Positions 1 to 64,000 of a DNA stretch of 64,000 nt are shown piece after piece; positions within the stretch are counted from its first letter, which is position 1; each line of letters opens with the position of its first letter. The notes under the pieces are model-generated. The model was not told the origin of the DNA and did not search any database. It was given only the letters and a program-made list of their open reading frames with translations. Both the position numbers and the translations under genes were made by a program. The stretch covers positions 213,077 to 277,076 of the forward strand of contig CAZYXJ010000001.1 of assembly GCA_964651115.1 (NCBI GenBank). Reading direction: 5' to 3'. This DNA comes from an uncultured Candidatus Saccharibacteria bacterium. Its GTDB lineage: Bacteria; Patescibacteriota; Minisyncoccia; Phycocordibacterales; JACOZG01.

Positions 1-143
1 ACTCCATTACTGCCGCTATCAAACTTCAGCCAACCCATATTAGGTGTCCAAGCCCAACCCTTAACCTCTTGAGTGGTTTGCGCAAAACCAATTCCCCACC
101 AACCAAAAAACAAAAGCACGGCGATCAGCCAGAAAGTTTTCAT
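1..143 (-). CDS. Secreted/anchored protein, N-terminal part only (gene runs off window start)
   Basis: ATG at 141-143(-), then signal-like MKTFWLIAVLLFFGWWGIGFAQ and an open frame to position 1. Below the ORF-track length cutoff. Confidence 0.45.
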   Translation of the reverse strand, partial: MKTFWLIAVLLFFGWWGIGFAQTTQEVKGWAWTPNMGWLKFDSGSNG

Positions 144-168
144 AGATGATTTAATTGTACACCCTTGC

Positions 169-1161
169 TTAGTCTTCTGCTTCGTCCTTATCCACAACCA
201 CCTGACGCGTACCCGCCGCGGTCTGCTTCAACGCTTCGATCAGTGGGTCTAACTCACCCGCTAAAACTTTTTCAATATTATGCCAAGACTCTTTTAAACG
301 ATGATCCGTAATCCGATCTTGAGCGAAATTATAGGTCCGGATCTTTTCGGAGCGATCGCCCGTACCAATCTGACTGCGACGCTCGCTCGAGAGCGCCGAG
401 GCGGCCGCTTCCGCCTCGGCGGCTTCGATCTTGCTTAACAAAATAGCCAAGGCCTTCTCTTTATTGCGCGCCTGACTCCGCTCACTTTGACAGCGCACCA
501 CTAAACCGGTGGGCTTATGCAAAATTCGAACCGCCGTTTCCACCTTGTTGACGTTTTGGCCGCCAGCGCCACCCGCTCGCGAAGTAATAATTTCCAACTG
601 GGATGGATCAATCGTCACCTTTTGCATCTCTCTAAAGGGCACGACGACCACCGACGCGGTGGAAGTGTGGATCCGACCCTGCTTTTCCGTCGCGGGTACG
701 CGCTGGACGCGATGGACGCCCGTCTCCCAACGCAATTCTTCATAGGCGCCTTCGCCAGAAATTTCGAACGAAGCTTCTTTGTAACCCCCGACTTCGTTTT
801 TCGATTCGTCAGACACGGTAAAGTCCCAGCCGCGACGCTCAGCGTAACGACGGTACATCTCGGCCAGTTCATAGGCAAACAAAGCCGACTCATCGCCACC
901 AGCACCGGCTCGCACCTCCAAAATTATTTTACGAGGTGAAGCCTGCTCGGCCGCGACCTCCTTGGTAACGATCTCCTCCATCTGTTGCCACAAGGTGGCG
1001 GCCAGGGCGTCGAGCGTCATTAACTCCTCGCGCGCCAAATCCGCCATCGAAGGATCGGCGGCGATTAAATTCTCGGTCTCCTGACGGCGAGCTAACACTC
1101 GATCATACTCGAGCGCCAAATACAGCGTCTTGGGATTAGTGCGAAATTGTTCGATAGACAT
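169..1161 (-). CDS. prfA: Peptide chain release factor 1
   Basis: GGQ motif ([12 protein letters not shown]) and RF1-type PxT tripeptide ([14 protein letters not shown]). Sits next to rpmE. Confidence 0.9.
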
Positions 1162-1401
1162 CTACTCCGCGCGCTTCGCGGTGGTAGTGGAAGGAGACTT
1201 GGCTCGCGCGCGGCGGGCCTTAAACTTCTCTACCCGACCAGCGGCGTCCAAAACCTTTTCCATGCCGGTATAAAAAGGATGGCAGGCACTGCAAATTTCC
1301 ACTTCCAGTTTTTCCCGGGTGGATCCAACGGTAAAGGTCGCGCCACAAGCGCAAGTCACCTTAGCCGCTGGGTAATATTGGGGGTGAATCTCTTTCTGCA
1401 T
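1162..1401 (-). CDS. rpmE: 50S ribosomal protein L31
   Basis: 79 aa. [10 protein letters not shown]...CACG...[13 protein letters not shown] is the classic L31 pattern. Confidence 0.9.
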
Positions 1402-1424
1402 AGTGTCGGGATTATAGCAGTGAT

Positions 1425-2759
1425 TTATAAATTTTGCAAAGGATTAATCATATTCTCCTGAATATCGGCCGCCTTGGTCATTACCTGATTGCCATAGAAG
1501 GTGTTGGCTGGAGCCCGGTCATCGCAAGGCCGGCCAGAATAATAGCGACAAGCCGCGTTACGCTCGGCCGTAAAACCGCCCGCTCCAGCACCCAAATCCG
1601 CCAAGTACAAAGAGGAGGCCATAAAAGCGTCGGCTGGCTCCCAGGGGTCGGCCGTCTTTTTACCTAAAGCGCTGGCGATCCTCGTTTTAAACAATTCCCA
1701 GGTCGAAGGGATAAATTGCGCTGGCCCCATGGCGCCACCCCAACCGCCGCCCCACGGACACGAGAGGGGCAGACCCTCCGGGCTAATTCCTAACTCACCG
1801 ACGATCCGCAAGAACGGCGCGTGGTCGCGAGTCGGCTTCATGATGGCTTGCCACTGCTTTTCCGGTGGATCGCCAGGACGATTACAGGTCCCGACGTTCT
1901 GGCCCAGGTTGGACTCTTGAGTCAGAATGGCCAGAACTAAAGCGGCCCGGACCCCCGTCTTTTCGGCGGCGGCCGTGGCATATTCCAAAGCCTTACCAAA
2001 CGGGATCGCCGCCGAGTCTCGCAGGGCAAAGAGCGCGGCCCTAATCTGAGCGGCGCGCTTTTGGCGTTCGGCTAAAATCGTCTTGTACGCCGCCTCTTGA
2101 GTCTTGTTAACGCTGAGCAAAACTTGCTTGTCTTTCTCTTTGGCTTGGATAGTTCGCTGTTCGGCCTCAATTAACTTCTGCGCGTCGAGCTCCTTATTTT
2201 TGCGTTCTTCGAGGGCCGCCTTCTCGCGCCGAGCATCCTCTTGGGCTCCGCGCATCTCGGTAAAAGCATCGTGAATTGAACGTTGCACGAAAGCAAAATC
2301 ATCTACGTCAGTAAAAAAATCAGACAACTGACTGTTGTCGAGCAAAATTTCGACAAAAGAAGCGTTGTCAAAGTCGCGGGTCTTACGCAATAACTCGCCG
2401 AGCGAACCCTGCTCCCGTTTAATTTTTTGGGCCAAAGTTTCGATCTTACCTTCGCGCGCGACAATATCGTCCGCCAAACGCGAGACCTGAACTTGCTTGG
2501 CCTTGATACTAGTCTGCGCTCGCTGGATCTGCGACTTAAGCAAATCAATTTCGCCTTGGACGGTAGCAGTATCGCGCTGTTTGGCTTGGAGCAACTTGGT
2601 CTGTTCGGCAATCGCCCGCTCCTCGGCCTCCAGCTCGGCCTGCAACCGCGCGCGACGCGCCTCAATCTCCTCCACACTCTGCGCGCCAACTGGCCGACTA
2701 ATCGCCACCGCGCCAGTTAGCGCCAACACCAACCCAAAAAAAATAATCCCCCGTCTCAT
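1425..2759 (-). CDS. Coiled-coil protein with C-terminal lytic murein transglycosylase (SLT/MltB-like) domain
   Basis: Start moved to ATG at 2759 ([16 protein letters not shown] signal). Long heptad-like coiled coil, then ILTQESNLG and [13 protein letters not shown] motifs. The track's Arg-rich N-terminal extension overlaps the L25 gene. Confidence 0.75.
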
Positions 2760-2802
2760 GTGGGGATTATTATAACAAATTTCTCTCGGCTGGTAACGAG
2801 GA

Positions 2803-3450
2803 TTAGGCAGCCGTGGCGGCCTCCTCGCCCTCCTCCACCTTCTTACCCTTCTTCTCAACCTCGATGGCCGAGAGATCAACTGGCGCCGTCTCAATTGGCT
2901 CATCCTTCGCGACAGCAATCGAAGCCACCACCTCCTCCGGGGCACTGAGAACCGTCACATCTTTGGGTACGCTCAAGTCCGAAACCAAAATTTGGCTGTC
3001 CAAAGAAACTAATTTAGAAATATCAACCTCAATATCGTGAGGAATGTTCATTGGCAAAACTTCTACTTCCAATTCGTAAAGCACCTTAACCAAAGTACCA
3101 CCGAGATCCTTAACGGCGGAGGCCACGCCCTCGAAGCGGAGGGGCACATTAACCTTAACCGTCTTGGTCTTATCGACAGCGTAGAGATCGGCGTGCAGAG
3201 GCTCGCCGCTCACGGGATGAACCATCACGTCATGGATCAAAACGTCGGCCTTAACCTCGCCGGCATCAATCGTTACCATACTCGACTCACCAGCCGTGGC
3301 GAGCAATTTTTTGAACTCCTTAGTATTAAGAAGAAGAGAGGTGGTCTCCTGCTTAGGACCATACAAAACCGCAGGCATTTGACCAGCTAATCGGACACTC
3401 TTGAGCTTTTTGCCGAAGACAGAACGCTTTTCGGCCATAATTTTTTGCAT
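2803..3450 (-). CDS. rplY: 50S ribosomal protein L25/general stress protein Ctc
   Basis: GKKLKSVRLAGQMPAVLYGPKQ N-terminus plus an acidic C-terminal extension. The start could be ATG 3438 instead. Confidence 0.85.
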   Translation of the reverse strand: MQKIMAEKRSVFGKKLKSVRLAGQMPAVLYGPKQETTSLLLNTKEFKKLLATAGESSMVTIDAGEVKADVLIHDVMVHPVSGEPLHADLYAVDKTKTVKVNVPLRFEGVASAVKDLGGTLVKVLYELEVEVLPMNIPHDIEVDISKLVSLDSQILVSDLSVPKDVTVLSAPEEVVASIAVAKDEPIETAPVDLSAIEVEKKGKKVEEGEEAATAA

Positions 3451-3497
3451 GACAGATAGTATAGCGAAAAGCGGCCAGATGTCAAAATCAGTGGACC

Positions 3498-4475
3498 TTA
3501 AGCGGCCGTCACCAAATTGGGCGGCGTCTGGCCCGCCAGCGCCGCCAAAATATTGTCGGCCGCCAAACGAGCCATGTCGTCTCGGGTCTCAAAAGTAGCG
3601 GAGGCAATGTGTGGCGTTAAAACGACGTTAGGTAAATCCTTCAACCCCGCCGCCAGAGTGGGCTCATTTTCATAAACATCCAAGCCCGCACCGGCGATCT
3701 GGCCAGAACGCAAGGCCTCCACCAGCGCGGCCTCGTCAATCACCGGACCACGAGCCGTATTTACGATTACCGCACTCGGCTTCATTAACGCCAGCCGCTC
3801 GCGATTAATCAAATGGCGCGTCTCGGGCGTCAGATTAACGTGGAGCGAAACGTAATCCGCCACCGTCAACACCTCCTCCACCGTAGACTTAAACTCAGCG
3901 CCAAATTCTTTCTCAAATTCTTCGTTCCGCTTAACGTCAAAGTAGACCACCTTCATGCCAAAACCGCGGGACGCAAAGTGAGCCAACTTAGAACCAATCC
4001 GACCGGCGCCGACAATGCCAAGCGTCCGGCCATAAAGATCTGGGGTCAAAAAAATCATTGGCGCCCAGCCGACATACTTGCCGTCGCGGACAAATTGATC
4101 CGCCTCGACGATCCGCCGCCCCACCGCCACCAGAAGAGCCAAGGCATGCTCAGCGACGCTCTGACTGGTCGAGGGCGCGGGCGTGTTGGTGATCATCACG
4201 CCACGCTTTTTGGCCTCAACCAGATCAACGTTATCAAAACCCACCGCGTAGTTAGCAAAAATCTTCGCTGTCGGGACGGCCTCAAAAACTTCGGCATCAA
4301 TCTTGTCGGTCAAGAGCGGTAAAACGGCGTCATACGGCTTAGCCCGAAGCGCGGTTAATAACTCCTCGCGCGAGAGAAGGCCATCCTTAGGGCTCACGTC
4401 CACCTCGTGCCCCTTCTCGCGCAACATCTGTTCTGCCAAATCCGGAATTTTCCGGGTAATGTAAATTTTTCCCAT
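3498..4475 (-). CDS. D-isomer-specific 2-hydroxyacid dehydrogenase (glyoxylate/hydroxypyruvate reductase-like)
   Basis: Rossmann GIVGAGRIGSKLA, and RGPVIDEAAL...GAGLDVYENEP...PHIASAT catalytic-region pattern. Confidence 0.85.
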   Translation of the reverse strand: MGKIYITRKIPDLAEQMLREKGHEVDVSPKDGLLSREELLTALRAKPYDAVLPLLTDKIDAEVFEAVPTAKIFANYAVGFDNVDLVEAKKRGVMITNTPAPSTSQSVAEHALALLVAVGRRIVEADQFVRDGKYVGWAPMIFLTPDLYGRTLGIVGAGRIGSKLAHFASRGFGMKVVYFDVKRNEEFEKEFGAEFKSTVEEVLTVADYVSLHVNLTPETRHLINRERLALMKPSAVIVNTARGPVIDEAALVEALRSGQIAGAGLDVYENEPTLAAGLKDLPNVVLTPHIASATFETRDDMARLAADNILAALAGQTPPNLVTAA

Positions 4476-4487
4476 TTATTAATTGTA

Positions 4488-5504
4488 TCATAAGGATTCA
4501 ATTTTTCTTCTAAGTTTCCAACCATTGCCGTGATCCAATAAACCCAAATATGATTGAACTGTCTCCGACTTAACTCCTGCTTTATTTATCCGTTTAAACA
4601 TTCGTCGTCTTGTCATAGTCCGCAGAACACGATGTTTTGAAAATTGGACCCACCCTAGAAAATCAACACCAGAGGAAACTCGCTCGAGAAGAATTTTGTT
4701 GGGATGAAACTCTAACTTCAGTTTCTCTTTTAAGAATTCGGCAATTTCGGGTGCGAGCTTGACTAGACGATCTTTATCGCGACCAACAATGACAAAATCG
4801 TCCGCGTAGCGAAGATAATGCCTCGCTTTCAAGCTATGCTTCATAAACTGATCGAGCTCGTTTAGATAAACATTGGCAAAAAGTTGGGAAGTAAGATTAC
4901 CGAGAGGCAGGCCCTGGCCGGGTACGCCCGAATTAAAACTGTAAATTATTTTCTCGATCAGCCAGATAATACCCTGGTCAGGAATCTTTTTCCTCAATAA
5001 ATCGATCAGTATTGCTCGATCGATGCTAGCAAAAAATTTGCGAATGTCACACTTCAAAACCCAAACCATTTTGGTGTTGTTTCGAGAAAGCTTGGCCGTA
5101 ATTAGGGCAAATTTTTTAATTGCTTTGTGAGTACCTTTTCCGTTGCGACAAGAATAGGAGTCAGAAATAAATCTTGGATGGAAAAACCAGTAAAGCCGGC
5201 GATAAACGGCTCGATGTAAAACCCGATCACGCACGGATGCCTTATGGATCACTCGCCGCTTGGGGTCGTTAATGATGAAAACTTTGTAAGCCGAATGATG
5301 GTATGTCTTAGCCACTAAATCCTCGTGAAGTGAAATAATGTTGGCCATCAGGTTTCGTTCAAATTCCTGCACGTCTTTTCGATTCCGTTTCCCTCTCACG
5401 AATTCCTGCCAGGCCGCGAGCAGATTAGCGAGCGAGACGATATTGTCATATTTTATGGTAGGTGCTATCTTGGCCGAAAATGCTACCGGTAAGCCCCCCC
5501 CCAA
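4488..5504 (-). CDS. DGR-type reverse transcriptase
   Basis: RT motifs including YADDFVIV. Has LGNLTSQLFANVYLNELD (the [ILV]GxxxSQ variant typical of DGR RTs). Lies next to the TR/VR pair. The only in-frame start is TTG at 5504, inside a G9 run. Confidence 0.85.
   Translation of the reverse strand: MGGGLPVAFSAKIAPTIKYDNIVSLANLLAAWQEFVRGKRNRKDVQEFERNLMANIISLHEDLVAKTYHHSAYKVFIINDPKRRVIHKASVRDRVLHRAVYRRLYWFFHPRFISDSYSCRNGKGTHKAIKKFALITAKLSRNNTKMVWVLKCDIRKFFASIDRAILIDLLRKKIPDQGIIWLIEKIIYSFNSGVPGQGLPLGNLTSQLFANVYLNELDQFMKHSLKARHYLRYADDFVIVGRDKDRLVKLAPEIAEFLKEKLKLEFHPNKILLERVSSGVDFLGWVQFSKHRVLRTMTRRRMFKRINKAGVKSETVQSYLGLLDHGNGWKLRRKIESL
5494..5502. repeat. Homopolymer C9 (+) / G9 (-) tract at the RT start codon
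   Basis: Counted directly: aagCCCCCCCCCaacc. On the minus strand it reads TTG GGG GGG GGC. Confidence 0.9.
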
Positions 5505-5513
5505 CCGAAGTTA

Positions 5514-5906
5514 TTGCCTCTTTTGCAAAAGGTGAAGATTGCATACTTATTGTGGTATGAATATTACCAAATTTTGCCAAAAACACATCGACACTCACTC
5601 GGTAAGAAAATTGATACGTTGTGGATCGAGATTATCGAAGCCATTGCGATTGCAAGCTATTTAGGCAAAGGAGAGAAACAACCCTGGGTGAGATTGGCAA
5701 TAAGGAAAACTGATACACTCAAGATATTGCTCTTGGTACTTTGGGAAACTAAATCACTGGATAATAAAAAATATATCGCCCTGTCTTTACCCCTGGAGGA
5801 AATTGGCAAAATGCTTGGCGGTTGGAATGGGCAAATTTTGAGACAATTACAACAAGAACAATTAAAGAAAAACTCTCCCACCAAAGCAGGAGAGAAAATG
5901 AAGTGA
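5514..5906 (+). CDS. avd: Avd-like DGR accessory protein (four-helix-bundle, 23S rRNA-IVS protein family-like)
   Basis: 130 aa, all-helical pattern (KIAYLLWYEYYQILPKTHRHSLGKKID...IEAIAIASY...LKILLLVLWE...IGKMLGGW) with a basic tail. Wedged between RT and TR. TTG start at 5514, or GVG-type GTG at 5529. Confidence 0.7.
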   Translation: MPLLQKVKIAYLLWYEYYQILPKTHRHSLGKKIDTLWIEIIEAIAIASYLGKGEKQPWVRLAIRKTDTLKILLLVLWETKSLDNKKYIALSLPLEEIGKMLGGWNGQILRQLQQEQLKKNSPTKAGEKMK

Positions 5907-5907
5907 G

Positions 5908-6029
5908 TTGCGACGAAACGCAAACCAGTCATTGGAGTTACCGTAGTTCTCGAGCCAGTTGAGGTTCGCCTTGCGCCTCGAGTCGTTCCACCAAACGTTG
6001 CACGCCTGGCGATCGCCATCGAAGAAATA
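5908..6029 (-). repeat. DGR template repeat (TR)
   Basis: 122 bp matching 6408-6529. All 22 differences fall at its minus-strand adenines. In frame it carries seven AAY codons. Confidence 0.88.
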
Positions 6030-6275
6030 GTGTAAGGTGTCATCCGAGTCACCATCTCTTGTCGCCAACACAGGACGATTCGAGATCGAATATTATTCGG
6101 CATCTATAATGCCCTAGCACTCTACACCAAGTAGCTTCATTTTTTATTGAAGGATCTGCGTAAATCCTCCGTCGGAAATCGTAATCGCCGACGCTCTCAA
6201 TTTACAGACACTGGTTTCAGTAGCGAGCAACCCTGATCGCCCACATATTCACCTACTCCCGTCTTTAATTTTAGC

Positions 6276-6305
6276 AAAGAAAAATCCCACACGCGAAGTG
6301 TAGGA
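6276..6305 (-). terminator. Hairpin plus T-run downstream of the DGR target gene
   Basis: Minus strand: TCCTACAC-TTCGC-GTGTGGGA (8 bp, one G-U pair) followed by TTTTTCTTT. Lies 84 nt after the stop codon. Confidence 0.5.
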
Positions 6306-6388
6306 TTCCATTGTTTACGTTTTGGATTACGTTTGGCAAAAATTGCCGAAGAGCAAAATCCAAAGGATCTGAAAAATCTCCAAGGACC

Positions 6389-7048
6389 TTAGGCCTGAGG
6401 ACGAAGCTTGCGACGAAACGCAAACCAGTCACCGGAGCGACCGCAGACCTCGAGCCAGCAGAGGCGCGCCCCGCGCCCCGAGTCGCCCCACCAAACGCGG
6501 CACGCCAGGCGAACGCCAACGAAGAAACACTCCTTGGTGGCCACCACATACATCGGGTCTAATCCCAGTTCCCGATGAAGAGTGGGATAATGTTCGCCAA
6601 TAGCGAACACTTCTCGTGGGTCAGTGCGCTCGAGTCCGAACTGCTCCGCCCAAGCGATAGCCTTGCTCCAGTTGCCACCCCGTGGGAAGTTGAGAAGGAT
6701 GATTTCCTCCTCTTCTTCCACACCTTCTCCCGGCGGATACTGGTCGCCCACCTTCCGGACGTTGTAGTCCAAAGGAGTGTTGGGACCGGCGGCATTCAGC
6801 GCTTCCGACCACTTGCGTCCTTTGTTGAAGCGAACGCGGATCGTGTGGATGCGAGCGCCCGGTGGCGGGATAAGCGGTAAGCCAATGGTGATCGGTAGCC
6901 CAGCCTCGATTCCATCGAGAACACGACCCAGAGTTCCATCGTCAAGTGCCGTTTGCAGGCGGGCTCGACTCATCTTTTTGTCCCGTACCATTTGAACAAA
7001 CTGTCTTCCCTGACCATCGGTCGCGGTTACAACCTTTTCAGTGGTCAT
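6389..7048 (-). CDS. DGR variable (target) protein, C-terminal CLec/DUF1566-like variable region
   Basis: 219-aa ORF whose last ~40 codons are the VR. No N-terminal signal or TM segment. Scaffold reads ...VWWGDS...WFAFRR. Confidence 0.85.
   Translation of the reverse strand: MTTEKVVTATDGQGRQFVQMVRDKKMSRARLQTALDDGTLGRVLDGIEAGLPITIGLPLIPPPGARIHTIRVRFNKGRKWSEALNAAGPNTPLDYNVRKVGDQYPPGEGVEEEEEIILLNFPRGGNWSKAIAWAEQFGLERTDPREVFAIGEHYPTLHRELGLDPMYVVATKECFFVGVRLACRVWWGDSGRGARLCWLEVCGRSGDWFAFRRKLRPQA
6408..6529 (-). repeat. DGR variable repeat (VR)
   Basis: Copy of the TR offset by exactly 500 bp. 22 of 27 TR adenine positions are substituted and 0 of 95 other positions differ. Ends 17 nt before the stop codon. 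Confidence 0.88.
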
Positions 7049-7146
7049 AACTATACCTTTCTTAACATGCCCCCTTTAAGCCCCAGCCACAAGCTGAGAC
7101 CAGAAGCGGGCAAAATGCGTGTTTTACATCAAAGAACTACATTTAT

Positions 7147-7176
7147 AATATACACTCATTTATGCCGAGTTGTCAA
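7147..7176 (-). promoter_or_regulatory. Candidate sigma70-type promoter for the DGR target gene
   Basis: Minus strand TTGACA (7171-7176), N18, TATATT (7147-7152). About 95-nt leader. GAAAGG Shine-Dalgarno before the ATG. Confidence 0.3.
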
Positions 7177-7203
7177 GCCGGCTGAATCTGCTAGAATATG
7201 GCT

Positions 7204-8067
7204 CTAAATGTGGCTAAAAAGTTTTAATTTTTGCTCAACGAGCTTGGTCATTGCCGCCAGGGCTGGCTTTAAGAATTTGCAAGGCGCAACCTCATCAGGA
7301 TTTTCTTGCAACGATAGTTTAAGGCCGTCGCGGTAAGCCACGCGCAGCTCGGTATTGATGTGGACAACGGCAACACCACCCTCGATCGCGCCACGAAAAT
7401 CGCTCTCGCTATTACCCGAGCCGCCATGCAGAACCAGAGGCACACCCGCCGCCGCCCGGATGGCGGCAATACGCGCCAGATCGAGCTTGGGATCAGGTCG
7501 GCCGCGCAACATCCCGTGGATGTTGCCGACGGCTGGCGCCAAAAGGTCAACGCCCGTGGCCACCACAAACTCGGCGGCCTGCTCGGGCTTAGTCAGATCG
7601 TCACCGAGCGCGGCGCCAGCCGGCACCTCGTCGAGCACCTTCGACGAGGTGCCAATATAACCCAGCTCGCCCTCCACCAGCACGTCCCGACCACTAGAAT
7701 GCGCGTACTCCACCACCTTACGAGCGGTCGCCACATTCTCCTCAAACGGTAATTGCGCGCCGTCAAAAATAACCGCGTCAAAACCAGCGTCAATGGCCTC
7801 GACTGCTCGCTCGTAAGAATAAGTATGGTCGGCATTAAGAAAAATCGGGTAGGCAAATTGTTCGCGCAGACTCTTAACCAACGTCGCGATCTGCCGAACG
7901 CCAATAAAGTCTCGCTCGCCCTCCGAAACGCCGATGATCACCGGCAGAGAGAGAGCGCGCGCGGCATTAAATACTGCCCAGACCGCATTAGAATCCGAAA
8001 TATTAAAATGCCCCACCGCCACCCGACGCTCCGCCGCCTCTAGAATGTATTCTCGTAACGTTTTCAT
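7204..8067 (-). CDS. fba: Class II fructose-bisphosphate aldolase
   Basis: Start moved to ATG 8067 (MKTLREYILEA). VAVGHFN, FLNADHT, LVLHGGSG motifs. Confidence 0.9.
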   Translation of the reverse strand: MKTLREYILEAAERRVAVGHFNISDSNAVWAVFNAARALSLPVIIGVSEGERDFIGVRQIATLVKSLREQFAYPIFLNADHTYSYERAVEAIDAGFDAVIFDGAQLPFEENVATARKVVEYAHSSGRDVLVEGELGYIGTSSKVLDEVPAGAALGDDLTKPEQAAEFVVATGVDLLAPAVGNIHGMLRGRPDPKLDLARIAAIRAAAGVPLVLHGGSGNSESDFRGAIEGGVAVVHINTELRVAYRDGLKLSLQENPDEVAPCKFLKPALAAMTKLVEQKLKLFSHI

Positions 8068-8109
8068 GCCAAAAGTATACCACAGCCACTGCATGATATA
8101 CTGGAGGAC

Positions 8110-9108
8110 ATGGACACGACAGAACAATTTGACTTTATCGCCATCGGCGACATTACCACCGACGCTTTTATCCGAATTAAAGAGGCCGATATCCATTGCC
8201 AGGTCAACAAAGCGGATTGCCAGATCTGCATGCGCTTCGGCGACAAGATCCCCTATGAGTCCGTCACCGTCGTCCCGGCAGTAGGCAACTCGCCCAACGC
8301 CGCCACCAGCGCTGCTCGGCTTGGACTCAAGACCGCCCTCGTCACCAATCTAGGCGCGGATCGCGACGGCGATGAGGCGCTCGCCGAGCTAACCAAAAAC
8401 GGCATCAACGCCACCTTCGTCGCTCGCCACGCCGACAAAAAAACTAATTACCACTACGTCCTGTGGTATCACGACGACCGCACCATCCTCATCAAACACG
8501 AAGAGTATCCTTACCGCTTACCCGAGATCGGCACGCCCCGCTGGATCTATCTCAGCTCGCTGGGTGAAAATTCTCTGCCCTTCCAACACGAGATCGCTGA
8601 TTATGTGAAAAAAAATCCCTTAATCAAACTCGCCTTCCAGCCGGGCACTTTCCAGATTAAAAATAGCCGTGAGCTGGCCGACGTCTATGCCGTGACGGAA
8701 ATCTTTTTCTGTAACGTTGAGGAGGCCAAACGCATTCTCGGCACCACGGCAGGCGAAATAAAAGAGCTTCTCACTGGTCTCGCCGCCCTCGGCCCCAAGA
8801 TCGTGATCATTACTGATGGCGCGCGCGGCGCTTATGCCTACTCGGCCGAAACGGGCGCCTGGTTTATGCCACCTTATCCTGATCCCAAACCACCCCTAGA
8901 GCGCACTGGCGCCGGGGACTCTTTTGCCTCAACCGTGACGGCCGCTCTCGCGCTTGGCAAAACTCTGCCCGAAGCCCTAGCGTGGGGACCAATCAACTCG
9001 ATGTCGGTTGTCCAACACGTCGGCGCGCAAGCCGGCCTCCTGCCTCGATCGGAATTGGAACGCTACTTAGGCCAAGCGCCGACAGATTACACCGCCCGAC
9101 CGCTGTAA
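8110..9108 (+). CDS. PfkB-family carbohydrate kinase
   Basis: N-terminal GDITTD pattern and C-terminal TGAGDSFASTV anion-hole motif of the ribokinase/PfkB family. Confidence 0.85.
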   Translation: MDTTEQFDFIAIGDITTDAFIRIKEADIHCQVNKADCQICMRFGDKIPYESVTVVPAVGNSPNAATSAARLGLKTALVTNLGADRDGDEALAELTKNGINATFVARHADKKTNYHYVLWYHDDRTILIKHEEYPYRLPEIGTPRWIYLSSLGENSLPFQHEIADYVKKNPLIKLAFQPGTFQIKNSRELADVYAVTEIFFCNVEEAKRILGTTAGEIKELLTGLAALGPKIVIITDGARGAYAYSAETGAWFMPPYPDPKPPLERTGAGDSFASTVTAALALGKTLPEALAWGPINSMSVVQHVGAQAGLLPRSELERYLGQAPTDYTARPL

Positions 9109-9127
9109 AAAATTTGGCATTAAAAAA

Positions 9128-9154
9128 CCCGTCGCTCCCAAGCGACGGGTTTTG
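9128..9154 (+). terminator. Rho-independent terminator after the PfkB kinase gene
   Basis: CCCGTCGCT-CCCA-AGCGACGGG followed by TTTTGGG. Confidence 0.7.
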
Positions 9155-9234
9155 GGTTGGCGGAAGAGTGCTTCTTTCCCAACCGCCATTTCTTCTCCGG
9201 AAAGCACCTACAACGAGACGATCAGGACACCACT

Positions 9235-9660
9235 ATGTCCATCAACCTGCAAGAGACGGATCACCTCCCCCAAATCCAAAACCTCCATGACCAGCAAACC
9301 GTCGGGTTTGAACCTGACGCGCAAACCCTGCCCCGACCGATCAGTCACCCGGAGAATGTCGCAGAACGTTACTCCCGCGAACACCTCCGGAAACTGAACT
9401 CGGCACTGATGGAAATCCTCCTCGGTCGCCAGCCGGCAACCGAAGGGCTGACACATGGATTGGCCCCATTCTCCCAGACAGTGGCCCACATCAACTTGCC
9501 CATACACGCACACTTGGTAGACGCAAGTCGGTGCCAGAACGCTCCCACTCATACAGGTCTCCGTTCCTGTTACCAAAGAACAATCGCCTTACCAAAGAAC
9601 AATCGCCAGTCGACCGCCGACTGGCGCAAAAAGGAGAATAGCACACTCTCCCATCATTGA
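9235..9660 (+). CDS. Hypothetical protein (doubtful; Q/H/P/T-rich)
   Basis: ATG at 9235 with AGGA 9 nt upstream and C/G-biased third positions. A comparably long antisense ORF (9208-9576) and the odd composition leave coding status unresolved. Confidence 0.25.
   Translation: MSINLQETDHLPQIQNLHDQQTVGFEPDAQTLPRPISHPENVAERYSREHLRKLNSALMEILLGRQPATEGLTHGLAPFSQTVAHINLPIHAHLVDASRCQNAPTHTGLRSCYQRTIALPKNNRQSTADWRKKENSTLSHH
9570..9607. repeat. Perfect tandem duplication, 2 x 19 bp (TTACCAAAGAACAATCGCC)
   Basis: Read directly. Followed by a 9-bp-stem hairpin, CGCCAGTCG-ACCGC-CGACTGGCG (9604-9626). Confidence 0.9.
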
Positions 9661-9671
9661 CAAACTGTGGA

Positions 9672-10670
9672 TTACTGTCGCTTGCGAGCAATCGCCCGGC
9701 CGACCGCGGCCTTAATACTGCCCACGCCTAAACCATAATGATTAAGCAGTTCGTCGGGCGTACCAGACTGACCAAATTGATCATCAATCCCCACCCGGAC
9801 CAGCGGCACCGGGCATTGTTCGCCCAAAACCTCCGCCACCGCGCCACCCAAGCCGCCCGCGCGCTGATGCTCTTCCACCGTGATCACGGCGCCAGCGCCA
9901 GCTGCCCAGACCACCGCCTCCGTATCCAGGGGCTTAATCGTATGCATATTAATCACCGCTACTTCCGTCCCCGCCTCAGCCAGTTCCGCCGCGGCCGTCA
10001 AAGCAGAATAGACCATCTGACCACAGGCAATAATCGTTACTTGCGGCTTTTCTGGTTGGCGGAGCACATTGGCCCGACCAATTAAAAAGGGTGACTCCTC
10101 CGTTGTCACCACCGGCGACTTTTCGCGCGCGAGACGCAGATAAGCGGGGCCAACATAAGACGCCAGCGCCAGCGTCGCCTTGCGCGCCTCAATCGCGTCG
10201 GCCGGTACCACCACCGTCATCCGGGGTACGACACGCATGATCGCAATATCTTCGATCGCCTGATGCGTCCCACCATCTGGCCCCACGGAAACGCCAGCAT
10301 GCGAACCAACCACCTTAACGTTGCGATCGTTGTAACAAATCGTCGTCCGAATTTGTTCCCAATTACGACCAGGACTAAACATCGCGTACGAAGTTAAAAA
10401 AGGGATCTTGCCCATCGCCGCCATGCCGCTGGCGACGCTCGCCAAGTTCTGCTCCGCCACGCCAATCTCCACGTAACGCTCGGGAAATTTGTTTTTAAAT
10501 AAATGCATCTGCGTTGACTCTACTAAGTCGGCACACAAACCAACCACTTCGGCATTGGCCTCCGCGGCGGCGAGCAACCCTTCACCAAAGCCCTTGCGAA
10601 TCGGCACTCGCTCCACGTCGAGCTTAAAAAGTTTGGGATTTAATTTTTGACCTTCAACTAAATTATTCAT
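9672..10670 (-). CDS. Transketolase, C-terminal (pyrimidine-binding) subunit
   Basis: Start moved to ATG 10670, overlapping the upstream subunit by 8 nt. Pattern IRKGFGEGL...EIGVAEQN...GPDGGTHQAIEDIA. Confidence 0.9.
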   Translation of the reverse strand: MNNLVEGQKLNPKLFKLDVERVPIRKGFGEGLLAAAEANAEVVGLCADLVESTQMHLFKNKFPERYVEIGVAEQNLASVASGMAAMGKIPFLTSYAMFSPGRNWEQIRTTICYNDRNVKVVGSHAGVSVGPDGGTHQAIEDIAIMRVVPRMTVVVPADAIEARKATLALASYVGPAYLRLAREKSPVVTTEESPFLIGRANVLRQPEKPQVTIIACGQMVYSALTAAAELAEAGTEVAVINMHTIKPLDTEAVVWAAGAGAVITVEEHQRAGGLGGAVAEVLGEQCPVPLVRVGIDDQFGQSGTPDELLNHYGLGVGSIKAAVGRAIARKRQ

Positions 10671-11529
10671 GTTCGCCTTTGATCCGACCACTTAGACTGC
10701 GTAATTCTTTTAACGCCACCACTCCTTCCTCAGCGTTGGGCGGCTTGCCGTGCCACTCAAACTGTCGCTCAAACTGCGGTACGCCCTTAGACGGAATCGT
10801 GTGCGCGATAATGCAACTCGGCCGATTGAAAACCGCCTTGGCATGACCCACCGCTTCGGCAATTGATTCGAAGTTATGACCGTCAATATCTTGAACGTGC
10901 CAACCAAAGCTCTCCCACTTCTCCTTAAGCGGCTCCAGCGGCATCACCGTCTCAGTAAAGCCGTCGATCTGGATATTGTTGCGGTCAACGATCACAATTA
11001 AATTATGCAAAGCCTCGCGGCCGGCGAGCATCGCCGCCTCCCAGATCTGGCCGCAATTAAGTTCACCGTCGCCCGTGAGACAGTAGAAAAAGCGGTCACT
11101 CCGCCGGCCGCGATCCAGCCGGTCAGCCAAGGCCATCCCCACGGCCTGCGAGAGGCCCGAGCCCAGCGGGCCGGAGCTCGTCTCGAGCGCCGGGAGAAAC
11201 TCCCGGTGGGGATGGCCTTGCAAACGCGAACCAAACTTACGCAAAGTGACCAATTCCGAAACCGGAAAGTAACCAGCGTGGGCCATCGTCGCGTAAAGCA
11301 CTGGCGCGATGTGACCATTAGACAAAATCAAGCGATCGCGATCCTCCCAACGCGGATCCTCGGGCCGATGCTTTAACAAATGAAAATAAAGAGCGGTAAA
11401 AATGTCGGTCATGCCCAGCGGTCCTGCCGTGTGGCCAGAACCAGCCGCCAAAAGCATCTCAATAATCGACTGGCGGATCTGCTGCGCCTGCCGTTCTAAA
11501 AATTTTACTTTTTCGTCGTAAAGGATCAC
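10663..11529 (-). CDS. Transketolase, N-terminal (TPP-binding) subunit
   Basis: GSGHTAGPLG, LSNGHIAP, GDGELNCGQIWEA motifs. Confidence 0.9.
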   Translation of the reverse strand: MILYDEKVKFLERQAQQIRQSIIEMLLAAGSGHTAGPLGMTDIFTALYFHLLKHRPEDPRWEDRDRLILSNGHIAPVLYATMAHAGYFPVSELVTLRKFGSRLQGHPHREFLPALETSSGPLGSGLSQAVGMALADRLDRGRRSDRFFYCLTGDGELNCGQIWEAAMLAGREALHNLIVIVDRNNIQIDGFTETVMPLEPLKEKWESFGWHVQDIDGHNFESIAEAVGHAKAVFNRPSCIIAHTIPSKGVPQFERQFEWHGKPPNAEEGVVALKELRSLSGRIKGEHE

Positions 11530-12155
11530 AAATTTTGAAATTGCTTAATCGTCGCCGCCACATCCTCGCTCTCCCACAAGGCCGAACCCACCACCAAGCG
11601 ATCAGCACCAGCCGCTAAGAGCGCCGGGGCATTAGCCAACGTCACGCCACCGTCAATAGAAATTGTAACATCCGGAAATTGCTGTCGCAAAGATTTAATT
11701 TTTTCTTCAATCCCCGCCACCAGCGGCTGACCATGCTGACCAATGGCGGCGATACTCATCAACTGCACCAATTTAAGATTTTCGCGATAGGCTTCTAAAA
11801 CACTAAGCGACGTTGGCCACAACAGAGCTAATCCCAGCTGATTGGGGCGACCGGCGACGGCACCAAAAATCTGTCGCAGTCGATCGCTCGCTTCGTAGTG
11901 GACGATCAAACGATCGGCCCCCGCCAACCAACCAGCCAACTCTGTCTCGGGCTCCTCAATCATCAGATGGACCTCGATCTTAACCTTGCCAGGCACCAGG
12001 GCCAGATCGTCGGCGGTGCCCCACGTCTCCGGACTGGCAAAATGTCCGTCCGTCACATCAATTTGCACCCAATCAACCAAACCTTCGACTTGCGCGATCT
12101 TAGAAGTGATCTCTCGAAAATTTTTACCAATGATTGCCGGAATGATTTGCGCCAT
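11526..12155 (-). CDS. rpe: Ribulose-phosphate 3-epimerase
   Basis: Start moved to ATG 12155 (MAQIIPAII). Pattern WVQIDVTDGHF...VHLM...ISIDGGV. Confidence 0.85.
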   Translation of the reverse strand: MAQIIPAIIGKNFREITSKIAQVEGLVDWVQIDVTDGHFASPETWGTADDLALVPGKVKIEVHLMIEEPETELAGWLAGADRLIVHYEASDRLRQIFGAVAGRPNQLGLALLWPTSLSVLEAYRENLKLVQLMSIAAIGQHGQPLVAGIEEKIKSLRQQFPDVTISIDGGVTLANAPALLAAGADRLVVGSALWESEDVAATIKQFQNL

Positions 12156-12159
12156 AATT

Positions 12160-12627
12160 TTAAAACTGATACTCGGTCTGCCCCTCTTGATCAATCTTAT
12201 TAATGCGGCGGACGTGACGATCATCGCCCGGGAAATCGGTCTTGAGCCAAAGCTCGACCATCGCTAGCGCCTGATCCTCTTTAACAAAGCGGGCGCCCAG
12301 GGAGAGCACGTTGGCGTTATTGTGCACGCGCGAGAGCGTGACGATGCCCTCGTCGCCGCCGTAGTAAACGGCGGCCCGGACACCCGGATAACGATTGGCC
12401 ACCATCGCCTCGCCCTGGCCCGAACCACCAAAAATTAGTCCCCGATCTTCGTCCGGATTAACCGCGACCTGTTTGCCGACTAGGTGGATAAAATCGGGAT
12501 AATCATCATTCTCCTCCAGCGCGAACGCCCCCTCGTCGTGAACCGTGTAGCCCAAAGACTTTAGTCGGACCTTAACCGCCTCCTTGAGTGCGTACCCTGC
12601 ATGATCCGCCGCCAAAAAAATTTTCAT
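12160..12627 (-). CDS. rpiB: Ribose-5-phosphate isomerase B
   Basis: MKIFLAADHAGYALKE...GGSGQGEAMVANR is the typical RpiB/LacAB pattern. Confidence 0.9.
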   Translation of the reverse strand: MKIFLAADHAGYALKEAVKVRLKSLGYTVHDEGAFALEENDDYPDFIHLVGKQVAVNPDEDRGLIFGGSGQGEAMVANRYPGVRAAVYYGGDEGIVTLSRVHNNANVLSLGARFVKEDQALAMVELWLKTDFPGDDRHVRRINKIDQEGQTEYQF

Positions 12628-12666
12628 AAACTACAAATAAAGAATAGCAATATAAGTTCATAATAT

Positions 12667-12695
12667 CAAAATGCCCCCGCAGTGGTTGCGGGGGC
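12667..12695 (-). terminator. Rho-independent terminator after ORF 12707-13240
   Basis: Minus strand GCCCCCGCA-ACCAC-TGCGGGGGC followed by ATTTTG. Confidence 0.6.
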
Positions 12696-12706
12696 TAAGT
12701 CTACTT

Positions 12707-13240
12707 TTAACCCCGCCAACTAAAATCGGGGTCAGAATCGCCGCGGGGATCAGGTGCTTCTGGCAAATCCTCTTCCGCTCCAACTCTCTGCCGAAACTGA
12801 TCATCCATAACACTAAAACAATCTTCTAGAAAGTGGCTACAAATTCCGATCGCCCACCACGTCTCTACTTCGTTTGAATCAGTCTCACCCTCCTCAAGAG
12901 TCCTCGTTTGGGGATTAAAAATTAACCAACGCAAACGATCCACGAAAGGTTCAGGGGCAGTTTTTCGAGAAGGCAGAAAATACTTGAAGTGGTGCACAAC
13001 CTGTCCCAAGCTTGTTTTTAGGGGCAGACCGGGCAACAAAACCAACCCAAGATCTTTAACTCTTTTCAAAACTGAGGTCTCGGGAAAAGACTCCTCCAGA
13101 TTAGCAAGATGCTCTGCGTTATAAAAAACGCCACAAAAAGCAAAGATCTGCCCCGGGGAAATGAATTTTTTTCCCAAGACCTCGCCTCGAGAGACAAAAC
13201 TCGCCTGGAAACAGTTAGGCGGAACGAGCTCAATCGTCAT
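12707..13240 (-). CDS. Hypothetical protein
   Basis: 177-aa ORF with its own terminator. No motif I recognise. Confidence 0.55.
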   Translation of the reverse strand: MTIELVPPNCFQASFVSRGEVLGKKFISPGQIFAFCGVFYNAEHLANLEESFPETSVLKRVKDLGLVLLPGLPLKTSLGQVVHHFKYFLPSRKTAPEPFVDRLRWLIFNPQTRTLEEGETDSNEVETWWAIGICSHFLEDCFSVMDDQFRQRVGAEEDLPEAPDPRGDSDPDFSWRG

Positions 13241-13284
13241 GATCTAGGCTCCTTAAAAAGAACTTTTTATCGTTATACCAGAAA

Positions 13285-13590
13285 CTAATCTTTCTCACCA
13301 GTAAGGATTAAACGCTTTTCAAAACCGCCGCGCTCCTCTTTTTTTCTCTGCCGCACCGCCTCCACCCCAGCATAATCTGGAAGCTTTTTAAGCGCCTCAA
13401 TGACCTCGAGCACATCTGCCAACTCCCCCACTTCTCCCGCGAGAGAAAATTCGGTCGCCTCTTCGACTAACTTCTTTATCAATTCTTCTCGATACTCCAA
13501 ATCTGTCGCAACCCGTTGCTCGTAAGCCACACCCTTAGCATCAAGGATCTCGGGAATCTTATCGCGAACTAATTTGTGATAATGGGTCAT
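13285..13590 (-). CDS. MazG-like / phosphoribosyl-ATP pyrophosphohydrolase-like NTP pyrophosphatase
   Basis: 101 aa. KLVRDKIPEIL...EEATEF...ELADVLEVIEAL all-alpha NTP-PPase pattern. Confidence 0.65.
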   Translation of the reverse strand: MTHYHKLVRDKIPEILDAKGVAYEQRVATDLEYREELIKKLVEEATEFSLAGEVGELADVLEVIEALKKLPDYAGVEAVRQRKKEERGGFEKRLILTGEKD

Positions 13591-14619
13591 TTATTTAATC
13601 CCTGCGGTTTCGATGACGTGACGAACGAGCGTGTGGGTGTACCCCATCTCATTATCGTACCAAGACAAAACCTTGACGAGATTGCCATCCACCACCATGG
13701 TAAACTCCGCGTCCACGATGGCCGCGTAAGCCAGACCGACGATATCGCTCGAGACTAACGGCTCATTACTGACGAGCAAGAGATCGCGCCAGCGCGGCGT
13801 GGCCGCCGCATCAGTCAAAAGCTTATTGACCTCCTCGGCACTCGTGCGCCGCTTGCTGATAAAGGTCACGTCGGCGATCGAACCAGTAATCACCGGCACG
13901 CGCAAAGAGATGCCATCGAACTTACCCCTAAGACTCGGGATTACCTCCGTTACCGAGATCGCCGCGCCCGTCGTCGACGGGATCACGTTGTGGGCCGCAG
14001 CGCGGCCGCGGCGATAATCCTTGGCGTCCGGCGAGTCAACCAAGCGTTGAGTAGCTGTGTAAGCGTGCACCGTCGAGAGGATCGCCTTTTCCACACCCAG
14101 GGTCTCATTCATAATTTGGATCACTGGCGAAGCGGCATTAGTGGTGCACGAAGCGTTAGAGGTGATCTGGCAACGCGCCAACTCCGACTCATTAATACCC
14201 ATCAGCACCGTCGCCCCGCTAATCCCCGGCACTGGCGTACCCTTAACGGGCGCCGAGACCACCACCTTATGCGCGCCGGCATCAATGTGCGCCTTGGCCT
14301 TGTCGTAACTATCAAAAAAACCAGTGGACTCAACGACCACATCAATCCCTAATTGCCCCCAAGGCAACTGCGCGGGGTCCTTTTGCTGAAAAAATTTAAT
14401 AACCTGATTATTAATCACCAATTCTCCCGGACGCACCTCCACCTGCAAGCCCGAACGACCGTAAGCACTGTCGTAGCGTAATAAATAAGCCAAGTTATCT
14501 AAATCTCCCAGATCGTTGACGGCCACCACTTGCACTTCCGGCTTAGTGAGGGCGACTTTAAGAAAGGCGCGACCGATCCGCCCCAGACCATTGATCGCCA
14601 CTTTAGCTTTAGTAGACAT
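13591..14619 (-). CDS. gap: Type I glyceraldehyde-3-phosphate dehydrogenase
   Basis: INGLGRIGR Rossmann motif and active-site SNASCTTN. Confidence 0.92.
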   Translation of the reverse strand: MSTKAKVAINGLGRIGRAFLKVALTKPEVQVVAVNDLGDLDNLAYLLRYDSAYGRSGLQVEVRPGELVINNQVIKFFQQKDPAQLPWGQLGIDVVVESTGFFDSYDKAKAHIDAGAHKVVVSAPVKGTPVPGISGATVLMGINESELARCQITSNASCTTNAASPVIQIMNETLGVEKAILSTVHAYTATQRLVDSPDAKDYRRGRAAAHNVIPSTTGAAISVTEVIPSLRGKFDGISLRVPVITGSIADVTFISKRRTSAEEVNKLLTDAAATPRWRDLLLVSNEPLVSSDIVGLAYAAIVDAEFTMVVDGNLVKVLSWYDNEMGYTHTLVRHVIETAGIK

Positions 14620-14652
14620 GATGATATTATATCATCAAACATTTAACGCTCC

Positions 14653-15102
14653 ATGTTTAGATCACTTCTCCGACTGGATAGGCACGTCATCAGCTTTGCT
14701 AATCACCACGGCCTCCTCCTGGCTCGCCTGGCCTTGGCGCTCGTCTATGGTTGGTTTGGCATTTTAAAATTAGTCGGCGCCAGTCCCGCCAACCCCCTCG
14801 TCGACGCCCTGCTCGGAAAAACTTTGCCCTTTCTCACCTTTGGCCAATTTATTATTATTCTCGGCTGGTGGGAGGTGGCGATTGCTATCGCCTTTCTCAT
14901 CCCGCGACTGGAGCGCGTCGCCATCCTCTTGGTGGCGCCCCATCTCGTCGTCACAGCGATGCCCCTCTTTCTGCTCCCCTCCCTCACTTGGCAAAGTAAC
15001 TGGATCCCCACCCTCGAAGGTCAATACATCATCAAAAACGCCGTGCTCGCGGCACTGGCGCTTTCGGTTGCTGGTCACTTAGAACCGCTAAATCGTCGTT
15101 AG
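14653..15102 (+). CDS. Small integral membrane protein (DoxX/DUF417-like)
   Basis: Four predicted hydrophobic helices. YGWFGILKL pattern. Confidence 0.65.
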   Translation: MFRSLLRLDRHVISFANHHGLLLARLALALVYGWFGILKLVGASPANPLVDALLGKTLPFLTFGQFIIILGWWEVAIAIAFLIPRLERVAILLVAPHLVVTAMPLFLLPSLTWQSNWIPTLEGQYIIKNAVLAALALSVAGHLEPLNRR

Positions 15103-15605
15103 CCCTTGATCTCGGGAAGATTTTCGGTCGCCAAAAAGGTGACGCGCAAGGGATTGCCGTCCGGACCCTCAAGCAAAGCATCCTCCACCACACTAAAGCG
15201 ATCATCGCCGTTATCGGCATAAAGCTCAACGAAATAATTTTTACCCTCCTCCAACTTTTCGATCAGATCAATCGTCCCTGCTCGCGTGTTGGCGTCAAAA
15301 TAGCCCGCCCCAATCACCGAACCGACGACGCCACTATCGTTGCGGCGAACAACCACCCAACCGCCCTCAGGCAAATCAACTTGCGAAACGTAGACGCTCG
15401 CCGCTGGCAATTGCAAGCCCACCGTAATCGTCGCCGTCCGGCCAGCCCGGATCGCCGCCGCGCGGTCGAAAGCGCTACCTACCGCGGCGGAGTTATCGTT
15501 GGCGCCGTCGCGAGTCGAGAGCCAGACAATCGCCCCGATCGCAATAATAATCACCACCACAATACCAATCACCACCTTGCGTGCGCCCGTCTCATTGGGT
15601 TCCAT
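15099..15605 (-). CDS. Membrane-anchored hypothetical protein
   Basis: Single N-terminal TM segment (VVIGIVVVIIIAIGAIVWL), then a soluble domain. Confidence 0.6.
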   Translation of the reverse strand: MEPNETGARKVVIGIVVVIIIAIGAIVWLSTRDGANDNSAAVGSAFDRAAAIRAGRTATITVGLQLPAASVYVSQVDLPEGGWVVVRRNDSGVVGSVIGAGYFDANTRAGTIDLIEKLEEGKNYFVELYADNGDDRFSVVEDALLEGPDGNPLRVTFLATENLPEIKG

Positions 15606-15668
15606 ATCAATAAATTAAGTTAATAATCATTAATTATATCAAAAATCATGAACCACCAGAATGGACGT

Positions 15669-16109
15669 TTAATGAAGTAGGGCCTTAAGCGCGGCTAGTG
15701 ACTTGGGCCACAGATCCTCAAACATGGGAGCATATTCGTCCGGGACGTCAATCAGCTCCACCACCAGCTCCGTACCGTCGCCGTGCTCGCGAAAAGTATA
15801 ATTTTCGTAAGCGACGTGGCCATCGGGCCAGGGCTTTTCCTCCCCCGCTATCACCTCGCCGTAATGCTCAATCGAGATATATTCGGGCGGCCGACTTTCT
15901 TTAATCCGCGAGAGCATCCCGCCCTCCACGCCCGTCTCAGGATGAGGGCCCAAAAACAACATTTTGCTACCCTCGCTCCAATCACCGCGGTAATACGACC
16001 CCTCGCAAAACACTTTGGTCCACTGACGATAGGTGGCATCCTCGAGCATTGTCTGCCAAACCTTTTCCCGTGGCGCCTCAATCTCAATCGAATATTTTAA
16101 ATTTTTCAT
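15669..16109 (-). CDS. SRPBCC/AHSA1-family protein
   Basis: IEIEAPREKVWQTMLEDATYRQW is a typical START/AHSA1-like N-terminus. Confidence 0.8.
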   Translation of the reverse strand: MKNLKYSIEIEAPREKVWQTMLEDATYRQWTKVFCEGSYYRGDWSEGSKMLFLGPHPETGVEGGMLSRIKESRPPEYISIEHYGEVIAGEEKPWPDGHVAYENYTFREHGDGTELVVELIDVPDEYAPMFEDLWPKSLAALKALLH

Positions 16110-16130
16110 ATATTTAAGTTACGGATAATC

Positions 16131-16439
16131 TCACTTTTTCTCCCAGCGATCTTTATCTCGACTATTCAACTTAGCCATCACCCGATCAAAGCCGCGATCC
16201 ATATCGAGGCCCAGAGAATTAGATAAACAGGTTAAAGTGAAGATAACATCAGCAACCTCTTCCTCAATATCCTGGACATCCTCAGTATCTTTTTTCTTTT
16301 TAGGACCAAAACGGTGATTTATTTCCCGAGCCAACTCCCCAATCTCTTCCGTCAAACGGGCCATTATTTCTAGGGGTTTAAAATAACCGATCTTATATTG
16401 TTGCACCCACCCCTCCACCTCTTGTTGGATTCTTTTCAT
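16131..16439 (-). CDS. MazG-type nucleotide pyrophosphohydrolase
   Basis: LTEEIGELAREIN...EEEVADVIFTLTCLSNSLGLD EExxE/D metal-binding pattern. Confidence 0.8.
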   Translation of the reverse strand: MKRIQQEVEGWVQQYKIGYFKPLEIMARLTEEIGELAREINHRFGPKKKKDTEDVQDIEEEVADVIFTLTCLSNSLGLDMDRGFDRVMAKLNSRDKDRWEKK

Positions 16440-16446
16440 ACGGCCA

Positions 16447-16890
16447 TTATTCCATATATTCTATTTCCAACCCAAGCCGCAGGGCCTGATCATGCTCCCA
16501 GCGTGCACCGACCGAAGACTGCCAATCAGGGAGAAAATACAACTTATGAACCAATTTAGACTCAAATATTGGCAAGTAAAAATCGATTAACAATAAGTCA
16601 TCGTAATGCTCAAACTCGCGTCGACTCTTAATGCGTTGCATCGGTACTTCAAAAGGAACTTGATCAAAAATCTCGATCCCTCTTTGTTGCAAACTAGCGA
16701 TCGTCACTTCGAATCGCTTTAAATTTTTCTCCACCGAACCAGCGCCACCGGTCGAAATCGGACCGCACACCTGGCCAATGGGTGGGGGCATTTTCCGCAA
16801 CACTTGTTCAGCAACAATAAAAAGATCCCGATAAGTCTCCGCTCGGTCTAAGCTGTCATAATGTTCTTGATCCCAATACTTAAGTGACAT
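16447..16890 (-). CDS. Nucleoside 2-deoxyribosyltransferase-like (DUF4406-like) protein
   Basis: VCGPISTGG...LPDWQSSVGARWEHDQALRLGLEI resembles the LPGWexSxGAxxE signature. Pattern-level call only. Confidence 0.5.
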   Translation of the reverse strand: MSLKYWDQEHYDSLDRAETYRDLFIVAEQVLRKMPPPIGQVCGPISTGGAGSVEKNLKRFEVTIASLQQRGIEIFDQVPFEVPMQRIKSRREFEHYDDLLLIDFYLPIFESKLVHKLYFLPDWQSSVGARWEHDQALRLGLEIEYME

Positions 16891-16903
16891 AAAATTGTAA
16901 ATT

Positions 16904-17305
16904 TTACCTTATTTTCTTAACGACGGTGCCGTAAAAAATTGATGATCTGGTCCTGGAACCACCCGACTCAAAACCCACGAAAAGGCTGGGGTTTTTTATA
17001 ACCTTGTAATAATCTCCTCTGAAATAAAAAGTTTCTTTTAAATTGAATCTTTCAGCATTATAAATCTCTTCAAAAACATAAACTCCCCCTCCACGAGATA
17101 ATGGCTCACCCTCAAGCACCGCCACCTCATCACTCGATTGATACATTTTTTGAGAGTCAAAAAACTCTATATCGCCAAAAGGAATACGATTCTTTACTTC
17201 AGCTAAAAACGTTTTCTTTATATTAACGTCAAATGCCCAACCCAAAGCAAGAATACCAACCGCAATAAAAAACGAAAATTTATGCCTCAAGATAAAATTA
17301 ATCAC
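16904..17305 (-). CDS. Membrane-anchored hypothetical protein (third gene of the TA-like operon)
   Basis: N-terminal TM segment FSFFIAVGILALGWAF. 4-nt ATGA overlap with the upstream ORF. Confidence 0.55.
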   Translation of the reverse strand: MINFILRHKFSFFIAVGILALGWAFDVNIKKTFLAEVKNRIPFGDIEFFDSQKMYQSSDEVAVLEGEPLSRGGGVYVFEEIYNAERFNLKETFYFRGDYYKVIKNPSLFVGFESGGSRTRSSIFYGTVVKKIR

Positions 17306-17697
17306 AAAAAAGATCGATAATCGGGATAATTGGCCTTAATAATGGATCTCCATGCAGCCGTTTCATTCGTGCTGCCCAAATCACCCTTGGTATAAACTAA
17401 CAGAACGTGTACAGTGGCATTGCTTTTTTTGATAGCAATAATACACCTGTTACCCGAAGCGTGGCGCGACTTACCAGGTCCAGCAATCCGAAATTCCGTT
17501 TTACAAATCTTGACGTCGCCAGCATCACAAATTATCTCCACACGACTATTAACACCGATCAGTGATTCTATACGTTTAAATTGCTCCGCAATAGCATTCC
17601 ATGTAACATCCCAAGCATTTTTATACTTCTTCTTAAATTTTGAGATGTAGTGTCGGTCGGCAAATTTTTCGACAATAACCGCATAACTAGTAGACAT
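17302..17697 (-). CDS. Candidate toxin, RelE/ParE-fold-like
   Basis: 131 aa. C-terminal pattern CKTEFRIAGPGKSRHASGNRCIIAIKKSNATVHVLLVYTKGD resembles RelE/ParE beta-sheet cores. 11-nt overlap with the upstream HTH-DUF4065 gene. Confidence 0.5.
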   Translation of the reverse strand: MSTSYAVIVEKFADRHYISKFKKKYKNAWDVTWNAIAEQFKRIESLIGVNSRVEIICDAGDVKICKTEFRIAGPGKSRHASGNRCIIAIKKSNATVHVLLVYTKGDLGSTNETAAWRSIIKANYPDYRSFL

Positions 17698-18370
17698 GGT
17701 CCGGATTTTCCTGTGTGATTAGTTCGTAAGGAATAGCCTCGTCCGGCGCACACAGCTTGTACGGAAGCTGTTCATGAGTAAAATCAACAATTTCCTTAGT
17801 TCTTTTATCTTTCCATTTTGTGGAAATCTTTTTCATAAGTTCAACCTCTTCGCCCTGCAGAAGATCAAGCTTTTGACGGAGGGCTCCTGCACCAATTGAC
17901 ACGAGCATTGCGTCACCCTTGCGGTCTATTGTGATCTTCCCCTCATCTTCAAGTTCGTCAATCGCACGGAAATACGGATCGGGTACCGGACCGTAGGCAC
18001 GACGTAAGTACTGCATTCCGCTCATGCTTTCTAATTTTTCGTAATACCAAGCAAAATCGGCAAGGTAGAGAAGCTTTGCGAGTTTTGTTTTTGGCACCCG
18101 CCCATCAGTTGATGCAGGAAATTTAAGATACGCAATAATCATCTGCTTGTATTTTTCATACTGTGGAGCTGTTACTTTTGAAAGTTCTTCGATTGAAATA
18201 CCATACAATTCGCATAGTTTTTCTGCTTCCCGTAACGTCATTTCGCGTATTCCACGCTCTACGGCCATATAGGATTGGCGCGAGAGTCCAAGTTTTTCGG
18301 CTACTACTAACTGCGAAATACCCCTCTTTGTTCTAAGGGCTTTTATAAATGATGCGTATTTGGTGCTCAT
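17687..18370 (-). CDS. HTH-XRE plus DUF4065 (Panacea) domain antitoxin-like protein
   Basis: Start moved to ATG 18370. XRE HTH (LRTKRGISQLVVAEKLGLSRQSYMAVERG), then KTKLAKLLYLADFAWYYEK...YLRRAYGPVP, a DUF4065/SocA-like pattern. Confidence 0.78.
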   Translation of the reverse strand: MSTKYASFIKALRTKRGISQLVVAEKLGLSRQSYMAVERGIREMTLREAEKLCELYGISIEELSKVTAPQYEKYKQMIIAYLKFPASTDGRVPKTKLAKLLYLADFAWYYEKLESMSGMQYLRRAYGPVPDPYFRAIDELEDEGKITIDRKGDAMLVSIGAGALRQKLDLLQGEEVELMKKISTKWKDKRTKEIVDFTHEQLPYKLCAPDEAIPYELITQENPDHVY

Positions 18371-18387
18371 GTCTAAAGTGTACATAA

Positions 18388-18412
18388 CCTGTGTATAAAA
18401 TACAAACACAGG
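18388..18412. promoter_or_regulatory. Inverted repeat upstream of the HTH-Panacea operon (candidate operator)
   Basis: CCTGTGT-N11-ACACAGG, 18-42 nt upstream of the ATG at 18370. Confidence 0.3.
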
Positions 18413-18499
18413 GTGTTGATATTCTATACACGCTCGTGGTAAAATTGTTGCACTGGACTAGTCGAACCAGCAGAAAAATAAACTTAATACCTTAGTACT

Positions 18500-18622
18500 A
18501 TGGCAAAAACCTCAAAAAAGGCCGGTAGGGCTGCATCAAAAGTGTTGCGGAGCAAAAGTGCAGGAAAAAATCCAAAGATAGCTGCCGCTTCTGCATTGCG
18601 ACAGCGTCAAGACCGCCAATAG
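18500..18622 (+). CDS. Small basic ORF, 40 aa (doubtful)
   Basis: My own translation: MAKTSKKAGRAASKVLRSKSAGKNPKIAAASALRQRQDRQ*. Below the track cutoff and no clear Shine-Dalgarno. Confidence 0.2.
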   Translation: MAKTSKKAGRAASKVLRSKSAGKNPKIAAASALRQRQDRQ

Positions 18623-18727
18623 AGGCTAACTTGAGCAAAAGTTACTGGCTTATAGAGAGCTCGCGGAGAAAGAGAATTGATTGGGTTACAGCCATTCACT
18701 AACAGCCCTAGAAAAGTATGCCTCGCT

Positions 18728-18760
18728 CACACAAAACCGCACAATGTGCGGTTTTGTGTT
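18728..18760 (-). terminator. Terminator hairpin after the RM gene
   Basis: CACACAAAACCGCAC-AAT-GTGCGGTTTTGTGT. The stem contains A/T runs, so it could act in both directions. Confidence 0.6.
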
Positions 18761-21700
18761 ATAAGGCCACCTCATCAATTTCTCTCATAATTTTGTCTGT
18801 TTCCACCAAAGCAACAATAATTTTTTGATAGTGTTCAATATCGCCATTTGAAAGCATGCGACCCTTGCGGTCTTTCAACCACTTCTGCGCGGGTTGGTAG
18901 CCGCCGATGTAGAACGACCATGCGATCTCGGGGACGTTGCCAAAATACTGCGTTGCGTTGATGTATACACTGTCGCCCTTGCGAGTGATTTTCTCTACCT
19001 TGTTCGTGCCGACCTCGGGGTAGGTAGTGATGGGGGTGCGTACCGCCGCTGATTCGAGCAGGTGAAGTTCCCGGAGTTGTTTACCGAGCGCCGCGAGTGC
19101 GGCGAACTGCGCCTTATCTTTCGGATATGGGACGCGGGGGAAATCTATTCTAAGAAACTCCTTGTACTTCTCACGGTAGTTTGGTGAGTGCAGAACGGCG
19201 TAGACATAATCAAAGATATCCTCGGGCGTTGGTTCTTTTCCGACCAAAGAGGCAATCTGCTTCACAATGTCGCGGTTGAGGTTCGGTACACGAGTGCCGT
19301 CCCCCGCGTGTAAATAAAGTGGGACGTTCATGGCGTTTGTGGCTGTCGTTCCAGACAAGAATATTGCTTCGGAAATGGTATTTGTAACAAAGACGTGGTT
19401 GTAGTCAGCATCGCGGACGCTTTTTGTGACCAAAAGTCCGAGATTAGATCCTTGTAGGTAATGCTTCATTATTTTGTCTACCGGACGCCAAACTAGCGAT
19501 GAGTGGTAAAAGATCAGACGATCATCAAAAGGACGATATGCGATCTCTTTTACAAAGTTCGATAATTCATTTTCTTTCCGCAAAGCATCTCGAGCTTTCA
19601 ACGCATCCCAACCTTTTTTATCGCTGATACCAACCTCGGCGCACAATGCCCTTTGTGTGTTTGTTGTTGAGTTACGGAAACGTTCCGCGTTGGAAGCAAG
19701 ATTCTGGGTGTCACTGCCAATAACAAAGGCGTCTCTGGCTGTAACCACCCCATTCCCGTTTTCAATAAAGAGGTCTTTGATAGAAATGTTTTTTATGTAT
19801 TGAGCTTTTGTTTTCTCATCTCGCACTGTCCATTCGTAGTTTTGCGACTTGGGAGCGAGCTCGTGCCAGTGCATGGAGCCAAGTTCCATTTCATTGAGAC
19901 ACTCGAACTTCGTTCGCTTCGTTCCGAAACAGTCGGCGCGATAGACGTTGGCGAGAGAGCCCGAGCGTTTTCCTTTGCGGCGTACGCCAATAAGAATCGA
20001 GACGCCCTGTTTGATAGCGAACACGTTTTCATCTTTGCCACCATCGGGGGCTTTTTCTTTCTTGTTGGAATTTCCGTGGAGGTCGAGAACGTAAATCTCG
20101 CTGAACGTCTCCATGAGGTGATAGCGCATACCCCGAAACGTTGGGTTGTCGATGTACCCGTGTGCAGTAATCATTCCGACAATACCCTCACCGGTTTGTT
20201 CGATAAGACTCTCGGCGAAGCGAATGAACTTCACGTAGTCATCGTTTATCCATTTGCTGTTGCGTTCTTTGAGCTTTTGCGAAGTACCCGGCTCAACCTT
20301 GTAGACATCGTGCCCTGTGTACTCCTTGTTACTTGACTCTCCTGCGTAGGGGGGATTTCCTATCACAATCATTATCGGTGTGTCGTTCTTGATGCGAGCA
20401 GCGGCACGACTCTCCTCACTAATACTCTGTGCGAGACCGAGCATGCCAAAGAGCGAATCGTCAGGGCGCTCCGCTTTCTCAAGAGAGTTCGTGAGATACA
20501 CGCCGATACGGTCTTTGAAATCTTTTGCACCGGACTCGCGGAGGGTGGCGGCAAGTTTGAGGTGAGCGATGGTATAGGGCGCCATCATAAGCTCGAAGCC
20601 GTGGAGACGAGGGAGGAGGTCTTCATTCACGTAGCCACTGAATCGTCCTTCCTGTCCGGCGAATGTGCGACGGATGAGACGTATCGTCTCGTTAAGGAAG
20701 GTGCCAGTGCCAGTTGCTGGATCGAGCACCTGCACTTTGTGAATGGTGTCCTTCACTTTCTTGCCCTGCACCATTCGCGTGATATCTATCTTCTTCGTGT
20801 CGGCGAGACCTTGGGGTAGGTCGAAGTCGCGTTTGAGAATGGCATCAACCGAGCGCACGATGAAGTGCACGACGGCGGGTGGTGTGTAATACGCACCAAG
20901 CTTCTTTCGCTCTACTGGGTCGTATGCTTTGAGAAAGTCCTCGTAAAAGTGGATGACAGGGTCGGGCGCCGCCTGTTCTGCGCCCCATAGGTCTTGCTTG
21001 TAAATCTGTTGCATGAGTGCGCGGACATTAGCGTTGCCGAACACTTTGCAGAGGTCGTCGACGATTGGCTTCAATCGGTCGTCAAAGTCAGCACCGGCGA
21101 TGTGGTCGAAGAAGCGACGCAGGAGAGGGTTTGAGTGCGGGATAAGCTCACGCGCTTCTGCTCGTGTGAAGTCTTTGGGGGATTCATCGTGATACCTCGC
21201 GACGAAAAGACCGTACACGAGCGTCTGCGCATACATGTCGGTGAAGTCGTCGAGCGAAAGATCGTGGATGAGTTGCGATTTGAACGCCTCGTAGATGTCG
21301 AGGAGAGGTTTATTCTTGGGACTATCCGTTTTAAGAAAGCGCAGCAGATTGGCGCGGAGGCGCTTGCCGTTCTCTCCCATGATTTCGGCGAGGCGGTTCG
21401 CACGGCGCACCGGCTCCGCCGCATCTTCGAGGAAGGCTCGAATTGTGGTTTCTAAAAGGGCATATGAGTTTCCGTCCGGTGAAAGTGTCTCAAGGTCACT
21501 TATTACGATGGGGTCGCAATACGCTCCGCCATGCTTGTAGAAGCGAAACTCGAGATAATTCGTAAGGATGAGGTTAGCATAGCCAAAGTAACGTTTGAGT
21601 TGTTCCCCCTTGACGATATCGTCGAGGTTCTCCCCGAGACGCTTGGTCTCGACATAGCCGACTGGAAATCCGCCCTTGATGAGGGCAAAGTCGGGGGCAC

Positions 21701-21863
21701 CAAACTCGATCTTTCCCGGCTCATTCACCGCGTCCACGTCGGGAAGCATTGCCTCAAGTAGCACCTTAAGTGCGGGGCGGTGCTGGTGTTCTAGATCTTT
21801 GGTACCCACGCTGGAAGTCGCACTACGAGTTCGTGCAATTGCAGAAAGGTATGTTTCTAGCAT
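18759..21863 (-). CDS. Fused Type IIG-like restriction-modification enzyme (PD-ExK nuclease + gamma-class N6-adenine methyltransferase + specificity region)
   Basis: Start moved to ATG 21863 (1034 aa). N-terminal PDFALIKGGFPVGYVETK (PD...ExK). Motif I VLDPATGTGTFL. Motif IV VIGNPPYAGES. C-terminal YAVLHSPNYREKYKEFLRIDFPRVPYP (YeeA / Type ISP C-terminal-like). Confidence 0.8.
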   Translation of the reverse strand: MLETYLSAIARTRSATSSVGTKDLEHQHRPALKVLLEAMLPDVDAVNEPGKIEFGAPDFALIKGGFPVGYVETKRLGENLDDIVKGEQLKRYFGYANLILTNYLEFRFYKHGGAYCDPIVISDLETLSPDGNSYALLETTIRAFLEDAAEPVRRANRLAEIMGENGKRLRANLLRFLKTDSPKNKPLLDIYEAFKSQLIHDLSLDDFTDMYAQTLVYGLFVARYHDESPKDFTRAEARELIPHSNPLLRRFFDHIAGADFDDRLKPIVDDLCKVFGNANVRALMQQIYKQDLWGAEQAAPDPVIHFYEDFLKAYDPVERKKLGAYYTPPAVVHFIVRSVDAILKRDFDLPQGLADTKKIDITRMVQGKKVKDTIHKVQVLDPATGTGTFLNETIRLIRRTFAGQEGRFSGYVNEDLLPRLHGFELMMAPYTIAHLKLAATLRESGAKDFKDRIGVYLTNSLEKAERPDDSLFGMLGLAQSISEESRAAARIKNDTPIMIVIGNPPYAGESSNKEYTGHDVYKVEPGTSQKLKERNSKWINDDYVKFIRFAESLIEQTGEGIVGMITAHGYIDNPTFRGMRYHLMETFSEIYVLDLHGNSNKKEKAPDGGKDENVFAIKQGVSILIGVRRKGKRSGSLANVYRADCFGTKRTKFECLNEMELGSMHWHELAPKSQNYEWTVRDEKTKAQYIKNISIKDLFIENGNGVVTARDAFVIGSDTQNLASNAERFRNSTTNTQRALCAEVGISDKKGWDALKARDALRKENELSNFVKEIAYRPFDDRLIFYHSSLVWRPVDKIMKHYLQGSNLGLLVTKSVRDADYNHVFVTNTISEAIFLSGTTATNAMNVPLYLHAGDGTRVPNLNRDIVKQIASLVGKEPTPEDIFDYVYAVLHSPNYREKYKEFLRIDFPRVPYPKDKAQFAALAALGKQLRELHLLESAAVRTPITTYPEVGTNKVEKITRKGDSVYINATQYFGNVPEIAWSFYIGGYQPAQKWLKDRKGRMLSNGDIEHYQKIIVALVETDKIMREIDEVAL

Positions 21864-21950
21864 GTTTTGAATTCCTGTATAAATAGCCTTCGGCCATATT
21901 ACCACCAAGCACAGGAGTTCACCACTCCAACGGCCCGGCTCTCTAAGTAA

Positions 21951-21982
21951 CAGAAAAGACCCTTGCTTAAAAGCAAGGGTCT
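21951..21982 (-). terminator. Rho-independent terminator after the PEP-CTERM gene
   Basis: Minus strand AGACCCTTGC-TTTTAA-GCAAGGGTCT followed by TTTTCTGTT. Confidence 0.6.
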
Positions 21983-22008
21983 TGATTAGCGATTCGGGGG
22001 GGTAAGAA

Positions 22009-22584
22009 CTACGTTTTACGCCGGCGGCGAGCGCACAGTGGCGCCGCCAACCCAAGGAGCACGAGGCTCGTCGGCTCCGGCAAGCCGGAGCCCCGAAGAA
22101 AGATGAGGTTGGTACGGAACTCGTCCGCACCAAACTCTAACCAATTCCCCACGGCGCTGGGGTCTGAACTCCAACTGAGCCGCTCCAACTGCAAGGCATA
22201 ATAGCCCGACAGTCGAGGCTCTAGCATCGCACCAACATGGAAGCGCCTCTTCTCCCCCTCCGCTATTAAGTAAAAGTCTTGCCCATCACTGGGGGAAGAA
22301 CTTGTACTCAAAAACGCCATCATCGGCGATCCTACCCCCGGGGTGGCGAAGTTGAAGAACGAATACTGGAGCAGCGGTGATGGCCTGGCGGACAGCCGTG
22401 GAACATAGACATCCCCGGAGATGGCGATGATATCGAACCACATCCGGAAGTAACCGATGCTCCCCTCCTCGAAGTCTTTCTGCCAGACTTCCGCCTGACT
22501 GGAAACCAACGTCGCCACCGGCGACGCTACCGCAACGGAACACGTCACCAACGCCGCCGCCACAAAGGAAAACAGACGGTTCAT
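22009..22584 (-). CDS. Secreted protein with C-terminal PEP-CTERM-like sorting signal
   Basis: Signal peptide MNRLFSFVAAALVTCSVAVA. C-terminus GSGLPEPTSLVLLGLAAPLCARRRRKT, i.e. PEP, then a TM segment, then a basic tail. Confidence 0.7.
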   Translation of the reverse strand: MNRLFSFVAAALVTCSVAVASPVATLVSSQAEVWQKDFEEGSIGYFRMWFDIIAISGDVYVPRLSARPSPLLQYSFFNFATPGVGSPMMAFLSTSSSPSDGQDFYLIAEGEKRRFHVGAMLEPRLSGYYALQLERLSWSSDPSAVGNWLEFGADEFRTNLIFLRGSGLPEPTSLVLLGLAAPLCARRRRKT

Positions 22585-22691
22585 TTTTAGCCCCTTTTTC
22601 TTTTTAAGGTCCTAGGAAAGTTGGCCCAACGCCAACTGACTGCTCAACTATATACTATATTTTCTATATTGTCAATAGGTAGGGATTCGAG

Positions 22692-23507
22692 CTATCGTTG
22701 AGCGTGTTTTAGGATCCATTTGGTGTGTTCGTTTTTGGACTTCGACCAAGCGGCAATGAGCTTTTTAGCTTCTTTTGGGTTTACCTTGACCCAGTCTCGG
22801 ACATGATTGGCGACTGATTTTTTGACAAATTTTATCTCGTCTTCTTTGAGTAATTCGAGGATTTCAAAAATTGGCTTTGGGTTCTCGTTCCACACATCAA
22901 GCTTCGGTGCCCAGGGTAGTTTGGGGCGAAGTCCTTCGGTTGCAAGTCGGCGGAGGTGAAAATTTTTGCTTTTTGCCCATTTGTTACATATCGCAAGAGT
23001 TTTCTCAGGATACTTACGAGCATACGGACGAATAGCATATTCTCCCGTGTTTCTTTTGGTAATTTCTTCGATAGCTTTTATTGACAGCGCAAAGTGATCA
23101 AGCCCGTATTTCTCGACAAATTTTCCAACCGGCATGAGCCAATAAAAATTAGTAAACATACCAGTTTCTTCTTTGTTTTCTGGCCCGAGTATTTGCAAAA
23201 GGATATCAAGTGCTTCCGGATATTTTTCTGGTAGATACTGCTTGAGTAGATCCGCAATGATTCCGATCCGTTGCGTGTAGCTCTTACCAACAACTGCTCG
23301 TTTAGTATCGCGAACAAAACCTTTCGTATCAAAATTTTTATATACGGCCGATATTTTCTCCGCAAGCATTACTGCCAAATCTTCTCCGAACACCTCCGTG
23401 ATTGAGATTCTGTCAGTCATTGCGGTGGATTCTGAAATTAGTTCGAACGGAATTCGCTCCTCGCCGCGCACACTAACAATTTTAAGTTTTTCTTTAGCGG
23501 AATACAA
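22692..23507 (-). CDS. DNA alkylation repair protein (HEAT-like repeat, AlkC/AlkD family-like)
   Basis: Pattern NTGEYAIRPY...FHLRRLATEGLRPKLPWAPKL...KFVKKSVANHVRD. Alternative start ATG 23420 (MTDRISI). Confidence 0.75.
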   Translation of the reverse strand: MYSAKEKLKIVSVRGEERIPFELISESTAMTDRISITEVFGEDLAVMLAEKISAVYKNFDTKGFVRDTKRAVVGKSYTQRIGIIADLLKQYLPEKYPEALDILLQILGPENKEETGMFTNFYWLMPVGKFVEKYGLDHFALSIKAIEEITKRNTGEYAIRPYARKYPEKTLAICNKWAKSKNFHLRRLATEGLRPKLPWAPKLDVWNENPKPIFEILELLKEDEIKFVKKSVANHVRDWVKVNPKEAKKLIAAWSKSKNEHTKWILKHAQR

Positions 23508-23600
23508 ATTCGAGCGTGCGAAGCACGCACAATTGTTCTTTTAAAAGAAAAGTGCCCAGACCGAAGTCCAGGCACTTGCACCATCAGTTGCTGTGATGTT

Positions 23601-24446
23601 TCAACGGGAGGATGGAACGAGCCGAAGCAACCGCACCGAGACGATCTCGTAGTTGAGAACACCGAGGAGCGCTCCTGCGATTGCGCCGATGATGGCACTG
23701 CCAAATGTGTAGCCGATGGCGGCACCGATTGTGGCATCGACGAAGCAGATCGTCCGGCGTTGTGAGTGAACGTACACGAACACACCAGCGACGAACTGCG
23801 CGAGGGCGCTCGCCACGCGGCGCACACCATTGATTGTCGCGGGCACTGCACGCGCAATCGCTGACGGTGTACGAACGGCGACCCACTTCAGTCCGCGAAT
23901 GACCGCAAGGGTTGCGCCGATTGGATTGCAGTGGAGAATAAACATCCACCCTATCTCGGCGATATCGCGGAGTCCCTGTTCGCGGTCTGCCGCATCTTTC
24001 GCGCCACTCGAAATGCTAACTGTCATGAACCACCCCAGAAGTGCGCCCATGACCGAAAAGACGAGCATTGACCAGAGCGTACCGACGAGAACCGGCACGG
24101 GATTGTCGCTGAAGTAAGCGAACGCGACTCCTCCAACGCCGACGATTGACGAGTACATCATGACGACACCTCCCGACATCACCACGAGTGTTTTCCACCC
24201 GTGCAAATCGGGACGCCACGCGATCGTGCGGCGGTAGGAATGGACGACACCGGCGCAGAAGTGCCGAAAGTCGATCGCGACATAAGCGGTGATACCGCCG
24301 ACCAAAGCGCCGAAAGCGCACAGATACGAGCCGTACTCGAATCGTGTCGAGATCTCGAGTGCGGTCAGGGTGCCGACCAAAGCGCCGAAAGCGCACGCAA
24401 GGGCGATTGAAAGCCAGTCACGTGTCATGTTCATTTTTACCTCCAC
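23601..24446 (-). CDS. Polytopic membrane protein, hypothetical
   Basis: At least 6 hydrophobic segments. GC-rich. Contains an in-frame 25-bp perfect direct repeat (24297-24321 and 24372-24396) that encodes CAFGALVG twice. Confidence 0.6.
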   Translation of the reverse strand: MEVKMNMTRDWLSIALACAFGALVGTLTALEISTRFEYGSYLCAFGALVGGITAYVAIDFRHFCAGVVHSYRRTIAWRPDLHGWKTLVVMSGGVVMMYSSIVGVGGVAFAYFSDNPVPVLVGTLWSMLVFSVMGALLGWFMTVSISSGAKDAADREQGLRDIAEIGWMFILHCNPIGATLAVIRGLKWVAVRTPSAIARAVPATINGVRRVASALAQFVAGVFVYVHSQRRTICFVDATIGAAIGYTFGSAIIGAIAGALLGVLNYEIVSVRLLRLVPSSR

Positions 24447-24647
24447 TTTTCAAGGTTCAATTTATCTAAGCAACGTGCCTAGATTTCGGAGCAATCATAG
24501 CATTATTTACCTAATACGTCAAGAAGCAGCGTTTAGCTGCTTCTTGGAAAAATTCAGAATGAAAAAATTTCTTTTTCGCCAAAAATCCCATACAAATTAG
24601 CCGCCGAGCGCAGGGAGGCGGGCAACTCGCATTTACAATTTCCTTTC

Positions 24648-24737
<90 letters not shown>

Positions 24738-24749
24738 GTAAGTGCTATC

Positions 24750-25619
24750 TTACCACCGTCCGCTGGCGCCGCCACCACCACTAGATCCCCCGCCAAAGCC
24801 ACCAAAGCCGCCGCTCGAATGTCCCCCACCACCGCCTCCAAAGCCACCAATCGTCCAACCACCGCCGCCATTGATCTTACCCCCCTTTTCCACAAAGCGC
24901 GAAACAAAAAAGTCGAGTAGCAAGCCGCCCAGCGCCAGCCCGGCCACGCCGATCCACGGCAAGCTACCAAAGTAGGCCCACAGCGCTCCCACGACACCAC
25001 CCACCACGCCACCGTGCCACCAAGACTTAGAGCGACCAAAAATTTGTATCGCGATAATAAGAACAAAGTAAAACAAGGTCGGCCACAACTGACTCCAATC
25101 CGTCGGCGGTTGGGCCAAGTCAGGAGGCACCGCACCCGAAAGCGTCGTAACGAGGGCCCGCGCGCCTTCCACGGTGCCTAACGAGAGATTGTTGCCAGCA
25201 AAGAGTGGCAACATAATCTGATCAATAATCTTCCAAGCCGTCGCGTCGGGCAGGTCACCCTCGAGGCCATAGCCCACTTCGATCCGCACTTCTCGCTCAT
25301 TGGGCGCCACCAAGAGCAGGACGCCATTATCTTTCTCGCTGGTCCCAATGGCCCACTCTTCAAACAAGGCGACGGCATAAGTCTCGATTGTCTCGTCGCC
25401 GAGCGCGGGCACCGTCACCACGGCGATCTCGTTGGTCGTTTCCCGGCGATGAGCGGCCAACTCTGACTCCAGCAGGACCTCTTCGGCGTCATCAATCACG
25501 CCAGCAAAGTCATTAACCAAACCACGGGGATTGCCCGGGCTCGTGTAGGCCCACAGCAAAATCGGCATCACGAGGATGCCGAGTCCGCCGACCACTCGCG
25601 AGCGCCAGGTGGTGGTCAT
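24750..25619 (-). CDS. TPM-domain (YgcG-like) membrane protein with Gly-rich tail
   Basis: VNDFAGVI...NEIAVVTV...DNGVLLLVAPNEREVRIEVGYGLEG TPM pattern, plus TM segments and a GGGGxSSGGFGGFGGG tail. Confidence 0.85.
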   Translation of the reverse strand: MTTTWRSRVVGGLGILVMPILLWAYTSPGNPRGLVNDFAGVIDDAEEVLLESELAAHRRETTNEIAVVTVPALGDETIETYAVALFEEWAIGTSEKDNGVLLLVAPNEREVRIEVGYGLEGDLPDATAWKIIDQIMLPLFAGNNLSLGTVEGARALVTTLSGAVPPDLAQPPTDWSQLWPTLFYFVLIIAIQIFGRSKSWWHGGVVGGVVGALWAYFGSLPWIGVAGLALGGLLLDFFVSRFVEKGGKINGGGGWTIGGFGGGGGGHSSGGFGGFGGGSSGGGGASGRW

Positions 25620-25625
25620 GATTTT

Positions 25626-26180
25626 TTAGAGATTAACGGCTGGGACAGCGTCCGTGCCCTCGGCCGCTTCAAAGTAAGCCCGTTCGTCAAAGCCAGCTAG
25701 CCGAGCCACCACACTGCCCGGAAAGCGCTTCGCGATCAAGTTGTAATCCCGAATCGTGTCGTTAAAGCGCTTACGCTCCACGCTCACTCGATTTTCCGTT
25801 CCTTCCAACTGGACCATCAAGCCCTGAACGGTTTCGACCGAACGGAGAGCCGGATAATTTTCCATCACCACCAAGAGACGGGCAAGACCAGTCTCCACCG
25901 CGCTGGCGGCTGAGGCCTTGTCGTTAACCGTCGCCGCGCCGGCATAGCGCGTGCGCGCCTCGGCCAAATTCTCAAAAATAGTTTTTTCTTGCGTCATAAA
26001 GCCGCGCACACTCGCCACGAGATTAGGGATCAGATCGAAGCGTCGCTGATATTGCACTTCCACTTGCGCCCACTGACTATCGGCCACCTCATTTTTCGTA
26101 ATCAACGAATTGTAGGTCAACCAAAAGTAACCACCCACCAACAGCACCAACACCACAATGATTAGCCAGGTTTTTTTCAT
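25626..26180 (-). CDS. lemA: LemA family protein
   Basis: N-terminal TM segment, then YNSLI...QWAQVEVQYQRRFDLIPNLV...RKRFNDTIRDYN. Confidence 0.88.
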   Translation of the reverse strand: MKKTWLIIVVLVLLVGGYFWLTYNSLITKNEVADSQWAQVEVQYQRRFDLIPNLVASVRGFMTQEKTIFENLAEARTRYAGAATVNDKASAASAVETGLARLLVVMENYPALRSVETVQGLMVQLEGTENRVSVERKRFNDTIRDYNLIAKRFPGSVVARLAGFDERAYFEAAEGTDAVPAVNL

Positions 26181-26204
26181 AGTCTTTATCTTAGCACGAC
26201 GGGC

Positions 26205-27863
26205 TTAGTAATCCATCCCACCCATACCCGGATGAGCATGACCGCCGGCCGCGGCCGACTTCTCCTCCGGCTCATCAGTCACCGCCACCTCGGTGGTTAA
26301 GAGGATGGCCGCCGCACTGGCCGCGCGCTCGATGCCCGTGCGCGTCACCTTCACCGGATCAACGATGCCCGCCGCAAACATATCCGGCACAATCTCGTCA
26401 GCGTTAGCATCATAACCCTCATTGCCCTTGGCTGATTTGATCTTCTCCACAATCACTTCCCCATTATCTTTGCCCGCGTTAATGGCAATTTGTCGGAGCG
26501 GCGCCTCTAGCGCCTTAAGAACGATCTTAACGCCCGTAGCAAACTCGTCAGCAATATCGGGCGAGGTGGGCTTAAGCGTCTTACTACCAACCTTGGCTCC
26601 GGCCCGTACCAGGGCCGTGCCACCACCAGAGACAATACCCTCTTCGATGGCCGCCTTCGTCGCCTCGACGGCATCTTCGACTTTTAATTTTAAATACTTC
26701 ATCTCCGCTTCGGTCGAGGCGCCCACGCGGATCACGGCAACGCCACCCGACAACTTACCCAAGCGCTCCCGCAGCTTTTCCTTATCATAAGACGATTCGG
26801 TCGTCTCCAGCTGAGTCTTGATCTGGGCCACCCGCTCCTGGATGTCGGCCTTCTTGCCGGCCCCGCCCACGATCGTGGTGCCATCCTTAGTCGCCACCAC
26901 CTTGCGCGCTCGACCCAACTGCTTAAGCTCGACCGTTTCTAACTTCAAGCCCAAACTCTCCGAGATCAATTGACCGCCCGTCAGCGCGGCAATGTCCTCG
27001 AGCATCTCTTTGCGACGATCGCCATAACCCGGCGCCTTAATCGCGAGAGTGTGGAAGATTCCCCGGATCTTATTTAGCACCAGGGTAGGCAGCGCTTCGC
27101 CATCAACATCTTCCGCGATAATCACCAACTCTTTCTTACCGGTCTGGGCCAACTTTTCCAGCAGAGGCAAGATGTCTTTAATTGACGAGATCTTACGGTC
27201 GGTGATCAAAATTGACGCGTCATTATAGACGGCCTCCATCCGCTCCGAGTCAGTGATCATGTAGGGCGAAACGTAACCCTTATCAAACTGCATACCTTCC
27301 ACCAACTCACTCTCGACGCCAAAAGATTGAGACTCCTCCACCGTCACCACGCCGTCCTTGCCGACTTGCTCAATCGCCTCGGCAATAATGGCGCCAAACT
27401 CTTCGCTCTCCGCCGAGATGGCCGCTACTTGCCGGATCTCTTCGCTCGACTTAATCGGCTTAGCCAGTGATTTGAGCGCTTCCACTACTTCGCGCGCGGC
27501 GGCCTCAATCCCCAAGCGGACGCCCATGGCATTAGCGCCAAGCGTCGTCTTTTTAAAACCTTCTTCGATAATCGCCTGAGCCAAAACGACGGCCGTTGTC
27601 GTCCCATCACCGGCCATGTCGTTGGTCTTGCCGGCGACGTCTTTAATAATCTCCGCGCCCAAATTTTCGACGCGATTCTTGAGAGTAATTTCTTTCGCGA
27701 TCGAAACGCCGTCGTTAGTAATCGTCGGCGCGCCAAAACCTTTATCCAAAATGACGTTGCGACCCTTGGGGCCGATGGTAATTTTTACCGCGCTTGCGAC
27801 CGCGTCCACGCCCCGCTTAATCGCCTGCCGCGCCTCATCTCCGTACAGAATTTGTTTTGCCAT
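26205..27863 (-). CDS. groL: Chaperonin GroEL
   Basis: Full-length Cpn60 ([13 protein letters not shown], ...GGMGGMDY C-terminus). Confidence 0.96.
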
Positions 27864-27884
27864 AGTGTCTTTTTAGTTAGTGGA

Positions 27885-28190
27885 TTATTCGATGACGGCC
27901 AAAATATTGGCTTCGCTAATAATGAAGTATTCCTTGCCCTCGACCTTAATCTCGTCCGGTCCATATTTAGAGAAGATGATCCGATCACCCTTCTTGACGC
28001 TCGGCGCGATCCGCGAACCATCTTCGGTGAGCCGACCAGGACCAACGGCCACCACCGTCCCTTGCTCGCCCCGCTCCTTAGACACCGTCTCCGGGATGAT
28101 GATCCCGCTTTTGGTCTGCTGTAATTCGGCTGCCGAAAGAGGCAGAACCAACACCCGATCACCCAATGGCTTAATGTTGATCTTGCTCAT
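27885..28190 (-). CDS. groS: Co-chaperonin GroES
   Basis: 101 aa. IKPLGDRVLV...GIIIPET...G.VVAVGPG pattern. Confidence 0.95.
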   Translation of the reverse strand: MSKINIKPLGDRVLVLPLSAAELQQTKSGIIIPETVSKERGEQGTVVAVGPGRLTEDGSRIAPSVKKGDRIIFSKYGPDEIKVEGKEYFIISEANILAVIE

Positions 28191-28223
28191 ATTATTTTTA
28201 GATTACCTAATAATGCGGCTTTC

Positions 28224-28251
28224 ATTATAATGGCCCTGGGCGCTTCGTCAA
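28224..28251 (-). promoter_or_regulatory. Candidate groES-groEL promoter
   Basis: Minus strand TTGACG (28246-28251), N16, TATAAT (28224-28229). No CIRCE inverted repeat seen. Confidence 0.4.
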
Positions 28252-28296
28252 ATCGAGTTGCATTCTTTGTCGACCATGTTATACTCCCGGGCATAG

Positions 28297-28527
28297 ATGG
28301 AAACTCTCATCAACATCCTCCCGTGGATTCACGCGGCGGTAGCCATTCTGTTGGTAGTCGTTATTTTGATCCAACGCAGTAGCGAGGGTCTTGGTAGCGC
28401 CTTCGGCGGATCCAGCACCGGCGGCGTCTTTCACACCAAGCGCGGTCTCGAGAAACATCTATTTATCCTGACGGTAATCCTCGCCATCGGTTTTGGTCTC
28501 ACTAGTCTAGCCCAACTTCTGTTTTAA
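28297..28527 (+). CDS. secG: Preprotein translocase subunit SecG
   Basis: 76 aa, two TM segments, and LIQRSSEGLGSAFGGSS, the typical SecG loop. Confidence 0.8.
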   Translation: METLINILPWIHAAVAILLVVVILIQRSSEGLGSAFGGSSTGGVFHTKRGLEKHLFILTVILAIGFGLTSLAQLLF

Positions 28528-28571
28528 ACGATTACCTTAAGATTTAGACTTAAAACTTTCGCCATCAATCA

Positions 28572-30302
28572 ATGGCCATCCCCTTCTTCTCTCATCTTTC
28601 AACCGAGCGGCAAAATGAGCTAGCCGCCGCCCTCCAAACTCTGCCTCCGGCGCGGCGGCGATTATTGGTTGGGCTCGGGGTGGTGCTCGTCGCCGCCGTC
28701 ATCGGACTTTTGTGGCAAATCAATAATCTGGTCTCGGTTGAGGTACCCAGCGCTGGCGGTTCGCTCCACGAAGGGATTGTGGGCACGCCGCGCTTCATTA
28801 ATCCTCTACTTGCCATCTCTGACGCCGACCGCGACCTAACCGCTCTAACTTATTCCGGACTAATGCGCGCCATGCCCGAGGGGGAACTAACTCCCGACCT
28901 CGCCGCTAGCCATCAGGTATCGGAAGATGGTTTAACTCATACTTTTATCTTGCGATCCGATCTCACCTGGCACGACGGCCAACCACTCACGGCCTCCGAC
29001 GTGGCCTTTACCATTGCCAAAGCCCAAGATCCGCTTCTGAAAAGTCCCCGCCGCCCCAACTGGGAAGGGGTGCGCGTAGAAGTCGTAAATGATCACGAAA
29101 TTAAGTTCCATCTTAAGGAGCGCTACCCCGCTTTCCTCGAAGTGGCGACAATGGGTATTCTGCCCCAACATCTCTGGTCTAACTTGGCCATCGATCAGTT
29201 TTCGTTTACCGACTTAAATAATTCCCCGGTCGGCTCTGGACCTTATCGCGTCACCAAAGTCACTCGCGACGACGACGGCATTCCGCGGGAGATGGAGCTT
29301 GCCGCCTTTAACAACTTTGCTCTGGGCCGACCTTATCTCCGACGGCTGATCATCACCTTTTATCCCACCGAAACCAGCTTGATTGAGGCCTATCAGCAAT
29401 CCGAGATCGAAAGTCTTAGCGCCATCTCGGCCTCGGCCGCCGCAGCCCTAGAAGAGGGTGGGGCGAATATTAAACATCTGCCCCTGCCGCGAGTTTTCGC
29501 CGTCTTCTTTAATCAAAACAAGTCTCAAGTCTTTACCCAAAAAGAGGTCCGCCTGGCGCTTTCGCAAGCCATTGATCGCCAAGCGTTAGTAGAAAAAATT
29601 CTACACGGTTACGGTCTACCGACGGCCGAACCTCTACCGACGGCTAACGCCAGCAGTACTCTCGTAGCTAGCAGTACCGACCCGCTAGCCCAAGCCCGCG
29701 CCACGCTCACCGCCGGCGGCTGGACTTGGAACGCCTCCTCAGAATCATGGAGCAAGAAAATCAAAAACGAGACGGTGCCACTGCGCTTTAATTTGGCGAC
29801 CGCCGAGACGCCTGAGTTGCGCGAGGCCGCCGAGTTCGTTAAGACCAGTTGGGAAAAGTTGGGCGTCACCGTCGACTTAAAAATTTACGAGCTCGGCGAT
29901 CTTAATCAAGACGTGATCCGACCACGCGAGTATGAAAGTTTGCTCTTTGGCCAAGTTTTGGGACGAGTGCCCGACCTAGCTTCGTTCTGGCATTCTTCCC
30001 AGCGACTTGATCCTGGACTAAACATCGCGCTGTACACCAACATCACCGTCGACAAATTGCTCGCCGAGATGCGCGCGACGCCGGACGAAGCGGAACGCGA
30101 AGAGCTTAATGCCCGCATCGCCAAAACGATTGCCGCGGACGTGCCGGCCGCCTTCTTGTACGCTCCGGACCTGGTGTATCTAGTGCCCGCGCGAATTAAA
30201 AATGTGTCTTTCCCCCAACCCAACACCGCGTCTGACCGCTTTGCCGCCATCCATACTTGGTATAGCGCTACCGATCGGATTTGGAAAATATTTAATCAGT
30301 AA
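28572..30302 (+). CDS. ABC transporter substrate-binding protein, family 5 (Opp/Dpp-like), membrane-anchored
   Basis: N-terminal TM anchor, then a peptide/nickel SBP_bac_5-like pattern (LTYSGLMR..., WHDGQPLTASDVAFT). No cognate permease is adjacent. Confidence 0.78.
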   Translation: MAIPFFSHLSTERQNELAAALQTLPPARRRLLVGLGVVLVAAVIGLLWQINNLVSVEVPSAGGSLHEGIVGTPRFINPLLAISDADRDLTALTYSGLMRAMPEGELTPDLAASHQVSEDGLTHTFILRSDLTWHDGQPLTASDVAFTIAKAQDPLLKSPRRPNWEGVRVEVVNDHEIKFHLKERYPAFLEVATMGILPQHLWSNLAIDQFSFTDLNNSPVGSGPYRVTKVTRDDDGIPREMELAAFNNFALGRPYLRRLIITFYPTETSLIEAYQQSEIESLSAISASAAAALEEGGANIKHLPLPRVFAVFFNQNKSQVFTQKEVRLALSQAIDRQALVEKILHGYGLPTAEPLPTANASSTLVASSTDPLAQARATLTAGGWTWNASSESWSKKIKNETVPLRFNLATAETPELREAAEFVKTSWEKLGVTVDLKIYELGDLNQDVIRPREYESLLFGQVLGRVPDLASFWHSSQRLDPGLNIALYTNITVDKLLAEMRATPDEAEREELNARIAKTIAADVPAAFLYAPDLVYLVPARIKNVSFPQPNTASDRFAAIHTWYSATDRIWKIFNQ

Positions 30303-30317
30303 ATTAATTTAATTCTT

Positions 30318-32096
30318 ATGTCTACTCGCAATCGTCCTCCCCGTTCTGGCCGCAATGGTCGCGGTCCCCGCGCCCCCGAGCGTTCGCGCGCTGGCACCGG
30401 CACGGTGCCAGCGCTCATCCCCGGCAACGTCCGCATCATCACCTTGGGCGGCGTTGAGGAGATTGGCAAAAACATGACGGCCATCGAATTCGGTAACGAC
30501 ATTGTCGTCATCGACGCCGGCCTCCAATTCCCTGACGAAAATCAGCCGGGCGTTGATTACATTATTCCCGACACCACCTATCTCGAAGAAAATAAGGGTC
30601 GCATCCGCGGCATGATCGTCACTCACGGTCACCTCGATCACATCGGCGGCATTCCTTTCATCATGCCCAAGCTTGGCAATCCGACGCTTTACACCCGCAA
30701 CCTAACGGCGATCATGATTAAAAAACGGCAAGAAGAATTTGCTCACTTGCCCAAGTTCCCGATCGAGATTATCGAAAACGATAGTCGCATCCGACTCGGC
30801 GATTTGTCGATCCGCTTCTTTGGCGTCACTCACACCATCCCCGACTCAATGGGTATTATCGTCGAGACGCCCTACGGCGGCATTGTTTGCCCTGGCGACT
30901 TTAAACTCGAACACGAAGGCGGCGTGCCCAGCGAGCGCGAACTTAATTCCTACAAAATCTTTGACGACTATCCCGTCCTGGCGCTGATGGCCGACTCAAC
31001 CAACGTCGAAAACCCCGGCTTTTCCGTTCCGGAAAAAGAAGTTCACAAGGGCTTGGAAGAAATTATCAAAAACGTTTCGGGCCGCCTGGTGATCGGACTC
31101 TTTGCTTCTCAACTCGAACGCATCATCAAGGTCATCGAGATTGCGGAAAAATATGGCCGCCACATCGTCGTTGAGGGCCGCAGCATGAAGACCAATATTG
31201 AAGTGGCTCAACTGGCCGGCATGCTTAAGCCCAAGAAAGACACGATTATTCCCGCTCAAGAATCTGGCTCTTACCCCGATAACAAAATTTTAGTCCTGGC
31301 GACCGGCGCCCAAGGCGAGGAGTTTGCGGCTTTAATGCGCATGGCCACGGGCACTCACAAGGCCTTTAAGTTTAAGGCGGGCGACACTGTCGTGCTCTCC
31401 TCCTCGATCATCCCAGGCAACGAACGCACGGTAGAAAAACTCAAAGACAATATCGCCCGCCAAGGCGCCCGAATCGTCCACTACCGCAGTTCGGAAGTCT
31501 ACATCCACTCATCCGGTCACGGCAATCGCGGCGAAATTGAGTGGCTCCACAAAAAACTCAAGCCTCGCTTCCTCATCCCCGTTCACGGCAATCATTACCG
31601 TCTCCGCCTGCACGGCGAACTAGGAGTAGAAAACGGCATTCCGGAAGAGAACGTGGTCATCCCTGACGACGGCATGGTGATCGACATCGTTGATGATGGT
31701 CAGAAGATCACGCCACTTAAGCAAACCGCCTCGAGCAAGCTCGTGATGGTGGACGGCCTCGGAACCAACAACATCCAAGAAGTCGTCATCCGCGACCGCC
31801 AGATGCTCGCCCAAGATGGGATGTTTGTGATCATCGCCATCATCGATGTCAAAACTGGCAAGGTTCGCAAATCGCCCGACATCATCTCCCGCGGCTTTAT
31901 CTATCTCAAAGAATCACAAGATCTGTTGCGCCACGTCCGCATGGTCACAAAAAAGAAAATCGAGGAGGCCACCGCCCAGATGCATCCGATCAACTTTGAT
32001 TACGTTAAGAACGTCGTCCGCGAAGAAGTGGGTCGCTTCCTCTTCCAAAAAACTCATAATCGTCCAGTTATCCTCCCCGTCCTGATTGAGGTGTAG
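30318..32096 (+). CDS. rnj: Ribonuclease J
   Basis: Metallo-beta-lactamase HGHLDHIGG, a beta-CASP region, and an RNase J C-terminal domain. Has a basic N-terminal extension. Confidence 0.9.
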   Translation: MSTRNRPPRSGRNGRGPRAPERSRAGTGTVPALIPGNVRIITLGGVEEIGKNMTAIEFGNDIVVIDAGLQFPDENQPGVDYIIPDTTYLEENKGRIRGMIVTHGHLDHIGGIPFIMPKLGNPTLYTRNLTAIMIKKRQEEFAHLPKFPIEIIENDSRIRLGDLSIRFFGVTHTIPDSMGIIVETPYGGIVCPGDFKLEHEGGVPSERELNSYKIFDDYPVLALMADSTNVENPGFSVPEKEVHKGLEEIIKNVSGRLVIGLFASQLERIIKVIEIAEKYGRHIVVEGRSMKTNIEVAQLAGMLKPKKDTIIPAQESGSYPDNKILVLATGAQGEEFAALMRMATGTHKAFKFKAGDTVVLSSSIIPGNERTVEKLKDNIARQGARIVHYRSSEVYIHSSGHGNRGEIEWLHKKLKPRFLIPVHGNHYRLRLHGELGVENGIPEENVVIPDDGMVIDIVDDGQKITPLKQTASSKLVMVDGLGTNNIQEVVIRDRQMLAQDGMFVIIAIIDVKTGKVRKSPDIISRGFIYLKESQDLLRHVRMVTKKKIEEATAQMHPINFDYVKNVVREEVGRFLFQKTHNRPVILPVLIEV

Positions 32097-32119
32097 AGTA
32101 AGTGTAATATAATGAAAGG

Positions 32120-33301
32120 GTGACCTTAACACCCGCCACTAAACGACGTTTACGCTACGCGATTTATTTAGGTGGATTTTTTCTCAATGCCAGCTCGGCT
32201 CTGACGGCCTACATCAACTCCTCGTTCTTAAATCAATTCGCTCCAGAAAAATTTGTGGGGATCTTTTATGTGGTCGCCTCGCTCGTCAGTTTAATTGGCG
32301 CCATCGCGCTTACCGAGCTAGCCCACCGCCACGGACCAAGAAAAATTCTAGCCGGGCTAAGTGCCGTGGTAGCGGGGCTACTCTTGACTCTCACTCTCAC
32401 CAGCTCCGCCCTCATCTCAATTTTGGCGCTCTTGGCGTATCTGGTGACCTCCTATCTCTTGGCTATTACCCTCGACATCCAACTTGAGCAACTCTCAACC
32501 CATGCCATTACTGGACGGATCAGAGGTCTCTTTCTAACTCTCGTTAATCTGGCCTGGCTACTCTCGCCACTCTTAGCCACCTACCTAGTCGGCAAAAACG
32601 GTTTTAGCAGTGTCTATCTAATCTCTTTTGCCGCCCTGCTCCCCTTGCTCATTTGGGCCACTACCGCGACCAAAACAAAAAATCCCCGTCACGAGCGCTT
32701 TACCTTACTTAAAACTCTGCGCCGGATCAGCTTTGGCAAAACCGCCAAAGCCAGCGCTCTGCGTCGCATCCTAGTAGTGGATCTGGCACTTAACTTTTTC
32801 TACGCCACAATGGTGATCTATACTCCAATCTTTCTCAACCGCGTCCTCGGCTTTGACTGGCTGACCATCGGCAAAATTTTCACCATCATGCTCCTCCCCT
32901 TTGTCCTGATCGATTTCGTCCTGGGCCAAATTGCCGATACTACACTCGGAGAAAAAGAATTGTTGCTTATTGGTCTAGGAGTCGCGGGCGTCAGCACTGG
33001 CAGTCTCGCCTTCTTAACCACCAATTCTGCGTTTGTGTGGGCCGTCATGCTCTTTGCCACTCGAGTCGGAGCAGCCACGATTGAAATGATGAAGGAATCT
33101 TATCTCTTTAAACAAATTGACGGCGGCGACATTAACACCATCTTTCTCTCACGCGCCACCTACCCGCTGGCTTACATTATTGCTCCGGTCCTCGCCACCG
33201 CCGCTCTCTTGGTGATGCCACTTCAAAATCTTTACTTTGGTCTGGGACTAGTCCTGCTCGCAATGATCCCCGTCGCCAGCAAACTTAAGGATACGCGCTA
33301 A
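32120..33301 (+). CDS. MFS transporter
   Basis: About 12 hydrophobic helices. GTG start preceded by AAAGG. Confidence 0.78.
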   Translation: MTLTPATKRRLRYAIYLGGFFLNASSALTAYINSSFLNQFAPEKFVGIFYVVASLVSLIGAIALTELAHRHGPRKILAGLSAVVAGLLLTLTLTSSALISILALLAYLVTSYLLAITLDIQLEQLSTHAITGRIRGLFLTLVNLAWLLSPLLATYLVGKNGFSSVYLISFAALLPLLIWATTATKTKNPRHERFTLLKTLRRISFGKTAKASALRRILVVDLALNFFYATMVIYTPIFLNRVLGFDWLTIGKIFTIMLLPFVLIDFVLGQIADTTLGEKELLLIGLGVAGVSTGSLAFLTTNSAFVWAVMLFATRVGAATIEMMKESYLFKQIDGGDINTIFLSRATYPLAYIIAPVLATAALLVMPLQNLYFGLGLVLLAMIPVASKLKDTR

Positions 33302-33307
33302 TTTTTA

Positions 33308-33342
33308 CAAAAAGAAAACCCCGCCGTTAGCTACGCGCGGGG
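33308..33342 (-). terminator. Strong rho-independent terminator oriented for the minus strand
   Basis: Minus strand CCCCGCGCG-TAGCTAA-CGGCGGGG followed by TTTTCTTTTTG. Confidence 0.65.
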
Positions 33343-33753
33343 ACCTCAATTGAGGATTTCTGCGGGCCTTAACATATAAATGAGCAACGATATCCAGACC
33401 CAACGTTCTCGTCGCCCAGAGAGATTCGATTCTCGATTTGACTCACTCCTCGACTGATTCTGGTTATAATCTCTCAAATTACCCAGATAAGCCGAAGAGT
33501 AAAGATTGATTGAAATGAACTAATCCTTTTTAATGAACTGGCGCGGACAATCAACCAAACTCCACGACAGGCATCGATTCAACGATCCTCGCGCTCCTCT
33601 CTCGCTAGCTACTAATCGATCACAATCTCACTAGCGAGACTACAGGAGAAGATAACTACCGACGCGATTTGTCAGACTTACTTGGGACTAAGCCCTTCCG
33701 ATACGATGCAAGCAGTTCCGCTGACCTGAGGAACCTGCACCCCATTTCAACCT
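33343..33753 (-). ncRNA. Candidate unclassified ncRNA (~410-445 nt including terminator)
   Basis: No ORF of 60 aa or more in any frame across 33302-33821. Bounded by a near-consensus promoter and a terminator. Contains internal perfect stems, e.g. CTCGCTAG...CTAGCGAG (33601-33638) and CCTCAATTGAGG. Confidence 0.3.
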
Positions 33754-33759
33754 GCCACC

Positions 33760-33787
33760 ATCATAGCACATACAAAAATCCTGTCAA
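33760..33787 (-). promoter_or_regulatory. Near-consensus sigma70-type promoter inside the ORF-free region
   Basis: Minus strand TTGACA (33782-33787), N16, TATGAT (33760-33765). Confidence 0.45.
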
Positions 33788-33829
33788 GTATTTTTAGTAC
33801 TTTAACAATAAAACGGCCAAGTTGAGCCA

Positions 33830-36793
33830 TTATTTCATCATTCGGCTGAGGCGGCAGCCCAAACAATCCTTTTCACCACAGCCCCGCTTAACAAATTCGC
33901 CCGACACGATCTCCCCCGTCACCCGATCAAGCAGGTCACGGACCGTCGCCTCATCGGCAGGCGGAATTTCGAAAGCTTCGCGCTTAAATTTTCCACTCTC
34001 ACTCGGCTCCACAAAATCCACCATCGCGCTAGCCACCTTAAAGCGTCCGCGCTCGCACTCTTCGATCAAAATTTTATAGAACACCAACTGACGATAAATA
34101 TCTCCCGTCGAATTTTTGGTCGTACCTAAAATTTCGTTACGACTCTTGGGCGACATTGTTTTATAGTCCACGATCTGTACCGTCTCGGGACTCAGAAATT
34201 CGATCTTATCGATCTTGCCCACCAATTTGAGATCGGGCGTGAGATGACAACCCGGAACTTTATACTCGTTAAGAATCGATCGCGGCCAGCCGCCGACTGG
34301 CGAAGTAGACCAAGTTTGAAACCAGCCAGCCAGCGCTTCTCTACCCCGCACCTGCGCCGCCGCCAAATCTCTTTCCGAAAAAGCTTCATGCTGAACCAGA
34401 CGCTCAAAACTGGCCAACAACGATTCGACGGTCACCTCACCGCCCTCACGATAACGATTAAAAAAAACTTCGAGCGTCCCGTGGATCGCCGTACCATACA
34501 TGGTATGACGATTGCGGATCTGGATCACCCGCAACAAATTAGTAAATAAATAATCAAGCGGGCAGCGCAAATAATTATTTAACCCCGTCGCCGAGAGACC
34601 CTGCTCGCGAAAGCGGCCCGCCAAATAAGCCGGATCAAAAATTGACGCCCCCTGATATTGCCGCGGTGTAAAAATCAAATTGCACTCGGGACGCACCTGG
34701 CTCTCCCACTCCGCCATCGGCTCAAACACCAAGCGCTCCGGATCCAACTCCTCAATAAACTGGCTCGGCAAAAGTGGCCGCCCATCCGATCCCTCAGATG
34801 AGTAACTGAGCGCGACAGCCAAACGCGCGCGAGTGAGCGCCACGTAAAAAAGGCGGCGCTCATCCTCCACCGGATCGGCGGCCGTTGGCACGCCCGCGCG
34901 CGTCGGGATCTTAAAGTATTGCGGCGAACGACGACTCCCCCAACCATTATCCGAAACCCCGATCACGTAGACGTAATCAAACTCCAAACCCTTGGACTTG
35001 TGCGCCGTCATCAACTCCACACCGCTTTGGCCTGCCTCCTGACGAGTCTTGATCCCGCGATGATGCGTCGCCAAACGATTAAGAAATTGAATAAAGTCCG
35101 CCAACCTAAAATTATGATTACTCCGCGAGAGCGCCACCCCCTCGTCGTAGAGCGCGTGTAATTTGCTCAACACCTCCTGGGCTTCGGGCAAACCCAAAAC
35201 ATGCTCCAAATAACCCGACTCCCGCACCACCACCGCGTACAAATCCAAAAAACTCTGATTGGCGGCCAAGCGGGCCCAGCGCTCCAACTTCTGCGACCAA
35301 GATTTTAATTTTTTCTTACGGCTGGTCCGCAAGCGCTGCCAGAGCGAACCGCCGGTCGCCTCCTCCCGCAGGGCATAAATTTCTAGAATATCCACTGCCA
35401 CAAAATCGAGATGCAAAAACTCCAGCAACAAGCGATCATCACCAAAACCATTAATCGCTCGCAAGAGAACAATTAATTTTTGCACCTCAATATCTTCTAA
35501 AATATTAGAGTCGGAACGGACCACGAAAGGGACTCCCGCCCGCTCAAAATAATCAATGATCGGTAGCGAGTCGCCATTAGTGCGATAAAGCACGGCCAAC
35601 TGCTCCGGCGGCACACCGGCGGCCAGCTTTGACTTAACCTCTTCTACTAGGTACAACAATTCGTGAGCGGGTTTAGTAAAGGATCTAACTTTAATCGGCA
35701 GGGACGCTCGCTCGGAGCGCGCCACCAGGGGCGACAAACTCTCAGCCGGCAAAGCCTGACTCTTGCTGATCACACTCTGGGCCGCATCCAAAATAAGCTG
35801 GGTCGAACGATAATTATCCGTTAACGTAATTAGCGTCGCTTGAGGAAAAAGTTTTTTAAAATAATTAAAATTATCCAGCGAGGCGCCTTGAAATTGGAAG
35901 ATGGCCTGCTTCTCATCGCCGACAATAAACAAGTTGGGCTGATCGTGGAAACTAGACAGCAGTTCCAACAAACGATTTTGTGACTGATTGGCATCCTGGT
36001 GCTCGTCAGCCAGCACATATTGATATTCTTCTTGAATCTGCAGACGGAAGTCGCTGTCTTCGCCAAGAGCGCGATTAACCTCTAGCAACATATCGCCAAA
36101 ATCGTAGAGACGACGGGTGGCCAACTTGGTTTCGTAAGCCGTGTAAAGTCGGACTAGCTCCTCAGCTTTGGTAATATTGGTCCGCAAAACTTGATACTTA
36201 CCCTTAATCTGGCCCGCGTAGGCCCCTTTCTCGTGACGCAAATCCGGCACGCTCTCGAGCGCCTTCTGCTCGAGCTCAACAATCGCGCGCAGGTCGTCGG
36301 GGCTGACATTTTCGCGCTTGAGTCGATCAATTTCTTGCTGGACCGGAAAGAGATAGTGGAATTGGTCGCCATAGGGTCGGAGGAGCGAGAGATCGCTCTC
36401 CAAAATTGCCTCCTCCAAAATCTGAATCTGATCAATCGGTAAAGCATTGATCGCTCCCACAATACGTGGGAATTTTTCGGGATAACGTCTAATCAACTCG
36501 TTAGCAAAACTATGGAAGGTGTGAATGGGGATCCGGTAGGCGCGACTGCCCACCAACGACACCAGTCGCCGGCGCATCGCGTGGGCGCCGGCATTAGTAA
36601 AAGTTAGCGCCAAGATCGCGTCGGCGGGCGTGTCGGTCTGACGCAAAATGTTGGCGATCCGCAGAGTTAACACTTGAGTCTTGCCCGTGCCAGGACCAGC
36701 CACCACCATCACCGGACCCTCAATCAGATCAACGGCCCGACGTTGAGCGGGATTAAGACGTTGATAGTGTTGCTCAAATTGATCCACCGACAT
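33830..36793 (-). CDS. UvrD/PcrA-type ATP-dependent DNA helicase fused to a C-terminal PD-(D/E)XK nuclease domain
   Basis: Walker A AGPGTGKT, DEHQD, SF1 motifs. C-terminal VDYKT... nuclease-like region with a Cys cluster (CGEKDCLGC). Confidence 0.85.
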   Translation of the reverse strand: MSVDQFEQHYQRLNPAQRRAVDLIEGPVMVVAGPGTGKTQVLTLRIANILRQTDTPADAILALTFTNAGAHAMRRRLVSLVGSRAYRIPIHTFHSFANELIRRYPEKFPRIVGAINALPIDQIQILEEAILESDLSLLRPYGDQFHYLFPVQQEIDRLKRENVSPDDLRAIVELEQKALESVPDLRHEKGAYAGQIKGKYQVLRTNITKAEELVRLYTAYETKLATRRLYDFGDMLLEVNRALGEDSDFRLQIQEEYQYVLADEHQDANQSQNRLLELLSSFHDQPNLFIVGDEKQAIFQFQGASLDNFNYFKKLFPQATLITLTDNYRSTQLILDAAQSVISKSQALPAESLSPLVARSERASLPIKVRSFTKPAHELLYLVEEVKSKLAAGVPPEQLAVLYRTNGDSLPIIDYFERAGVPFVVRSDSNILEDIEVQKLIVLLRAINGFGDDRLLLEFLHLDFVAVDILEIYALREEATGGSLWQRLRTSRKKKLKSWSQKLERWARLAANQSFLDLYAVVVRESGYLEHVLGLPEAQEVLSKLHALYDEGVALSRSNHNFRLADFIQFLNRLATHHRGIKTRQEAGQSGVELMTAHKSKGLEFDYVYVIGVSDNGWGSRRSPQYFKIPTRAGVPTAADPVEDERRLFYVALTRARLAVALSYSSEGSDGRPLLPSQFIEELDPERLVFEPMAEWESQVRPECNLIFTPRQYQGASIFDPAYLAGRFREQGLSATGLNNYLRCPLDYLFTNLLRVIQIRNRHTMYGTAIHGTLEVFFNRYREGGEVTVESLLASFERLVQHEAFSERDLAAAQVRGREALAGWFQTWSTSPVGGWPRSILNEYKVPGCHLTPDLKLVGKIDKIEFLSPETVQIVDYKTMSPKSRNEILGTTKNSTGDIYRQLVFYKILIEECERGRFKVASAMVDFVEPSESGKFKREAFEIPPADEATVRDLLDRVTGEIVSGEFVKRGCGEKDCLGCRLSRMMK

Positions 36794-36827
36794 TGCCCGG
36801 ATTATACCATTTGCTATAGTCTAAGAT

Positions 36828-37280
36828 ATGACGCTACACGAAACGATTAAAAACGCCATTAAAGAGGCGATGAAGGAGAAGAACTCGGTTAAGCTCACGG
36901 TTATCCGTGGCTTGATCTCGGCCTTTATGAACGAGGCCGTCACCAAGGGTTACAAGCCCGACCAGATCCTCACTGACGAAGAGGCCATCGCCGTCATCAA
37001 GCGACTAGCCAAGCAACGCAAAGACGCCATCGCCCAATTTACCGCCGGTGGCCGAAGTGACTTAGCAGAGAGCGAACAGGCCGAACTCGCCTACGTCGAA
37101 ACCTACTTACCAGCCACCATGCCTCGCGAAGAAATTAAAAAAGTGGCCGAAGGCGTAATCGCCGCCACGGGCGCCACTAAAGCTGACCTAGGCAAGGTGA
37201 TTGGCGCCGTCGTCAAAGAGACCCGCGGCCAAGCCGACGGCGCGGACGTCAAAGCGGTGGTGGAGGAACTCTTAAAATAG
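36828..37280 (+). CDS. yqeY: GatB/YqeY domain protein
   Basis: 150 aa. IKEAMKEKNSVKLTVIRGL...DAIAQF...AELAYVETYLP pattern. Confidence 0.85.
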   Translation: MTLHETIKNAIKEAMKEKNSVKLTVIRGLISAFMNEAVTKGYKPDQILTDEEAIAVIKRLAKQRKDAIAQFTAGGRSDLAESEQAELAYVETYLPATMPREEIKKVAEGVIAATGATKADLGKVIGAVVKETRGQADGADVKAVVEELLK

Positions 37281-37291
37281 TTTTTAAAAAA

Positions 37292-37312
37292 CCTTGGCCA
37301 ATTCGGCCAAGG
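37292..37312. terminator. Bidirectional terminator between convergent genes
   Basis: AAAAA-CCTTGGCC-AATTC-GGCCAAGG-TTT. Confidence 0.6.
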
Positions 37313-37320
37313 TTTAAGGT

Positions 37321-38004
37321 CTAAGCGGTGGGAACGGGAATCGCGGTAACGTCACGAAAGCGGAGGATGCTAGAACTATGATCCCAACCACACCCGACGT
37401 CTTCAAGGTCGATACTATCCCGGCCCAGCTCGCCCGCATCAAAATGGCGAGATAGCGATGGCACCAAATGGCCCTGAACAGGATGTTGATACAGACGCTC
37501 CTTCTTATCAAAAGAGGTCCAGAATAACATCCTAGGAAAATCCCTTCGACACTTCTGCCAGATAATGGCGATCCCCTGAATGCCAGTAAGAAGACCATTC
37601 TTACCAGAAGCCAGCTCCAGGCACTCCTCAAATCCCATCACCCGACGCGGCTTAATGTCAAAAACATCCACCTCGTAGGCGTGGCCGGGAATGAGACGAT
37701 GACTCGGCTCACGGTAATGTTCGTCACCAATTACCTCTTTTGAACACAGAAACAAACTATTGGGCAACTTCGACAGAGCCGTAGCGTGTTCGTAATCGAC
37801 ATCGACAACGAAAGAGAGGGTGAGGCGTAAATAAAAAGGCGGACCGTCAAAACGCCAATCACCAATGAATTTCGCCACCACATCACCGAGTCCGGGAGCA
37901 TTGTTGACACGCTCGGCCTCGTCTTTGGACAGACGGGCCTTGTTGTAAGCCTCTGCCACCAGCTTAAGGAACTGGCGGCCTTCGGGACCGTCGGCCTGAA
38001 CCAT
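37321..38004 (-). CDS. Hypothetical protein, probable diverged non-diversified paralogue of the DGR target
   Basis: 227 aa with no signal peptide. Shares segments with ORF 6389-7048: DGxxGRQF..V at the N-terminus, V.K..GD..Y, E..(I/V)....PR, and a C-terminal ..RFR tail. AAGGAGG Shine-Dalgarno. Confidence 0.55.
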   Translation of the reverse strand: MVQADGPEGRQFLKLVAEAYNKARLSKDEAERVNNAPGLGDVVAKFIGDWRFDGPPFYLRLTLSFVVDVDYEHATALSKLPNSLFLCSKEVIGDEHYREPSHRLIPGHAYEVDVFDIKPRRVMGFEECLELASGKNGLLTGIQGIAIIWQKCRRDFPRMLFWTSFDKKERLYQHPVQGHLVPSLSRHFDAGELGRDSIDLEDVGCGWDHSSSILRFRDVTAIPVPTA

Positions 38005-38065
38005 CGAAATTACCTCCTTTTATGAAGATCTGTTTTGGTTAATTTACCTGATTTGACCCGTTAAA

Positions 38066-38094
38066 TTTATATTATATATAATCTTAACTGTCAA
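38066..38094 (-). promoter_or_regulatory. Candidate promoter for ORF 37321-38004
   Basis: Minus strand TTGACA (38089-38094), N17, TATAAA (38066-38071). Confidence 0.35.
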
Positions 38095-38217
38095 CATAAG
38101 AGCGATAGCGAACGATATATCTCTTTACGTGCGGTCAAATTCGGCAAGCTTTTTTAAGCACTGAAGAACGGCTGACTCACGTTGATAAAAGATGATTTTT
38201 AAAGTAGAGTTAGCCAC

Positions 38218-38910
38218 ATGAAGGATCCGGGAACTCAGCGGCTTAATAAACGTCTGGCCGCTGATGGCTTGGCCAGCCGTCGCGAAGCTGATGAGCTAAT
38301 CACGAAGGGTTTGGTGTGGGTCAATGGCCAGAGGGCGGCGCTCGGCCAACAGGTCGCCGCCGGCGACCAAATAGAAGTGCGCCGCCCCGACCCCACTTAC
38401 CACTACGCGCTCTACCACAAGCCGCGCGGCGAAGAAATGAAGGAGGTCTACGCCTGGCAAGGCGCCCAGCTCCAAGCGCTTGGCCGACTCGACAAAGAGT
38501 CGCGCGGTCTGCTCCTGCTCTCCGACGATCGTCGCCTCTCCGCCCGTCTACTTGATCCAGAACATGGCCACCCCCGAGAATACGTTGTTGAAGTCGACAA
38601 ACATCTCTCACCCTCCTTCGCCCGCCTCCTCTCCGCCGGCATCGACATCGAAGGTTACCACACCCAACCAGCGGAGGTGACAATCCTCGACGACCGCACT
38701 TTTAAAATCATCATGCGCGAAGGAAAAAAACATCAGATCCGCCGAATGTGTTCTGCCCTCGGCTTCCAAGTCACTGACCTACTTCGCACCCGCATCTCCA
38801 ACCTGCGACTAGGCAACCAAAAACCGGGCTCTGCGCGAGAGCTCCGGCCAGTGGAAAAAACTAAACTGTTAGAGACGTTGGGTCTTACTCAATCTCGTAG
38901 CGAAGAGTAA
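38218..38910 (+). CDS. Pseudouridine synthase, RsuA/RluB family (S4 domain + catalytic domain)
   Basis: S4 pattern RLNKRLAADGLASRREADELI..G.V.VNG. Catalytic GRLDKESRGLLLLSDD. KHQIRRM. Confidence 0.85.
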   Translation: MKDPGTQRLNKRLAADGLASRREADELITKGLVWVNGQRAALGQQVAAGDQIEVRRPDPTYHYALYHKPRGEEMKEVYAWQGAQLQALGRLDKESRGLLLLSDDRRLSARLLDPEHGHPREYVVEVDKHLSPSFARLLSAGIDIEGYHTQPAEVTILDDRTFKIIMREGKKHQIRRMCSALGFQVTDLLRTRISNLRLGNQKPGSARELRPVEKTKLLETLGLTQSRSEE

Positions 38911-39682
38911 CCGTCACCATCACCTCCTGCGAACCTGGCTCAACCGCCACGCGAGGAGCGGCACTCTGAGCCACCGACATCTCCATCATCCCACCGTAAC
39001 CATCCTTGGCGTAAGGATAAGGATAACCGTAGCCACCCTCGTCGATGCCGAGCAAACGACCAACCTTAAAGCCACCGGCCTTGGCAATCTCTTTGGCCTT
39101 CTCTTTGGCTTGAGCAATCGCCTCAGCGCGAGCTTCGCTCTGAGCCGCCGTGGGATCATCTTGCGTAAACGCTAGCTGGGAAACGCTGTTGGCGCCGTTA
39201 GTGACTACACCAGAGAGCAAGCTGCCAACTTTAGCAAAGTCACGAACCTTAACGACGACACGCAAGCTAACCGTGTAGCCCACGATCGAAGCCGGTGGAC
39301 AGGTCGTCACGCCATTGGCGTAAACAACGCCGCCACAGTAAGAATTCTGATAGCGAGGTTCCACGTTGTAACCCTCGGTGCGGATATCAGCATCGGCCAC
39401 GCCCTGACCCTTAACGAAAGCGATGGCTCGCTCTGACTTGGCGGTATTTTCCGCCTGGAGCGCCGCTAAATCTTTGCCGCCCTCGGTGATCACACTAAAA
39501 CTAAACTCCGCCACGTCTGGTACGGCAACCGCCTTACCCTCTCCCATAACGGAAAAACTCCGATAAGTGGATGGCTCAACCGTCCGCGCGTAAGTACGGG
39601 CATAAGACCAAGCCGCCACCCCCACAAGCAATACTGCGATAATCACGGCAATGCCGAGATAATTTTTTATTTTTTCGGTCAT
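38885..39682 (-). CDS. SIMPL (DUF541) domain protein, membrane-anchored
   Basis: N-terminal TM segment, then the VAVPDVAEFSFSV...AENTAK...FVK..GV...I.T..Y.V.P.Y pattern. Confidence 0.78.
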   Translation of the reverse strand: MTEKIKNYLGIAVIIAVLLVGVAAWSYARTYARTVEPSTYRSFSVMGEGKAVAVPDVAEFSFSVITEGGKDLAALQAENTAKSERAIAFVKGQGVADADIRTEGYNVEPRYQNSYCGGVVYANGVTTCPPASIVGYTVSLRVVVKVRDFAKVGSLLSGVVTNGANSVSQLAFTQDDPTAAQSEARAEAIAQAKEKAKEIAKAGGFKVGRLLGIDEGGYGYPYPYAKDGYGGMMEMSVAQSAAPRVAVEPGSQEVMVTVTLRYEIE

Positions 39683-39691
39683 GGTTGGATT

Positions 39692-40459
39692 TTACCCCAA
39701 GCGGGCCTCCAAATACAAGAACAGAGGAATTTCTTTACGGGCCAAATCCTCGGCCGCCTGCCGGGGGCCGCGCTGGCTCTCACGGTGTGACACCCACTCT
39801 TCTAAGCGCGAAATCACAAATCCTTGATTAGTCAATAGTTTGGCATACCACTGGAGCGGCCGATGGAACGAGAGAGTGGTCACGCCCGGCGCTGACCCAG
39901 GATGCATCTGGATCTCGGATCGCTGTTCCGATAAGTAGCGATCGACTCGTCGATACTGACGGCCCTCCGCCTCATCCCAGCCCCAAGCCGAAAATTTAGG
40001 GATGCGAAAAGCGGGATGATTAAGCACCAAAATCAAACGCCCGCCGGGAGCTAGCACGCGACGGACCTCGGCAAAAACCTCTTTAACTTCTGCGATGTTC
40101 TGGATCGCCAAAATGCTCATGACCACGTCTTGCGAAGCCGGCTCCACCATCCCCAATTTATGCGCCGGCGCTACAAAGTAAGAAATATTTTTTGTCTCGG
40201 CCTGCTTGGCCAGGGCAATCAGCTCGGCCGAAAGATCAACCGCGGTAATCGGGGCTAAGCCAGGGCAAGCGGCCAAAAGTTCGCGAGAGAAAAATCCCGA
40301 ACCACACGCCAAGTCGAGCACGCGCAAGCCTGCCTTGGGCGCCACTAGGCGCAAGAGATTAGGCAAAATCACCCGACGTTGAAAACTATCCTCATCCGTC
40401 GAGAGTAATTGATTGTACCAATCGGCGACCCCACCCCAAGAAGTCTCTGGCGTCTTCAT
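39692..40459 (-). CDS. Class I SAM-dependent methyltransferase
   Basis: Motif I VLDLACGSGFFS. Post-I and motif II patterns present. Confidence 0.8.
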   Translation of the reverse strand: MKTPETSWGGVADWYNQLLSTDEDSFQRRVILPNLLRLVAPKAGLRVLDLACGSGFFSRELLAACPGLAPITAVDLSAELIALAKQAETKNISYFVAPAHKLGMVEPASQDVVMSILAIQNIAEVKEVFAEVRRVLAPGGRLILVLNHPAFRIPKFSAWGWDEAEGRQYRRVDRYLSEQRSEIQMHPGSAPGVTTLSFHRPLQWYAKLLTNQGFVISRLEEWVSHRESQRGPRQAAEDLARKEIPLFLYLEARLG

Positions 40460-40461
40460 GA

Positions 40462-41193
40462 TTAGCGAACCACAAAACTGGCGCGCACCGTCACCATCAC
40501 TTCCTTAGCGATACTGCTCGTGTCGTACTCTCCGTAATCACTGACGTTGATCGAATTGGGCGACAAGACCTGCACCACCCCACTGGCGGCCGACTTAAGG
40601 GCGCCAACTCGCTGACCACTAGAAACCGCCAACTGTTCCGCCCGAGCTCGAGCATCCCTAATCGCGTCCGCCAAAAGCGAGACGCGCAACGACGCTAAAC
40701 CAGAATAATAATACTCGGGCTGACCGGGAGAGAAAAATACGCCACGATTAATCAACTCGCTAGAACGTTTAGCCAAATCCGCAATTTGATTAACGTCTTG
40801 GGAGTTAACCGTTAAATGTTGGACCAGGTCATACTCGCGAGGACCTTGATTGTTATAGTCATAACGTTCGTTAACAAAAACCGGAGAGATCACCAGTGCG
40901 CCATCAGTAACCCCGTTCTTCTTTAAAAAATCAACCACCACGGCAGAGTCCCGGGCCAATTCTAAATAGCCAGACTGAAGTTGTCCGGCCGGCACCGTCC
41001 GCGAAACGCTAGATTGCCACTTGGCCGAATCGGCCGTCACCGCCTGCTTAGCCGAGCCGACCACCGACAACGAGTTATCAAAAGAACGGACACGATAAAA
41101 GGTATAGGCTCCCACTACCGCCGAAATCATTAGCGAAACGCCCACAATCGTCGCCGGCACCGCGAAAGGAATAGACCAAAATTTATTATTCAT
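40462..41193 (-). CDS. SIMPL (DUF541) domain protein, second copy
   Basis: N-terminal TM segment and the same architecture as 38885-39682. Confidence 0.72.
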   Translation of the reverse strand: MNNKFWSIPFAVPATIVGVSLMISAVVGAYTFYRVRSFDNSLSVVGSAKQAVTADSAKWQSSVSRTVPAGQLQSGYLELARDSAVVVDFLKKNGVTDGALVISPVFVNERYDYNNQGPREYDLVQHLTVNSQDVNQIADLAKRSSELINRGVFFSPGQPEYYYSGLASLRVSLLADAIRDARARAEQLAVSSGQRVGALKSAASGVVQVLSPNSINVSDYGEYDTSSIAKEVMVTVRASFVVR

Positions 41194-41209
41194 AAACGTA
41201 GTATAGCAA

Positions 41210-41731
41210 TCATTTAATCGTTTTGAGAATCAGCTCAAAATCAGACTTAATTTGGTCGGCGGGCTCAAGCCAAGTTACCGAAGCCACCAACACCTCCGGC
41301 GACCCCGGCTTAAGCCAAGCCACGCTCTCCCCTTCGTACAGACCTGACCACCGCCAGCGATGGGCCAACTGACCCGCCACCGTCGTCGTCGCCAACTCGC
41401 CCGTTGGCGAAAGCTGGAAGTTGGCCTCGGGCGCAGCCAAAATCCAATCGCGCAGACTCAACTGCCCAGCGTTTTTAAACAAATCAATCGTGATAGCCGT
41501 TGGGCCCTCAAGCGCTGGCGTCGAGCCGACTACCTCGGGCACCAGCAACACCAGGCCAAAGAGACGACTCTCTCCCTCATTTCCCGCCAACTCCGTTACT
41601 TCGTAAGACGGTGGGTAGCCGAAGCGAATCCCTAAGCCCCCACTCACAAAGGGCGTTAACTGACGAGCAAACCACCAGCCGCCAAAGATAATCAACGCAA
41701 TTGCCAAAAAGGGTAAAATCTTTTTTATCAT
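41210..41731 (-). CDS. Membrane-anchored hypothetical protein
   Basis: N-terminal TM segment ILPFLAIALIIFGGWWF. Confidence 0.6.
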   Translation of the reverse strand: MIKKILPFLAIALIIFGGWWFARQLTPFVSGGLGIRFGYPPSYEVTELAGNEGESRLFGLVLLVPEVVGSTPALEGPTAITIDLFKNAGQLSLRDWILAAPEANFQLSPTGELATTTVAGQLAHRWRWSGLYEGESVAWLKPGSPEVLVASVTWLEPADQIKSDFELILKTIK

Positions 41732-41735
41732 TTTG

Positions 41736-42152
41736 CTATCGCCAAATGGTTAGAATTAAACCAAAAATAACGAAGACTACTAACTGGTAACCCACCTGGA
41801 TCAGGAAGCGAGCCCAGGCCACTTGCCGCGAATCATTATTCCACATCGCGGTCCCGGCAATTGTCGGGACAATAAAGCCCGCCCAGATCCACAGCGCGCT
41901 CTCCACGCCGCCAAGTCCGAGCCGGACGTAATGAGCCAAAACAAAAACCTGAAAACAGGTGAGTAAAAATTGAATGGCGTAGAGCGGCGCGGCGCGCTTC
42001 TGCATCTCGCGCCGCGCGGCCAAATCAGCGGCCGTCGCGCCGATCACCTTAAGCCAAGCTCGGCCAAAGAGTGGTCCGTACCACACTGCCCCGACCACCA
42101 TCGCCGCCACCGCACACCCGATCACCGCCCAATAATTAATGATTGAATTCAT
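41736..42152 (-). CDS. DUF1761-like membrane protein
   Basis: INYWAVIGCAVAAMVVGAVWYGPLFGRAW is the typical DUF1761 N-terminus. Confidence 0.68.
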   Translation of the reverse strand: MNSIINYWAVIGCAVAAMVVGAVWYGPLFGRAWLKVIGATAADLAARREMQKRAAPLYAIQFLLTCFQVFVLAHYVRLGLGGVESALWIWAGFIVPTIAGTAMWNNDSRQVAWARFLIQVGYQLVVFVIFGLILTIWR

Positions 42153-42169
42153 TTATAGGTTCTAAATTT

Positions 42170-42628
42170 CTAATTTCCGCCGACCAAATGCCACACAATA
42201 ATCGCCAAACCGCCCCACCAGCCAAGATCGGAAACAATCAGGCCCAGCGCAATCTGCCGCTGCCAGTGCGCAGGCAAAAGTTCGCTGGCTCTCCCCGCTC
42301 GCTCGCGAGCCAAAAGGTAGGGACTAACGCGAAAAGACAAAAACAGACCATTGAGAATCAGAACACCGGCAATCAATCCCAGCACCAGCGGCACTGGTCC
42401 GCTTGCGCCGCGGAAAAAGATCGATCCGCCCACCACCGCCAAAAAAATTCCCAACCAAATCAGCGGCTTGGTAACTTTGTGCGTCCGCGTCGTCGCCTCC
42501 GTCCAGTAGGCCGAGCGGCGCCCCAAAAAACCATGCAGGTCGATCACCGTCACGGCCCCCAAACCGATTACAATCCCGCCCAGCAAACCGAACAAACCGA
42601 TAAAATCCAACCAGTTAATTGAGAGCAT
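42170..42628 (-). CDS. Integral membrane protein, hypothetical
   Basis: Start moved to ATG 42628 (MLSINWLDF) to avoid overlapping the TspO gene. Four TM segments. Confidence 0.58.
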   Translation of the reverse strand: MLSINWLDFIGLFGLLGGIVIGLGAVTVIDLHGFLGRRSAYWTEATTRTHKVTKPLIWLGIFLAVVGGSIFFRGASGPVPLVLGLIAGVLILNGLFLSFRVSPYLLARERAGRASELLPAHWQRQIALGLIVSDLGWWGGLAIIVWHLVGGN

Positions 42629-43091
42629 AAATGGCGTAATTAAGATACCCGGCAAAAGTAACCCAGGCCAGGTAAGGGGCCAAGAGCCAGGCCGCGAGGC
42701 GAGAGACGCGAGCAAAAGATAAAATCGTTAACCCAATCGCCAGCCACAAAAAGATAATTTCCACCAAGGCCCAGCCCGGTGATTGCCAACCAAAAAAGAT
42801 GATCGACCAGAACGTGTTTAAAATCAGCTGAGCGCCAAACGCCACCAAGGCCCGACGCACCAGCGCGCGATCAGTCCCCACTCGCCAAACGACGAAAGCC
42901 GCAATGCCCATCAAAATATATAAGATCGTCCAGACGGGGCCAAAGAGCCAGTTGGGTGGGGCAAAGCTTGGTCGAACCAGCTCTGCATACCAGGAGTCGA
43001 TTGCCGGCACAGTAAACACCGAGCCAATAATGCCCGCCAACTGCGAGAGCACAATAAACCCAATTAACACCGCCCAGCGTTTTGCCGTCAT
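42615..43091 (-). CDS. tspO: TspO/MBR tryptophan-rich sensory protein
   Basis: WYAELVRPSFAPPNWLFGPVWTILYILMG, the classic TspO pattern. Confidence 0.85.
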   Translation of the reverse strand: MTAKRWAVLIGFIVLSQLAGIIGSVFTVPAIDSWYAELVRPSFAPPNWLFGPVWTILYILMGIAAFVVWRVGTDRALVRRALVAFGAQLILNTFWSIIFFGWQSPGWALVEIIFLWLAIGLTILSFARVSRLAAWLLAPYLAWVTFAGYLNYAIYALN

Positions 43092-43117
43092 GAGATTATT
43101 ATCCTACATTTTTTAAT

Positions 43118-43498
43118 TTATTTCTCCTCCGGCGAGAGATCCAGGCAGACGGAATTAAGGCAGTAGCGCCGACCCGTAGCTGTGGGGCCGTCATCAAAAA
43201 CGTGCCCGAGATGAGAACCACACTGCGCGCAAACAACTTCGGTCCTTTCTAAACCATGAGAACGATCAGAAACTTCCTTGACTGAACCAGGCATCGCCTG
43301 ATCAAAAGACGGCCAGCCAGTACCAGAGTCGAATTTGGCCTCGGAGTTAAACAGTTGGTTGCCGCAAACTTTGCAATTGTAAGTGCCCGTCCGCTCCTCG
43401 TGGAGCAGCTGGCCAGAAAAAGGCGGCTCCGTCCCCTTCTCCCTCAACACGCGATACTCCTCGGGAGTTAAACGTTTTTTGATTTCTTGTTCGTCCAT
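43118..43498 (-). CDS. msrB: Peptide-methionine (R)-S-oxide reductase
   Basis: CxxC...CxxC zinc site (CKVCGNQLF, CAQCGSHLGHVFDDGP) and RYCLNS catalytic Cys. Confidence 0.92.
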   Translation of the reverse strand: MDEQEIKKRLTPEEYRVLREKGTEPPFSGQLLHEERTGTYNCKVCGNQLFNSEAKFDSGTGWPSFDQAMPGSVKEVSDRSHGLERTEVVCAQCGSHLGHVFDDGPTATGRRYCLNSVCLDLSPEEK

Positions 43499-43552
43499 AA
43501 ATTTTCCATTGATTAATTATAGCACTGCCTACCCCTGCCGCCGCTCAGAGAA
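43439..43552. repeat. Repeat copies Y1 (43439-43499) and X1 (43499-43552)
   Basis: Y1 is 61/61 identical to 61436-61496. X1 is about 90% identical to 62032-62086, with one indel. Confidence 0.9.
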
Positions 43553-43566
43553 GCTGCAAATTAGTG

Positions 43567-44301
43567 CTAAACTTTGCCTAAGAAAACTTTTTCCAAAACA
43601 CCACTGGCAATGAGCGTAGTCGGCTGCCCCTCGGCGACCAGTAAGCCCTTATCAAGCACGTAGGCTCGGTCAGTAATTTCTAAAAGTGATTTAAGATTGT
43701 GCTCAACTACCACCACGGCGATCTGGCGTTTCTGATTAATCTCTTTAATCGTGGCAAAAATTTCCTTCACGATCTTGGGAGCAAGTCCTAGTGATGGCTC
43801 ATCGAGAAGCAGAACCTTAGGGTCGGTGACCAAGCCGCGAGCGATCGCGAGCATTTGCTGCTGGCCCCCAGAGAGCGTCCCCGATTTGGCTTTGAGTTTG
43901 GTTTTAAGCGCCGGTAAAAGGTCGAGAACTTCCGCAATCTTCTCTCTAACTAGTTTTTTGTTCTTAATCACGATCCCGCCTAATTCCAAATTTTCCTGCA
44001 CCGTCAGATGACGGAAAACCCGGCGGCCCTGCGGTACAAAAGTGATCCCCCGCAACACCATCTCGTGCGAGACTGGGGTAACCGACTCTTCGTGCCAGTA
44101 GACTTTGCCCCGCTCGATAGGCGCCAGGCCAAAGAGGGCCTTTAGAACCGTCGACTTCCCCGCCCCGTTGGGCCCCATCAAGGCCACCACCTCACCCTCA
44201 TCAATTGCTAGCGAAACACCGTCAAGCGCCTTCACGCCACCATAGTGGACATGGAGATCCTCTAGTTTTAGCAATTTTTCTGTAGCAACAGCCGTGGGCA
44301 T
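43567..44301 (-). CDS. livF: Branched-chain-amino-acid-type ABC transporter ATP-binding protein (LivF-like)
   Basis: Walker A GPNGAGKST, signature LSGGQQQML, Walker B LLLDEPS. Confidence 0.82.
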   Translation of the reverse strand: MPTAVATEKLLKLEDLHVHYGGVKALDGVSLAIDEGEVVALMGPNGAGKSTVLKALFGLAPIERGKVYWHEESVTPVSHEMVLRGITFVPQGRRVFRHLTVQENLELGGIVIKNKKLVREKIAEVLDLLPALKTKLKAKSGTLSGGQQQMLAIARGLVTDPKVLLLDEPSLGLAPKIVKEIFATIKEINQKRQIAVVVVEHNLKSLLEITDRAYVLDKGLLVAEGQPTTLIASGVLEKVFLGKV

Positions 44302-44307
44302 GGTTTA

Positions 44308-45327
44308 TTAATTACCAGTTAAGATCGTTGGCTGGCCACCTTTAATTTGCTTCATGATAATCGGGCGGGTGTAGATGCCGCTAGCGTTAAACTTGGCGCC
44401 TGAGAGAAGATTACTTTTGACACAGCTGTAATCACCCTTACACTCCGTAACAGCTTGGACCAAAACCTCGGTTGCTTGTTTGGAGAGTCCAAAAACCGCC
44501 CCCTCGCTACCCTCCAAATCGCCAGGGAACGAATAAATCACATCGGGTACTAACTCACGCACGGCCGGTAATTCCGCTACGTAAGTTGTATAGACCGGCA
44601 CCATCACTTTAAGTTGGCGGAGCTTGGGTACGCCGCTGCCAAAGAAGAAGGAGATATCAGGTGAGTAGATAGCGTCAACGCCAGCTTTGCTAATCTTTAA
44701 TACCTCCGGCGAGAGATCAACAGTCTCGTCGGTTAAAACAACGTCTTGAGCGATTGTGCCCTTAAAGTTTTTACGGAAGCTGTCGGCGTGAGTCTGAGAG
44801 AAGGCGTTTTTAAAGCTCACCAGCGCCACCTTGCGATGACCACGAGCAAACATTTGCTCAGCCACAAACTTCGACTCCTCTTGGAGAGAATACTGGATAT
44901 TGAAGAAGTTGTTGCCGCTAGCCGCATACAAATCTGAGGAAGCGGCGGCTGGTACAATGGACAGAACCTCCTTACCCTTTAAAAGCGGCACAACCGCCTC
45001 TTGAGGCGAGCCGCAGGCGGGACCAATGATGTATTTAGCTTTATCAAACTCCGCTAATTTTTGATAAGCAGTTACCGCCACCTTTGGGTCACATTGATCA
45101 TCCTCAAAAATCAAACTAACAGCCGTCGTACTCCCAACACCAGCCTGCACACCTCGGCGGACCTCCTCACCATAATCAGCCAGTGGACCAGTAAGCGGCG
45201 CGATTACTCCTATTTTGACAGGTTCGCTTGTGCCCACAGGGCCATCTTTTTTAACCGCCACGCCAATACCCCACACCACCAGAATAATGACAATGATCGC
45301 GATTATAATTTTTGCTGTGTTGGACAT
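44308..45327 (-). CDS. Type I periplasmic-binding-fold substrate-binding protein (LivJ/K-like), anchored - paralogue 1
   Basis: N-terminal uncleaved TM anchor with no lipobox Cys. VKIGVIAPLTGPLADYG pattern. Confidence 0.78.
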   Translation of the reverse strand: MSNTAKIIIAIIVIILVVWGIGVAVKKDGPVGTSEPVKIGVIAPLTGPLADYGEEVRRGVQAGVGSTTAVSLIFEDDQCDPKVAVTAYQKLAEFDKAKYIIGPACGSPQEAVVPLLKGKEVLSIVPAAASSDLYAASGNNFFNIQYSLQEESKFVAEQMFARGHRKVALVSFKNAFSQTHADSFRKNFKGTIAQDVVLTDETVDLSPEVLKISKAGVDAIYSPDISFFFGSGVPKLRQLKVMVPVYTTYVAELPAVRELVPDVIYSFPGDLEGSEGAVFGLSKQATEVLVQAVTECKGDYSCVKSNLLSGAKFNASGIYTRPIIMKQIKGGQPTILTGN

Positions 45328-45337
45328 GGTGTTTTTG

Positions 45338-46081
45338 CTATTCTCCTAAATATGCCTCAATTACTTCTGGCTTTTTTAAAACTTCTTCTGGTAAACCTTG
45401 GGCCAAGAGCTGGCCGGCGTCCATCACGATTAAGTGATCACACAACTCGCGGATTAAATCCATGTTGTGCTCGACTAAAATAATAGTTTTACCTGCCGCC
45501 CGGAGCTCTTTAATTACGCTCACCACTGTTTTAATCATCTCAGGAAAGAGTCCGGCAAATGGTTCATCAAGAAAAATGATGGAGGCCGCGTTGTCACTAG
45601 CCGAGACCATCGCGAGCACGCGCGCGATCTCCAAGAGCTTGCGCTGACCATAAGAGAGATTAGCGGCTAACTCCCCGCGCTTCTCCCACAGACCAACTTT
45701 TTTAAGGGCCGCCTCAGCCTGAGCCACATGAAAATCTTTGTGCTTCTCAAACAGTGAGGCAAAAGTGTTCCGCTCTGTTAGGACCACCAAGATGTTATCG
45801 AGCACCGGCATTTGCTCAAAGAGTCGTACGTCTTGGAAGGTGCGGGTTACGCCGTACTCGGCTGACTCATAAGCGCGCAAGCGCGAGAGCTCAACGCCAG
45901 AAATTACGATCGCCCCCGCCTCAAACGGGAACATGCCAGTGAGAGTATTGATAAGAGTCGATTTGCCCGAGCCGTTGGGACCGATCACGCCAGTGATCTT
46001 GCCGGCAGCAAATTCAACCGAGAGCCGGTCTACCGCCTTAACCCCGTCAAATTGTTTGGAGAGACCGTGGGTTTTAAGCAT
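45338..46081 (-). CDS. livG: ABC transporter ATP-binding protein (LivG-like)
   Basis: Walker A GPNGSGKST, signature LSYGQRKLLE, Walker B IFLDEPFAG. Confidence 0.82.
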   Translation of the reverse strand: MLKTHGLSKQFDGVKAVDRLSVEFAAGKITGVIGPNGSGKSTLINTLTGMFPFEAGAIVISGVELSRLRAYESAEYGVTRTFQDVRLFEQMPVLDNILVVLTERNTFASLFEKHKDFHVAQAEAALKKVGLWEKRGELAANLSYGQRKLLEIARVLAMVSASDNAASIIFLDEPFAGLFPEMIKTVVSVIKELRAAGKTIILVEHNMDLIRELCDHLIVMDAGQLLAQGLPEEVLKKPEVIEAYLGE

Positions 46082-46120
46082 CGTAGCCTAATTAAATAGG
46101 ATGTTGCCCCGACCGTCAAA

Positions 46121-46846
46121 TTACCGTTTTGGTCTAATTGAATAGCAAACCCAGGTGTAACCCAGGGCATTATTGTAGCGCCTGCCGACAACCTCACAAC
46201 CACAATCGCTAACTAAGTTCTCCAGCACCACAAAATCAGCATTGGGATCTTTAGTATTTGCGCTTTGCAGGTTAGAGTGAGTTAAGAGTATGTAGCCGCC
46301 TGGATTAATATGGTCTCTGGCCTCCTCAAATAGTCTTCGGTGCAGGACCATCCCCGGATCATAGAGCGCTGCGGTGATGCTTGTTTTTTCTGTGGGGACA
46401 GCGTTCGTAATGGGCAGATTAGCAATTATCCGATCATATTTTTTATTCCCCATTGCTGAGAAGAGATCACTTACGAATACCGATATTGTGTCTTCTAGAC
46501 CATTTAGTTGAACATTATGTTTGCTGCAAGCTACCGCCTCCGGAATAAGATCCACAGCATCAACGTGTTTGGCCCCTTTAATAACTGCCGCAATTGATTC
46601 GACACCAGTACCGCAACCGATGTCAGCAACATCCAAACCGCTCAAATCACCAAGAGCTTCATATAATGTGCGAGAGGACACGGAGTGATCAGCGGCCGGC
46701 GGAAAAATGCCAGGGAAGACATCGATTAAGATAATTTTGCCATCGATTTCGACATTCACCCGATAAGTTCCTTGGGCTTTCTTGCGCTCCAGTTCTTTGA
46801 CCATTCCCTGGGTCTGCGGGGAATCAGCTTGTGGTTTGATTTCCAT
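46121..46846 (-). CDS. SAM-dependent methyltransferase (MTS / HemK-RsmC-like small domain)
   Basis: Motif I VADIGCGTGVESI. Degenerate motif IV IIANLPIT. Confidence 0.72.
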   Translation of the reverse strand: MEIKPQADSPQTQGMVKELERKKAQGTYRVNVEIDGKIILIDVFPGIFPPAADHSVSSRTLYEALGDLSGLDVADIGCGTGVESIAAVIKGAKHVDAVDLIPEAVACSKHNVQLNGLEDTISVFVSDLFSAMGNKKYDRIIANLPITNAVPTEKTSITAALYDPGMVLHRRLFEEARDHINPGGYILLTHSNLQSANTKDPNADFVVLENLVSDCGCEVVGRRYNNALGYTWVCYSIRPKR

Positions 46847-48006
46847 TACTCAGCCTTCACGAATTTACCCTCACGAACAGTCTTCATTTCAAAGGCTTCG
46901 ACTGGAGTCTCAACAAAACCCTTGTCATCAAACTCAATGAGAGGAATAGATACACTGCCCTCAAACCTCACCTTCTCTAAACCTGATCGAACATTCTCTC
47001 GATTAATTTCTTGGCCAGACTCAACAAGGCCCTTCATCACCTCCGCCAGAACCAAAACTGCGTTGTAAGAGGTAACAGCCGATGGCGACAATGGCTTTAG
47101 ATTAAATCTAGCTTCGTACGCCTTCTCAAACTGATCATAACCATGAGACTGGCTTGGCGTTGCAAAATATAGACGGTTTTGCATCAGCTCTGGGCATTCG
47201 CTCAAAGCTTTTGGCGTTCCGGCAGACTCGGTGGAGAGAAGAGGTAAAGGCGCTCCAAGTTCCTTAGACTGAGCCAAAAAGACACATTCCAACTCGGCAA
47301 AAGCGCCAAAGAAGGCGTCTGGGGATTTGGCCTTAGCCTTGCTAATCAAAGTTCGATAATCAGTAACGGCATAGTCCGTACCCATTTCTTTAGCCACCAC
47401 AGTAATACCAAATTCTGGCGCATTTTTTTCAACCAAGTTAGCAGTAAAAAGCCAGAAGCTAAAGTTTGCTGGCTGGACAATGGCAATCTTTTTCCAGCCC
47501 TTATTTTGAGCAAACTTGAGTAATTCTCTAATCCCCACTTCGTTCTTGGGCCAAGTAACAAAGAAATAAGGTGAGTTAACTTTAGACTCAATGTAGGTTG
47601 AGACATTGGGGCTCACCACTGGAGTTTTGTCAGCTGAAGAGATGGCAGCCACTACCTCGCCGTTACCGTCCCACTGAGGACCAACAATAGCGACTACATT
47701 ATCAACTGCAATTAACTTCTTGGCCGCTGCCGCTCCGCGTTTAAGATCAAGACCAGGAGCGTCTTCTGAAACCATTTCTATTTTCTTGCCACCCACCCCA
47801 CCTTGAGCATTTACTTCTTCCACCGCTAGCAGAGCCCCGTTCTTTTCCTCTGCACCAATTTCAGCGCCTAAGCCAGATTGCCCAGACATCTGCCCGATCT
47901 TGATAACCTCCGCCGAGACTGAATTAGGATTTTTGCTCTTGCTCGCCCAAACTCCCAGCCCCACCACCACCAGAATTATGACGATCCAAATTATTGTTTT
48001 TTTCAT
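46846..48006 (-). CDS. LivJ/K-like substrate-binding protein, anchored - paralogue 2
   Basis: MKKTIIWIVIILVVVGLGVW anchor. IKIGQMSGQSGLGAEIG...AVEEVNAQGG. Confidence 0.78.
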   Translation of the reverse strand: MKKTIIWIVIILVVVGLGVWASKSKNPNSVSAEVIKIGQMSGQSGLGAEIGAEEKNGALLAVEEVNAQGGVGGKKIEMVSEDAPGLDLKRGAAAAKKLIAVDNVVAIVGPQWDGNGEVVAAISSADKTPVVSPNVSTYIESKVNSPYFFVTWPKNEVGIRELLKFAQNKGWKKIAIVQPANFSFWLFTANLVEKNAPEFGITVVAKEMGTDYAVTDYRTLISKAKAKSPDAFFGAFAELECVFLAQSKELGAPLPLLSTESAGTPKALSECPELMQNRLYFATPSQSHGYDQFEKAYEARFNLKPLSPSAVTSYNAVLVLAEVMKGLVESGQEINRENVRSGLEKVRFEGSVSIPLIEFDDKGFVETPVEAFEMKTVREGKFVKAE

Positions 48007-48009
48007 AGT

Positions 48010-48732
48010 TTATTTAATTCCCACAACAACAGCTTCCATCATTTTGCGATAAACCGTTTCCACACCCTTAAAACCAATCGAAGTCATAAACGTTTTTGCC
48101 TCCCCTTCAAAAAACACCAGATCTTCTTGTTCGTCACGTTCCATGTGTGCAAGCCACTCTTTTTTGTAATCCGACCGACCAATGGTGTCGTAAATGTCAT
48201 ATTTGGCAATTTGTTCTCTATAAATCTCTTGTCGCTTTTCTGGATCATCATGGGCATACTTATCACCATTAACAAAAATGCCACCCGGCTTTAAGACCCT
48301 GAAGATTTCTGAAATTATCTGTCGACGAAAGTTTTGTTCAAAATTATGGATCACGAAACCAGAAGCTACGGCATCAAATGATGAGTCTGGTATATTCTTC
48401 AAATATTCTCCGACCTCACTTTCAATTACCGTCACCCGATTGGAAGCTTGCCAACGATTAAGATTATCCTGGATTTGATCAATCATTTTTTTCTCATTAT
48501 CAACAGCCACAACGCGTACACGAGAATCTGAGTCAAGTAGAAACTTGGTAGTAATCCCGGTCCCACATCCGACCTCCATAGTTACAATACTCCCCACCTG
48601 AGAATCCTTGAAGTGCTCGCGGATAGCTTGCCCAACCGCCTGCTGAAGTTCATCATAGTGCGGGTAAGCCAACTTCAAAAGCTCATACTCTTCGCCCAGG
48701 ATATTATTAAATCTTTGATCGTTAGAAGTCAT
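48010..48732 (-). CDS. Class I SAM-dependent methyltransferase
   Basis: Motif I MEVGCGTGITT, plus LKPGGIFV. Confidence 0.78.
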   Translation of the reverse strand: MTSNDQRFNNILGEEYELLKLAYPHYDELQQAVGQAIREHFKDSQVGSIVTMEVGCGTGITTKFLLDSDSRVRVVAVDNEKKMIDQIQDNLNRWQASNRVTVIESEVGEYLKNIPDSSFDAVASGFVIHNFEQNFRRQIISEIFRVLKPGGIFVNGDKYAHDDPEKRQEIYREQIAKYDIYDTIGRSDYKKEWLAHMERDEQEDLVFFEGEAKTFMTSIGFKGVETVYRKMMEAVVVGIK

Positions 48733-48737
48733 TTTAT

Positions 48738-49847
48738 TTATTTCAGAGGAATAATTCTATTTTTCTCAACTTTAAAGAACAGCACTGGTTTATGAGCATT
48801 GCCGTCATCATCAAAAGTCATCGTGCCAGATGCGCCAACAAACTCTTTAATATTACTGAGAGATTTAGCAACTAGCTCTGGATCAGTCGACCCGACATCG
48901 CTGATCGCCTTGATGTATAGGTTAAATGCATCATAAGCCTGATTAGCCGGAAAACCAACCTCTCGCTGATATTTAGATTGGAATTTTTTATTAAACGCAC
49001 TATCAACTGTATCAGTAGAAACAAAGATCGTTCCTTCCAAAGAACCTTGGGCTTGATCGATCGTAGGCTGAAACAACAATACAGAGAAAAATGGGATCGT
49101 CATCCCTAAATCTCGCAGCCGCTGGGCAGAAACGGCCGTTTGTCCATAATTAGTAAAAACAACGGCCTCTGGATTAGACGTTTTTATCTTCGTTGCTTCG
49201 GTTCGCAAATCTTTGTTGTCGACGGTAGGCAGTTGAATTGAGACTACGGCTCCACCAAGCTCTTCAAATTTTTTCTTTACAAAATTAGCCTGGTCCATCT
49301 CCCACTCTTGCTGAGAGCCAAATATAGCAATCTTTCGAAATCCTCTTTGCTTATAGAGATACTCGGCCAAGGTAAAACTATCAAATTTGTTAGGCGGAAA
49401 AACATCAAAAGTTCTTGGACTCATTTCAGCAAATTTTTCTGACCCGACTGACGGAGAAATAATTACTACGTTTGCCTTTTCTGCTACAGGAGCCAACACC
49501 GTCGCTGTGGGAGTGAAATCCGGACCAATTATCAAACGCACATCACGATTTATTAGGTTATAAAGCGCCGATAATCCACCTTTGGGATTATCGCCAAGAT
49601 TATCCTCATAAACCATTTCAACCGGTCGGCCCAATACGCCTCCAGCTTGATTAACTTCTCCAACAGCCAGATCAATACCTCGTTTGGCATTCTCACCGGT
49701 ATCAGCAAAGTTACCGGTTAAATTGAGGATTGCGCCAATCTTAATTGGGCCATCAGTATTATTTGACATCTGCCCATCACGATAAAACCACGCCCCCAAC
49801 CCAACCAGCACTAGAATTATGACAACCCAAATAACGATTTTTTTCAT
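48738..49847 (-). CDS. LivJ/K-like substrate-binding protein, anchored - paralogue 3
   Basis: MKKIVIWVVIILVLVGLGAW anchor. IKIGAILNLTGNFADTGENAKRGIDLAVGEVNQAGG. Confidence 0.8.
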   Translation of the reverse strand: MKKIVIWVVIILVLVGLGAWFYRDGQMSNNTDGPIKIGAILNLTGNFADTGENAKRGIDLAVGEVNQAGGVLGRPVEMVYEDNLGDNPKGGLSALYNLINRDVRLIIGPDFTPTATVLAPVAEKANVVIISPSVGSEKFAEMSPRTFDVFPPNKFDSFTLAEYLYKQRGFRKIAIFGSQQEWEMDQANFVKKKFEELGGAVVSIQLPTVDNKDLRTEATKIKTSNPEAVVFTNYGQTAVSAQRLRDLGMTIPFFSVLLFQPTIDQAQGSLEGTIFVSTDTVDSAFNKKFQSKYQREVGFPANQAYDAFNLYIKAISDVGSTDPELVAKSLSNIKEFVGASGTMTFDDDGNAHKPVLFFKVEKNRIIPLK

Positions 49848-49850
49848 ATT

Positions 49851-50930
49851 TTATTCTAGATCTGTTAGCTGACCACCTTTTACCGCCATAATTTTAGTTT
49901 CTGGCTTGCGATTACCGGTGCCGTCAAACTCGATCTTGCCGCCCACACCCGCAAAGTTTGCAGCCTTAAGATTTTTGACCCAAGTGGCCTGATTAGCGTC
50001 ATAGGTTGCGACCAGCAAATTAAACGCATCGTAGCCGATATCAGACAAAAAGCCAGGATCAGCATTAAAGCGAGCTTTGTACTTAGCTTTAAACTCATCG
50101 GCCACGTCCGACTTTACCGTTCCGACAATCGTGCCATCAAGAACCTTCATATCACCCAAGATACGCTGGTAATCAGAGAAGCCAGATTGGAAGTTGGTGT
50201 CAAAAAAGAATTGCGGATTATTTTTCTTAATCTTCAAAAATTCTTGCATAAAGCGAGCGCCCTGCTGCGGCACAATAAAGAGACCGATCGTACTGGAGTT
50301 GCTAGCGGCCACCTTTAAAGCGTGGGGTCGGAGATCCTTTTCGTCAGCCTGGATAACAAAATCAGTAGTTGTACCCTGGAAGCCTTGTTTAAAACTTTCT
50401 ACAAAGCGGACCATGGCATCAATATTGCTGTAGACAATCGCCATCTCTTTAACACCCTTCTCTCTCATATACACTCCGTACTCATACTCAGAAGCGATAC
50501 TGTTGGGCAAAATACCAAGCACGTTATCATCAGCCGGCTCTCGTCCCTGCTCGCCCATTTGGATAACCGGTAGATCGGTTGTCGTTACCGCACCATAAAT
50601 CGCATCGATCGTCGGCGTAGAAACATTGATCAGCGCCTGGATCTGATTGCTCGTAATCAATTTTTGATAAGCACTGAGTCCCTTGCCACCATTAAAGCCA
50701 TCATCCTCCATAAAAACATTTATCTTAGCATCAGGATGCGCTTGATTATATTCCTCACTAGCCAAAACAACGCCGTTGCGGATGTTCTCGCCGACGGCCG
50801 CGTAATCTCCGCTAAGAATGGCGATGAGTCCTAGATTAAAACTTTTAGCTTGCTGATTGTTGCCAGACCAAACAACCGCCCCGATCACAATAATGGCAAT
50901 GATAACTACCCAAATAATTATTTTTTTCAT
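49851..50930 (-). CDS. LivJ/K-like substrate-binding protein, anchored - paralogue 4
   Basis: MKKIIIWVVIIAIIVIGAVVW anchor. LGLIAILSGDYAAVGENIRNG. Confidence 0.78.
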   Translation of the reverse strand: MKKIIIWVVIIAIIVIGAVVWSGNNQQAKSFNLGLIAILSGDYAAVGENIRNGVVLASEEYNQAHPDAKINVFMEDDGFNGGKGLSAYQKLITSNQIQALINVSTPTIDAIYGAVTTTDLPVIQMGEQGREPADDNVLGILPNSIASEYEYGVYMREKGVKEMAIVYSNIDAMVRFVESFKQGFQGTTTDFVIQADEKDLRPHALKVAASNSSTIGLFIVPQQGARFMQEFLKIKKNNPQFFFDTNFQSGFSDYQRILGDMKVLDGTIVGTVKSDVADEFKAKYKARFNADPGFLSDIGYDAFNLLVATYDANQATWVKNLKAANFAGVGGKIEFDGTGNRKPETKIMAVKGGQLTDLE

Positions 50931-50935
50931 ATTGG

Positions 50936-52057
50936 TTACTTTAAAGTTACAAAATCTTGACCATTAAATGTTTGTAAAATGGGCAATTTATTAACTGGAT
51001 AATTTAGCTCGGGATAGTCTATCCTACCCGATGCCCCAACAAAATCAATTTGCCGGAGCCCAGTGAGAATAGATTCGGAATCAGTTTTACCGACCTCCTC
51101 GATAGCATATTTGACTGCATACACGGCATCATAGGCCGAATCAGCCTCTGCCAATGGGGATTTGTCAAATTTCTGTTGATATTTTTCTACAAAATCTGTC
51201 TTGGGCAAAGCCGGACGAAAAATAGAAATATCTTTTAACGAACCTGCAGAAATTTTTTTGTCGTAATAAGCGTTAGCAAAATTGGCATGCGCCAACACTG
51301 GCGCAGCAATACCAAGCTCCGTTCGTCTCTTAGAAAATGTTACAACATCATTATAGTTTAGAGCACCAAGAACAACATCGGCACCAGACGCCTTAATGAG
51401 AGACAACTCTCGCTGCATGTCATTATTATCAAATTTTGGCAGCACGACCTCCTTTACCAATACTCCGCCGGAATTTTCCAGCGCCTTCTTAAACATCTCG
51501 CCGTGAGCTTTTCCCCAATAATTGTTGGCATAAATAATAACTGCCTTGGGTTGTCGAAATTTTGATAAATATTTTTCGACAACTCCCCGATTACTAGAAA
51601 TTGCCATGTAAGTCGTAAAGTGATACGAGCTGGTTGACTCGATCATATCTTGGGACGCAGACGGCGTAATCAAAATCCGTTTTTGTGAATCAATCACGGG
51701 CATAACTGCGCCGGCCAAAAAGTCCCAGGTAGCGCCGATAATTACTGGGGCGTTATCGACAGAGATTAATTTGTTAACCACCGAAACAGCCTGTTTAGCT
51801 TCGGTGCCGTCATCCTCATAGATCACTTCGAGCGGTCGCCCCAAAACTCCTCCATCATTATTTATTTCTTCCACGGCAAGCGAGATCGCATTTTTCTGAT
51901 GCTCGCCGTAAATAGCTGCGATGCCCGTCATCGGTAAATCGGCTCCAATCTTAATCGGCTCACTGCTGGTTGGAGCGCTATCTCTTCGGCCAATTAGAAC
52001 TAAAATGAGGACTAAAACTACTACAATTACCACCCAAATTATGGCTTTTTTAGACAT
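50936..52057 (-). CDS. LivJ/K-like substrate-binding protein, anchored - paralogue 5
   Basis: TM anchor. IKIGADLPMTGIAAIYGEHQKNAISLAVEEINNDGG. Confidence 0.8.
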   Translation of the reverse strand: MSKKAIIWVVIVVVLVLILVLIGRRDSAPTSSEPIKIGADLPMTGIAAIYGEHQKNAISLAVEEINNDGGVLGRPLEVIYEDDGTEAKQAVSVVNKLISVDNAPVIIGATWDFLAGAVMPVIDSQKRILITPSASQDMIESTSSYHFTTYMAISSNRGVVEKYLSKFRQPKAVIIYANNYWGKAHGEMFKKALENSGGVLVKEVVLPKFDNNDMQRELSLIKASGADVVLGALNYNDVVTFSKRRTELGIAAPVLAHANFANAYYDKKISAGSLKDISIFRPALPKTDFVEKYQQKFDKSPLAEADSAYDAVYAVKYAIEEVGKTDSESILTGLRQIDFVGASGRIDYPELNYPVNKLPILQTFNGQDFVTLK

Positions 52058-52123
52058 GACTCTAGTCTAGCAAGCTCGGGTGAACTGTAAAGCAAAAGTT
52101 GACTATACTGGTTTTATTGCCCG

Positions 52124-53239
52124 TTATGGCAAACGGTCAATCGTCTGCAACTTACCCTCAACCACTTTTTTGATTACCAGAGGCGGGATCCGGATACCAT
52201 TCTCATCAAACTGGACCTTGCCGCTCGCGCCCATCGTATTGGTCTTTTTAAGATTGGCAACCCACTTTGAGCTATCACTATCATAGGCATTGAGATAGGT
52301 CATAAAGGTGTCGTAGCCGTAATCAGCCAAAAAACCAGGCTCTTCGTTAGGATACATTTTCTTGAAGGCGTTGTAGAACTCCTTGTACTCTTGCGAATTT
52401 AAGTCACCCTCCATCCCCAAAGCAATGGCCCCATTAATTTTAGTTAGATTTTCTCCGAGTTGATCCTGATAATAGGAAGTCCCTGTCGTAAGTTGGATAT
52501 CGTAAACAAGCTGTGTTCCAGAGTTAAGAAGCGGCAACAATTCTTTTGTCAGAATCGCCCCGTTCTCCGGCGTCATAATAAAGACAACCGTTGTTGGTTT
52601 GGCTGCGGCGATCTTAGCGGCATCACTTCTTAGCGAATTTTTGTCTGACGAGGCAACAAAGGTAGTAACTGGCTTGCCGTACTCTTTTACAAAAGCTTTA
52701 GCAAAAGAGTCCTGAGCGGCATCAATAGAATGAACAACAACTACTTTAGATTCGTTAAAGCCCGCGCCCTTAATGTAGGTGCTAAAACGATCCCAGACAT
52801 TATCATTCCCTTGGGTCATCTGGAAAACGTAGTCATCGGCAACATTGTTGGCCTGGAAGGCAACCATCATGACGGGAAATCCCGCGGCCTTACCCGGCTC
52901 GTAAATAGAGTCCATCGTTGTGGTAAAGAAGTTGATTAACCCCCCAACATTGTCCTGGGTGGTAAGTTTGCGATAAGCGCTTAAGCCTTTGGCGCCATCA
53001 CCGCCATCGTCCTCCACAACAATCTCAATATTATTTCCCGTGTCTTCTTGATAAACCTGCTGCGCCACTTTTAGACCCTTTAAAGTATTTTCTCCCACTG
53101 CGCCAAAATCACCAGTTAGCGACATGACGGCACCAATCTTCAGCCCAGAGGTCTCGGGGTTCTTCGAACCTACAGTAATGATCGCCCCGACAATAATTGT
53201 CATGACAACAATCGCCAAAATTATTTTTGATTTTTTCAT
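52124..53239 (-). CDS. LivJ/K-like substrate-binding protein, anchored - paralogue 6
   Basis: TM anchor. LKIGAVMSLTGDFGAVGENTLKG. Confidence 0.78.
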   Translation of the reverse strand: MKKSKIILAIVVMTIIVGAIITVGSKNPETSGLKIGAVMSLTGDFGAVGENTLKGLKVAQQVYQEDTGNNIEIVVEDDGGDGAKGLSAYRKLTTQDNVGGLINFFTTTMDSIYEPGKAAGFPVMMVAFQANNVADDYVFQMTQGNDNVWDRFSTYIKGAGFNESKVVVVHSIDAAQDSFAKAFVKEYGKPVTTFVASSDKNSLRSDAAKIAAAKPTTVVFIMTPENGAILTKELLPLLNSGTQLVYDIQLTTGTSYYQDQLGENLTKINGAIALGMEGDLNSQEYKEFYNAFKKMYPNEEPGFLADYGYDTFMTYLNAYDSDSSKWVANLKKTNTMGASGKVQFDENGIRIPPLVIKKVVEGKLQTIDRLP

Positions 53240-53343
53240 AATAGCATTATACAGATGAGCTATTTTATTGTATATAGATGAGGCTCGGTTGGACCGTTTC
53301 TCAAAAATATGCTTATTTATAGCGCTGGAACGGTTTTTATAAT

Positions 53344-53372
53344 TTGACTAAAAATTAGTCACAAGCTATACT
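53344..53372 (+). promoter_or_regulatory. Promoter with embedded perfect palindrome (candidate TrmB-like autoregulatory operator)
   Basis: TTGACT (53344-53349), N17, TATACT (53367-53372). TGACTAA-AAA-TTAGTCA inverted repeat at 53345-53361. Confidence 0.45.
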
Positions 53373-53378
53373 CAGCTG

Positions 53379-54203
53379 ATGGGTAACAGCAACGCCATCT
53401 ATAACCTAATGGGCCTCACCGAGACCGAAAAGCGGATTCTGCGGGCACTCCAGTCAGCAAAAAACGTGCAAAACATTGCCCGCCAGACGGGTATCTCTCG
53501 AACGGGAATAAATTATTGTCTCAGTTCCCTACTTAAACGTAGTCTCGTGCGCATTATCCGTCAGGGCCGCAAAAGATTATTCATTGGCCTGACTAAGCTA
53601 GAACTTGTTAATTTGCTGCAAGAGGCCATCGACGGATCAAAAATCGAAGGGGCGGAAAAGAGGGGCGCGAGAGTCCGGTCCACCAAAGAGGACGAATTTG
53701 TTATCCATGTGGGAGCCAAAGAGATTATCCCCGCCTACACCCGCATCGCCTCCGCGAACAAAGATGAGCGCATTAAAGCCATCCAACACCATCGCTCTTA
53801 CAATGAACTATTAGAAAAAATCACCGCTACCCAGTTGGTTGCCTTCAATAAAACCATCATTAAAAATCGCCTCATTATCGAGGGGATGCTGAACGAAGGA
53901 GCTTATCAAGCCTACAAAGAAGAAGTTGGAACAAACCCGAACAAGTATAAGGACTCTATCGAAAGCCTAGAAGGACGGATGGCGGATTACACCTGCTTTC
54001 CCGACAATAAGTTTAACCATGATGCCGAGCTGTGGCTATTTAAAAATACTTCGCTTTTGATTAATTGGCACGATGAGGTGGCGATAGAAATTACTAACAA
54101 AAGTATGACCGCCTTTCTGAAAGATATGTTTGACTTCGTTAAAAAAGACGGCCACAAGATCGACCATAACCGAGCCGTGAGAAATGTTTTAACAAAAAAT
54201 TGA
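53379..54203 (+). CDS. TrmB-like winged-HTH transcriptional regulator
   Basis: LTETEKRILRALQSAKNVQNIARQTGISRTGINYCLSSLLKRSLV wHTH pattern. Divergent from an SBP operon. Confidence 0.68.
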   Translation: MGNSNAIYNLMGLTETEKRILRALQSAKNVQNIARQTGISRTGINYCLSSLLKRSLVRIIRQGRKRLFIGLTKLELVNLLQEAIDGSKIEGAEKRGARVRSTKEDEFVIHVGAKEIIPAYTRIASANKDERIKAIQHHRSYNELLEKITATQLVAFNKTIIKNRLIIEGMLNEGAYQAYKEEVGTNPNKYKDSIESLEGRMADYTCFPDNKFNHDAELWLFKNTSLLINWHDEVAIEITNKSMTAFLKDMFDFVKKDGHKIDHNRAVRNVLTKN

Positions 54204-54212
54204 TCTGGGGAT

Positions 54213-55091
54213 TTAAATCTTATACTCCCCGATCAGGCCTTGAGGGCGGTAGAGCATAAGGACGATTAGCAAGAGGCCATAGACGGCTTGGCGCATTTGC
54301 GCCGCAATATCGGTGGGAAAGCCCACAAAACGCAAGGCCTCAGGCAACAGGATCAAACAAACCGCCCCCAAAACTGAGCCGCGGAGATTGGCCAGTCCGC
54401 CGAGAATAATAATCGCCAGCAAAAAGATCGACTCATTAAGCGAGAAAGTGGAAGGATCAATAAAGGTGATATAAGAAGCAAAAAGTGAGCCTGCTAGTGC
54501 CGCCAATCCAGCACTAATTACAAAGATCAGAAGTTTGTAATTAAAGGTGTGATAACCAAACACCCGGATCGCCTCCTCGTCCTCACGAATCGCCTTTAAA
54601 ACTCGGCCAAACGAGGATTTAACAATCAAACGTGATACAAGGTAAACCAAAGCAAGCGCTACGGCGGTTAAAACCAGAAACTCAAGGTTTGAGTTAAGGT
54701 CCAATTTCCAATTACCAATTCCTAAGGAGGGGCGAGTAATCCCGGGGACACCCAAGGGGCCGCGAGTTACTGATTGCCAGTTGAGAAAGATACTATAAAT
54801 GATGATGTTGAAGCCAAAGGAGCCGAGAGCGTAAAAGTCTTCGCGGAAGCGCGAGAGCACCACGCCCACTACCACCGAGACCAACATCGCGATAATCATC
54901 CCGATCAAAGTTGCCAAGAAAAAGTTCAACCCCATTCCTGTTAGCAGCAGCGCTGTGGCGTAAGCGCCAATGCCATAAAAGGCGGCTTGAGTGATGGAAA
55001 GGAGACCAGTGTAGCCAACGATCAGATTTAAGCTGATCCCCAAGATCCCGTAGATACCGATCAGAATGGCTAAGTGGATTAAATATTCCAT
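54213..55091 (-). CDS. livM: Branched-chain-type ABC transporter permease (LivM-like)
   Basis: About 8 TM segments. GYTGLLSITQAAFYGIGAY pattern. Confidence 0.82.
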   Translation of the reverse strand: MEYLIHLAILIGIYGILGISLNLIVGYTGLLSITQAAFYGIGAYATALLLTGMGLNFFLATLIGMIIAMLVSVVVGVVLSRFREDFYALGSFGFNIIIYSIFLNWQSVTRGPLGVPGITRPSLGIGNWKLDLNSNLEFLVLTAVALALVYLVSRLIVKSSFGRVLKAIREDEEAIRVFGYHTFNYKLLIFVISAGLAALAGSLFASYITFIDPSTFSLNESIFLLAIIILGGLANLRGSVLGAVCLILLPEALRFVGFPTDIAAQMRQAVYGLLLIVLMLYRPQGLIGEYKI

Positions 55092-55093
55092 GG

Positions 55094-55972
55094 CTACTTT
55101 TTAAATAGACCCTGCGGGCGAAATAAAAGAAACAGAAGCAGGAGCACGAAGGCGATCGCATCCTTCCACTCCCCGGCCAACTTCCAAATCCCAAAATTTT
55201 CTACAAAGCCCAAAATAAAAGCCCCGATGATCCCACCCCAAATATTACCGGCGCCACCAATAATCGCCGCGATCACTCCTTTTAGGAGGAGTGATAACCC
55301 CATCGTTGGCTCGATACCGGTATCAAAGCCGATCATGATCCCCGCCAACCCAGCAATGGCCGAGCCGAGAAAGAAAACGGTGGCAATCACATTGCTGGTA
55401 TTGATCCCCACGATTTTAGAAACCTCTTCATCATCGCCCACGGCCCGGATGGCTTTACCGATCGCCGTGTATTTAAGAAAGAGTCCCAGCAGCACGCCGA
55501 TCACCAGGACCAGGGCCACAATAATAAGCTGGACCTGAGTGATTACGCCGCCGGCAATCTCGTAGACCTGACCGCTGCCGGCGGCGCGACTTAGGGTCTG
55601 GAACTGACTAGTAAAGAGCATGGCGATAATCGCCTGGAGCATGGTAAAGGCACCCAGGGAGGCAACTAGCAAAACCATGTTGGAAGCTTTGCGCTTCCGA
55701 AGCGGTCGATAAACTAGATAGTTAATCAAAAGCCCGATCAAACCAGCCACCAAGACGCCCAAAACCACCGCCCACCATAAGTCGCCACCAAGTTTTTTAT
55801 AAAAAAAGAAAACGGTATAACCACCCACTGCCGTGAGAGCACCATAACCAAGATCAAAAAACTTGACCGTACCAAAGATTAAATTAAAACCGAGCGCCAA
55901 GAGAGCATAGATGGCGCCAGCAATAATGCTATTAGCAACAAGTTGTGGCAAGATATCCATATATATTTTCAA
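55094..55972 (-). CDS. livH: Branched-chain-type ABC transporter permease (LivH-like)
   Basis: LVANSIIAGAIYALLALGFNLIFG is the typical LivH N-terminus. Confidence 0.82.
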   Translation of the reverse strand: MKIYMDILPQLVANSIIAGAIYALLALGFNLIFGTVKFFDLGYGALTAVGGYTVFFFYKKLGGDLWWAVVLGVLVAGLIGLLINYLVYRPLRKRKASNMVLLVASLGAFTMLQAIIAMLFTSQFQTLSRAAGSGQVYEIAGGVITQVQLIIVALVLVIGVLLGLFLKYTAIGKAIRAVGDDEEVSKIVGINTSNVIATVFFLGSAIAGLAGIMIGFDTGIEPTMGLSLLLKGVIAAIIGGAGNIWGGIIGAFILGFVENFGIWKLAGEWKDAIAFVLLLLFLLFRPQGLFKK

Positions 55973-56028
55973 CCAAACTATAACAGCAACCTGAGCTGAC
56001 TACAAATCAGGTCCGGAATAAAACAAGC

Positions 56029-57135
56029 CTACTCTGCCATTCTCACAAACTTACCATCCTGGATAGATTTAAAGTAAAACTCTCTTTGAATGGTGTTCTG
56101 GTCAAAAGACATGACCCCACTTACTCCTTGGTAATTATTTAGTTGTAAAATGTAATCTCTGACACAAGACGAATTATTTTTGCCACAACTCTCAAGGGCA
56201 TCAATCAATATTTTGTATATATCGTAAGCATTGTAAGCCGCCACTTGAGGCCGTCCGCTGGTTACCTTTTGAAATTCGCTGATAAACTTTTGCTGAGCAC
56301 TAGTAAGAGAGCTCTCGTTAATTGGGAAAGTGTAAACCAATCCCTCCAAGCTACTACCTCCAGCCGCCACCAAATCAGACGCCTCTGTCGCGTATTGACC
56401 AAACAGAGGTACATCTATTCCTAATTCTCTGGCCTGTTTAGCAATTTGCCCGACTCCAGCCCCATTGTAGACAATATATAGAGCATCCGGGGCGGCCTTT
56501 TTGAGTTTAAGCAGGCTGGTTCGAAAATCCTGCGACCCAACAAGGAAAGGCTCGGCCCCAACCAAAACTCCACCACGTTTTTCTGTTTCCTCTTTGAACG
56601 ATCGGTAATGAAGGAGACCAAAATCATTGTTCATATAGATAATGGCCGGTTTTTGTTTTTTAAGTTTGGTGACAATTAATTCCGCCAACACTCGTGCCTC
56701 ACTGTCTGCTTCATGGGAGCCCTTGATCACATATCCCTCGATCTTATTGGCCGCACCCCAGGGTGTGAAGGCGACGATTTGGTTTTGGCTGGCTAGAGGT
56801 TTTACCGCTTCTATTCCGGAACTATTTAGCGGACCCACAATGGCGTCGACACCATCTACCGTCACTAATTTATTGAAGGCTGATACCGCTTTTTCTGAAG
56901 TAAATCCATCATCTTCGTAGACAAGTTCAACCTTTTCGCCATAATCTTTATTGGCGATCTCCAAGGCTGCCCTGATATCCTCTCCTACCTTAGCCTGAGC
57001 CCCCGTTAAAGGAATAACCACACCAATCTTAATCGGCTCGCCCCTCACCGGGCTCGCCTCGTCTCTCCTGCTCGCCCACACTCCTAACCCCATCACTACC
57101 AGAATTATGACGATCCAAATTATTACCTTTTTCAT
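56029..57135 (-). CDS. LivJ/K-like substrate-binding protein, anchored - paralogue 7
   Basis: MKKVIIWIVIILVVMGLGVW anchor. IKIGVVIPLTGAQAKVGEDI. Confidence 0.78.
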   Translation of the reverse strand: MKKVIIWIVIILVVMGLGVWASRRDEASPVRGEPIKIGVVIPLTGAQAKVGEDIRAALEIANKDYGEKVELVYEDDGFTSEKAVSAFNKLVTVDGVDAIVGPLNSSGIEAVKPLASQNQIVAFTPWGAANKIEGYVIKGSHEADSEARVLAELIVTKLKKQKPAIIYMNNDFGLLHYRSFKEETEKRGGVLVGAEPFLVGSQDFRTSLLKLKKAAPDALYIVYNGAGVGQIAKQARELGIDVPLFGQYATEASDLVAAGGSSLEGLVYTFPINESSLTSAQQKFISEFQKVTSGRPQVAAYNAYDIYKILIDALESCGKNNSSCVRDYILQLNNYQGVSGVMSFDQNTIQREFYFKSIQDGKFVRMAE

Positions 57136-57137
57136 AT

Positions 57138-57893
57138 CTAATTATTTAATATAAGCTCGTGCATGTAAATCATCCCTCTTTGGAGGTTGTTGATTGAATT
57201 GTGTAACCAGGTCGTTTGTACCTCATAACCAAGCTTTTCCCCAACAATTCTGGGATCAGTTAAGTCACCACCCAAACTGTAGGAAGGAATCGCAATCACA
57301 CCCTGAGGGTTAAGGTGCTCTTTCGCTTCAACCAGAAATCTCTCAAACAGCTCGGGCAGCATGAGCATGCTGGCAGAAATGGTATCACCTTCTGGAGACT
57401 TACCAGCAAAAAACGGGATCATCCAAGTTATTAGATCCGCTTTTTCGTCGATCTTTTCAAATAAGTCACCCTGGACGACAGAAGCAATCGCCTCAACATT
57501 AAATCTTTTTATATTCTCCTGCGTATTTTCCACAGCCGGAAGGGAAACATCAGACATAACGACTTTCTTGGCTCCATACTTGGCCATTATTACTCCCATT
57601 AGCCCAGTACCTGATCCTATTTCAATTGCAGTTTTATTAAAAAAGAGAGCATTGTGATAAAAAAGATAACGAGCGTGATAACGACCCGAAGCAATTAGAG
57701 GATTCCACACCCCCTTTTTGATCAGAAAGTTTTTCAGAGTGTCGTCCTCCCCGCTTACGTCGTAGTTTACTTCAAAATCTTCGTGTTGGTGTTTTTCCCA
57801 TTGGGTCAAAACCAGATTTCTCTGGTCTTGATTTAGCATCTTTAAGTTATCCTCTTGGAGAGTCGCTTCCCGCTTATCCATATGCCTTTTCAA
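57138..57893 (-). CDS. SAM-dependent methyltransferase (same MTS-like family as 46121-46846)
   Basis: Motif I AIEIGSGTGLMGV, with architecture shared with 46121-46846. Confidence 0.7.
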   Translation of the reverse strand: MKRHMDKREATLQEDNLKMLNQDQRNLVLTQWEKHQHEDFEVNYDVSGEDDTLKNFLIKKGVWNPLIASGRYHARYLFYHNALFFNKTAIEIGSGTGLMGVIMAKYGAKKVVMSDVSLPAVENTQENIKRFNVEAIASVVQGDLFEKIDEKADLITWMIPFFAGKSPEGDTISASMLMLPELFERFLVEAKEHLNPQGVIAIPSYSLGGDLTDPRIVGEKLGYEVQTTWLHNSINNLQRGMIYMHELILNN

Positions 57894-57932
57894 CCAAACT
57901 ATACCTTATTCCTTGTATTGTTTCCAACGGTA

Positions 57933-59054
57933 TTAACGTAGTGATTTATAGCCGCCAGGTATACCATCTTTAGACAACACGATCTGCCACAGTTGGATAC
58001 TGCGAGCCCGAAAAGCTCCCGCACAGGCTAGCAAATAATAACGCCACATCCGTCGGAAGCGCTCAGAGTAATTTTGCTTGATCTGATCCCAACTGCGCTC
58101 AAAGTTTTGCTGCCAGGCCATTAGAGTCTTATCGTAATCAGAACCAAAATTGTGCCAATCTTCCATCACAAACAGGCCCTCAATCCCTCGGGCCATTTGG
58201 GCGACACTTGGCAAAACACCGTTAGGAAAAATGTACTTATCGATCCAAGGATCCGTTACCCTTGAGCCCACACTTTTACCGATCGTGTGGAGCAAAAAGA
58301 GTCCGCCATCTTTTAAGCAACGGCGGGCCACCTCAAAATAGCTGCGATAATTTTTATCACCCACATGCTCAAACATCCCCAACGACACAATCGCATCAAA
58401 CTGGCCGGTTAGATCACGATAGTCTTGCAATAAAATCTCGACCGGCAAACCCTGACACAACTCCATCCCAAGAGCCACCTGCTCCTTAGAAACAGTGACA
58501 CCAGTAACCCGCACCCCGTAACGCTCGGCCGCAAACTTGGCAAAGCTGCCCCAACCACAACCAATATCCAAAACGTGCATCCCGGGTTTAAGATTAAGCT
58601 TTTGGCAAACCAAATCTAATTTGGCCTCCTGCGCCTCATCGAGTGAGTTCGCCTGGCGCCAATAAGCACAAGTGTAGACCAAGCGTCGATCCAACATTTG
58701 GCGGTAAAGATCGTTGCCGGCATCGTAATGCTCCTCGCCCACCATAAAAGCCCGAGACTTTGATTGGCGGTTAAAAAGAGTGTTTATTAGATAAGAAAGG
58801 GCGAGTTGCCAACCCCCTCGAACTTGCTGGTGGAGTTTGGCGCGAAATATTTTATCGAAAAATTGATCCAGCTCCTGGGCGTCCCACCAACCATCCATAT
58901 AACTCTCTCCTAAAGCCAAGGAACCGCCGGCCAAAACCCGAGCGTAAAAACGTTCATCGTGGATCTGGATATCCCCCGGCGCGGCACCATTAATGGTAAC
59001 GCCAGCCTTGGCAAGCAGGTCAGTAATCAGCCGTTTAGCGGTTATAGTTGACAT
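57933..59054 (-). CDS. cfa: Cyclopropane-fatty-acyl-phospholipid synthase family methyltransferase
   Basis: YDAGNDLY, VLDIGCGWGSFA, GMFEHVG and YLLACAGAFR motifs of the CFA/mycolic-acid synthase family. Confidence 0.85.
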   Translation of the reverse strand: MSTITAKRLITDLLAKAGVTINGAAPGDIQIHDERFYARVLAGGSLALGESYMDGWWDAQELDQFFDKIFRAKLHQQVRGGWQLALSYLINTLFNRQSKSRAFMVGEEHYDAGNDLYRQMLDRRLVYTCAYWRQANSLDEAQEAKLDLVCQKLNLKPGMHVLDIGCGWGSFAKFAAERYGVRVTGVTVSKEQVALGMELCQGLPVEILLQDYRDLTGQFDAIVSLGMFEHVGDKNYRSYFEVARRCLKDGGLFLLHTIGKSVGSRVTDPWIDKYIFPNGVLPSVAQMARGIEGLFVMEDWHNFGSDYDKTLMAWQQNFERSWDQIKQNYSERFRRMWRYYLLACAGAFRARSIQLWQIVLSKDGIPGGYKSLR

Positions 59055-59133
59055 CGTTTTAAACTATCATGAAGTTTTTCCAAACGCCAACCACCCGCCT
59101 CTCGGCGGGTGGTTGGGAATAAACCTTAATTTT

Positions 59134-60252
59134 TTACTGACTGATCGTCACCGGCTTGCCGTCTTTAATCATGCGCACTACGGCCTTAGAATTTACAACG
59201 CCATTATCATCTATTGTTAGGTCCTTACCAAGAGCACCATCAAACTTAGGAATATCGGCGATTGCATCACGGATCTCACTTCTGCTGGGCTTAACTTCTC
59301 CGTTGCCCGCAGACTCTGTGGCCATAACAATCAGGTTAAGAACATCGTAGGCGTTAGCAGCGCCAAACTTTGGTCCTTGGTCATAGCGTTTAGTATATAA
59401 GTCAACAAACCATTGAGTTGGATCAGCGCCATTGACGTACCACATCCCCTCAAACAGTGACAACTGATCAGAAAACTCAAAAGCTTCCATCGTTGTTACC
59501 GGTGTCGTGATTCCGGCCTCACGCATTTGTTTGGCAAGAATTTCCAATTCGGGCGTGGTTGCCTCAAGAACATAGATGTCGGCACCCGAGATTTTAAAAC
59601 CCTTATCGATAAGGGTTTTAAAATCTCGGGTGCCAGTGTTAAACTTCTGAGTCGAAAGCACTTGGATATTAGTATTTTTTATATCCTTCTCGAAGCTGTT
59701 AATGATTGCTGCTACCCCTTGGTTATCTTGCTGCGCAAAAAAGACAAGCTTTTTTATGCCTCTTTTTTGTAACTCTTGAATAAAGAGCCGCGAATCCTCA
59801 TACGGTGGTGTGTAGTGAACAAAGTTATACTCACCGTCAGCCACCTGAGAAGCCGAAGCAAAGTCATTAATATGAGGCACTCCATTTTTCTCGGCAATCG
59901 GACTAATCACACTGCCCACCGGCGACCCAAAAGATACCAAAACGTCTGCCTTATCAATGGCGATAAGCTTGTTCGCCACGGTCGCACCCAGAGCTGGCTT
60001 AAACTGATCGTCTTCAAAGATAAGTTTGTAGTTATATTTGAGATTTTTTGGCAATCCCTCCTGTGCCAAGGTAATTGCGTTTTTGGCACTTTGGCCAAGC
60101 ATGGCTACGTCTCCGGTCAACGGCAAACTAACGCCAACGATAACTGTTGGTCTCATCGCCTCTGGGACTTGAGAATCTTGCCTGGTCAAAACCAGGCCTA
60201 TCAGGACGATGATGACAAGACCAATAATGGTCCAAATTATTTTTTTATTCAT
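59134..60252 (-). CDS. LivJ/K-like substrate-binding protein, anchored - paralogue 8
   Basis: TM anchor. VIVGVSLPLTGDVAMLGQSAKNAITLA. Confidence 0.78.
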   Translation of the reverse strand: MNKKIIWTIIGLVIIVLIGLVLTRQDSQVPEAMRPTVIVGVSLPLTGDVAMLGQSAKNAITLAQEGLPKNLKYNYKLIFEDDQFKPALGATVANKLIAIDKADVLVSFGSPVGSVISPIAEKNGVPHINDFASASQVADGEYNFVHYTPPYEDSRLFIQELQKRGIKKLVFFAQQDNQGVAAIINSFEKDIKNTNIQVLSTQKFNTGTRDFKTLIDKGFKISGADIYVLEATTPELEILAKQMREAGITTPVTTMEAFEFSDQLSLFEGMWYVNGADPTQWFVDLYTKRYDQGPKFGAANAYDVLNLIVMATESAGNGEVKPSRSEIRDAIADIPKFDGALGKDLTIDDNGVVNSKAVVRMIKDGKPVTISQ

Positions 60253-60421
60253 ATATGATTATAAATATATCTTATATCCACTCAAGCATAAACTAGATTT
60301 TTCTCTTGTCATTAATAATTATCTAATTGCCACAGGAAATATGGCCTTAACTAAAGGTTTTTTAACTTATTAATTTTTTTGTTCGTTAAAAGTGACAAAT
60401 GTTTAAATACGTGTTAGAGTT

Positions 60422-61222
60422 ATGGTTATGATAAATAGCCAAGTAACTAACCAGTTAAAGGACACTGGTCTAAGCGAGAAAGCAGCCTTAGTTTATACCA
60501 CCTTACTTAAACTTGGTGGGGCCTACCCTTCTAGCCTCGCAGCCGCCACCAAGCTTAACCGTAGTACCGTTTATAAACTTCTCCTAGATCTATCAATAAA
60601 AGGATTGGTCACCGAGGTTGAACGAGGCAAAAAACTTTACTACCAAGCTGAAAAACCTGAAAAATTACTTAGGTTTGCAAAAAATCAAGCCGATTTAGCC
60701 AAAGGGGCTTACGACCAGATTCGACAACTAATACCAGAGCTCGAAACGATTTTTGCTTCCAATCCCAACAAACCGGTAATCCGCTACTTCCAAGACAAGG
60801 CCGGCATTGCTTCTATCTACGAAGAAATGGTATCTGAAAAAAAATATGAAATGGTCTCTTTTTCCCACGGAGAAGCTTTTAAGAATTACCTGCCCACTGC
60901 GGCACTAAGGAAATTTGTGCGCGCAAAAGAGCGCAATGGCATCACCACCCGAGCGATTGCTCCAGACACGGAGGAAAACCGAAAATATACCACTGCCGTT
61001 TTTGAGGGTATCAAGAAAGACTTCTGGCTAGAGATCCGTTATGTTCCTAACGAATTTTTTCCTTTCGAGGCGGAAATTACGCTTTATGGAAACTCGAAGC
61101 TGGCGCTAACAAAACTGCGCGGCGACAAGTTAATCGGTGTTGTTATCGACGAAAAATTGATTCATGACATGTTCAAAATGATTTTTGAACTAGTCTGGCG
61201 CTCAGATCAAGTTAAGAAATAA
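60422..61222 (+). CDS. TrmB-family transcriptional regulator
   Basis: LKDTGLSEKAALVYTTLLKLGGAYPSSLAAATKLNRSTVYKLLLDLSIKGLV plus a C-terminal TrmB-like domain. Divergent from an SBP operon. Confidence 0.78.
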   Translation: MVMINSQVTNQLKDTGLSEKAALVYTTLLKLGGAYPSSLAAATKLNRSTVYKLLLDLSIKGLVTEVERGKKLYYQAEKPEKLLRFAKNQADLAKGAYDQIRQLIPELETIFASNPNKPVIRYFQDKAGIASIYEEMVSEKKYEMVSFSHGEAFKNYLPTAALRKFVRAKERNGITTRAIAPDTEENRKYTTAVFEGIKKDFWLEIRYVPNEFFPFEAEITLYGNSKLALTKLRGDKLIGVVIDEKLIHDMFKMIFELVWRSDQVKK

Positions 61223-61306
61223 CCGCCCATGCGGAGACTTCAGAAACAAAGTTCTGGGAATCACCAGAGATGCCAAGATTCGGCCAGACAAACTCGACGC
61301 TAGAGG

Positions 61307-61495
61307 TTATATGAAATACTTTCTTGAGAAAGGAGCAACTCGAGGGAAACAAAAACTGATACAGTAGTTTATAAGTCGATTATTACTTATCAATAAAAGA
61401 GTCACAGTCGCCGGTAATGCTCTGGAGAGTTTTCGCTCCCTCAACACGCGATACTCCTCGGGAGTTAAACGTTTTTTGATTTCTTGTTCGTCCAT
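61307..61495 (-). pseudogene. msrB: msrB 5' remnant (first 20 codons) fused to unrelated sequence
   Basis: MDEQEIKKRLTPEEYRVLRE is identical to the start of msrB at 43498. DNA identity ends abruptly at 61436. Confidence 0.75.
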
Positions 61496-61496
61496 A
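61436..61496. repeat. Repeat copy Y2
   Basis: 61/61 identical to 43439-43499. Confidence 0.9.
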
Positions 61497-61505
61497 GTGA
61501 ATAAA

Positions 61506-62042
61506 TTATTTTAGCAAAGCGGCAAAACGCGCCTGCAACTTTTCTAACTTAGGCGCGATCACGAGCCGACAATAATCCTGGTCGGAATGACGCTCGTAAT
61601 ACTCCCGATGATAATCCTCCGCTTCGTAGAATTGCTGAAGCGGAACGACCTCGGTGACGACCGGGTCAGGAAAAGCATTGGCCCGGTTAAGCTCCTGGAC
61701 TAACGTCGCCGCCTCGGACTGCTCCGTCGCGTTGCCGTAAAAAATGGCAGAGCGGTACTGCGAACCCACATCATTGCCCTGGCGATTAAGCGTTGTGGGA
61801 TCGTGAGTGTTAAAAAAGACAGCTAACAGGTCGGCGTAAGAGATCACCGCGGGATCATAACTAATCTTGATCGCCTCAGCGTGGCCAGTCTCGCCCGTGC
61901 TTACCTCGTCGTAGGTTGGATTTTCAGTCGTACCGCCAGCATAGCCCGGCACCACCGACCGCACACCATTGAGCCGCCGAAAAACCGCTTCTGTGCACCA
62001 AAAACAGCCATTAGCAAAAACCGCCGTTGCCAAATTTTCCAT
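61506..62042 (-). CDS. msrA: Peptide-methionine (S)-S-oxide reductase
   Basis: GCFWCTE active site. Start placed at ATG 62042. Confidence 0.92.
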   Translation of the reverse strand: MENLATAVFANGCFWCTEAVFRRLNGVRSVVPGYAGGTTENPTYDEVSTGETGHAEAIKISYDPAVISYADLLAVFFNTHDPTTLNRQGNDVGSQYRSAIFYGNATEQSEAATLVQELNRANAFPDPVVTEVVPLQQFYEAEDYHREYYERHSDQDYCRLVIAPKLEKLQARFAALLK

Positions 62043-62086
62043 CAAATTAATTATAACACTGGCTACCCCTGCCGCCGCTCAGAGAA
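62032..62086. repeat. Repeat copy X2 (msrA promoter region, first 11 nt of msrA, last 8 codons of the upstream gene)
   Basis: About 90% identical to 43499-43552. Contains TATAAT on the minus strand. Confidence 0.88.
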
Positions 62087-62545
62087 TTTGAGGAACAGGT
62101 TGTTTAATTTTTTCTCGATAAGTCCTATCAAAAACATAACCGCATAGATCGATAAAATAAGAAACAACAAAACGGGCAACACCATAGTGCCAACAAACCC
62201 CAACATAAATAAAATCCCATATGAGATGGGGATTAATGGTTCAAATGGCCCAGAAAGCACAACAAAAACCGGGACATAAGAAAGGATGGATAAGCAAATT
62301 ATCGTCCTCACAACATCGGCAAAATATGGCCTCATCTTGTCTTTCAAGAATTCAATGAGGAGATAGTTCATCACCAGAAAAGCAACGACCATCCCCCAAG
62401 ACATTATTTTGTAATCAACTTGAACCTGCTCGAAAGCAGTAAAAACCGCCTGAAGAGTAACGGGGAAGAATAGGGTAATGGCCGCCAAAAATTGAAATTT
62501 ATAGCGAATAGACTCTACTGCCTTAGGGGAAGCTACTGTGATCAT
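62063..62545 (-). CDS. Integral membrane protein, hypothetical
   Basis: Four or five TM segments. Its last 8 codons (FSERRQG*) lie inside repeat X2. Confidence 0.6.
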   Translation of the reverse strand: MITVASPKAVESIRYKFQFLAAITLFFPVTLQAVFTAFEQVQVDYKIMSWGMVVAFLVMNYLLIEFLKDKMRPYFADVVRTIICLSILSYVPVFVVLSGPFEPLIPISYGILFMLGFVGTMVLPVLLFLILSIYAVMFLIGLIEKKLNNLFLKFSERRQG

Positions 62546-62714
62546 GGCCCAACTATACTCTAATCCCGAAATACTACAAACGGAACTATGCGAAGTATCT
62601 ACTGACCGAAGGATCGATGTTTGAAAAGGGAGATCTGCTTAGTAATCTCAGAAGTAAAATTCGTGTTCGTAATAAGCTAGTCGAATCAAGTTCTGGCTGA
62701 AAACCTGTTACACT

Positions 62715-63055
62715 TTAATTCTCTGGAAAACAACCGCAAGTGTCTGTTAAGAGCATGGCTAGACTCTGCGAAAAAACCTCGTCAGAGCAGCATAAATACT
62801 GACCGAAGTTAAATAATTGAACCAAAGACTCATTTTCATTCTCGATAGGACCATCCTTTCGTTTTCCTTCGGTATAAAATATTCCCTTTTTTGGAGATAT
62901 GGACATGAATAGCCATATATCTTTTTGTCCAATTTCCCACCACGGCACGAAACGCAACAAATCTTGTCTCTCAAAATCCAAAAGTACAATTGGATTATCC
63001 GAGATCGCGAACTGGTCACTACTATCCTGCGGAATTTCAAGAACATGCAAATTTC
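62715..63055 (-). pseudogene. N-terminally truncated DUF4238-like gene fragment
   Basis: LHVLEIPQDSSDQFAISDNPIVLLD resembles the W..l....F.TSDNPV core of DUF4238. The sensible sequence stops near 63055. The upstream part of track ORF 62715-63203 is antisense to the recombinase fragment. Confidence 0.45.
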
Positions 63056-63069
63056 CTCTGCGATATATC

Positions 63070-63503
63070 CGCTCTGCAAGATCACCTGCGGACTGTGCGG
63101 TTCGGGAGTGACAGCGGATGAAAAATTCAAAAAGCTCAAGGACGGAACGACAAACAGATACGTCTACTACGGATGCACAAAATTCAAGGACAAGAATTGC
63201 CAATGCGGATACCTACGAGAAGAAGACTTGATCGAACAATTGGCAAACGTACTCGACACCATCTCTCTCGACGAAATCGGAATGAAAGATAGGATCAAGA
63301 CAGAGATCGAATCGCACAACGAATTCCAAGAGTCTGTGCTTGGACGAGAGATAAAAGAAAAAGTGAAGATCAAAGAAGTGGATATTAGGAACTATGCGAA
63401 ACACATTTTGAGGAAGAGACCGATGTATGAAAAGCGGGAGTTGCTGAGTCACCTAAGAAGCAAGCTGATACTGAAAGAGAAGAAAGTTACTCTGCGGGGA
63501 TAA
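63070..63503 (+). pseudogene. Large serine recombinase, C-terminal zinc-ribbon/coiled-coil fragment only
   Basis: YPLCKITCGLCGSGVTADEKF...NRYVYYGCTKFKDKNCQCGYLREEDLIEQL matches the recombinase zinc-ribbon pattern. The catalytic resolvase domain is absent. Confidence 0.6.
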
Positions 63504-64000
63504 TTTCTGGAGTAACAACTTCAGTATCCGTCGCCGACACAATTGCCTCCTGTGCAATTCTTGCCGCTTCTACCAAGTGACCATCTAGTACCTTGAACAC
63601 AGCAGGTAAATCTTCCTTATAGGTAGCTGTATAATTACCAACATGTAGAGTCTTCTCCTTCTCATGAAGGTTCAGTGCCTTTATAGTAACAGAATTTGTT
63701 TGCCAATAAGCAGCAAGCTTAACCTTATCCAAGACCTTAGTGAACTCATTAATATGTGGAATATAGTTGCGACCATCTTCTCTAGCTGACGCAAAAACAC
63801 TCGCAAAATTTCTCAGAAGATAGTTAGCAAAATGCTCAGCATTTTCTGGTATAGATAGGTCAAAGCAAACTCCAAACAAATAATCGTTAATTGCTTCTGC
63901 TATGAGATGTTTATCCTCTTTACCTGATGGGTCATAATATCCACAACCAACCCCACTACTGATAAATGAATTCCCTAATTGATAGACGGTAAATCCTGTT
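63487..64000 (-). CDS. Hypothetical protein, C-terminal part (gene runs off window end)
   Basis: I extended the frame of track ORF 63487-63879 upstream and it stays open to the window edge (…TGFTVYQLGNSFISSGVGCGYYDPSGKEDKHLIAEAINDYLFGVCFD…). Confidence 0.5.
   Translation of the reverse strand, partial: TGFTVYQLGNSFISSGVGCGYYDPSGKEDKHLIAEAINDYLFGVCFDLSIPENAEHFANYLLRNFASVFASAREDGRNYIPHINEFTKVLDKVKLAAYWQTNSVTIKALNLHEKEKTLHVGNYTATYKEDLPAVFKVLDGHLVEAARIAQEAIVSATDTEVVTPEIIPAE

Follow-up and report, generated by a model that had tools for sequence, protein, structure and literature searches.

We found that the window (the whole 64,000-nucleotide stretch of DNA analyzed here) probably encodes a type II toxin-antitoxin module of two genes, belonging to the PanA/PanT class and approximately 1.1 kb long (∼18431 to 17302, minus strand; Table 1), with a RelE/HigB2-like toxin. 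The two genes are panA, a candidate HTH-Panacea antitoxin gene, and a gene for a 131-aa candidate toxin that overlaps it. Relative to an earlier note on this DNA, which had described a three-gene operon, the gene model is corrected: panA starts at ATG 18370, and the conserved system comprises two genes rather than three.

Table 1. Features of the panA locus (positions in the window; minus-strand genes run from the higher coordinate to the lower)
Feature	Position	Strand	Description
Structured RNA	18615-18769	plus	∼100 nt, five helices; covariation
Cassette cargo here	18500..18622	plus	40-aa basic peptide ORF (MAKTSKKAGRAASKVLRSKSAGKNPKIAAASALRQRQDRQ)
5' hairpin of cassette transcript	18453..18470	plus	CTGG-ACTAGTCGAA-CCAG
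Divergent promoter	18416..18445	plus	TTGATA, 18-nt spacer, TAAAAT, TG upstream; for small-ORF/RNA cassette
Operator O1 (candidate)	18413..18431		GTGT-N11-ACAC; centre 22 bp upstream of O2
Operator O2 (candidate)	18388..18412		CCTGTGT-N11-ACACAGG; core GTGT-N11-ACAC 18409-18391; brackets panA -35
panA promoter	18377..18405	minus	-35 TTGTAT 18405-18400, 17-nt spacer, -10 TACACT 18382-18377
panA	18370..17687	minus	Antitoxin/autorepressor candidate; 227 aa counted from ATG
Candidate toxin gene (PanT)	17697..17302	minus	131 aa; RelE/HigB2-like, putative ribosome-dependent mRNA endonuclease
133-aa orphan ORF	17305..16904	minus	N-terminal signal-anchor-like segment; start codon GTG
MazG gene	16131-16439		Two genes farther downstream
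Type IIG restriction-methyltransferase gene	18759..22133		Neighbor; PADLOC and Pfam

The sequence agreed with the open reading frame coordinates of the earlier note and with its 11-nt overlap between panA and the 131-aa ORF (17687 to 17697). The 4-nt overlap that it had placed between the toxin gene and a third ORF also stood; its reading as ATGA did not, since the junction is GTGA and the third ORF thus starts with GTG. Further in-frame starts at ATG 18385 and GTG 18409 would give a longer PanA, and the start common to most homologues is ATG 18370 (224 to 229 aa in 70 of 79). The GC content was 0.37 to 0.45 over positions 16000 to 19000 versus ∼0.55 in the flanks, and GC3 was 0.34 to 0.45 from panA to MazG versus 0.59 to 0.65 for the genes of GAPDH, AHSA1, and the restriction-modification (RM) enzyme; the toxin-antitoxin module here occupies a low-GC3 insert. 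This dip, together with the assignment of the neighboring gene to Type IIG (PADLOC REase_MTase_IIG, E 5e-274; Pfam Type_ISP_C and N6_Mtase), bears out the earlier placement of the locus beside an RM enzyme in an accessory island. A GC content of 55% and a PEP-CTERM-like ORF were also noted.

The first gene had been called an HTH-Panacea (DUF4065) gene, and profile HMM searches agreed. Pfam HTH_3 matched PanA residues 9 to 63 (E 1.5e-12), and SocA_Panacea (PF13274) matched residues 97 to 204 above its Pfam cut-off (E 2.6e-11; 44.8 bits against 25.7), with the alignment spanning model positions 1 to 112 of 113. The protein consists of an XRE helix-turn-helix (residues 3 to 64), a linker helix (69 to 83), the Panacea/SocA domain (∼94 to 204), and a conserved C-terminal tail (205 to 227), and its AlphaFold model was confident (pLDDT 85.5). 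A Foldseek search with this model matched the HTH alone, and no solved Panacea structure was found in the PDB. PanA homologues are annotated at source as [quoted passage not shown] and bear the same domain in precomputed annotation; identity among close homologues was 71 to 94%. The HTH was most similar to RM controller proteins (PADLOC Control_protein, E 6.5e-8; 31 to 36% identity to C.BclI and C.AhdI over ∼62 residues).

The 131-aa protein is modeled with the RelE/ParE-superfamily fold: an N-terminal strand, two helices, an antiparallel β-sheet, and a C-terminal helix. Its best structural and sequence matches were ribosome-dependent RNases, namely, aRelE, HigB2, HigB, YoeB, and YafQ. HigB2 was the best PDB sequence match of a deep profile of the family (A5), in the register GxR...LLxxYxK, and this match was weak (E 0.013, 18.7 bits, 40 residues); a shallower profile (A1) returned only noise against PDB sequences. 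Thus, the earlier RelE/ParE call stood for the fold and for the β-core motif, which aligns with HigB2, and did not stand against curated sequence models: RelE/ParE models (Pfam ParE_toxin, RelE PF06296, YoeB, YafQ, HigB, and others) gave no match to the window protein, nor was there a significant match in Pfam, NCBIfam, PADLOC, or PHROGs. Only 1 of 88 diverse family members matched PF06296, below threshold (E 0.014), and one homologue is annotated "Addiction module toxin RelE."

Mutagenesis places the HigB2 active site at R51, R64, Y82, and K84 (PMC5416850). The HMM alignment, a weak sequence alignment rather than a superposition, pairs toxin R84, Y102, and K104 with HigB2 R64, Y82, and K84, respectively. 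Counted over the 88 members, which extend down to 25% identity, R84 was kept in 87, Y102 in 86, and K104 in 87. The equivalent of HigB2 R51, R70, was Lys or Arg in just 43 of the 88, and K66 on the same strand was kept in 87. In both proteins, a loop that is basic and prone to disorder precedes the Arg strand (SRHASGN versus KGKRGGS). Relative to HigB2, the toxin has extra near-invariant residues (K23, K66, S77, E112, and T113). Toxin identity was 60 to 84% among the 120 matches listed and fell to 49% in genome loci from varied CPR lineages; such conservation, unusually high for a toxin, could reflect another constraint.

The known toxins nearest in fold differ from this one in several respects. 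Identity to HigB2 (Vibrio cholerae HigBA2; PF06296; PDB 5mje and 5ja8), aRelE (1wmi), YoeB, and YafQ was 8 to 13%, and the protein is 131 aa long compared to the 85 to 110 aa of typical toxins, reaching no Pfam gathering score. The antitoxin gene comes first here, whereas in higBA2 the toxin gene does. PanA is an HTH-Panacea protein with an N-terminal HTH, in contrast to HigA2, which has an N-terminal neutralizing segment and a C-terminal HTH.

Upstream of panA, an inverted repeat (arms CCTGTGT at 18412 to 18406 and ACACAGG at 18394 to 18388, 11-nt spacer) had been put forward as a candidate operator, a proposal strengthened here by its conserved position and by compensatory changes in its arms. 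It is one of two palindromes around the promoter. Across homologous loci, (A/G)TGT-N11-ACA(C/T) was found at -37 to -41 in 40 of 78 and at -59 to -64 in 50 of 78, with both sites present in 32; at least one site was present in 65 of 78 loci versus 0.44 expected from shuffles. Perfect 7-bp arms were maintained by compensatory changes in L010 (CCTATGT/ACATAGG) and L080 (GCTATGT/ACATAGC). A TATACT-like -10 box (at least 5 of 6 positions) was present in 52 of 78 loci, nearly always ending 6 to 9 nt before the ATG, and a TTGACT-like -35 box was located 16 to 19 nt upstream of the -10 in homologous loci. The window's own panA -35 is weak and fails a consensus scan. With just 6 nt between the end of the panA -10 box and the ATG, the panA mRNA would be leaderless or nearly so, from a transcription start that we infer.

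In this arrangement, PanA resembles the RM controller proteins C.BclI, C.AhdI, and C.Esp1396I: the HTH is similar and, as with C-boxes, two TGT/ACA palindromes overlap the promoter. Unlike C proteins, PanA has its HTH fused to a Panacea domain, and its gene precedes a toxin gene rather than an RM gene. The neighboring RM gene, located upstream, has a distant start of its own, and there was no sign of control by PanA.

These features lead us to propose the following mechanism. Conservation and covariation of the palindromes suggest that PanA dimers bind the two operators via the N-terminal XRE HTH, and because the operators bracket the -35 box, such binding would repress panA transcription. From the putative leaderless or near-leaderless message, the toxin would be translated by coupling across the observed 11-nt overlap. 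Given the predicted RelE/ParE fold, the proximity to HigB2, and the retention of the catalytic Arg, Tyr, and Lys positions, the toxin would most likely enter the ribosomal A site, cut translating mRNA, and arrest growth. PanA would neutralize it through direct binding, for which the Panacea domain, the linker helix, and the C-terminal tail are candidate parts.

We asked how the pair is distributed. All 82 loci had a panA homologue immediately upstream of the toxin gene, and nearly all of these loci are labeled CPR/Patescibacteria. Of 79 loci, 69 had a gene overlap of 11 or 14 nt. DNA homology between loci was bounded at ∼18423 and ∼17304, with the downstream edge at the toxin stop codon (17304 to 17306). 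Flanks differed from locus to locus and were unrelated; the gene pair is kept as a unit, in line with the earlier note, and its surroundings are not. The toxin family forms ∼200 clusters at 50% identity and is carried by ∼129 species representatives. Most likely, horizontal transfer moves the whole module between CPR/Patescibacteria genomes.

The idea that this is a novel PanA-toxin combination was overstated: HTH-PanA has already been reported in 343 sequences, and RelE/ParE-type partners are described, since PanA partner toxins include ParE, MqsR, and a YoeB/ParE/RelE-like cluster, T28 (Kurata et al. 2022, PMC8832971). The toxin family itself matches no Pfam, NCBIfam, or PADLOC model. As in described PanA/PanT systems (PMC8832971, PMC10440598), PF13274 is combined with an N-terminal HTH, the antitoxin gene is first in a two-gene operon, the partner has a classic fold, and the spread is mobile and patchy. 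Unlike them, the toxin family has members labeled almost wholly as CPR/Patescibacteria, and both partners are unusually conserved. In the portion of the RefSeq-based PanAT data set consulted (PMC8832971), neither the name Zambryskibacteria nor the three Zambryskibacteria toxin accessions gave a match.

A possible, if not favored, reading is that the pair is mainly an anti-phage abortive-infection switch in which Panacea senses infection, rather than an addiction or stability module; it overlaps our two-gene toxin-antitoxin reading and differs in biological role only. Consistent with this, a Type IIG RM gene adjoins the pair in the window as well as in L027, the nearest relative, the pair sits within an insert of foreign composition and elsewhere in variable, island-like settings, including beside tRNA 3' ends, and a sensory role for Panacea and links of toxin-antitoxin networks to defense have been proposed (Ernits et al. 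2023, PMC10440598). However, the toxin matched no PADLOC defense model, and the RM query matched only 5 of 82 loci; one of these matches was marginal, and the other four loci belong to the same strain or to close relatives. Moreover, the motif pattern of the cassette described below had no match in viral contigs, in a search that used the motif and not the toxin-antitoxin genes.

Divergent from panA, we observed a small cassette (Table 1). Its promoter was the best σ70-like match between 15500 and 18900 (10 of 12 positions), and the -35 TTGATA (18416 to 18421) is overlapped by O1; other cassette-bearing loci have an equivalent TTGACA-N17-TAnAAT at the same place. In the 5' hairpin, the loop (C/A)UUAGUCGAA is kept and the stems covary (UCGG/CCGA, UUGG/CCAA, GUCAG/CUGAC, and others). 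Homologues of the 40-aa peptide (50 to 72% identity) are divergent upstream of panA in L052, L020, L023, L026, and L037, and the same position elsewhere holds DUF1508, HNH, GIY-YIG-like, Cys-rich, and other small ORFs. In every cassette locus, the structured RNA begins at the stop codon of the cargo, and an intrinsic terminator closes it (hairpin 18729 to 18759, then a T-run).

The existence of this RNA motif is well supported by covariation among the aligned sequences. Alignment A6 contains 29 distinct sequences and 18 base pairs, with 98.8% of cells paired versus 34 to 44% when partners were slid. Nine pairs showed compensatory changes, and 51 cells had double changes compared to 18.8 in shuffles (0 of 500). 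The G-U pairs favor the plus strand, and covariance model R1 scored the window RNA at 156.6 bits. A search of positions 16000 to 19500 with Rfam 15 (4227 covariance models) gave no match at E ≤ 1, and the only gathering-level Rfam match in the whole window was a tRNA (24651 to 24737). Several identities for the element were rejected. A tRNA was ruled out, as none was found, and a 23-aa ORF is interrupted by stop codons in other loci. An integron attC site was considered because the GGCTAAC start resembles the inverse core RYYYAAC; it was rejected by eye, since there is no 3' GTTRRRY core and attC sites have nothing that corresponds to the conserved 5' hairpin. SRP RNA and 6S RNA were set aside by inspection alone.

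We tentatively suggest, with considerable doubt, that the toxin-antitoxin pair is one arm of a larger mobile unit whose other arm is a "plug-in" expression cassette co-regulated by PanA. The cassette in this reading comprises a promoter over O1, a conserved hairpin at the 5' end (loop CUUAGUCGAA), a small ORF that can be exchanged, the non-Rfam RNA, and a terminator. In favor of the link, in addition to the overlap of O1 with the cassette -35 and the fixed start of the RNA at the cargo stop codon, a PanA gene was divergently adjacent in 15 of 20 informative distinct loci found by the RNA motif alone, 3 of which have a different HTH-PanA and a different RelE-like toxin. Nevertheless, apart from the window, the RNA was present in only 8 of the 80 PanAT loci taken from genome representatives; a recognizable divergent small ORF was present in ∼17 of 72; and in five cassette loci a PanA gene would fit but is missing. 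The O1 half-site could also simply be an operator, and co-occurrence may reflect shared integration hot spots. We judge it unlikely that the cassette is co-regulated by PanA, whether or not the toxin takes part, and forms one larger mobile system with the pair. More speculatively, the RelE-like toxin may act on the cassette transcript or be sensed through it. RelE prefers stop codons among the A-site codons it cuts.

Returning to the toxin itself, a protein that adopts the RelE/ParE fold and has another activity, whether as a ParE-like gyrase poison or as a nontoxic co-repressor of PanA, is improbable. The ribosome-dependent RNases named above are its top matches, the Arg, Tyr, and Lys positions used by HigB2 in catalysis hardly vary across the family, and the basic loop is also common to the two proteins. 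We therefore retain ribosome-dependent mRNA cleavage as the most likely activity.

The remaining claim was that of a third component. The 133-aa ORF is probably a real gene, since shuffling of its stretch gave an open frame of 133 codons or longer only 2 times in 2000 and the ORF encodes one N-terminal hydrophobic segment (Kyte-Doolittle 19-residue maximum of 1.78, residues 11 to 29); the latter fits the earlier description of a single-pass membrane protein. However, the protein matched only itself among 5.8 billion proteins, had no significant match in Pfam, NCBIfam, PADLOC, or PHROGs, and was absent from 80 of 80 other loci (phmmer against the ORFs of ≥40 aa from all 82 loci). Its ORF lies just beyond the DNA homology block, which stops at the toxin stop codon. 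Searching more widely for a recurrent third gene, we found none above 6 of 80 loci when flanking ORFs of ≥70 aa were clustered all against all, and this largest neighbor family is translational-GTPase-like by N-terminal motif alone. DUF4406 was beside the pair in none of the 80 loci, the remaining downstream genes of the window were likewise not recurrent, and the MazG query gave just two marginal matches, both to genes ∼2.5 kb upstream of panA. Thus, the locus resembles tripartite toxin-antitoxin systems (TAC, paaR-paaA-parE, mazEF-mazG, and PanAT accessory genes) in having at least three packed co-directional genes under one promoter and differs from them in that no third gene is kept with the pair. 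The three-gene operon is therefore not upheld: because the 133-aa ORF is an orphan missing from the 80 other loci, the conserved system has two genes, and by its distribution this ORF appears to be a lineage-specific local neighbor outside the conserved module. That the 133-aa membrane protein is a coupled functional third part (effector, anchor, or sensor) is highly improbable, since, despite its 4-nt GTGA overlap with the toxin stop, the failure to find a terminator between the two genes, a low GC3 like that of panA and the toxin gene, an open frame unlikely by chance, and the accessory third genes of some PanAT clusters (Kurata et al., PMC8832971), it is missing elsewhere, has no Shine-Dalgarno motif, and gives way in other loci to a downstream neighbor that is often convergent or unrelated.

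The two-gene module adds a large, well-defined family to toxin-antitoxin biology. CPR/Patescibacteria are often said to be poor in defense and toxin-antitoxin systems, and the family extends the Panacea network to these bacteria, which RefSeq-based PanAT surveys leave largely unsampled. The module is compact, with a clearly defined promoter and operators and equally clear coupling and candidate catalytic residues, making it easily testable in a surrogate host. The structured RNA closes an exchangeable small-ORF cassette usually found beside PanA-type modules. It represents a candidate for a new RNA family and, with its cassette, a possible new gene-cassette organization in ultrasmall bacteria, a by-product that may outweigh the toxin-antitoxin finding.

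All three minus-strand ORFs that the earlier note had proposed as an operon were present as described, except that the overlap of the second and third, given there as ATGA, reads GTGA, so that the 133-aa ORF starts with GTG. The first gene, panA, encodes the claimed combination of an HTH with DUF4065 (Panacea), matching Pfam HTH_3 (E = 1.5e-12) and SocA_Panacea (PF13274; E = 2.6e-11, exceeding the gathering score). Its upstream neighbor is a Type IIG restriction-methyltransferase gene, the restriction-modification (RM) enzyme reported beside the trio. GC content fell to 0.37 to 0.45 over 16000-19000, versus ~0.55 in the flanks; GC3 was 0.34 to 0.45 in panA, the candidate toxin gene (131-aa ORF), the 133-aa ORF, and the DUF4406 and MazG genes and 0.59 to 0.65 in nearby host-like genes. 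The stretch from panA to MazG is therefore compositionally distinct from its surroundings.

Features of the panA region and its neighborhood (window coordinates)
Feature	Position	Strand	Remarks
DUF4406 and MazG pyrophosphohydrolase genes	16131-16890	-	7-13-nt gaps after 133-aa ORF
133-aa ORF	17305..16904	-	4-nt overlap with 131-aa ORF
131-aa ORF	17697..17302	-	11-nt overlap with panA
panA	18370..17687	-	HTH-Panacea ORF
panA promoter	-35 TTGTAT 18405-18400; -10 TACACT 18382-18377	-	then 6 nt to ATG
O2 inverted repeat	CCTGTGT 18412-18406; ACACAGG 18394-18388		arms separated by N11
Cassette promoter	TTGATA 18416-18421	+	18-nt spacer, then TAAAAT; region's best promoter match
5' hairpin CTGG-ACTAGTCGAA-CCAG	18453-18470	+	conserved; stem covaries
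40-aa basic-peptide ORF MAKTSKKAGRAASKVLRSKSAGKNPKIAAASALRQRQDRQ	18500-18622	+	cassette cargo
Structured RNA (~100 nt) and terminator	18615-18769	+	covariation
Intrinsic terminator hairpin	18729-18759	+	end of cassette
RM gene, longest ORF	TTG start at 22133	-	overlaps 191-aa ORF; overlap region and later ATG within 21863-22584
tRNA gene	24651-24737	-	

The gene pair proved to be conserved as a unit. When a single genome from each species was scanned, the toxin occurred in 129 species, and a PanA homologue lay immediately upstream of it in all 80 loci retrieved and likewise in two contigs with the same sequence as the window. Of 79 loci, 54 had an 11-nt overlap of the two genes and 15 a 14-nt overlap. 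At the DNA level, the window was homologous to these loci from ~18423 to 17304-17306, the toxin stop codon; flanking genes differed between loci, the biggest recurring family being found in 6/80. Judged from sequence comparison, panA and the toxin gene form an autonomous, mobile two-gene module. At three loci (L025, L055, and L081), an apparent tRNA 3' end (...TTCGA.TC....CCA), recognized by eye ~60 to 110 nt upstream of panA, abuts the promoter region just upstream of operator O1, which suggests, as judged by eye, that the pair inserted beside tRNA genes in some genomes. The metagenome-assembled Paceibacterota genome SMAG_U8008 carries the pair twice, on different contigs (L024 and L062).

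The 133-aa ORF, with a single, N-terminal hydrophobic segment, is likely to be a genuine gene (2/2000 shuffles produced a frame open for as long). It is, however, an orphan without homologues, missing from every other locus of the pair and situated just beyond the homology block; the claimed three-gene operon is a local arrangement and not a system. The DUF4406 and MazG genes share its low GC3 (0.44 to 0.45) and showed no link to the toxin-antitoxin pair in other loci; both could be additional cargo of one foreign insert. The DUF4406 product (PHROG 355) is similar to nucleoside 2-deoxyribosyltransferases.

On the other side of panA, the RM gene probably starts at a later ATG (MLETYL...; ~21863 as calculated from where it falls in the translation). 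The 191-aa ORF terminates with a motif resembling PEP-CTERM (Pfam E = 0.003, short of the cutoff). Within 22400-24737, a second GC dip (0.41 to 0.48) surrounds a gene with a DNA_alkylation-repair domain (22692-23507). This dip and the tRNA gene could represent the distal boundary of a more extensive accessory region containing the RM gene. Upstream of the pair, a Zambryskibacteria genome (L027, 34-2874) carries a close Type IIG RM homologue (E = 2e-289), and a bin labeled Saccharibacteria (L003, 2862-3236) carries a 124-aa RM remnant; linkage of RM gene and pair is therefore common only to the nearest relatives.

We compared, by alignment, the 100-nt sequences that precede the conserved panA ATG in 78 loci. 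The alignment showed a TTGACT-like -35 box, a spacer of 16 to 19 nt, and a TATACT-like -10 box (at least 5/6 positions in 52/78 loci), which nearly always ended 6 to 9 nt 5' of the ATG. Because the window's -10 box ends 6 nt before the ATG, the panA mRNA would be leaderless, and the promoter spacing disfavors the alternative annotated starts farther upstream, 18385 and 18409. A sequence fitting (A/G)TGT-N11-ACA(C/T) was present in 65/78 loci versus 0.44 expected, at two set positions 22 bp apart, O1 (-59 to -64) and O2 (-37 to -41). The inverted repeat reported upstream of the trio is indeed there, occupying the conserved O2 position and bracketing the -35 box as a candidate operator; in two other loci, L010 and L080, the 7-bp arms match perfectly and show compensatory changes. 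The closest relatives of the PanA HTH are RM controller proteins, which likewise bind paired palindromes, and we infer that PanA binds O1 and O2. PanA is conserved over its full length, including the C-terminal tail. Comparison of its confident structure model (pLDDT 85.5) with the PDB found no solved Panacea structure.

The 131-aa candidate toxin had no match in Pfam, NCBIfam, PADLOC, or PHROGs, and its family fell outside the curated RelE/ParE sequence models. We found 371 close homologues, the sources named among the matches listed being almost all CPR/Patescibacteria; one UniRef entry was already named "Addiction module toxin RelE." An exhaustive profile search extended the family to 203 clusters at 50% identity. 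With profile A5, built from 88 diverse members (identities down to 25%), the best PDB sequence match was Vibrio cholerae HigB2 (E = 0.013), in line with the RelE/ParE beta-core that had been read in this ORF. The alignment places "...S.K.SGNRcI......LLvYsK" opposite "KGKRGGSRIIYY....LLTIYGK." Mutagenesis assigned R51, R64, Y82, and K84 to the HigB2 active site (Hadzi et al., PMC5416850). R84, Y102, and K104 of the candidate toxin align with active-site residues and are kept in 87, 86, and 87 of the 88 members, as is K66, on the strand preceding R84, in 87; a basic residue at the position matching R51 is seen in only 43. Given this alignment and the conservation of the aligned residues, the protein is predicted to have a RelE/ParE-superfamily fold, the toxin's structure model and the HigB2 sequence link being of moderate strength. 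Its putative activity, by reasoned inference, is ribosome-dependent mRNA cleavage.

Divergent from panA and located between it and the RM gene, a plus-strand cassette begins at a promoter whose -35 box overlaps O1. Constant across cassettes are a 5' hairpin (loop ACTAGTCGAA in the window, CUUAGUCGAA in most loci) and a 3' structured RNA; between them lies an exchangeable small ORF, whose family varies by locus (DUF1508, HNH, GIY-YIG-like, Cys-rich 70-mer, basic peptides, and others). The window's 40-aa peptide had no Pfam match; homologues with 50 to 72% identity are encoded divergently upstream of panA in L052, L020, L023, L026, and L037. The RNA starts at or just after the small-ORF stop codon in every locus. 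It was found in 8/80 genome-scan loci (L013, L027, L037, L046, L049, L058, L071, and L072) and, through a motif pattern, in 27 metagenome loci (L083-L109), a sample biased toward sequences differing little from one exact pattern. When 29 distinct copies were aligned, five helices with 18 pairs emerged, 98.8% paired versus 34 to 44% with partners slid. Compensatory changes affected nine pairs, and double-change cells numbered 51 versus 18.8 in shuffles (0/500 shuffles reached 51). Plus-strand orientation of the RNA is indicated by its G-U pairs and by the variable terminator. There was no match in Rfam 15, and the RNA motif and cassette organization look undescribed. Among 20 informative distinct metagenome loci, 15 had a PanA gene divergently adjacent (in 3 of them, another HTH-PanA, paired with another RelE-like toxin) and five had no PanA; the link between cassette and pair is statistical only. 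A distant, second subfamily of HTH-PanA (26 to 27% identity, 259 to 264 aa) adjoins the cassette RNA in L086 (3786-4908), L088 (527-1658), and L106 (1119-2250), the coordinates being given with the RNA motif of each locus on the plus strand. Its partner is a different, unannotated RelE-like toxin (motif GRGVQSGIRVIYAYY...YFKGE).

Panacea is a hyperpromiscuous antitoxin domain, with N-terminal HTH domains in 343 PanAs and partner toxins that include MqsR-like, Fic/Doc, toxSAS, PemK, and ParE proteins (Kurata et al. 2022); one cluster of that dataset, T28, is weakly similar to YoeB/ParE/RelE. Either Panacea or elements appended to it can carry out neutralization, and a sensory role for Panacea has been suggested (Ernits et al. 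2023). Compared with these systems, the window pair would work in the same way and qualifies as a PanAT with a RelE-superfamily toxin. None of three Zambryskibacteria toxin accessions occurred in the examined part of the RefSeq-based PanAT dataset. The suggestion of an uncharacterized PanA-toxin combination holds only in part, since HTH-PanAs and RelE/ParE-like partners had already been reported; what is new here is a toxin family without a curated model and its distribution in the CPR.

Follow-up and report, generated by a model that had tools for sequence, protein, structure and literature searches.

A family of PEP-CTERM proteins in Paceibacteria-type CPR bacteria: evidence for a native, probably surface-anchored protein and a search for its sorting enzyme

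PEP-CTERM sorting signals have been described solely from outer-membrane-bearing bacteria that possess EPS machinery (Haft 2006, PMC1569441). For Patescibacteria (CPR), an outer membrane has been proposed to be absent. A gene for a 191-aa protein ending in such a signal, located in a 64-kb stretch of CPR-like DNA (64,000 nucleotides, in the following referred to as the window), raises the question of whether the signal is genuine, whether the gene is at home in its host, and what would read the signal there. An earlier note on this DNA had described the genome as CPR-like, and this assignment is borne out by GroEL (26205-27863), which shares 77% identity with a Saccharibacteria-labelled MAG, 72% with Vogelbacteria and 67% with Parcubacteria, and by the gene order RNase J, SBP5, GroES/EL, LemA, TPM and tRNA-Ser(GGA), which is common to Patescibacteria loci; a split transketolase is also present. 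Judged by GroEL identity and gene order, the window is CPR. The combination of outer membrane and EPS genes that marks the classical PEP-CTERM host does not describe this Patescibacteria window, in which no EPS locus was found.

The gene, its parts and its expression signals are arranged as follows.

22647-22675, minus strand: sigma-70-like promoter 5' of the PEP-CTERM gene (TTGACA-17-TATAGT, 11 of 12 consensus matches)
22591-22596, minus strand: AAGGGG, Shine-Dalgarno-like, read from the sequence 6 nt ahead of the PEP-CTERM ATG
22009-22584, minus strand: PEP-CTERM coding sequence, 191 aa, with its stop codon at 22009-22011
22525-22584, minus strand: signal peptide, residues 1-20 (inspection; aligned N-termini; helix 4-12 in the model)
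22090-22524, minus strand: beta-sandwich passenger domain, residues 21-165 (AF2 model; without Pfam or NCBIfam coverage)
22012-22083, minus strand: PEP-CTERM sorting signal, residues 168-191, composed of LPEP, TSLVLLGLAAPLCA (a 14-residue hydrophobic helix) and RRRRKT (TIGR02595; helix 171-189 in the model)
21956-21983, minus strand: intrinsic-terminator-like hairpin with a 12-bp stem (6 GC pairs) and a T-rich tail, 26 nt past the PEP-CTERM stop

Going by these sequence signals, the gene is a self-contained, monocistronic unit with promoter, ribosome-binding site and terminator all its own, and single-gene operons are usual for PEP-CTERM proteins (Haft 2006, PMC1569441). Two other delimitations were rejected. 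In a Logan gene call, codon 12 serves as the start, but the upstream ATG has a Shine-Dalgarno sequence and a complete signal peptide; the ORF of the neighbouring restriction-modification (RM) enzyme, which apparently overlaps the gene, is over-extended, as its start is the ATG at 21863 and no real overlap exists.

Both ends of the protein conform to what the earlier note had proposed. The signal peptide, regarded there as cleavable, is by inspection of the signal-peptidase I type (MNR, a hydrophobic core, and AVA directly before S) and has equivalents in all 28 of 28 aligned relatives. A lipoprotein reading of the LVTC stretch was ruled out, since a Thr at position -1 would be unusual and the family does not conserve the Cys. 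The C-terminus reads GSGLPEPTSLVLLGLAAPLCARRRRKT, exactly as quoted in the note for its tripartite PEP-CTERM architecture, and it passes the HMM check: TIGR02595 (PEP_CTERM) scores 19.5 bits against a curated cutoff of 16 (E 1.3e-3 among 18,950 models), with residues 169-190 aligned to model positions 2-23 of 24. With the corresponding Pfam model, PF07589, the tail reaches 18.0 bits and so falls short of the gathering score (20.7); this model detects just 22% of TIGR02595 instances (Haft 2006, PMC1569441). By the same source, a PEP-CTERM tail consists of PEP, a 14-residue hydrophobic stretch and a basic cluster of five, and the present tail fits this definition with its near-invariant PEP, 14 hydrophobic residues and RRRRK, followed by T, at the extreme C-terminus. 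An LPXTG/sortase motif was not found, as TIGR01167 has no match at E<=10 and the sequence reads LPEPTS. Of the 301 ORFs (six frames, minimum 50 aa) in the window, this one alone carries a convincing P[EDST]P, hydrophobic and basic tail; the other match to the regular expression, in the ORF at 3401-3598, lacks a hydrophobic helix. It is likewise the only non-transporter in the window with a C-terminal transmembrane (TM) segment and a basic end. Both HMM and architecture thus assign the tail to the PEP-CTERM class.

When the protein was used alone in a word-indexed homolog search, the same organism only was returned, and a full HMMER scan of 1.84e9 representatives (threshold E<=1e-3) recovered 90 relatives. 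About 35 of the 90 are small (176-231 aa), align end to end at 20-39% identity and have the same architecture. The canonical (V/I/T)PEP, helix and RRR tail was detected by script in 34 of these; the 35th, P0048, bears the same PEP motif and a longer C-terminal extension that reaches beyond the scored segment. An alignment of 29 sequences has a mean column identity of 27%, and its only invariant columns are P169 and P171, with E170 and R186 conserved at 90% or more, which shows PEP to be under selective constraint; 11 of the 29 members reach TIGR02595 at E<=0.01. The remaining relatives range from 144 to 3340 aa, a few short fragments among them, and wherever the match is readable their C-terminal end is formed by this domain, without the tail. 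Since these larger relatives end in the domain and lack the tail, the latter is a separable module added to the domain.

The domain itself was confidently modelled (AF2; pLDDT 87, pTM 0.75 for the 191-aa protein) as a 10-strand beta-sandwich of ~145 aa. Its structure matches are generic only, of Ig-like or ApaG-like kind, no Pfam or NCBIfam model matches over it, and the passenger family is so far undescribed. Small PEP-CTERM families already named in NCBIfam (NF038129, PepA NF033554, THxN NF038125, FxDxF NF038126) are similarly built, with ~180-260 aa, a signal peptide, one domain and a tail. None of them, however, covers the beta-sandwich, and matches are restricted to the tail or far below cutoff: on the relatives, the named families mostly hit the tail and the last strand, all far under cutoff. 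For example, NF038129 (cutoff 65 bits) does not match the 191-aa protein and gives 16-22 bits on relatives, in the last 40-60 residues only. The beta-sandwich domain also closes proteins of 350-3340 aa (P0002, P0004, P0010, P0012, P0013 and others), in which Pfam domains are almost absent, with occasional PG_binding_1 or DUF4214. In P0002 (3325 aa) there are 25 separate matching stretches, the best to query residues 126-168, a pattern that suggests a repeat made from the last strands of the domain.

Where family members can be traced by their surroundings, they sit in several Paceibacteria lineages; most of the family lies on short metagenome contigs. Among the assemblies with family members are the Paceibacterota MAG with locus tags VJJ47_ (proteins HEY4507621-HEY4507719), GCA_964514835.1 (CAZERS01) and the metagenome assembly GCA_020049755.1. 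One member, in a MAG, has neighbours labelled Candidatus Paceibacterota by NCBI (L085). Two others (L092 and L093) lie beside TrpRS genes, all named top matches of which are from Nomurabacteria, Paceibacterota or Patescibacteria, and L091 and L093 have a common neighbourhood of M23, GluRS, MurG, FtsW, MraY, ScpB, ScpA and AspRS. A further CPR-like contig, L089, lies near oriC (DnaA, DnaN, YidC, RnpA) and encodes a short YidC of 249 aa that matches only CPR-type loci among the fetched GroEL loci. This contig harbours two different PEP-CTERM proteins within 4 kb.

L089, 1819-2529, minus strand: family member P0014
L089, 5300-5869, plus strand: P0112, an unrelated Gly-rich protein of 236 aa, 2.8 kb apart from the former

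The window contains a single such gene in 64 kb; classical PEP-CTERM genomes encode a median of 8 PEP-CTERM proteins (Haft 2006, PMC1569441). All seven family contexts examined are dense housekeeping neighbourhoods, and across them neither a conserved neighbour nor an adjacent exosortase was found; SpaA-like pilin-domain proteins adjoin one family member. Because ~40 other CPR GroEL loci are free of PEP tails, the trait is at best sporadic within CPR, as in other phyla. The earlier note had offered an unexpected sorting system in this lineage as one explanation, and this suggestion, in which the enzyme is putative, is strengthened by the recurrence of the family in other Paceibacteria with PEP as its sole invariant feature.

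Exosortases of the EpsH family are recognised by CxG, NxxR and HxxxG motifs and at least 8 TM segments. The absence of such an enzyme from the window, remarked on in the note, is confirmed for ~60 of its ORFs, in which Pfam or NCBIfam scans found no exosortase family. No exosortase was found either among ten multi-TM CPR ORFs, which proved to be YidC, UppP, ATP synthase subunit a, a CDP-alcohol phosphatidyltransferase, a flippase-like protein and similar proteins, or along a 49-kb Paceibacterota contig extended to its end. A screen for CxG..NxxR..HxxxG combined with TM segments, applied to fetched loci that total 1.5 Mb and sample a minor portion of any one genome, likewise yielded none. Of two candidates that it raised, one in L014 was a UbiA-like false positive, and the other, a 242-aa ORF from Gribaldobacteria, had no exosortase match.

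In view of the family and its hosts, we consider it probable that the gene is native to a Paceibacteria-type CPR host and encodes a small surface protein, exported by Sec and anchored at its C-terminus, which an exosortase-type enzyme with a gene elsewhere in the genome would process. The protein would be exported by Sec and cleaved by signal peptidase I after Ala20, which would leave the beta-sandwich outside the cytoplasmic membrane. The C-terminal helix would then tether the protein so that the Arg-rich tail lies in the cytoplasm and PEP on the external side of the membrane, where an exosortase/archaeosortase-like transpeptidase (Cys/Arg/His) would cut at or near PEP and hand the cleaved protein to a surface acceptor, e.g. 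a lipid, a glycan or the wall. Given the lack of an outer membrane proposed for CPR bacteria, the protein would end up on the cell surface, as in the PGF-CTERM/ArtA system, rather than in an outer membrane or EPS matrix.

The PEP-CTERM/exosortase system of Gram-negatives (EpsH, XrtA) shares with the present protein the tail length, the tripartite build and the TIGR02595 match, and its proteins equally combine an N-terminal signal peptide, a passenger without known homology and a single-gene transcription unit (Haft 2006, PMC1569441). By contrast, the host here is a CPR bacterium with a proposed lack of an outer membrane, the passenger family is undescribed, and the 64 kb show no exosortase, EpsI, PrsK/R/T or EPS locus and a single gene of this kind. 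The LPXTG/sortase system of monoderm bacteria has the same tripartite logic and belongs to the envelope type expected for CPR, but its LPXTG motif is missing here and the conserved P-E-P is set directly against the helix. In archaea, PGF-CTERM is a tripartite C-terminal signal that is processed by archaeosortase A (ArtA), an enzyme of the exosortase superfamily, in single-membrane cells whose products are anchored at the surface. For a cell without an outer membrane this system provides the best functional analogy, rather than the Gram-negative route, although the motif here is PEP instead of PGF, the host is bacterial and no ArtA-like gene was found in the sequence searched.

Alternatively, the tail could be a mere C-terminal transmembrane anchor, in a protein that is never cleaved and a lineage that has no dedicated sorting enzyme. 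The fruitless exosortase searches of the window, of the tested CPR ORFs and of the 1.5 Mb of screened loci would agree with this, as would the lone PEP-CTERM gene in the 64-kb window and the hydrophobic helix of the 191-aa protein, which is short and contains a proline. A passive anchor, however, leaves unexplained why the prolines of PEP are the sole invariant residues in the 29-sequence alignment, at identities of 20-35%, and why larger relatives possess the same C-terminal domain and no tail, which marks the tail as a separable module. We therefore regard this explanation as rather unlikely.

A second alternative retains the sorting step and assigns it to a CPR-specific enzyme unrelated to exosortases. 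Rhombosortase and myxosortase offer a precedent, as both derive from different families of intramembrane proteases, no recognisable exosortase turned up in the searched sequence, and the envelope, with its proposed lack of an outer membrane, differs from that of the classical hosts. By its position, an orphan membrane protein with ~7 predicted TM segments and host-like GC, two genes off, is the only local candidate for the enzyme. It belongs to a block of variable genes next to the tRNA-Ser, of which the following are relevant here.

17687-18409: HTH and SocA/Panacea antitoxin-like gene, preceded by small low-GC ORFs
18759-21863, minus strand: Type ISP restriction-modification enzyme, true start ATG 21863
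22692-23507, minus strand: AlkC-like DNA_alkylation (HEAT) protein, a low-GC outlier (GC 0.42)
23601-24434, minus strand: orphan 277-aa protein with ~7 predicted TM segments, host-like GC (0.59) and a GGAGG ribosome-binding site
24648-24737, minus strand: tRNA-Ser(GGA), at which the conserved CPR gene order ends and the variable block begins

The proximity of the orphan protein is suggestive at most. It has no Pfam or NCBIfam match, and its sole further occurrence was on a Logan contig of this organism, 1.2 kb in length; as an exosortase it was ruled out for want of family similarity. Several observations speak against a CPR-specific enzyme: homologs of the orphan protein are absent from the other family loci, no neighbour is conserved among the family members, and the tail is a canonical signal of the exosortase type. 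In sum, an unrelated enzyme appears to us quite doubtful, and we continue to prefer a native protein that an exosortase-type enzyme from elsewhere in the genome would process. Some Paceibacteria without an outer membrane might run a working PEP-CTERM pathway that places small beta-sandwich proteins on the surface, by means of either a highly divergent exosortase or an unrelated family of membrane proteins; we put this forward as a speculation with low odds. If true, PEP-CTERM sorting would also operate on a bacterial envelope of the monoderm type, and a novel sorting enzyme would be indicated. The finding of a conserved PEP-CTERM family in CPR bacteria, which are thought to be single-membraned and host-attached, is of interest, given that the signal had been defined as confined to outer membranes and EPS; we found no open-access literature that links exosortase or PEP-CTERM to Patescibacteria. 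It implies either that exosortase-type sorting takes place on monoderm-type bacterial envelopes, comparable to that by archaeosortases, or that CPR bacteria read the signal otherwise. The small and probably surface-displayed proteins, together with the new beta-sandwich domain that is also found in very large CPR proteins, are candidates for a role in cell-cell attachment.

A foreign origin of the gene was suggested in the earlier note on account of GC content; it would amount to a recent arrival from a diderm, exosortase-bearing bacterium, with a sorting signal lying idle in the CPR host. Numerically, the gene is indeed GC-rich compared to its neighbours (0.587 versus 0.42 in the AlkC-like gene and 0.51 in the RM gene), but the comparison is misleading, as host core genes span 0.51-0.60 (e.g. 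GroEL 0.559, TPM 0.598 and the neighbouring membrane protein 0.590). The outliers of the window are the AT-rich genes (AlkC-like 0.42, HTH-SocA 0.43, RT 0.43). In a likelihood comparison of codon usage, the PEP-CTERM gene fell in the core class (+0.117), the AlkC-like gene in the low-GC class (-0.194). The gene thus sides with the host core in GC and codon usage and not with the low-GC insertions, and a foreign origin is not supported by GC. No other gene in the window reaches its GC3 of 0.71 (host core genes 0.56-0.67), which could still speak for an acquisition, as could its position in the variable block at the tRNA-Ser with RM, antitoxin and low-GC AlkC-like genes, none of them conserved in relatives: past the same tRNA, the relatives L004, L007 and L010 have no homologs of the variable-block genes. 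Against it stand the good promoter, ribosome-binding site and terminator, the closest placeable relatives in other Paceibacteria, and the lack of an evident donor, since no relative in the 1.84e9 representatives exceeds 39% identity to the 191-aa protein. A recent foreign origin is, in our view, highly improbable. The variable block as such extends over 15669-24434, is rich in defence genes and adjoins tRNA-Ser(GGA), with the orphan 7-TM, AlkC-like, PEP-CTERM, RM and HTH-SocA/Panacea genes; an att-like repeat of the tRNA-Ser 3' end was not found in the window.

The check for chimerism that the earlier note had called for was carried out with Logan contigs of this organism, which are 1-3.5 kb long. 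One run supplied contig sequence for 20341-23679 and another for 23487-24675, in both cases 100% identical to the window, and jointly they connect the RM, PEP-CTERM, AlkC-like and membrane-protein genes to the 3' end of tRNA-Ser. With two independent assemblies tiling 20341-24675 in this way, local chimerism at the PEP-CTERM gene is ruled out. That a chimeric assembly or contamination would put the gene outside any CPR genome is extremely unlikely, since the uneven GC along the window (0.40-0.60), which might have hinted at it, is outweighed by this tiling and by CPR-syntenic genes on both flanks.

Several further features were observed in the window and among the loci compared. Between 43567 and 60252, there is an ABC transporter of the Liv type whose eight binding proteins, paralogs of the Peripla_BP_6 family, alternate with genes for four SAM methyltransferases and one cyclopropane-fatty-acid-synthase-like protein, and two TrmB regulators are also present; this region has a GC of 0.41-0.49, as against 0.51-0.60 in the core, and a distinct codon-usage class, and could be an acquired region, a fast-evolving region or an assembly join. 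Several GTDB representative MAGs titled 'uncultured Gammaproteobacteria' or 'Saccharibacteria' (loci L013, L030, L036, L038, L039, L068, L069 and L081) are closest to Paceibacteria-type CPR in GroEL and flanks; these record titles look unreliable for taxonomy. Finally, the window harbours a complete diversity-generating retroelement (4488-7048), made up of the RT (4488-5504, minus strand), a template repeat (5908-6027) and, in the C-terminus of a 219-aa ORF (6389-7048), a variable repeat (6408-6527); all 21 of the 21 mismatches between template and variable repeat fall on template adenines.

Follow-up and report, generated by a model that had tools for sequence, protein, structure and literature searches.

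Genomes of Saccharibacteria and other CPR bacteria are about 1 Mb in size and contain almost no spare DNA, and to our knowledge very few ncRNAs have been described in CPR bacteria beyond the universal RNAs. The question raised by the present locus is what occupies the space of about half a kilobase that lies, free of any sizeable reading frame, between two convergent genes of a Candidatus Saccharibacteria MAG. The window, that is, the whole stretch of 64,000 nucleotides that was analysed, has no ORF of at least 60 aa overlapping 33302-33821, and these 520 nt form the largest ORF-free gap in it (the next one is 349 nt). On one side, the gap is bordered by the gene of a UvrD/PD-(D/E)XK helicase-nuclease of the AddA/PcrA-like type on the minus strand (33830-36793), and on the other side by the gene of an MFS transporter on the plus strand (32120-33301), which is convergent with the helicase gene; the gene of RNase J also belongs to the flanking set. 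Exact protein look-ups, made with the proteins of the window and with the spurious ORFs, returned no gene calls for the region. The initial annotation, which was made from the letters alone, had described an ORF-free interval with a near-consensus promoter, a GC-rich terminator and several local stems on the minus strand, and all of these were found again in the present analysis, as described below.

Distribution of the segment and its insertion between two stop codons

Apart from the window genome, the segment is carried by one other known genome, L001 (CAYUHC010000009.1), in which the helicase is 97% identical at the amino acid level and the nucleotide identity of the flanking genes is 89-93%. 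Seven syntenic relatives with helicase identities of 42-69%, which are MAGs labelled Candidatus Saccharibacteria or Patescibacteria, are without it. In five of the seven (L002, L020, L021, L005 and L008), which have the same helicase/MFS/RNase J order, the stop codons of helicase and MFS transporter are only 0-15 nt apart, and the other two contain unrelated coding inserts at the junction. Since the stops stand back to back in the relatives, the roughly 522 nt of the window/L001 lineage are present exactly between the two stop codons, and the segment fills the space between them from one stop to the other. Searches of 5.8 billion proteins with the helicase and the MFS transporter gave no intermediate relatives, with no helicase identity between 69% and 97% and no MFS identity between 48% and 96%; after L001, the closest helicases have 69, 67 and 64% identity and the closest MFS transporter has 48%.

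In L011, which has the same synteny and a helicase of 42% identity, a different insert of 575 nt occupies the junction (L011:8869-9443). Two small hydrophobic ORFs of 94 aa and 50 aa are present in it, together with SD sequences and a terminator, so that the insert encodes two small membrane proteins; it was considered as a homologue of the segment and rejected as unrelated. The different insert of L011 indicates that the junction evidently tolerates insertions, and the convergent junction is a recurrent insertion site. As for the way of insertion, there are no marks of a mobile element: terminal inverted repeats, target duplication and a second copy in the window are all absent, and the junction, which reads ATAA before and TAGC after the segment, is unduplicated. 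No second copy was found in 259 kb of related loci either. A MITE or IS remnant, which is recognised by terminal inverted repeats, target-site duplication and multiple copies, was for these reasons rejected. Another place where the two genomes differ is 37280-38160, between yqeY and a pseudouridine synthase gene and 3.5 kb from the segment, which is not homologous to L001:4977-5509. It holds a 226-aa ORF (37321-38004, minus) with no Pfam match, the counterpart stretch of L001 holds a 122-aa Fic/DOC ORF, and the place looks like a small variable islet.

Promoter, terminator and predicted transcript

A sigma-70-type promoter is located on the minus strand at 33760..33787 and consists of TTGACA (33787-33782), a 16-nt spacer and TATGAT (33765-33760), as first read, together with a TG at 33768-33767 that makes the -10 element an extended one; 11 of 12 positions agree with the consensus. 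A sigma-70 scan of the 64 kb gave six sites with at least 11/12 agreement versus 1.1 in shuffles, and among these six only the promoter of the segment has the TG of the extended -10, while one other fronts groES-groEL. Because near-consensus sites are enriched and one of them stands before groES-groEL, it is probable that they are genuine and strong promoters in the genome studied here. The five further sites lie at 3485, 7176, 22675, 28251 (minus) and 38053 (plus), and it is the site at 28251 that precedes groES (27885-28190) and groEL (26205-27863). In L001, TTGACA and TG are kept and the -10 element is TATGCT; 2 of the 28 promoter positions differ (7.1%). Directly upstream of the -35 element there is an AT-rich stretch (33788..33811, minus, from reading the sequence), which may act in the manner of an UP element. 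It is part of the 43 nt from the helicase stop codon to the -35 element, in which L001 has a single difference (2.3%).

At the other end of the segment, an intrinsic terminator is located at 33308..33342 (minus), seen both in the sequence and in the folding: a GC-rich stem CCCCGCGCGU...ACGGCGGGG at 33342-33319 is followed by UUUUCUUUUUG up to 33308. Just upstream of it, the palindrome CCUCAAUUGAGG (33344..33355, minus) forms a predicted 4-bp hairpin and is invariant in L001, in which the sole change of the terminator sits in the loop. Terminator and CCUCAAUUGAGG hairpin together reach -19.7 kcal/mol (z -3.35), and from the end of the terminator to the stop codon of the MFS gene there are only 6 nt. 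The consensus terminator scan missed 33342-33308 because its rule allows a loop of 8 nt or less. The same scan reported a weak hairpin with a U-rich tail at 33812..33831 (minus; -7.1 kcal/mol, z -1.97), which overlaps the stop codon of the helicase gene and whose single change in L001 falls in the loop; it is possibly the terminator of the helicase gene.

In the window, therefore, the promoter lies upstream and the GC hairpin with its U-tract downstream on the same strand, which is the arrangement of an independent sigma-70/intrinsic-terminator unit, and both elements are conserved in L001. The GC hairpin and U-run lie about 445 nt downstream of the promoter on the minus strand. When the 5′ end is placed 7 nt downstream of the -10 element and the 3′ end at the end of the U-run, the predicted primary transcript would extend over 33308..33753 (minus) and measure about 446 nt; the predicted RNA of L001 would measure about 490 nt.

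Conservation between the two carriers

The four-fold degenerate sites of the helicase, MFS and RNase J genes were used as the neutral reference, and 274 of the 928 sites (29.5%) differ between the window and L001. Against this rate, every part of the segment is conserved, although the degree varies greatly along its length. The stretch from the stop codon to the -35 element (P about 6e-6) and the promoter (P about 4e-3) have been mentioned above. The 5′ core of 198 nt (33545..33742, minus) has 3 differences (1.5%; binomial P about 8e-26), and the module of palindrome and terminator has 1 in 62 (1.6%; P about 1e-8). Between them lies the variable 3′ domain (33359..33544, minus), in which 30 of 180 aligned nucleotides differ (16.7%; P about 5e-5) and indels of 1, 1, 1 and 2 nt occur. 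The segment is 4- to 20-fold more conserved than the flanking four-fold sites, with the 3′ half at 16.7% versus 29.5%. Similar identity is reached in the 14-kb alignment only by strongly constrained coding stretches, for example groES. A 76-aa SecG-like membrane ORF (28297-28527), upstream of the SBP_bac_5 gene, was also noted in a stretch with 97-100% identity to L001.

At TTGAAATG (33743..33750, minus, in the window/L001 alignment), L001 has an extra 45 nt, which according to folding form a self-contained hairpin bounded by TTGAAAT direct repeats. Modular changes of this kind are typical of RNA genes. In principle, recent exchange instead of selection could account for the low divergence of the core; the mosaic of 1.5%, 16.7% and 1.6% along the segment points to heterogeneous purifying selection rather than to a single recent exchange tract.

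Predicted secondary structure

The 446-nt RNA has a predicted minimum free energy of -149.2 kcal/mol (z -2.57), and the opposite strand reaches -114.9 kcal/mol, a strand asymmetry that favours the minus strand. The 198-nt core alone is no more stable than its shuffles (z -1.15). Within the RNA several local elements are predicted, all read on the minus strand. Near the 5′ end, a hairpin GGUGCAGGUUCC...GGAACUGCUUGCAUC (also given as GCAGGUUCC...GGAACUGC) at 33705..33741 has -16.4 kcal/mol (z -2.2) and is invariant in L001. It is followed at 33594..33648 by a long hairpin (-23.4 kcal/mol, z -2.5) with a perfect stem of 9-10 bp (33639-33630/33609-33600) and an outer CUCC/GGAG helix; the perfect stem, UCUCGCUAG/CUAGCGAGA at 33639-33631 and 33608-33600, is also given as CUCGCUAG/CUAGCGAG and is an inverted repeat with 100% complementarity. 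With the palindrome CCUCAAUUGAGG, this stem and the 5′ hairpin make up the local stems that had been proposed at the outset. In the 3′ domain there is a very stable two-tier hairpin at 33445..33500, with CGGCUUAUC in its 5′ arm (-26.2 kcal/mol, z -5.22; none of 200 shuffles as stable), and the opposite strand there reaches only -14.0 kcal/mol. This hairpin and the terminator are the best-supported local elements; outside these two, the RNA folds hardly better than its shuffled controls.

Five of the changes in L001 fall within 33445..33500, and of these three are wobble-compatible in stems, one is unpaired and one opens a loop-closing pair. All 36 substitutions can be placed in a consensus fold calculated from both sequences, 27 at unpaired positions and nine as one-sided wobbles, although such a fold is biased by construction; in the fold calculated from the window alone, the L001 substitutions spare base pairs no more than random (P about 0.23). 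Conservation and covariation in relatives had both been named as checks; conservation was found in L001, and the two sequences that exist have no double compensatory change. On the whole, a secondary structure is plausible from the folding models.

Coding potential

None of the ORFs of the segment, and no start, stop or frame, is conserved in L001, and there is no three-base periodicity. In L001, 15 codons are added to the 29-aa ORF that starts at 33745, its stop (TAG to CAG) and the upstream AGG are lost, and it becomes 56 aa long; the 20-aa ORF at 33582 is changed to 61 aa by a 1-nt deletion; frameshifts affect both this ORF and a 43-aa one; and the 33-aa ORF of the plus strand loses its ATG. 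A Pfam search on the six frames of the segment gave no match, the six concatenated frames gave none at E<=1 against 5.8 billion proteins, and none of the ORFs of the segment is present in the protein collection. A protein-coding small ORF was therefore rejected, with starts and stops lost, indels of 1-2 nt, no synonymous bias and no homologue. Since synonymous-type changes are absent from the ORFs, it is the nucleotides that are under constraint. The same translated searches revealed no recognisable pseudogene remnant, and since the segment is also far better conserved than the four-fold sites, the suggestion of gene debris, which the initial annotation had kept as an alternative, has to be given up.

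Comparison with known RNA families

A scan of the whole window with Rfam 15 at gathering thresholds returned only tRNA-Ser, and a scan at E<=10 of 33200-33950 and of L001 returned only noise. Patescibacteria tRNA genes with group I introns that escape RF00028 and ARAGORN have been reported (PMC13011429), and it was worthwhile for this reason to run ARAGORN with introns allowed. It found no tRNA or tmRNA gene at default thresholds; at the 80% threshold there were only implausible cloverleaves, in which the D stem has 2 bp, the T loop is non-canonical and the "intron" measures 90 nt. With no default call and no match to RF00028, a tRNA with a group I intron was rejected. The tmRNA was likewise rejected, since its sole match was a spurious permuted call in L001 at the 80% threshold and Rfam gave no match. 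For SRP RNA there is no Rfam match at E<=10, and a resemblance to CAGGUCAG lacks the GGAA loop closed by C-G pairs. For 6S RNA, RF00013 does not match and the predicted fold of the 446 nt is multi-hairpin. The exclusion of 6S RNA is less than absolute, since divergent 6S RNAs are known to escape Rfam.

RNase P RNA had been raised by the 9-mer CGGCUUAUC. The 9-mer is indeed present at 33494-33486, but the lead to RNase P is refuted: the 9-mer makes up the 5′ side of a local hairpin, L001 has CGACUUAUC in its place, and neither RF00010 nor RF00011 (P4 strands GGAAAGUCC/ACAGAAnnCGGCUUA) matches the window or L001 at gathering thresholds or at E<=10. What is common to the segment and bacterial RNase P RNA is a similar length and the likeness of the 9-mer to the 3′ strand of P4; what separates them is that the segment has no GGAAAGUCC partner and no covariance-model match, and that its 9-mer is locally paired and lies 180 nt from the 3′ end.

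Searches for homologues of the segment itself were also negative. A 20-mer and a 19-mer, used as patterns on viral contigs, had no matches, an 18-mer pattern gave 15 matches in metagenome contigs, all of which nhmmer showed to be chance, and blastn against phages and plasmids gave nothing meaningful. A covariance model of the core (R1), run over 259 kb of related loci, returned the self matches and one weak match, which lies at 55421-55586 (minus; 11.6 bits, E 0.25) inside a 292-aa ORF and is considered a chance match. No k-mer or motif enrichment (ATCG, GAATC, GGA) was significant after multiple-testing correction, and a literature search found no described Saccharibacteria ncRNA of this kind. 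The segment thus belongs to no described family and "unclassified", as the initial annotation had called it, is still the correct word with Rfam 15, ARAGORN, Pfam and 5.8 billion proteins all without a match; as a kind, an orphan ncRNA gene that runs from promoter to terminator is familiar.

Interpretation and alternative explanations

The segment has a strong promoter and a terminator of its own and is conserved far above neutral sites, and it is therefore most likely a lineage-restricted ncRNA gene. Stated in full, it would be a functional, independently transcribed, lineage-restricted orphan ncRNA of about 446 nt, which on the sequence evidence is the probable explanation, held with moderate confidence. 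According to this proposal, a self-contained transcription unit was inserted between the convergent helicase and MFS stops in one Candidatus Saccharibacteria lineage. The near-consensus sigma-70 promoter, with its extended -10 element and AT-rich upstream region, would drive synthesis of the RNA, about 446 nt long in the window genome and about 490 nt long in L001, and the intrinsic terminator would stop it. The almost invariant 198-nt 5′ core would be the functional part, and the faster-evolving 3′ domain, with its hairpins and terminator, may serve stability and 3′-end formation.

The helicase gene offers another way of reading the same anatomy, in which the segment is its long 3′ UTR and a termination module, mainly a strong terminator that insulates the convergent genes, with a promoter that would be incidental or only secondary. 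The hairpin at the end of the helicase gene itself is weak, at -7.1 kcal/mol, the first strong terminator past the gene is that at 33342-33308, and the relatives with back-to-back stops have no terminator at all. However, a terminator needs about 40 nt and not 520, a role as spacer leaves 198 nearly invariant nucleotides unexplained, and the conserved 11/12 promoter with TG and AT-rich upstream region also speaks against it. This alternative, which had been named from the beginning, is weakened by the promoter and the invariant core and keeps the weak helicase hairpin in its favour; it is unlikely. Selfish or residual DNA, that is, a mobile element or what remains of an inserted cassette, whose low divergence would come from recent transfer or gene conversion between the two lineages, would agree with the presence in only two genomes and absence from all syntenic relatives, with a junction that accepts other inserts such as that of L011, and with the lack of structural covariation in the two sequences. 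Yet the mosaic of divergence would need two separate exchange tracts, the terminal repeats, target duplication and second copy expected of such an element are missing, and the phage, plasmid and viral collections as well as the protein searches are empty, which makes this explanation rather improbable.

That the segment is the mRNA of one or more very small proteins, for example of the 29-aa ORF at 33745 or the 20-aa ORF at 33582, is very unlikely: short ORFs do exist, and the 45-nt indel of L001 is in frame with the 29-aa ORF, but this ORF loses its stop and AGG in L001, the 20-aa ORF is frameshifted, and there is no homologue among the 5.8 billion proteins. The size, the strong promoter and an rRNA-like conservation of the core would fit a highly divergent housekeeping RNA (RNase P RNA, tmRNA, SRP RNA or 6S RNA), or a tRNA gene with a divergent group I intron of the Patescibacteria type that escapes RF00028 and ARAGORN (PMC13011429). 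Against this stand the lack of any Rfam family at E<=10 in either genome, the sub-threshold cloverleaves that are all ARAGORN offers, and a CGGCUUAUC that is a hairpin arm and not conserved, so there is scarcely any probability left for it. Just as little is given to an element that acts as DNA, such as several clustered sites for protein binding, or a site of recombination or chromosome organisation. The constraint on the core is on sequence and not visibly on structure, and the palindrome CCTCAATTGAGG is invariant, as such an element would have it; 200 contiguous invariant bases, however, far exceed the needs of a binding site, neither a repeated motif nor a GC-skew inflection is present, and both the promoter/terminator architecture and the unequal folding of the two strands point to RNA.

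Proposed mode of action and relation to known RNAs

If the segment is an ncRNA gene, as preferred here, the pattern of its constraint gives some indication of how the RNA may work. The constraint extends over about 200 contiguous nucleotides, loops and stems alike, and not over a short seed, from which we infer an RNA that binds protein or forms an RNP, or else an extended pairing surface; an sRNA acting by a short seed would be disfavoured. By analogy with 6S RNA and CsrB/RsmZ, protein sequestration would be the most likely mode of action. Like them, the RNA of the segment would be abundant, non-coding and conserved across the whole of its functional domain; unlike them, it lacks a 6S-like rod with central bubble, GGA is not enriched, and Rfam matches neither 6S nor CsrB.

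The orphan sRNAs, that is, trans-encoded ncRNA genes of bacterial intergenic regions that are restricted to a species or genus, resemble the segment as stand-alone sigma-70 promoter/intrinsic terminator units without an ORF, narrowly distributed and placed between unrelated genes. The predicted RNA of about 446 nt is, however, 2-4 times longer than is typical of them, its constraint covers about 200 nt versus a short seed, and its host belongs to a lineage of epibionts with reduced genomes. The large RNAs OLE, ROOL, GOLLD and raiA, all in Rfam, share with it a length of more than 400 nt, multiple hairpins (predicted in the segment) and strong sequence conservation. They differ in that the segment matches none of them and is without a covariation-supported architecture, and in that they are widespread, whereas the segment is in two genomes only.

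What makes the segment notable is its size, a core with rRNA-like conservation, and the very compact CPR genome in which it sits. If the proposal is true, it would be a rare example of an RNA gene specific to one lineage in a genome of this type, with a promoter equal to that of groESL, and would show an RNA gene arriving as a complete cassette between convergent genes. It may even be the first member of a new class of RNP-type ncRNA, large at about 0.45 kb, in Saccharibacteria/CPR, acquired as a ready-made promoter-RNA-terminator cassette, with a 200-nt core constrained like rRNA and a lineage-specific function, for example in the epibiotic lifestyle, but the chance of this is slim. Practical value is limited for now, because only two MAGs carry the segment and the organism is uncultured.

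A second ORF-free gap in the window

The second-largest ORF-free gap of the window, at 18410-18758, has a 10/12 promoter with TG (18416, plus) and contains a very basic ORF of 40 aa (18500-18622, plus). Its neighbours, judged by eye, are a 240-aa gene with an HTH-like N-terminus and a 1124-aa gene resembling a fusion of N6-adenine methylase and restriction enzyme, and the gap is possibly part of a defence or TA locus.

Follow-up and report, generated by a model that had tools for sequence, protein, structure and literature searches.

The msrA-msrB locus lies in a 64,000-nucleotide stretch of DNA (the window) and reads along the minus strand as mem-X2-msrA-Y2, a 17,883-bp block, and X1-Y1-msrB, where X and Y are direct repeats (Table 1). 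Both msr genes are intact, msrA matching Pfam PMSR (6.7e-65) and msrB matching Pfam SelR (9e-50, profile positions 1-115/116). Comparison of 43439-43552 with 61436-62086 bore out the repeats and gene order described in a previous sequence-only reading, with corrections of detail. The two Y copies are indeed identical at 61 of 61 positions and are the sole exact repeat of their length in the whole 64-kb window, but Y comprises one nucleotide before the ATG plus 60 nt (20 codons), not the first 61 nt of msrB. X has a 41-nt core of 95% identity and, with one indel, reaches the lengths of 54 and 55 nt already given for X1 and X2; the substitutions number four, not two. That undercount had also hidden their clustering, as all five differences fall within the 20 nt separating the mem stop codon from the msrA ATG (the promoter core). 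X1 and X2 do not differ in the 24 nt taken from the end of mem or in the 11 nt taken from the start of msrA (35/35 positions outside the promoter core), and X and Y together are identical at 96 of 96 positions outside it. X1 runs directly into Y1, the two overlapping by a single T at 43499, and the resulting 115-bp X1-Y1 patch stands between one end of the block and the msrB body. Microhomology at the novel joints is 0–1 nt. The 62-aa pseudo-ORF reported at 61307-61495 is present in the ORF listing.

Table 1 Features of the msrA-msrB locus, in window coordinates.
Feature	Position	Strand	Description
msrB	43118..43498	-	Intact, 126 aa
Y1	43439..43499	-	Y copy continuing into full-length msrB
uORF	43468..43509	-	13 codons, MENLWTNKKSKNV*; out of frame with msrB
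X1	43499..43552	-	54 nt; derived X copy, without mem body upstream
Inserted block	43553..61435	.	17,883 bp; content from Pfam scans
livF-type ABC ATPase	43567..44301	-	Last block gene; stop codon 14 nt from X1
TrmB-like regulator	60422..61222	+	Directly upstream of LSR remnant a
LSR remnant a	61236..61409	+	Pseudogene of last ~58 LSR codons, in-frame stop
Y2	61436..61496	-	1 nt + first 60 nt of msrB; truncated copy, 9 nt past msrA stop
msrA	61506..62042	-	Intact, 178 aa
X2	62032..62086	-	55 nt: 24 nt mem 3′ end, 20-nt promoter core, 11 nt msrA start
mem	62063..62545	-	160-aa membrane protein gene; last 7 codons and stop form 5′ part of X2
LSR remnant b	62581..62682	+	Last ~34 codons; profile i-Evalue 8.3e-9
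LSR remnant c	63042..63503	+	Residues ~288-438, zinc ribbon and C-terminal tail

The direction of copying can be read from mem. No Pfam family matches it and none of its family members occurs in the 169 fetched loci, yet it has 90 homologues, mostly of 130–166 aa, the best of which (54% identical, 166 aa) ends at the equivalent position. The family is thus real and mem has its full length, which identifies X2 as the source and X1 as derived from it, as had been proposed. X carries TGNTATAAT 6–7 nt before an ATG, a leaderless-type promoter layout, in the form TGTTATAAT at 62050-62058 in X2, 7 nt ahead of the msrA ATG, and TGCTATAAT at 43516-43524 in X1. The motif occurs seven times against 1.4 expected, with a gene ATG 6–9 nt downstream in five of the seven cases, and X is therefore a plausible leaderless-type promoter, plausibly of an extended −10 type typical of the genome; a consensus promoter scan made no call at X1 or X2. 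The earlier reading of a copy of the operon promoter and gene 5′ end on the msrB side is upheld; the patch makes msrB complete again and places this putative promoter before it. The 13-codon uORF claimed earlier is also present; it starts at the msrA-remnant ATG, 6 nt past the −10 box of X1, and transcripts driven from X1 would begin at it.

L001, L081 and L082, which are the closest relatives, have msrA directly 5′ of msrB without the block, and the two genes adjoin at about 43 Paceibacterota loci. The block is therefore an insertion, and the proposal of a split operon is upheld by this empty site, by the general adjacency and by a recombinase remnant at the block edge (below). The msrB gene is 93–95% identical to those of the three relatives, from which Y1 differs at 3–5 positions per 60 nt and the next 60 nt of msrB at 4–5; since the two divergences match, the patch is native to the lineage, and no boundary of a recombination tract was seen inside msrB in this comparison. 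The msrA gene, with a core-like GC3 of 0.59, shares only 71% identity with its counterpart adjoining msrB in the relatives (msrB, 93%), and no relative above 74% identity was found among 5.8 billion proteins. As the msrA-side flank is moreover rearranged, the operon before insertion is reconstructed, not observed. A second genome with the split structure was not found in the searches.

The block encodes livF, livG, livM and livH, eight Peripla_BP_6 binding proteins, four SAM methyltransferases (one CMAS-type) and two TrmB-like regulators, and ends in LSR (large serine recombinase) remnant a. Its AT-richness, noted earlier, is real (GC 0.455 against 0.521 for 1-43438), as is a lower tetranucleotide correlation with the core (0.55–0.69; core windows, 0.88–0.92), but the bias is uneven, the four liv genes having core-like GC3 values of 0.57–0.58, and the flank at 62087-64000 is still AT-richer (0.404). 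A perfect 54-nt palindrome lies within a block gene at 59581-59634.

The sequence after Y2, formerly taken as unrelated, proved by tblastn, alignment and a profile built from 78 LSR C-termini to be what is left of a recombinase pseudogene. At Y2 the block is bounded by the degraded 3′ terminus of an LSR gene, which stops about 20 nt short of Y2; remnant a starts 14 nt past the TrmB stop codon and matches residues 383-438 of the LSR of contig L083 (tblastn E=1.7e-4; profile i-Evalue 8.6e-8). Two more remnants, likewise overlooked before, lie on the msrA side, which had been treated as native flank and consists instead of recombinase debris: remnant b, separated by 36 nt from the start codon of mem, and remnant c (Pfam Zn_ribbon_recom 2.4e-7; profile i-Evalue 2.5e-65; tblastn 4e-39 against L083; 62% identity to the LSR of contig L088), the 5′ side of which is interrupted by an opposite-strand DUF4238-like fragment. 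Intact LSRs adjoin homologous TrmB-SBP-LivHMGF clusters in those two other Paceibacterota contigs, L083 and L088, with the same order of TrmB then LSR as here. In an intact relative, the homology between two elements with 97%-identical LSRs breaks off no more than 5 nt from the stop codon of the LSR, and the LSR 3′ end therefore marks the edge of a module or element. A Liv cluster or msrB fragment was found beside the LSR at 0 of the other 78 LSR loci in a metagenome scan. Against derivation from an LSR island, no intact recombinase is present, and the LSR has decayed much further than the repeats, which are pristine; the age first suggested, a recent insertion, accordingly holds for the repeats and not obviously for the recombinase.

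The junctions bear on whether the layout is real. The source is a metagenome-assembled genome and the proteins of the window were found on only one NCBI contig, as could be the case if the contig joined strain variants via short repeats so that no single genome had this layout. We consider such an assembly artefact very improbable, because the junctions Y2/LSR remnant, livF+14 nt/X1 and X1/Y1 have no sequence in common through which an assembly graph could be misjoined and must exist in real molecules; furthermore, the repeats are only 54–61 nt long, and the layout agrees throughout with a single recombination product.

The explanation that we favour, with confidence evenly balanced against doubt, is that an LSR-linked island entered a once-contiguous msrA-msrB operon at msrB codon 20/21 and that a patch of the lineage's own sequence restored msrB. 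As cargo the island would have brought methyltransferases and TrmB regulators together with a Liv-type ABC transporter and its enlarged complement of binding proteins; the recombinase end now adjoins the stranded first 20 codons of msrB (Y2). The patch would join the operon promoter region to the first 60 nt of msrB, both taken from this lineage itself, with msrA omitted. The layout equals the product of one reciprocal Y crossover between an intact operon and a 17,997-bp circular island (block, X1 and Y), and the converse Y-by-Y geometry proposed earlier for excising the block is correct. Serine recombinases exchange strands at a 2-bp core (PMC10083194), and since they alone do not make 61-nt direct repeats, a further step is needed. 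The route to the patch that we infer has four steps: the LSR would integrate the island into msrB; aberrant excision, as in specialised transduction, would take the left-flanking X-msrA-Y along; the circle would re-enter the intact operon of a sibling cell by homologous recombination; and the redundant second msrA would be lost by deletion, which would shorten the flanking repeats and stabilise the island. A later deletion of about 1.5 kb may have destroyed the recombinase gene and locked the island in place. Weighing against the explanation, besides the state of the recombinase, are the 78 other LSR loci without a neighbouring Liv cluster or msrB fragment, the failure to find a second genome of this structure, the negative consensus promoter scan and the out-of-frame uORF at which transcripts from X1 would start. 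Counted against the route are its cost of four events, two of them illegitimate, the 0–1 nt of microhomology at the novel joints, and the packing of all five X1/X2 differences into the promoter core, which simple recombination does not predict.

The last point is met by supposing that the patch was built in place, error-prone, template-switching repair or replication at the junction of island and msrB having copied 54 nt of X and then 61 nt of Y after an LSR island disrupted msrB; selection would have kept the rare product with a complete msrB and a promoter, and the island would never have carried the patch. Fewer events are needed, the native patch sequence and the skipped msrA are accounted for, and error-prone synthesis would explain five changes within 20 nt, 12–31 nt from the X1/Y1 joint, beside 96 identical positions; the palindrome in the block shows that mutation of the template-switch type has occurred nearby. 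Nevertheless, we regard this reading as unlikely, though with some weight, given that joint microhomology is only 0–1 nt, synthesis would have had to pass from the end of Y into codon 21 of msrB precisely and in frame, the island-without-patch intermediate is not seen, and the product is indistinguishable from that of a single crossover, the simpler formal operation.

The same five differences could reflect X1 and X2 being different alleles, as they would be if a linear fragment (block-X1-Y-msrB) from a sibling already lacking msrA had recombined at one end only, anchored by homology in msrB and downstream, with the other end joined illegitimately after Y so that Y was duplicated. This yields the observed order and fits the unbroken homology of the msrB side to the relatives from X1 downward. 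It is quite improbable, however, in that the illegitimate end would, by coincidence, have had to land some 20 nt or less from the end of the recombinase gene, exactly at an element edge, and the 35/35 identity outside the promoter core misfits diverged alleles; the origin of block-X1-Y is also merely shifted to another cell. The coincidence of block edge and LSR 3′ end is likewise left unexplained by a recombinase-independent duplicative insertion, in which the remnant would be cargo debris and staggered breaks or a 651-bp X-msrA-Y tandem duplication would give X-msrA-Y, block, X-msrA-Y-msrB, with subsequent deletion of the second msrA. This series of duplication, insertion and deletion was the second option of the sequence-only reading. 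Tandem duplications are common, and both block ends match the ends of the duplicated segment, but an independent duplication followed by insertion exactly at its joint is improbable and no bacterial mechanism is known that duplicates a 651-bp target, making this account highly doubtful.

The favoured island-and-patch explanation is worth comparing with known systems. In Campbell-type insertion-duplication, a single crossover between circle and chromosome leaves the insert between direct repeats of the shared segment, and aberrant excision of the lambda gal/bio kind explains how an element carries host DNA from one flank. The present locus resembles both in these respects, but what is shared here is a deletion derivative of 115 bp, not a contiguous piece of host DNA, and phage functions are absent. 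The prophages e14 and phage 21 in Escherichia coli icd bring a substitute target-gene end, and as here the gene stays intact while a pseudo-end is displaced; there, however, the replacement is at the 3′ end, requires no promoter and involves a tyrosine-type integrase. Among LSR elements, skin in sigK and SPbeta in spsM split genes, similarly lying inside coding sequence and bearing their recombinase gene at the edge; their targets stay broken until excision and long repeats are lacking, whereas here the target is patch-repaired and the recombinase is dead.

Disruption of target genes is general for large serine recombinase elements (PMC10083194), and supply of a target-gene promoter and N-terminus by an element is already known, so that the present island would be a clean case rather than an unprecedented one. 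SXT in prfC and IMEVchUSA3 in dusA insert in the gene 5′ end and supply promoter and N-terminus (PMC8409611); as here, the new promoter and N-terminal coding sequence keep the target expressed, and a repeat of the target 5′ end flanks the element. Those elements are intact and mobile with tyrosine integrases, in contrast to the dead serine recombinase here, and the N-termini that they supply are of unknown origin and diverged (61% identity for dusA), whereas the present one is 61/61 identical to the host copy and its promoter visibly copies that of the same operon, with scraps of two upstream genes attached. SpyCI islands in the mutL 5′ end of Streptococcus pyogenes (PMC3430984, PMC4689407) likewise come between mutS and mutL, the first and second genes of a repair operon, and in strain Manfredo an integrase deletion has locked the island, an island-borne promoter rescuing expression of the downstream gene. 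Unlike the present island, SpyCI is phage-like with a tyrosine-type integrase and cycles in and out as a switch in other strains; a coding 5′ end is not duplicated there in the same way, and its rescuing promoter is a cryptic one within the int pseudogene, not a copy of the operon promoter as here.

The layout in which, along the minus strand, a promoter-region repeat (X2), msrA and a stranded copy of the msrB 5' end (Y2) are separated by a block from a second promoter-region copy (X1) fused to the 5' end of the full msrB gene (Y1) had been put forward in a sequence-only reading and is borne out, with small corrections, by the repeat alignment and the gene coordinates. The two Y copies are identical at 61/61 positions, as had been stated, and are the sole exact repeat of such size within the 64-kb window; they are not the first 61 nt of msrB, as had also been stated, and consist of the 1 base ahead of the msrB ATG followed by msrB codons 1–20. 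Y stands as a direct repeat at both block junctions, matching the start of the target gene's coding sequence, and the complete msrB ORF is rebuilt at the distal junction. X1 and X2 differ in a 54/55-nt alignment by four substitutions and one indel, not by the two substitutions and one indel originally counted, and all five differences fall inside the 20 nt separating the stop codon of mem (a 160-aa membrane-protein gene) from the msrA ATG; beyond this promoter core, 96/96 repeat positions are identical (24 nt of the mem 3' end, 11 nt of the msrA start and 61 nt of Y). At the X1–Y1 fusion, ATGGAAAATTT is joined to ATGGAC with a 1-nt overlap. The 62-aa pseudo-ORF following Y2 and the 13-codon uORF are both present as described. 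No exact match to Y turned up among viral or metagenome contigs and none to X among viral contigs or the fetched loci, and an Rfam search of 42–64 kb found no family.

Features of the split msrA-msrB locus and of its msrA-side flank
Feature	Coordinates	Strand	Remarks
mem	62063-62545	-	first in minus-strand order
X2	62086-62032	-	55 nt, after mem
msrA	62042-61506	-	intact; after X2, followed by a 9-nt spacer
Y2	61496-61436	-	after the 9-nt spacer
Block	61435-43553		17,883 bp, between Y2 and X1
X1	43552-43499	-	upstream of Y1
Y1	43499-43439	-	runs on into the remaining msrB, down to 43118
LSR remnant a	61236-61409	+	last ~58 codons; in-frame stop
LSR remnant b	62581-62682	+	profile i-Evalue 8.3e-9; 36 nt from mem start
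LSR remnant c	63042-63503	+	profile match 63081-63497, i-Evalue 2.5e-65; Pfam Zn_ribbon_recom
DUF4238-like gene fragment	62715-63040	-	cuts one of the two LSR remnants upstream of mem

The Y copies recur at a period of 17,997 bp, and the orientation and order of the parts match a Campbell-type single-crossover insert, in which the block plus one repeat makes up a closed unit. Formally, a single reciprocal crossover at Y that joined a 17,997-bp circle composed of the block, X1 and Y to an intact mem-X-msrA-Y-msrB operon would give this layout; an assembly artefact is a less likely explanation of the same arrangement. Recombination between the Y copies could, to judge from the sequence, reverse the insertion, and an event of the RecA type would be the sole remaining route of excision.

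The main claim of the earlier reading, that an msrA-msrB operon was split by an insertion, holds and is strengthened by an empty site in relatives and by a recombinase remnant. Both genes are intact: msrA matches Pfam PMSR (6.7e-65), and the 126-aa msrB matches SelR (9e-50) over profile positions 1–115/116. All close msrA loci come from Patescibacteria/Paceibacterota assemblies, which places the organism in that group. In about 43 Paceibacterota loci, msrB comes next after msrA, usually with a gap within 40 nt. In the loci of the three closest relatives (L001 and two short contigs, L081 and L082), msrA ends 5 nt ahead of the msrB ATG, representing the empty site, and because msrA adjoins msrB in all three, the block is an insertion when compared with the nearest genomes known. 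Between window positions 43518 and 37021, L001 is 82–88% identical in DNA (msrB protein, 93%; TspO, 91%), the homology ending just upstream of msrB, and msrB of L081 and L082 is 95% and 94% identical, respectively; the sequence upstream of L001 msrA has no counterpart within the window. Despite these values for msrB and TspO, the msrA of the window shares just 71% identity with that of L001 (5707–6246), and its best relative among 5.8 billion proteins reaches at most 74%; the msrA of the window and that of L001 are each about 72–74% identical to the other retrieved homologues, a set picked by similarity to the window msrA. An exchange of the msrA allele in one of the two lineages, with its boundary at the msrA/msrB junction, is indicated by these comparisons. 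The window msrA has a GC3 of 0.59 and a core-like composition. Its -10-to-ATG stretch aligns weakly with that of L001, where a tRNA-Gln lies 18 nt upstream of the msrA promoter; a tRNA-Gln remnant inside X was considered and rejected, as only this stretch aligned, weakly, with a score reached by 9–13 of 500 shuffles.

Ten of the 43 related loci have an msrA-msrB gap of 330–910 nt with small ORFs (L002, L004, L005, L013, L016, L020, L023, L037, L045 and L063), the insert in L023 carrying a GIY-YIG-like ORF, and insertions between the two genes seem to be tolerated throughout the phylum; a duplicated msrB start was found in none of the 43, gapped ones included. Another insertion or deletion near the msr locus is the ~4-kb stretch of L001 (7525–11492), with two minus-strand ORFs (561 and 285 aa) and small ORFs, that separates genes lying side by side in the window (42152–42197).

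The block carries a Liv-type ABC transporter (livF, livG, livM and livH), eight Peripla_BP_6 binding proteins, four SAM methyltransferases (one of the CMAS type) and two TrmB-like regulators. Its GC content is 0.455 versus 0.521 for window positions 1–43438, which confirms the AT-richness ascribed to the block, and its tetranucleotide correlation with the core is 0.55–0.69 versus 0.88–0.92 for core windows. The signature is not uniform: GC3 is core-like in livF, livG, livH and livM (0.57–0.58) and 0.36–0.53 in the binding-protein, methyltransferase and TrmB genes. The composition thus supports a foreign origin for much of the block, though with no clean single signature. The Liv genes are interspersed with modules of TrmB plus binding protein and of methyltransferase plus binding protein; this layout recurs in L086 and L087, whose Liv, TrmB and main binding-protein genes are 62–82% identical to those of the block and some of whose extra binding-protein genes match at 27–29% only, and a compact TrmB-SBP-LivHMGF unit recurs in L083 and L088 (54–83% identity), the four clusters occupying four different genomic contexts. 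The binding-protein genes of the block have conserved 5' ends and upstream sequences in common (repeat families at 47936, 49777, 50887 and 57065). One of them (59134–60252) contains a 54-nt perfect palindrome at 59581–59634, with 27-nt arms and no spacer, which encodes GTRDFKTLIDKGFKISGA and where the alignment with the L086 homologue has a 1-aa gap; the palindrome looks like a putative template-switch (quasipalindrome-correction) scar.

The sequence following Y2, described earlier as unrelated, turns out to be the decayed 3' end of a large serine recombinase (LSR) gene, as shown by tblastn (E=1.7e-4), by alignment and by a profile of 78 LSR C-termini (i-Evalue 8.6e-8). This remnant a starts 14 nt past the stop codon of the TrmB gene (60422–61222) and ends about 20 nt from Y2, placing it at the block edge as expected of a recombinase gene at the edge of an element. 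Intact LSRs of the same family adjoin TrmB-SBP-LivH-LivM-LivG-LivF units in L083 and L088, in which the binding protein is 80% and 83% identical, respectively, to that of the block and the other proteins 54–69%, and in which both the TrmB-then-LSR order and the orientation of LSR to cargo are the same as in the block. L088 and L090 have LSRs of 97% identity, and their DNA ceases to be homologous no more than 5 nt from the stop codon of that gene; the LSR 3' end therefore marks an element or module edge, and it is mainly because the block edge coincides with this end that site-specific insertion at msrB nt 60/61 is proposed. Duplicative insertion independent of any recombinase is a less likely reading of these junctions. 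The recombinase reading has limits of its own: the homologous Liv/SBP/TrmB/methyltransferase cluster of L086 and L087 lies among core genes without an LSR. Serine recombinases exchange at a 2-bp core (PMC10083194) and do not produce direct repeats of 54–61 nt, and the 54-nt and 61-nt direct repeats bracketing the block stand against the repeat-free, 2-bp-core junctions expected of LSR elements; the 115-bp X1–Y1 patch therefore needs a further explanation.

Pfam scans found no intact recombinase or transposase in the block. The window holds no gene with Resolvase, Recombinase and zinc-ribbon domains together, and when the LSR C-terminal profile was run on all six frames, only the three C-terminal remnants matched; a functional integrase is absent beside the attachment site, its place being taken by the ~58-codon remnant with an in-frame stop. 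Since remnants b and c lie on the msrA side, that flank is a graveyard of LSR elements and not a native flank. All three remnants are 3' ends only and lie in the same orientation, two of them upstream of mem, which suggests that related elements inserted and decayed repeatedly at the msr locus. An msrB fragment next to an LSR was found in none of the 80 related LSR loci (msrB lies 3.5–7 kb off in two), so that a habit of this LSR family to target msrB is not supported; the 78 other LSR loci of the metagenome scan have other cargo. Remnants a and c and the L108 LSR each have TCTGGAG after the stop, remnant b has the related TCTGGAA, and the X boundary TTCTCTGAG resembles it; as a shared attachment motif, TCTGGAG may be regarded as suggestive only. 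The 78 sequences downstream of LSR stops are otherwise unrelated, with no general motif, and no convincing dyad-symmetric attachment site was found.

The patch carries a copy of what is a credible msrA promoter. The extended -10 element reads TGTTATAAT in X2 and TGCTATAAT in X1, and TGNTATAAT occurs seven times in the window versus 1.4 times expected (none of 100 shuffles reached seven), always on the minus, gene-rich strand (1411, 2769, 14626, 15633, 36801, 43516 and 62050). Five of the seven copies have a gene ATG 6–9 nt downstream, belonging to an L31-like ribosomal protein start, a GAPDH-like gene, a helicase-like gene, a membrane protein and msrA, and it is this enrichment and spacing from gene starts that make X2 credible; a consensus scan for -35/-10 promoters called nothing at X1 or X2. 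A -10 box 6–9 nt before the ATG is the layout of leaderless transcripts, implying that such transcripts may be widespread in this genome. Transcripts from X1 would then begin at the ATG of the msrA remnant, opening the out-of-frame 13-codon uORF ahead of msrB. The livF stop lies 68 nt upstream of msrB, and read-through from the Liv genes is a candidate alternative source of msrB transcripts.

As to the direction of copying, the mem family has 90 detectable members, mostly of 130–166 aa, with C-termini ending where that of mem does, so that X2 holds the genuine mem end and X1, which lacks the mem body, is the derived copy. The same homologues led us to reject an X-msrA-Y cassette dropped into a longer mem, which would have run on through the 42 in-frame codons after Y2; these codons lie opposite the recombinase remnant. 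In the 169 other loci fetched, mem is absent near msrA and everywhere else; the mem-X-msrA arrangement is specific to the lineage of the window, and X1 was therefore copied from that lineage. Y1 differs from the relatives at 3–5 positions and the next 60 nt of msrB at 4–5, with no shift in divergence at the boundary between Y and the msrB body; the divergence of Y1 being equal to that of the neighboring msrB, the coding part of the patch is native.

For the island and the patch, whose origin we infer, we prefer a history of five steps. An LSR would have placed the island at msrB codon 20/21, creating the junction of Y with the LSR end; an aberrant excision would then have taken the left-flanking X-msrA-Y along, yielding the junction of livF plus 14 nt with X; and homologous re-integration into the intact operon of a sibling cell would have given X-msrA-Y, the island and X-msrA-Y-msrB. 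Deletion of the redundant second msrA would have left the fusion of ATGGAAAATTT to ATGGAC and cut the repeats on either side of the island from 651 nt to 54 + 61 nt, making its loss less easy, and a deletion of ~1.5 kb would finally have taken away the greater part of the LSR gene. The main rival has the patch built in place, by error-prone template-switching repair after a disruptive insertion, and it needs fewer events and would account for the clustering of five changes within the promoter core, but demands an exact in-frame switch with almost no microhomology to rely on. One-ended homologous recombination with sibling DNA is less likely as a source of the patch.

We consider it rather unlikely that X1–Y is the element-borne target-repair arm of a Patescibacteria family of serine-recombinase islands, newborn through capture of host flank DNA. 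If it were, the distal junction would be the original target site and the proximal one the element's own, msrB would never have been inactivated by the insertion, the site would be reusable for serial accretion, the integrase alone could reverse the reaction, and the locus would show how the replacement promoters and N-termini of the SXT/prfC and dusA islands originate.

The msr block resembles the SXT/prfC and dusA integrative elements, which give their target gene a new promoter and 5' end, in its 5'-end repeat, rebuilt target gene and empty site in relatives. SpyCI islands likewise split a repair operon, mutS-mutL, at the 5' end of the second gene; in one such case, with the integrase deleted, the gene downstream is rescued by a promoter that the island carries (PMC3430984). 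The msr locus would work like all of these, except that its recombinase is of the serine type with a dead gene, that the replacement coding end does not differ from the host's, and that the putative replacement promoter is a recognizable copy of the operon promoter still joined to pieces of mem and msrA. An excision-based regulatory switch resembling the active lysogeny of SpyCIM1 requires an intact recombinase, and that of the block is destroyed. Because a functional integrase and, as regards LSR elements, repeat-free junctions are lacking, the locus is assigned to no named family. It is already known that islands can mend the gene into which they insert, the source of their replacement promoter and gene start being unexplained; here the module keeps the fingerprints of its source, namely the last mem codons, the -10 box of the operon and 11 nt from an msrA copy since deleted, and the patch is a rare glimpse of a module of this kind at its origin or close to it. 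To our knowledge, mobile elements of Patescibacteria are poorly described, and this case sits in that phylum, tied to a serine and not a tyrosine recombinase. A small-genome bacterium can thus take an 18-kb transporter island into a stress-repair operon with both repair genes kept; the practical reach is modest, comprising one locus in one genome.

Elsewhere in the window, other AT-rich gene islands lie at 4488–6103, 12707–13590, 16131–18409 and 22692–23507 (GC3 of 0.34–0.50 versus 0.58–0.68 in the core), the tetranucleotide profile of the 16–24 kb region is deviant, and a 120-nt direct repeat, 83% identical, is found at 5908–6027 and 6408–6527, 500 nt apart.
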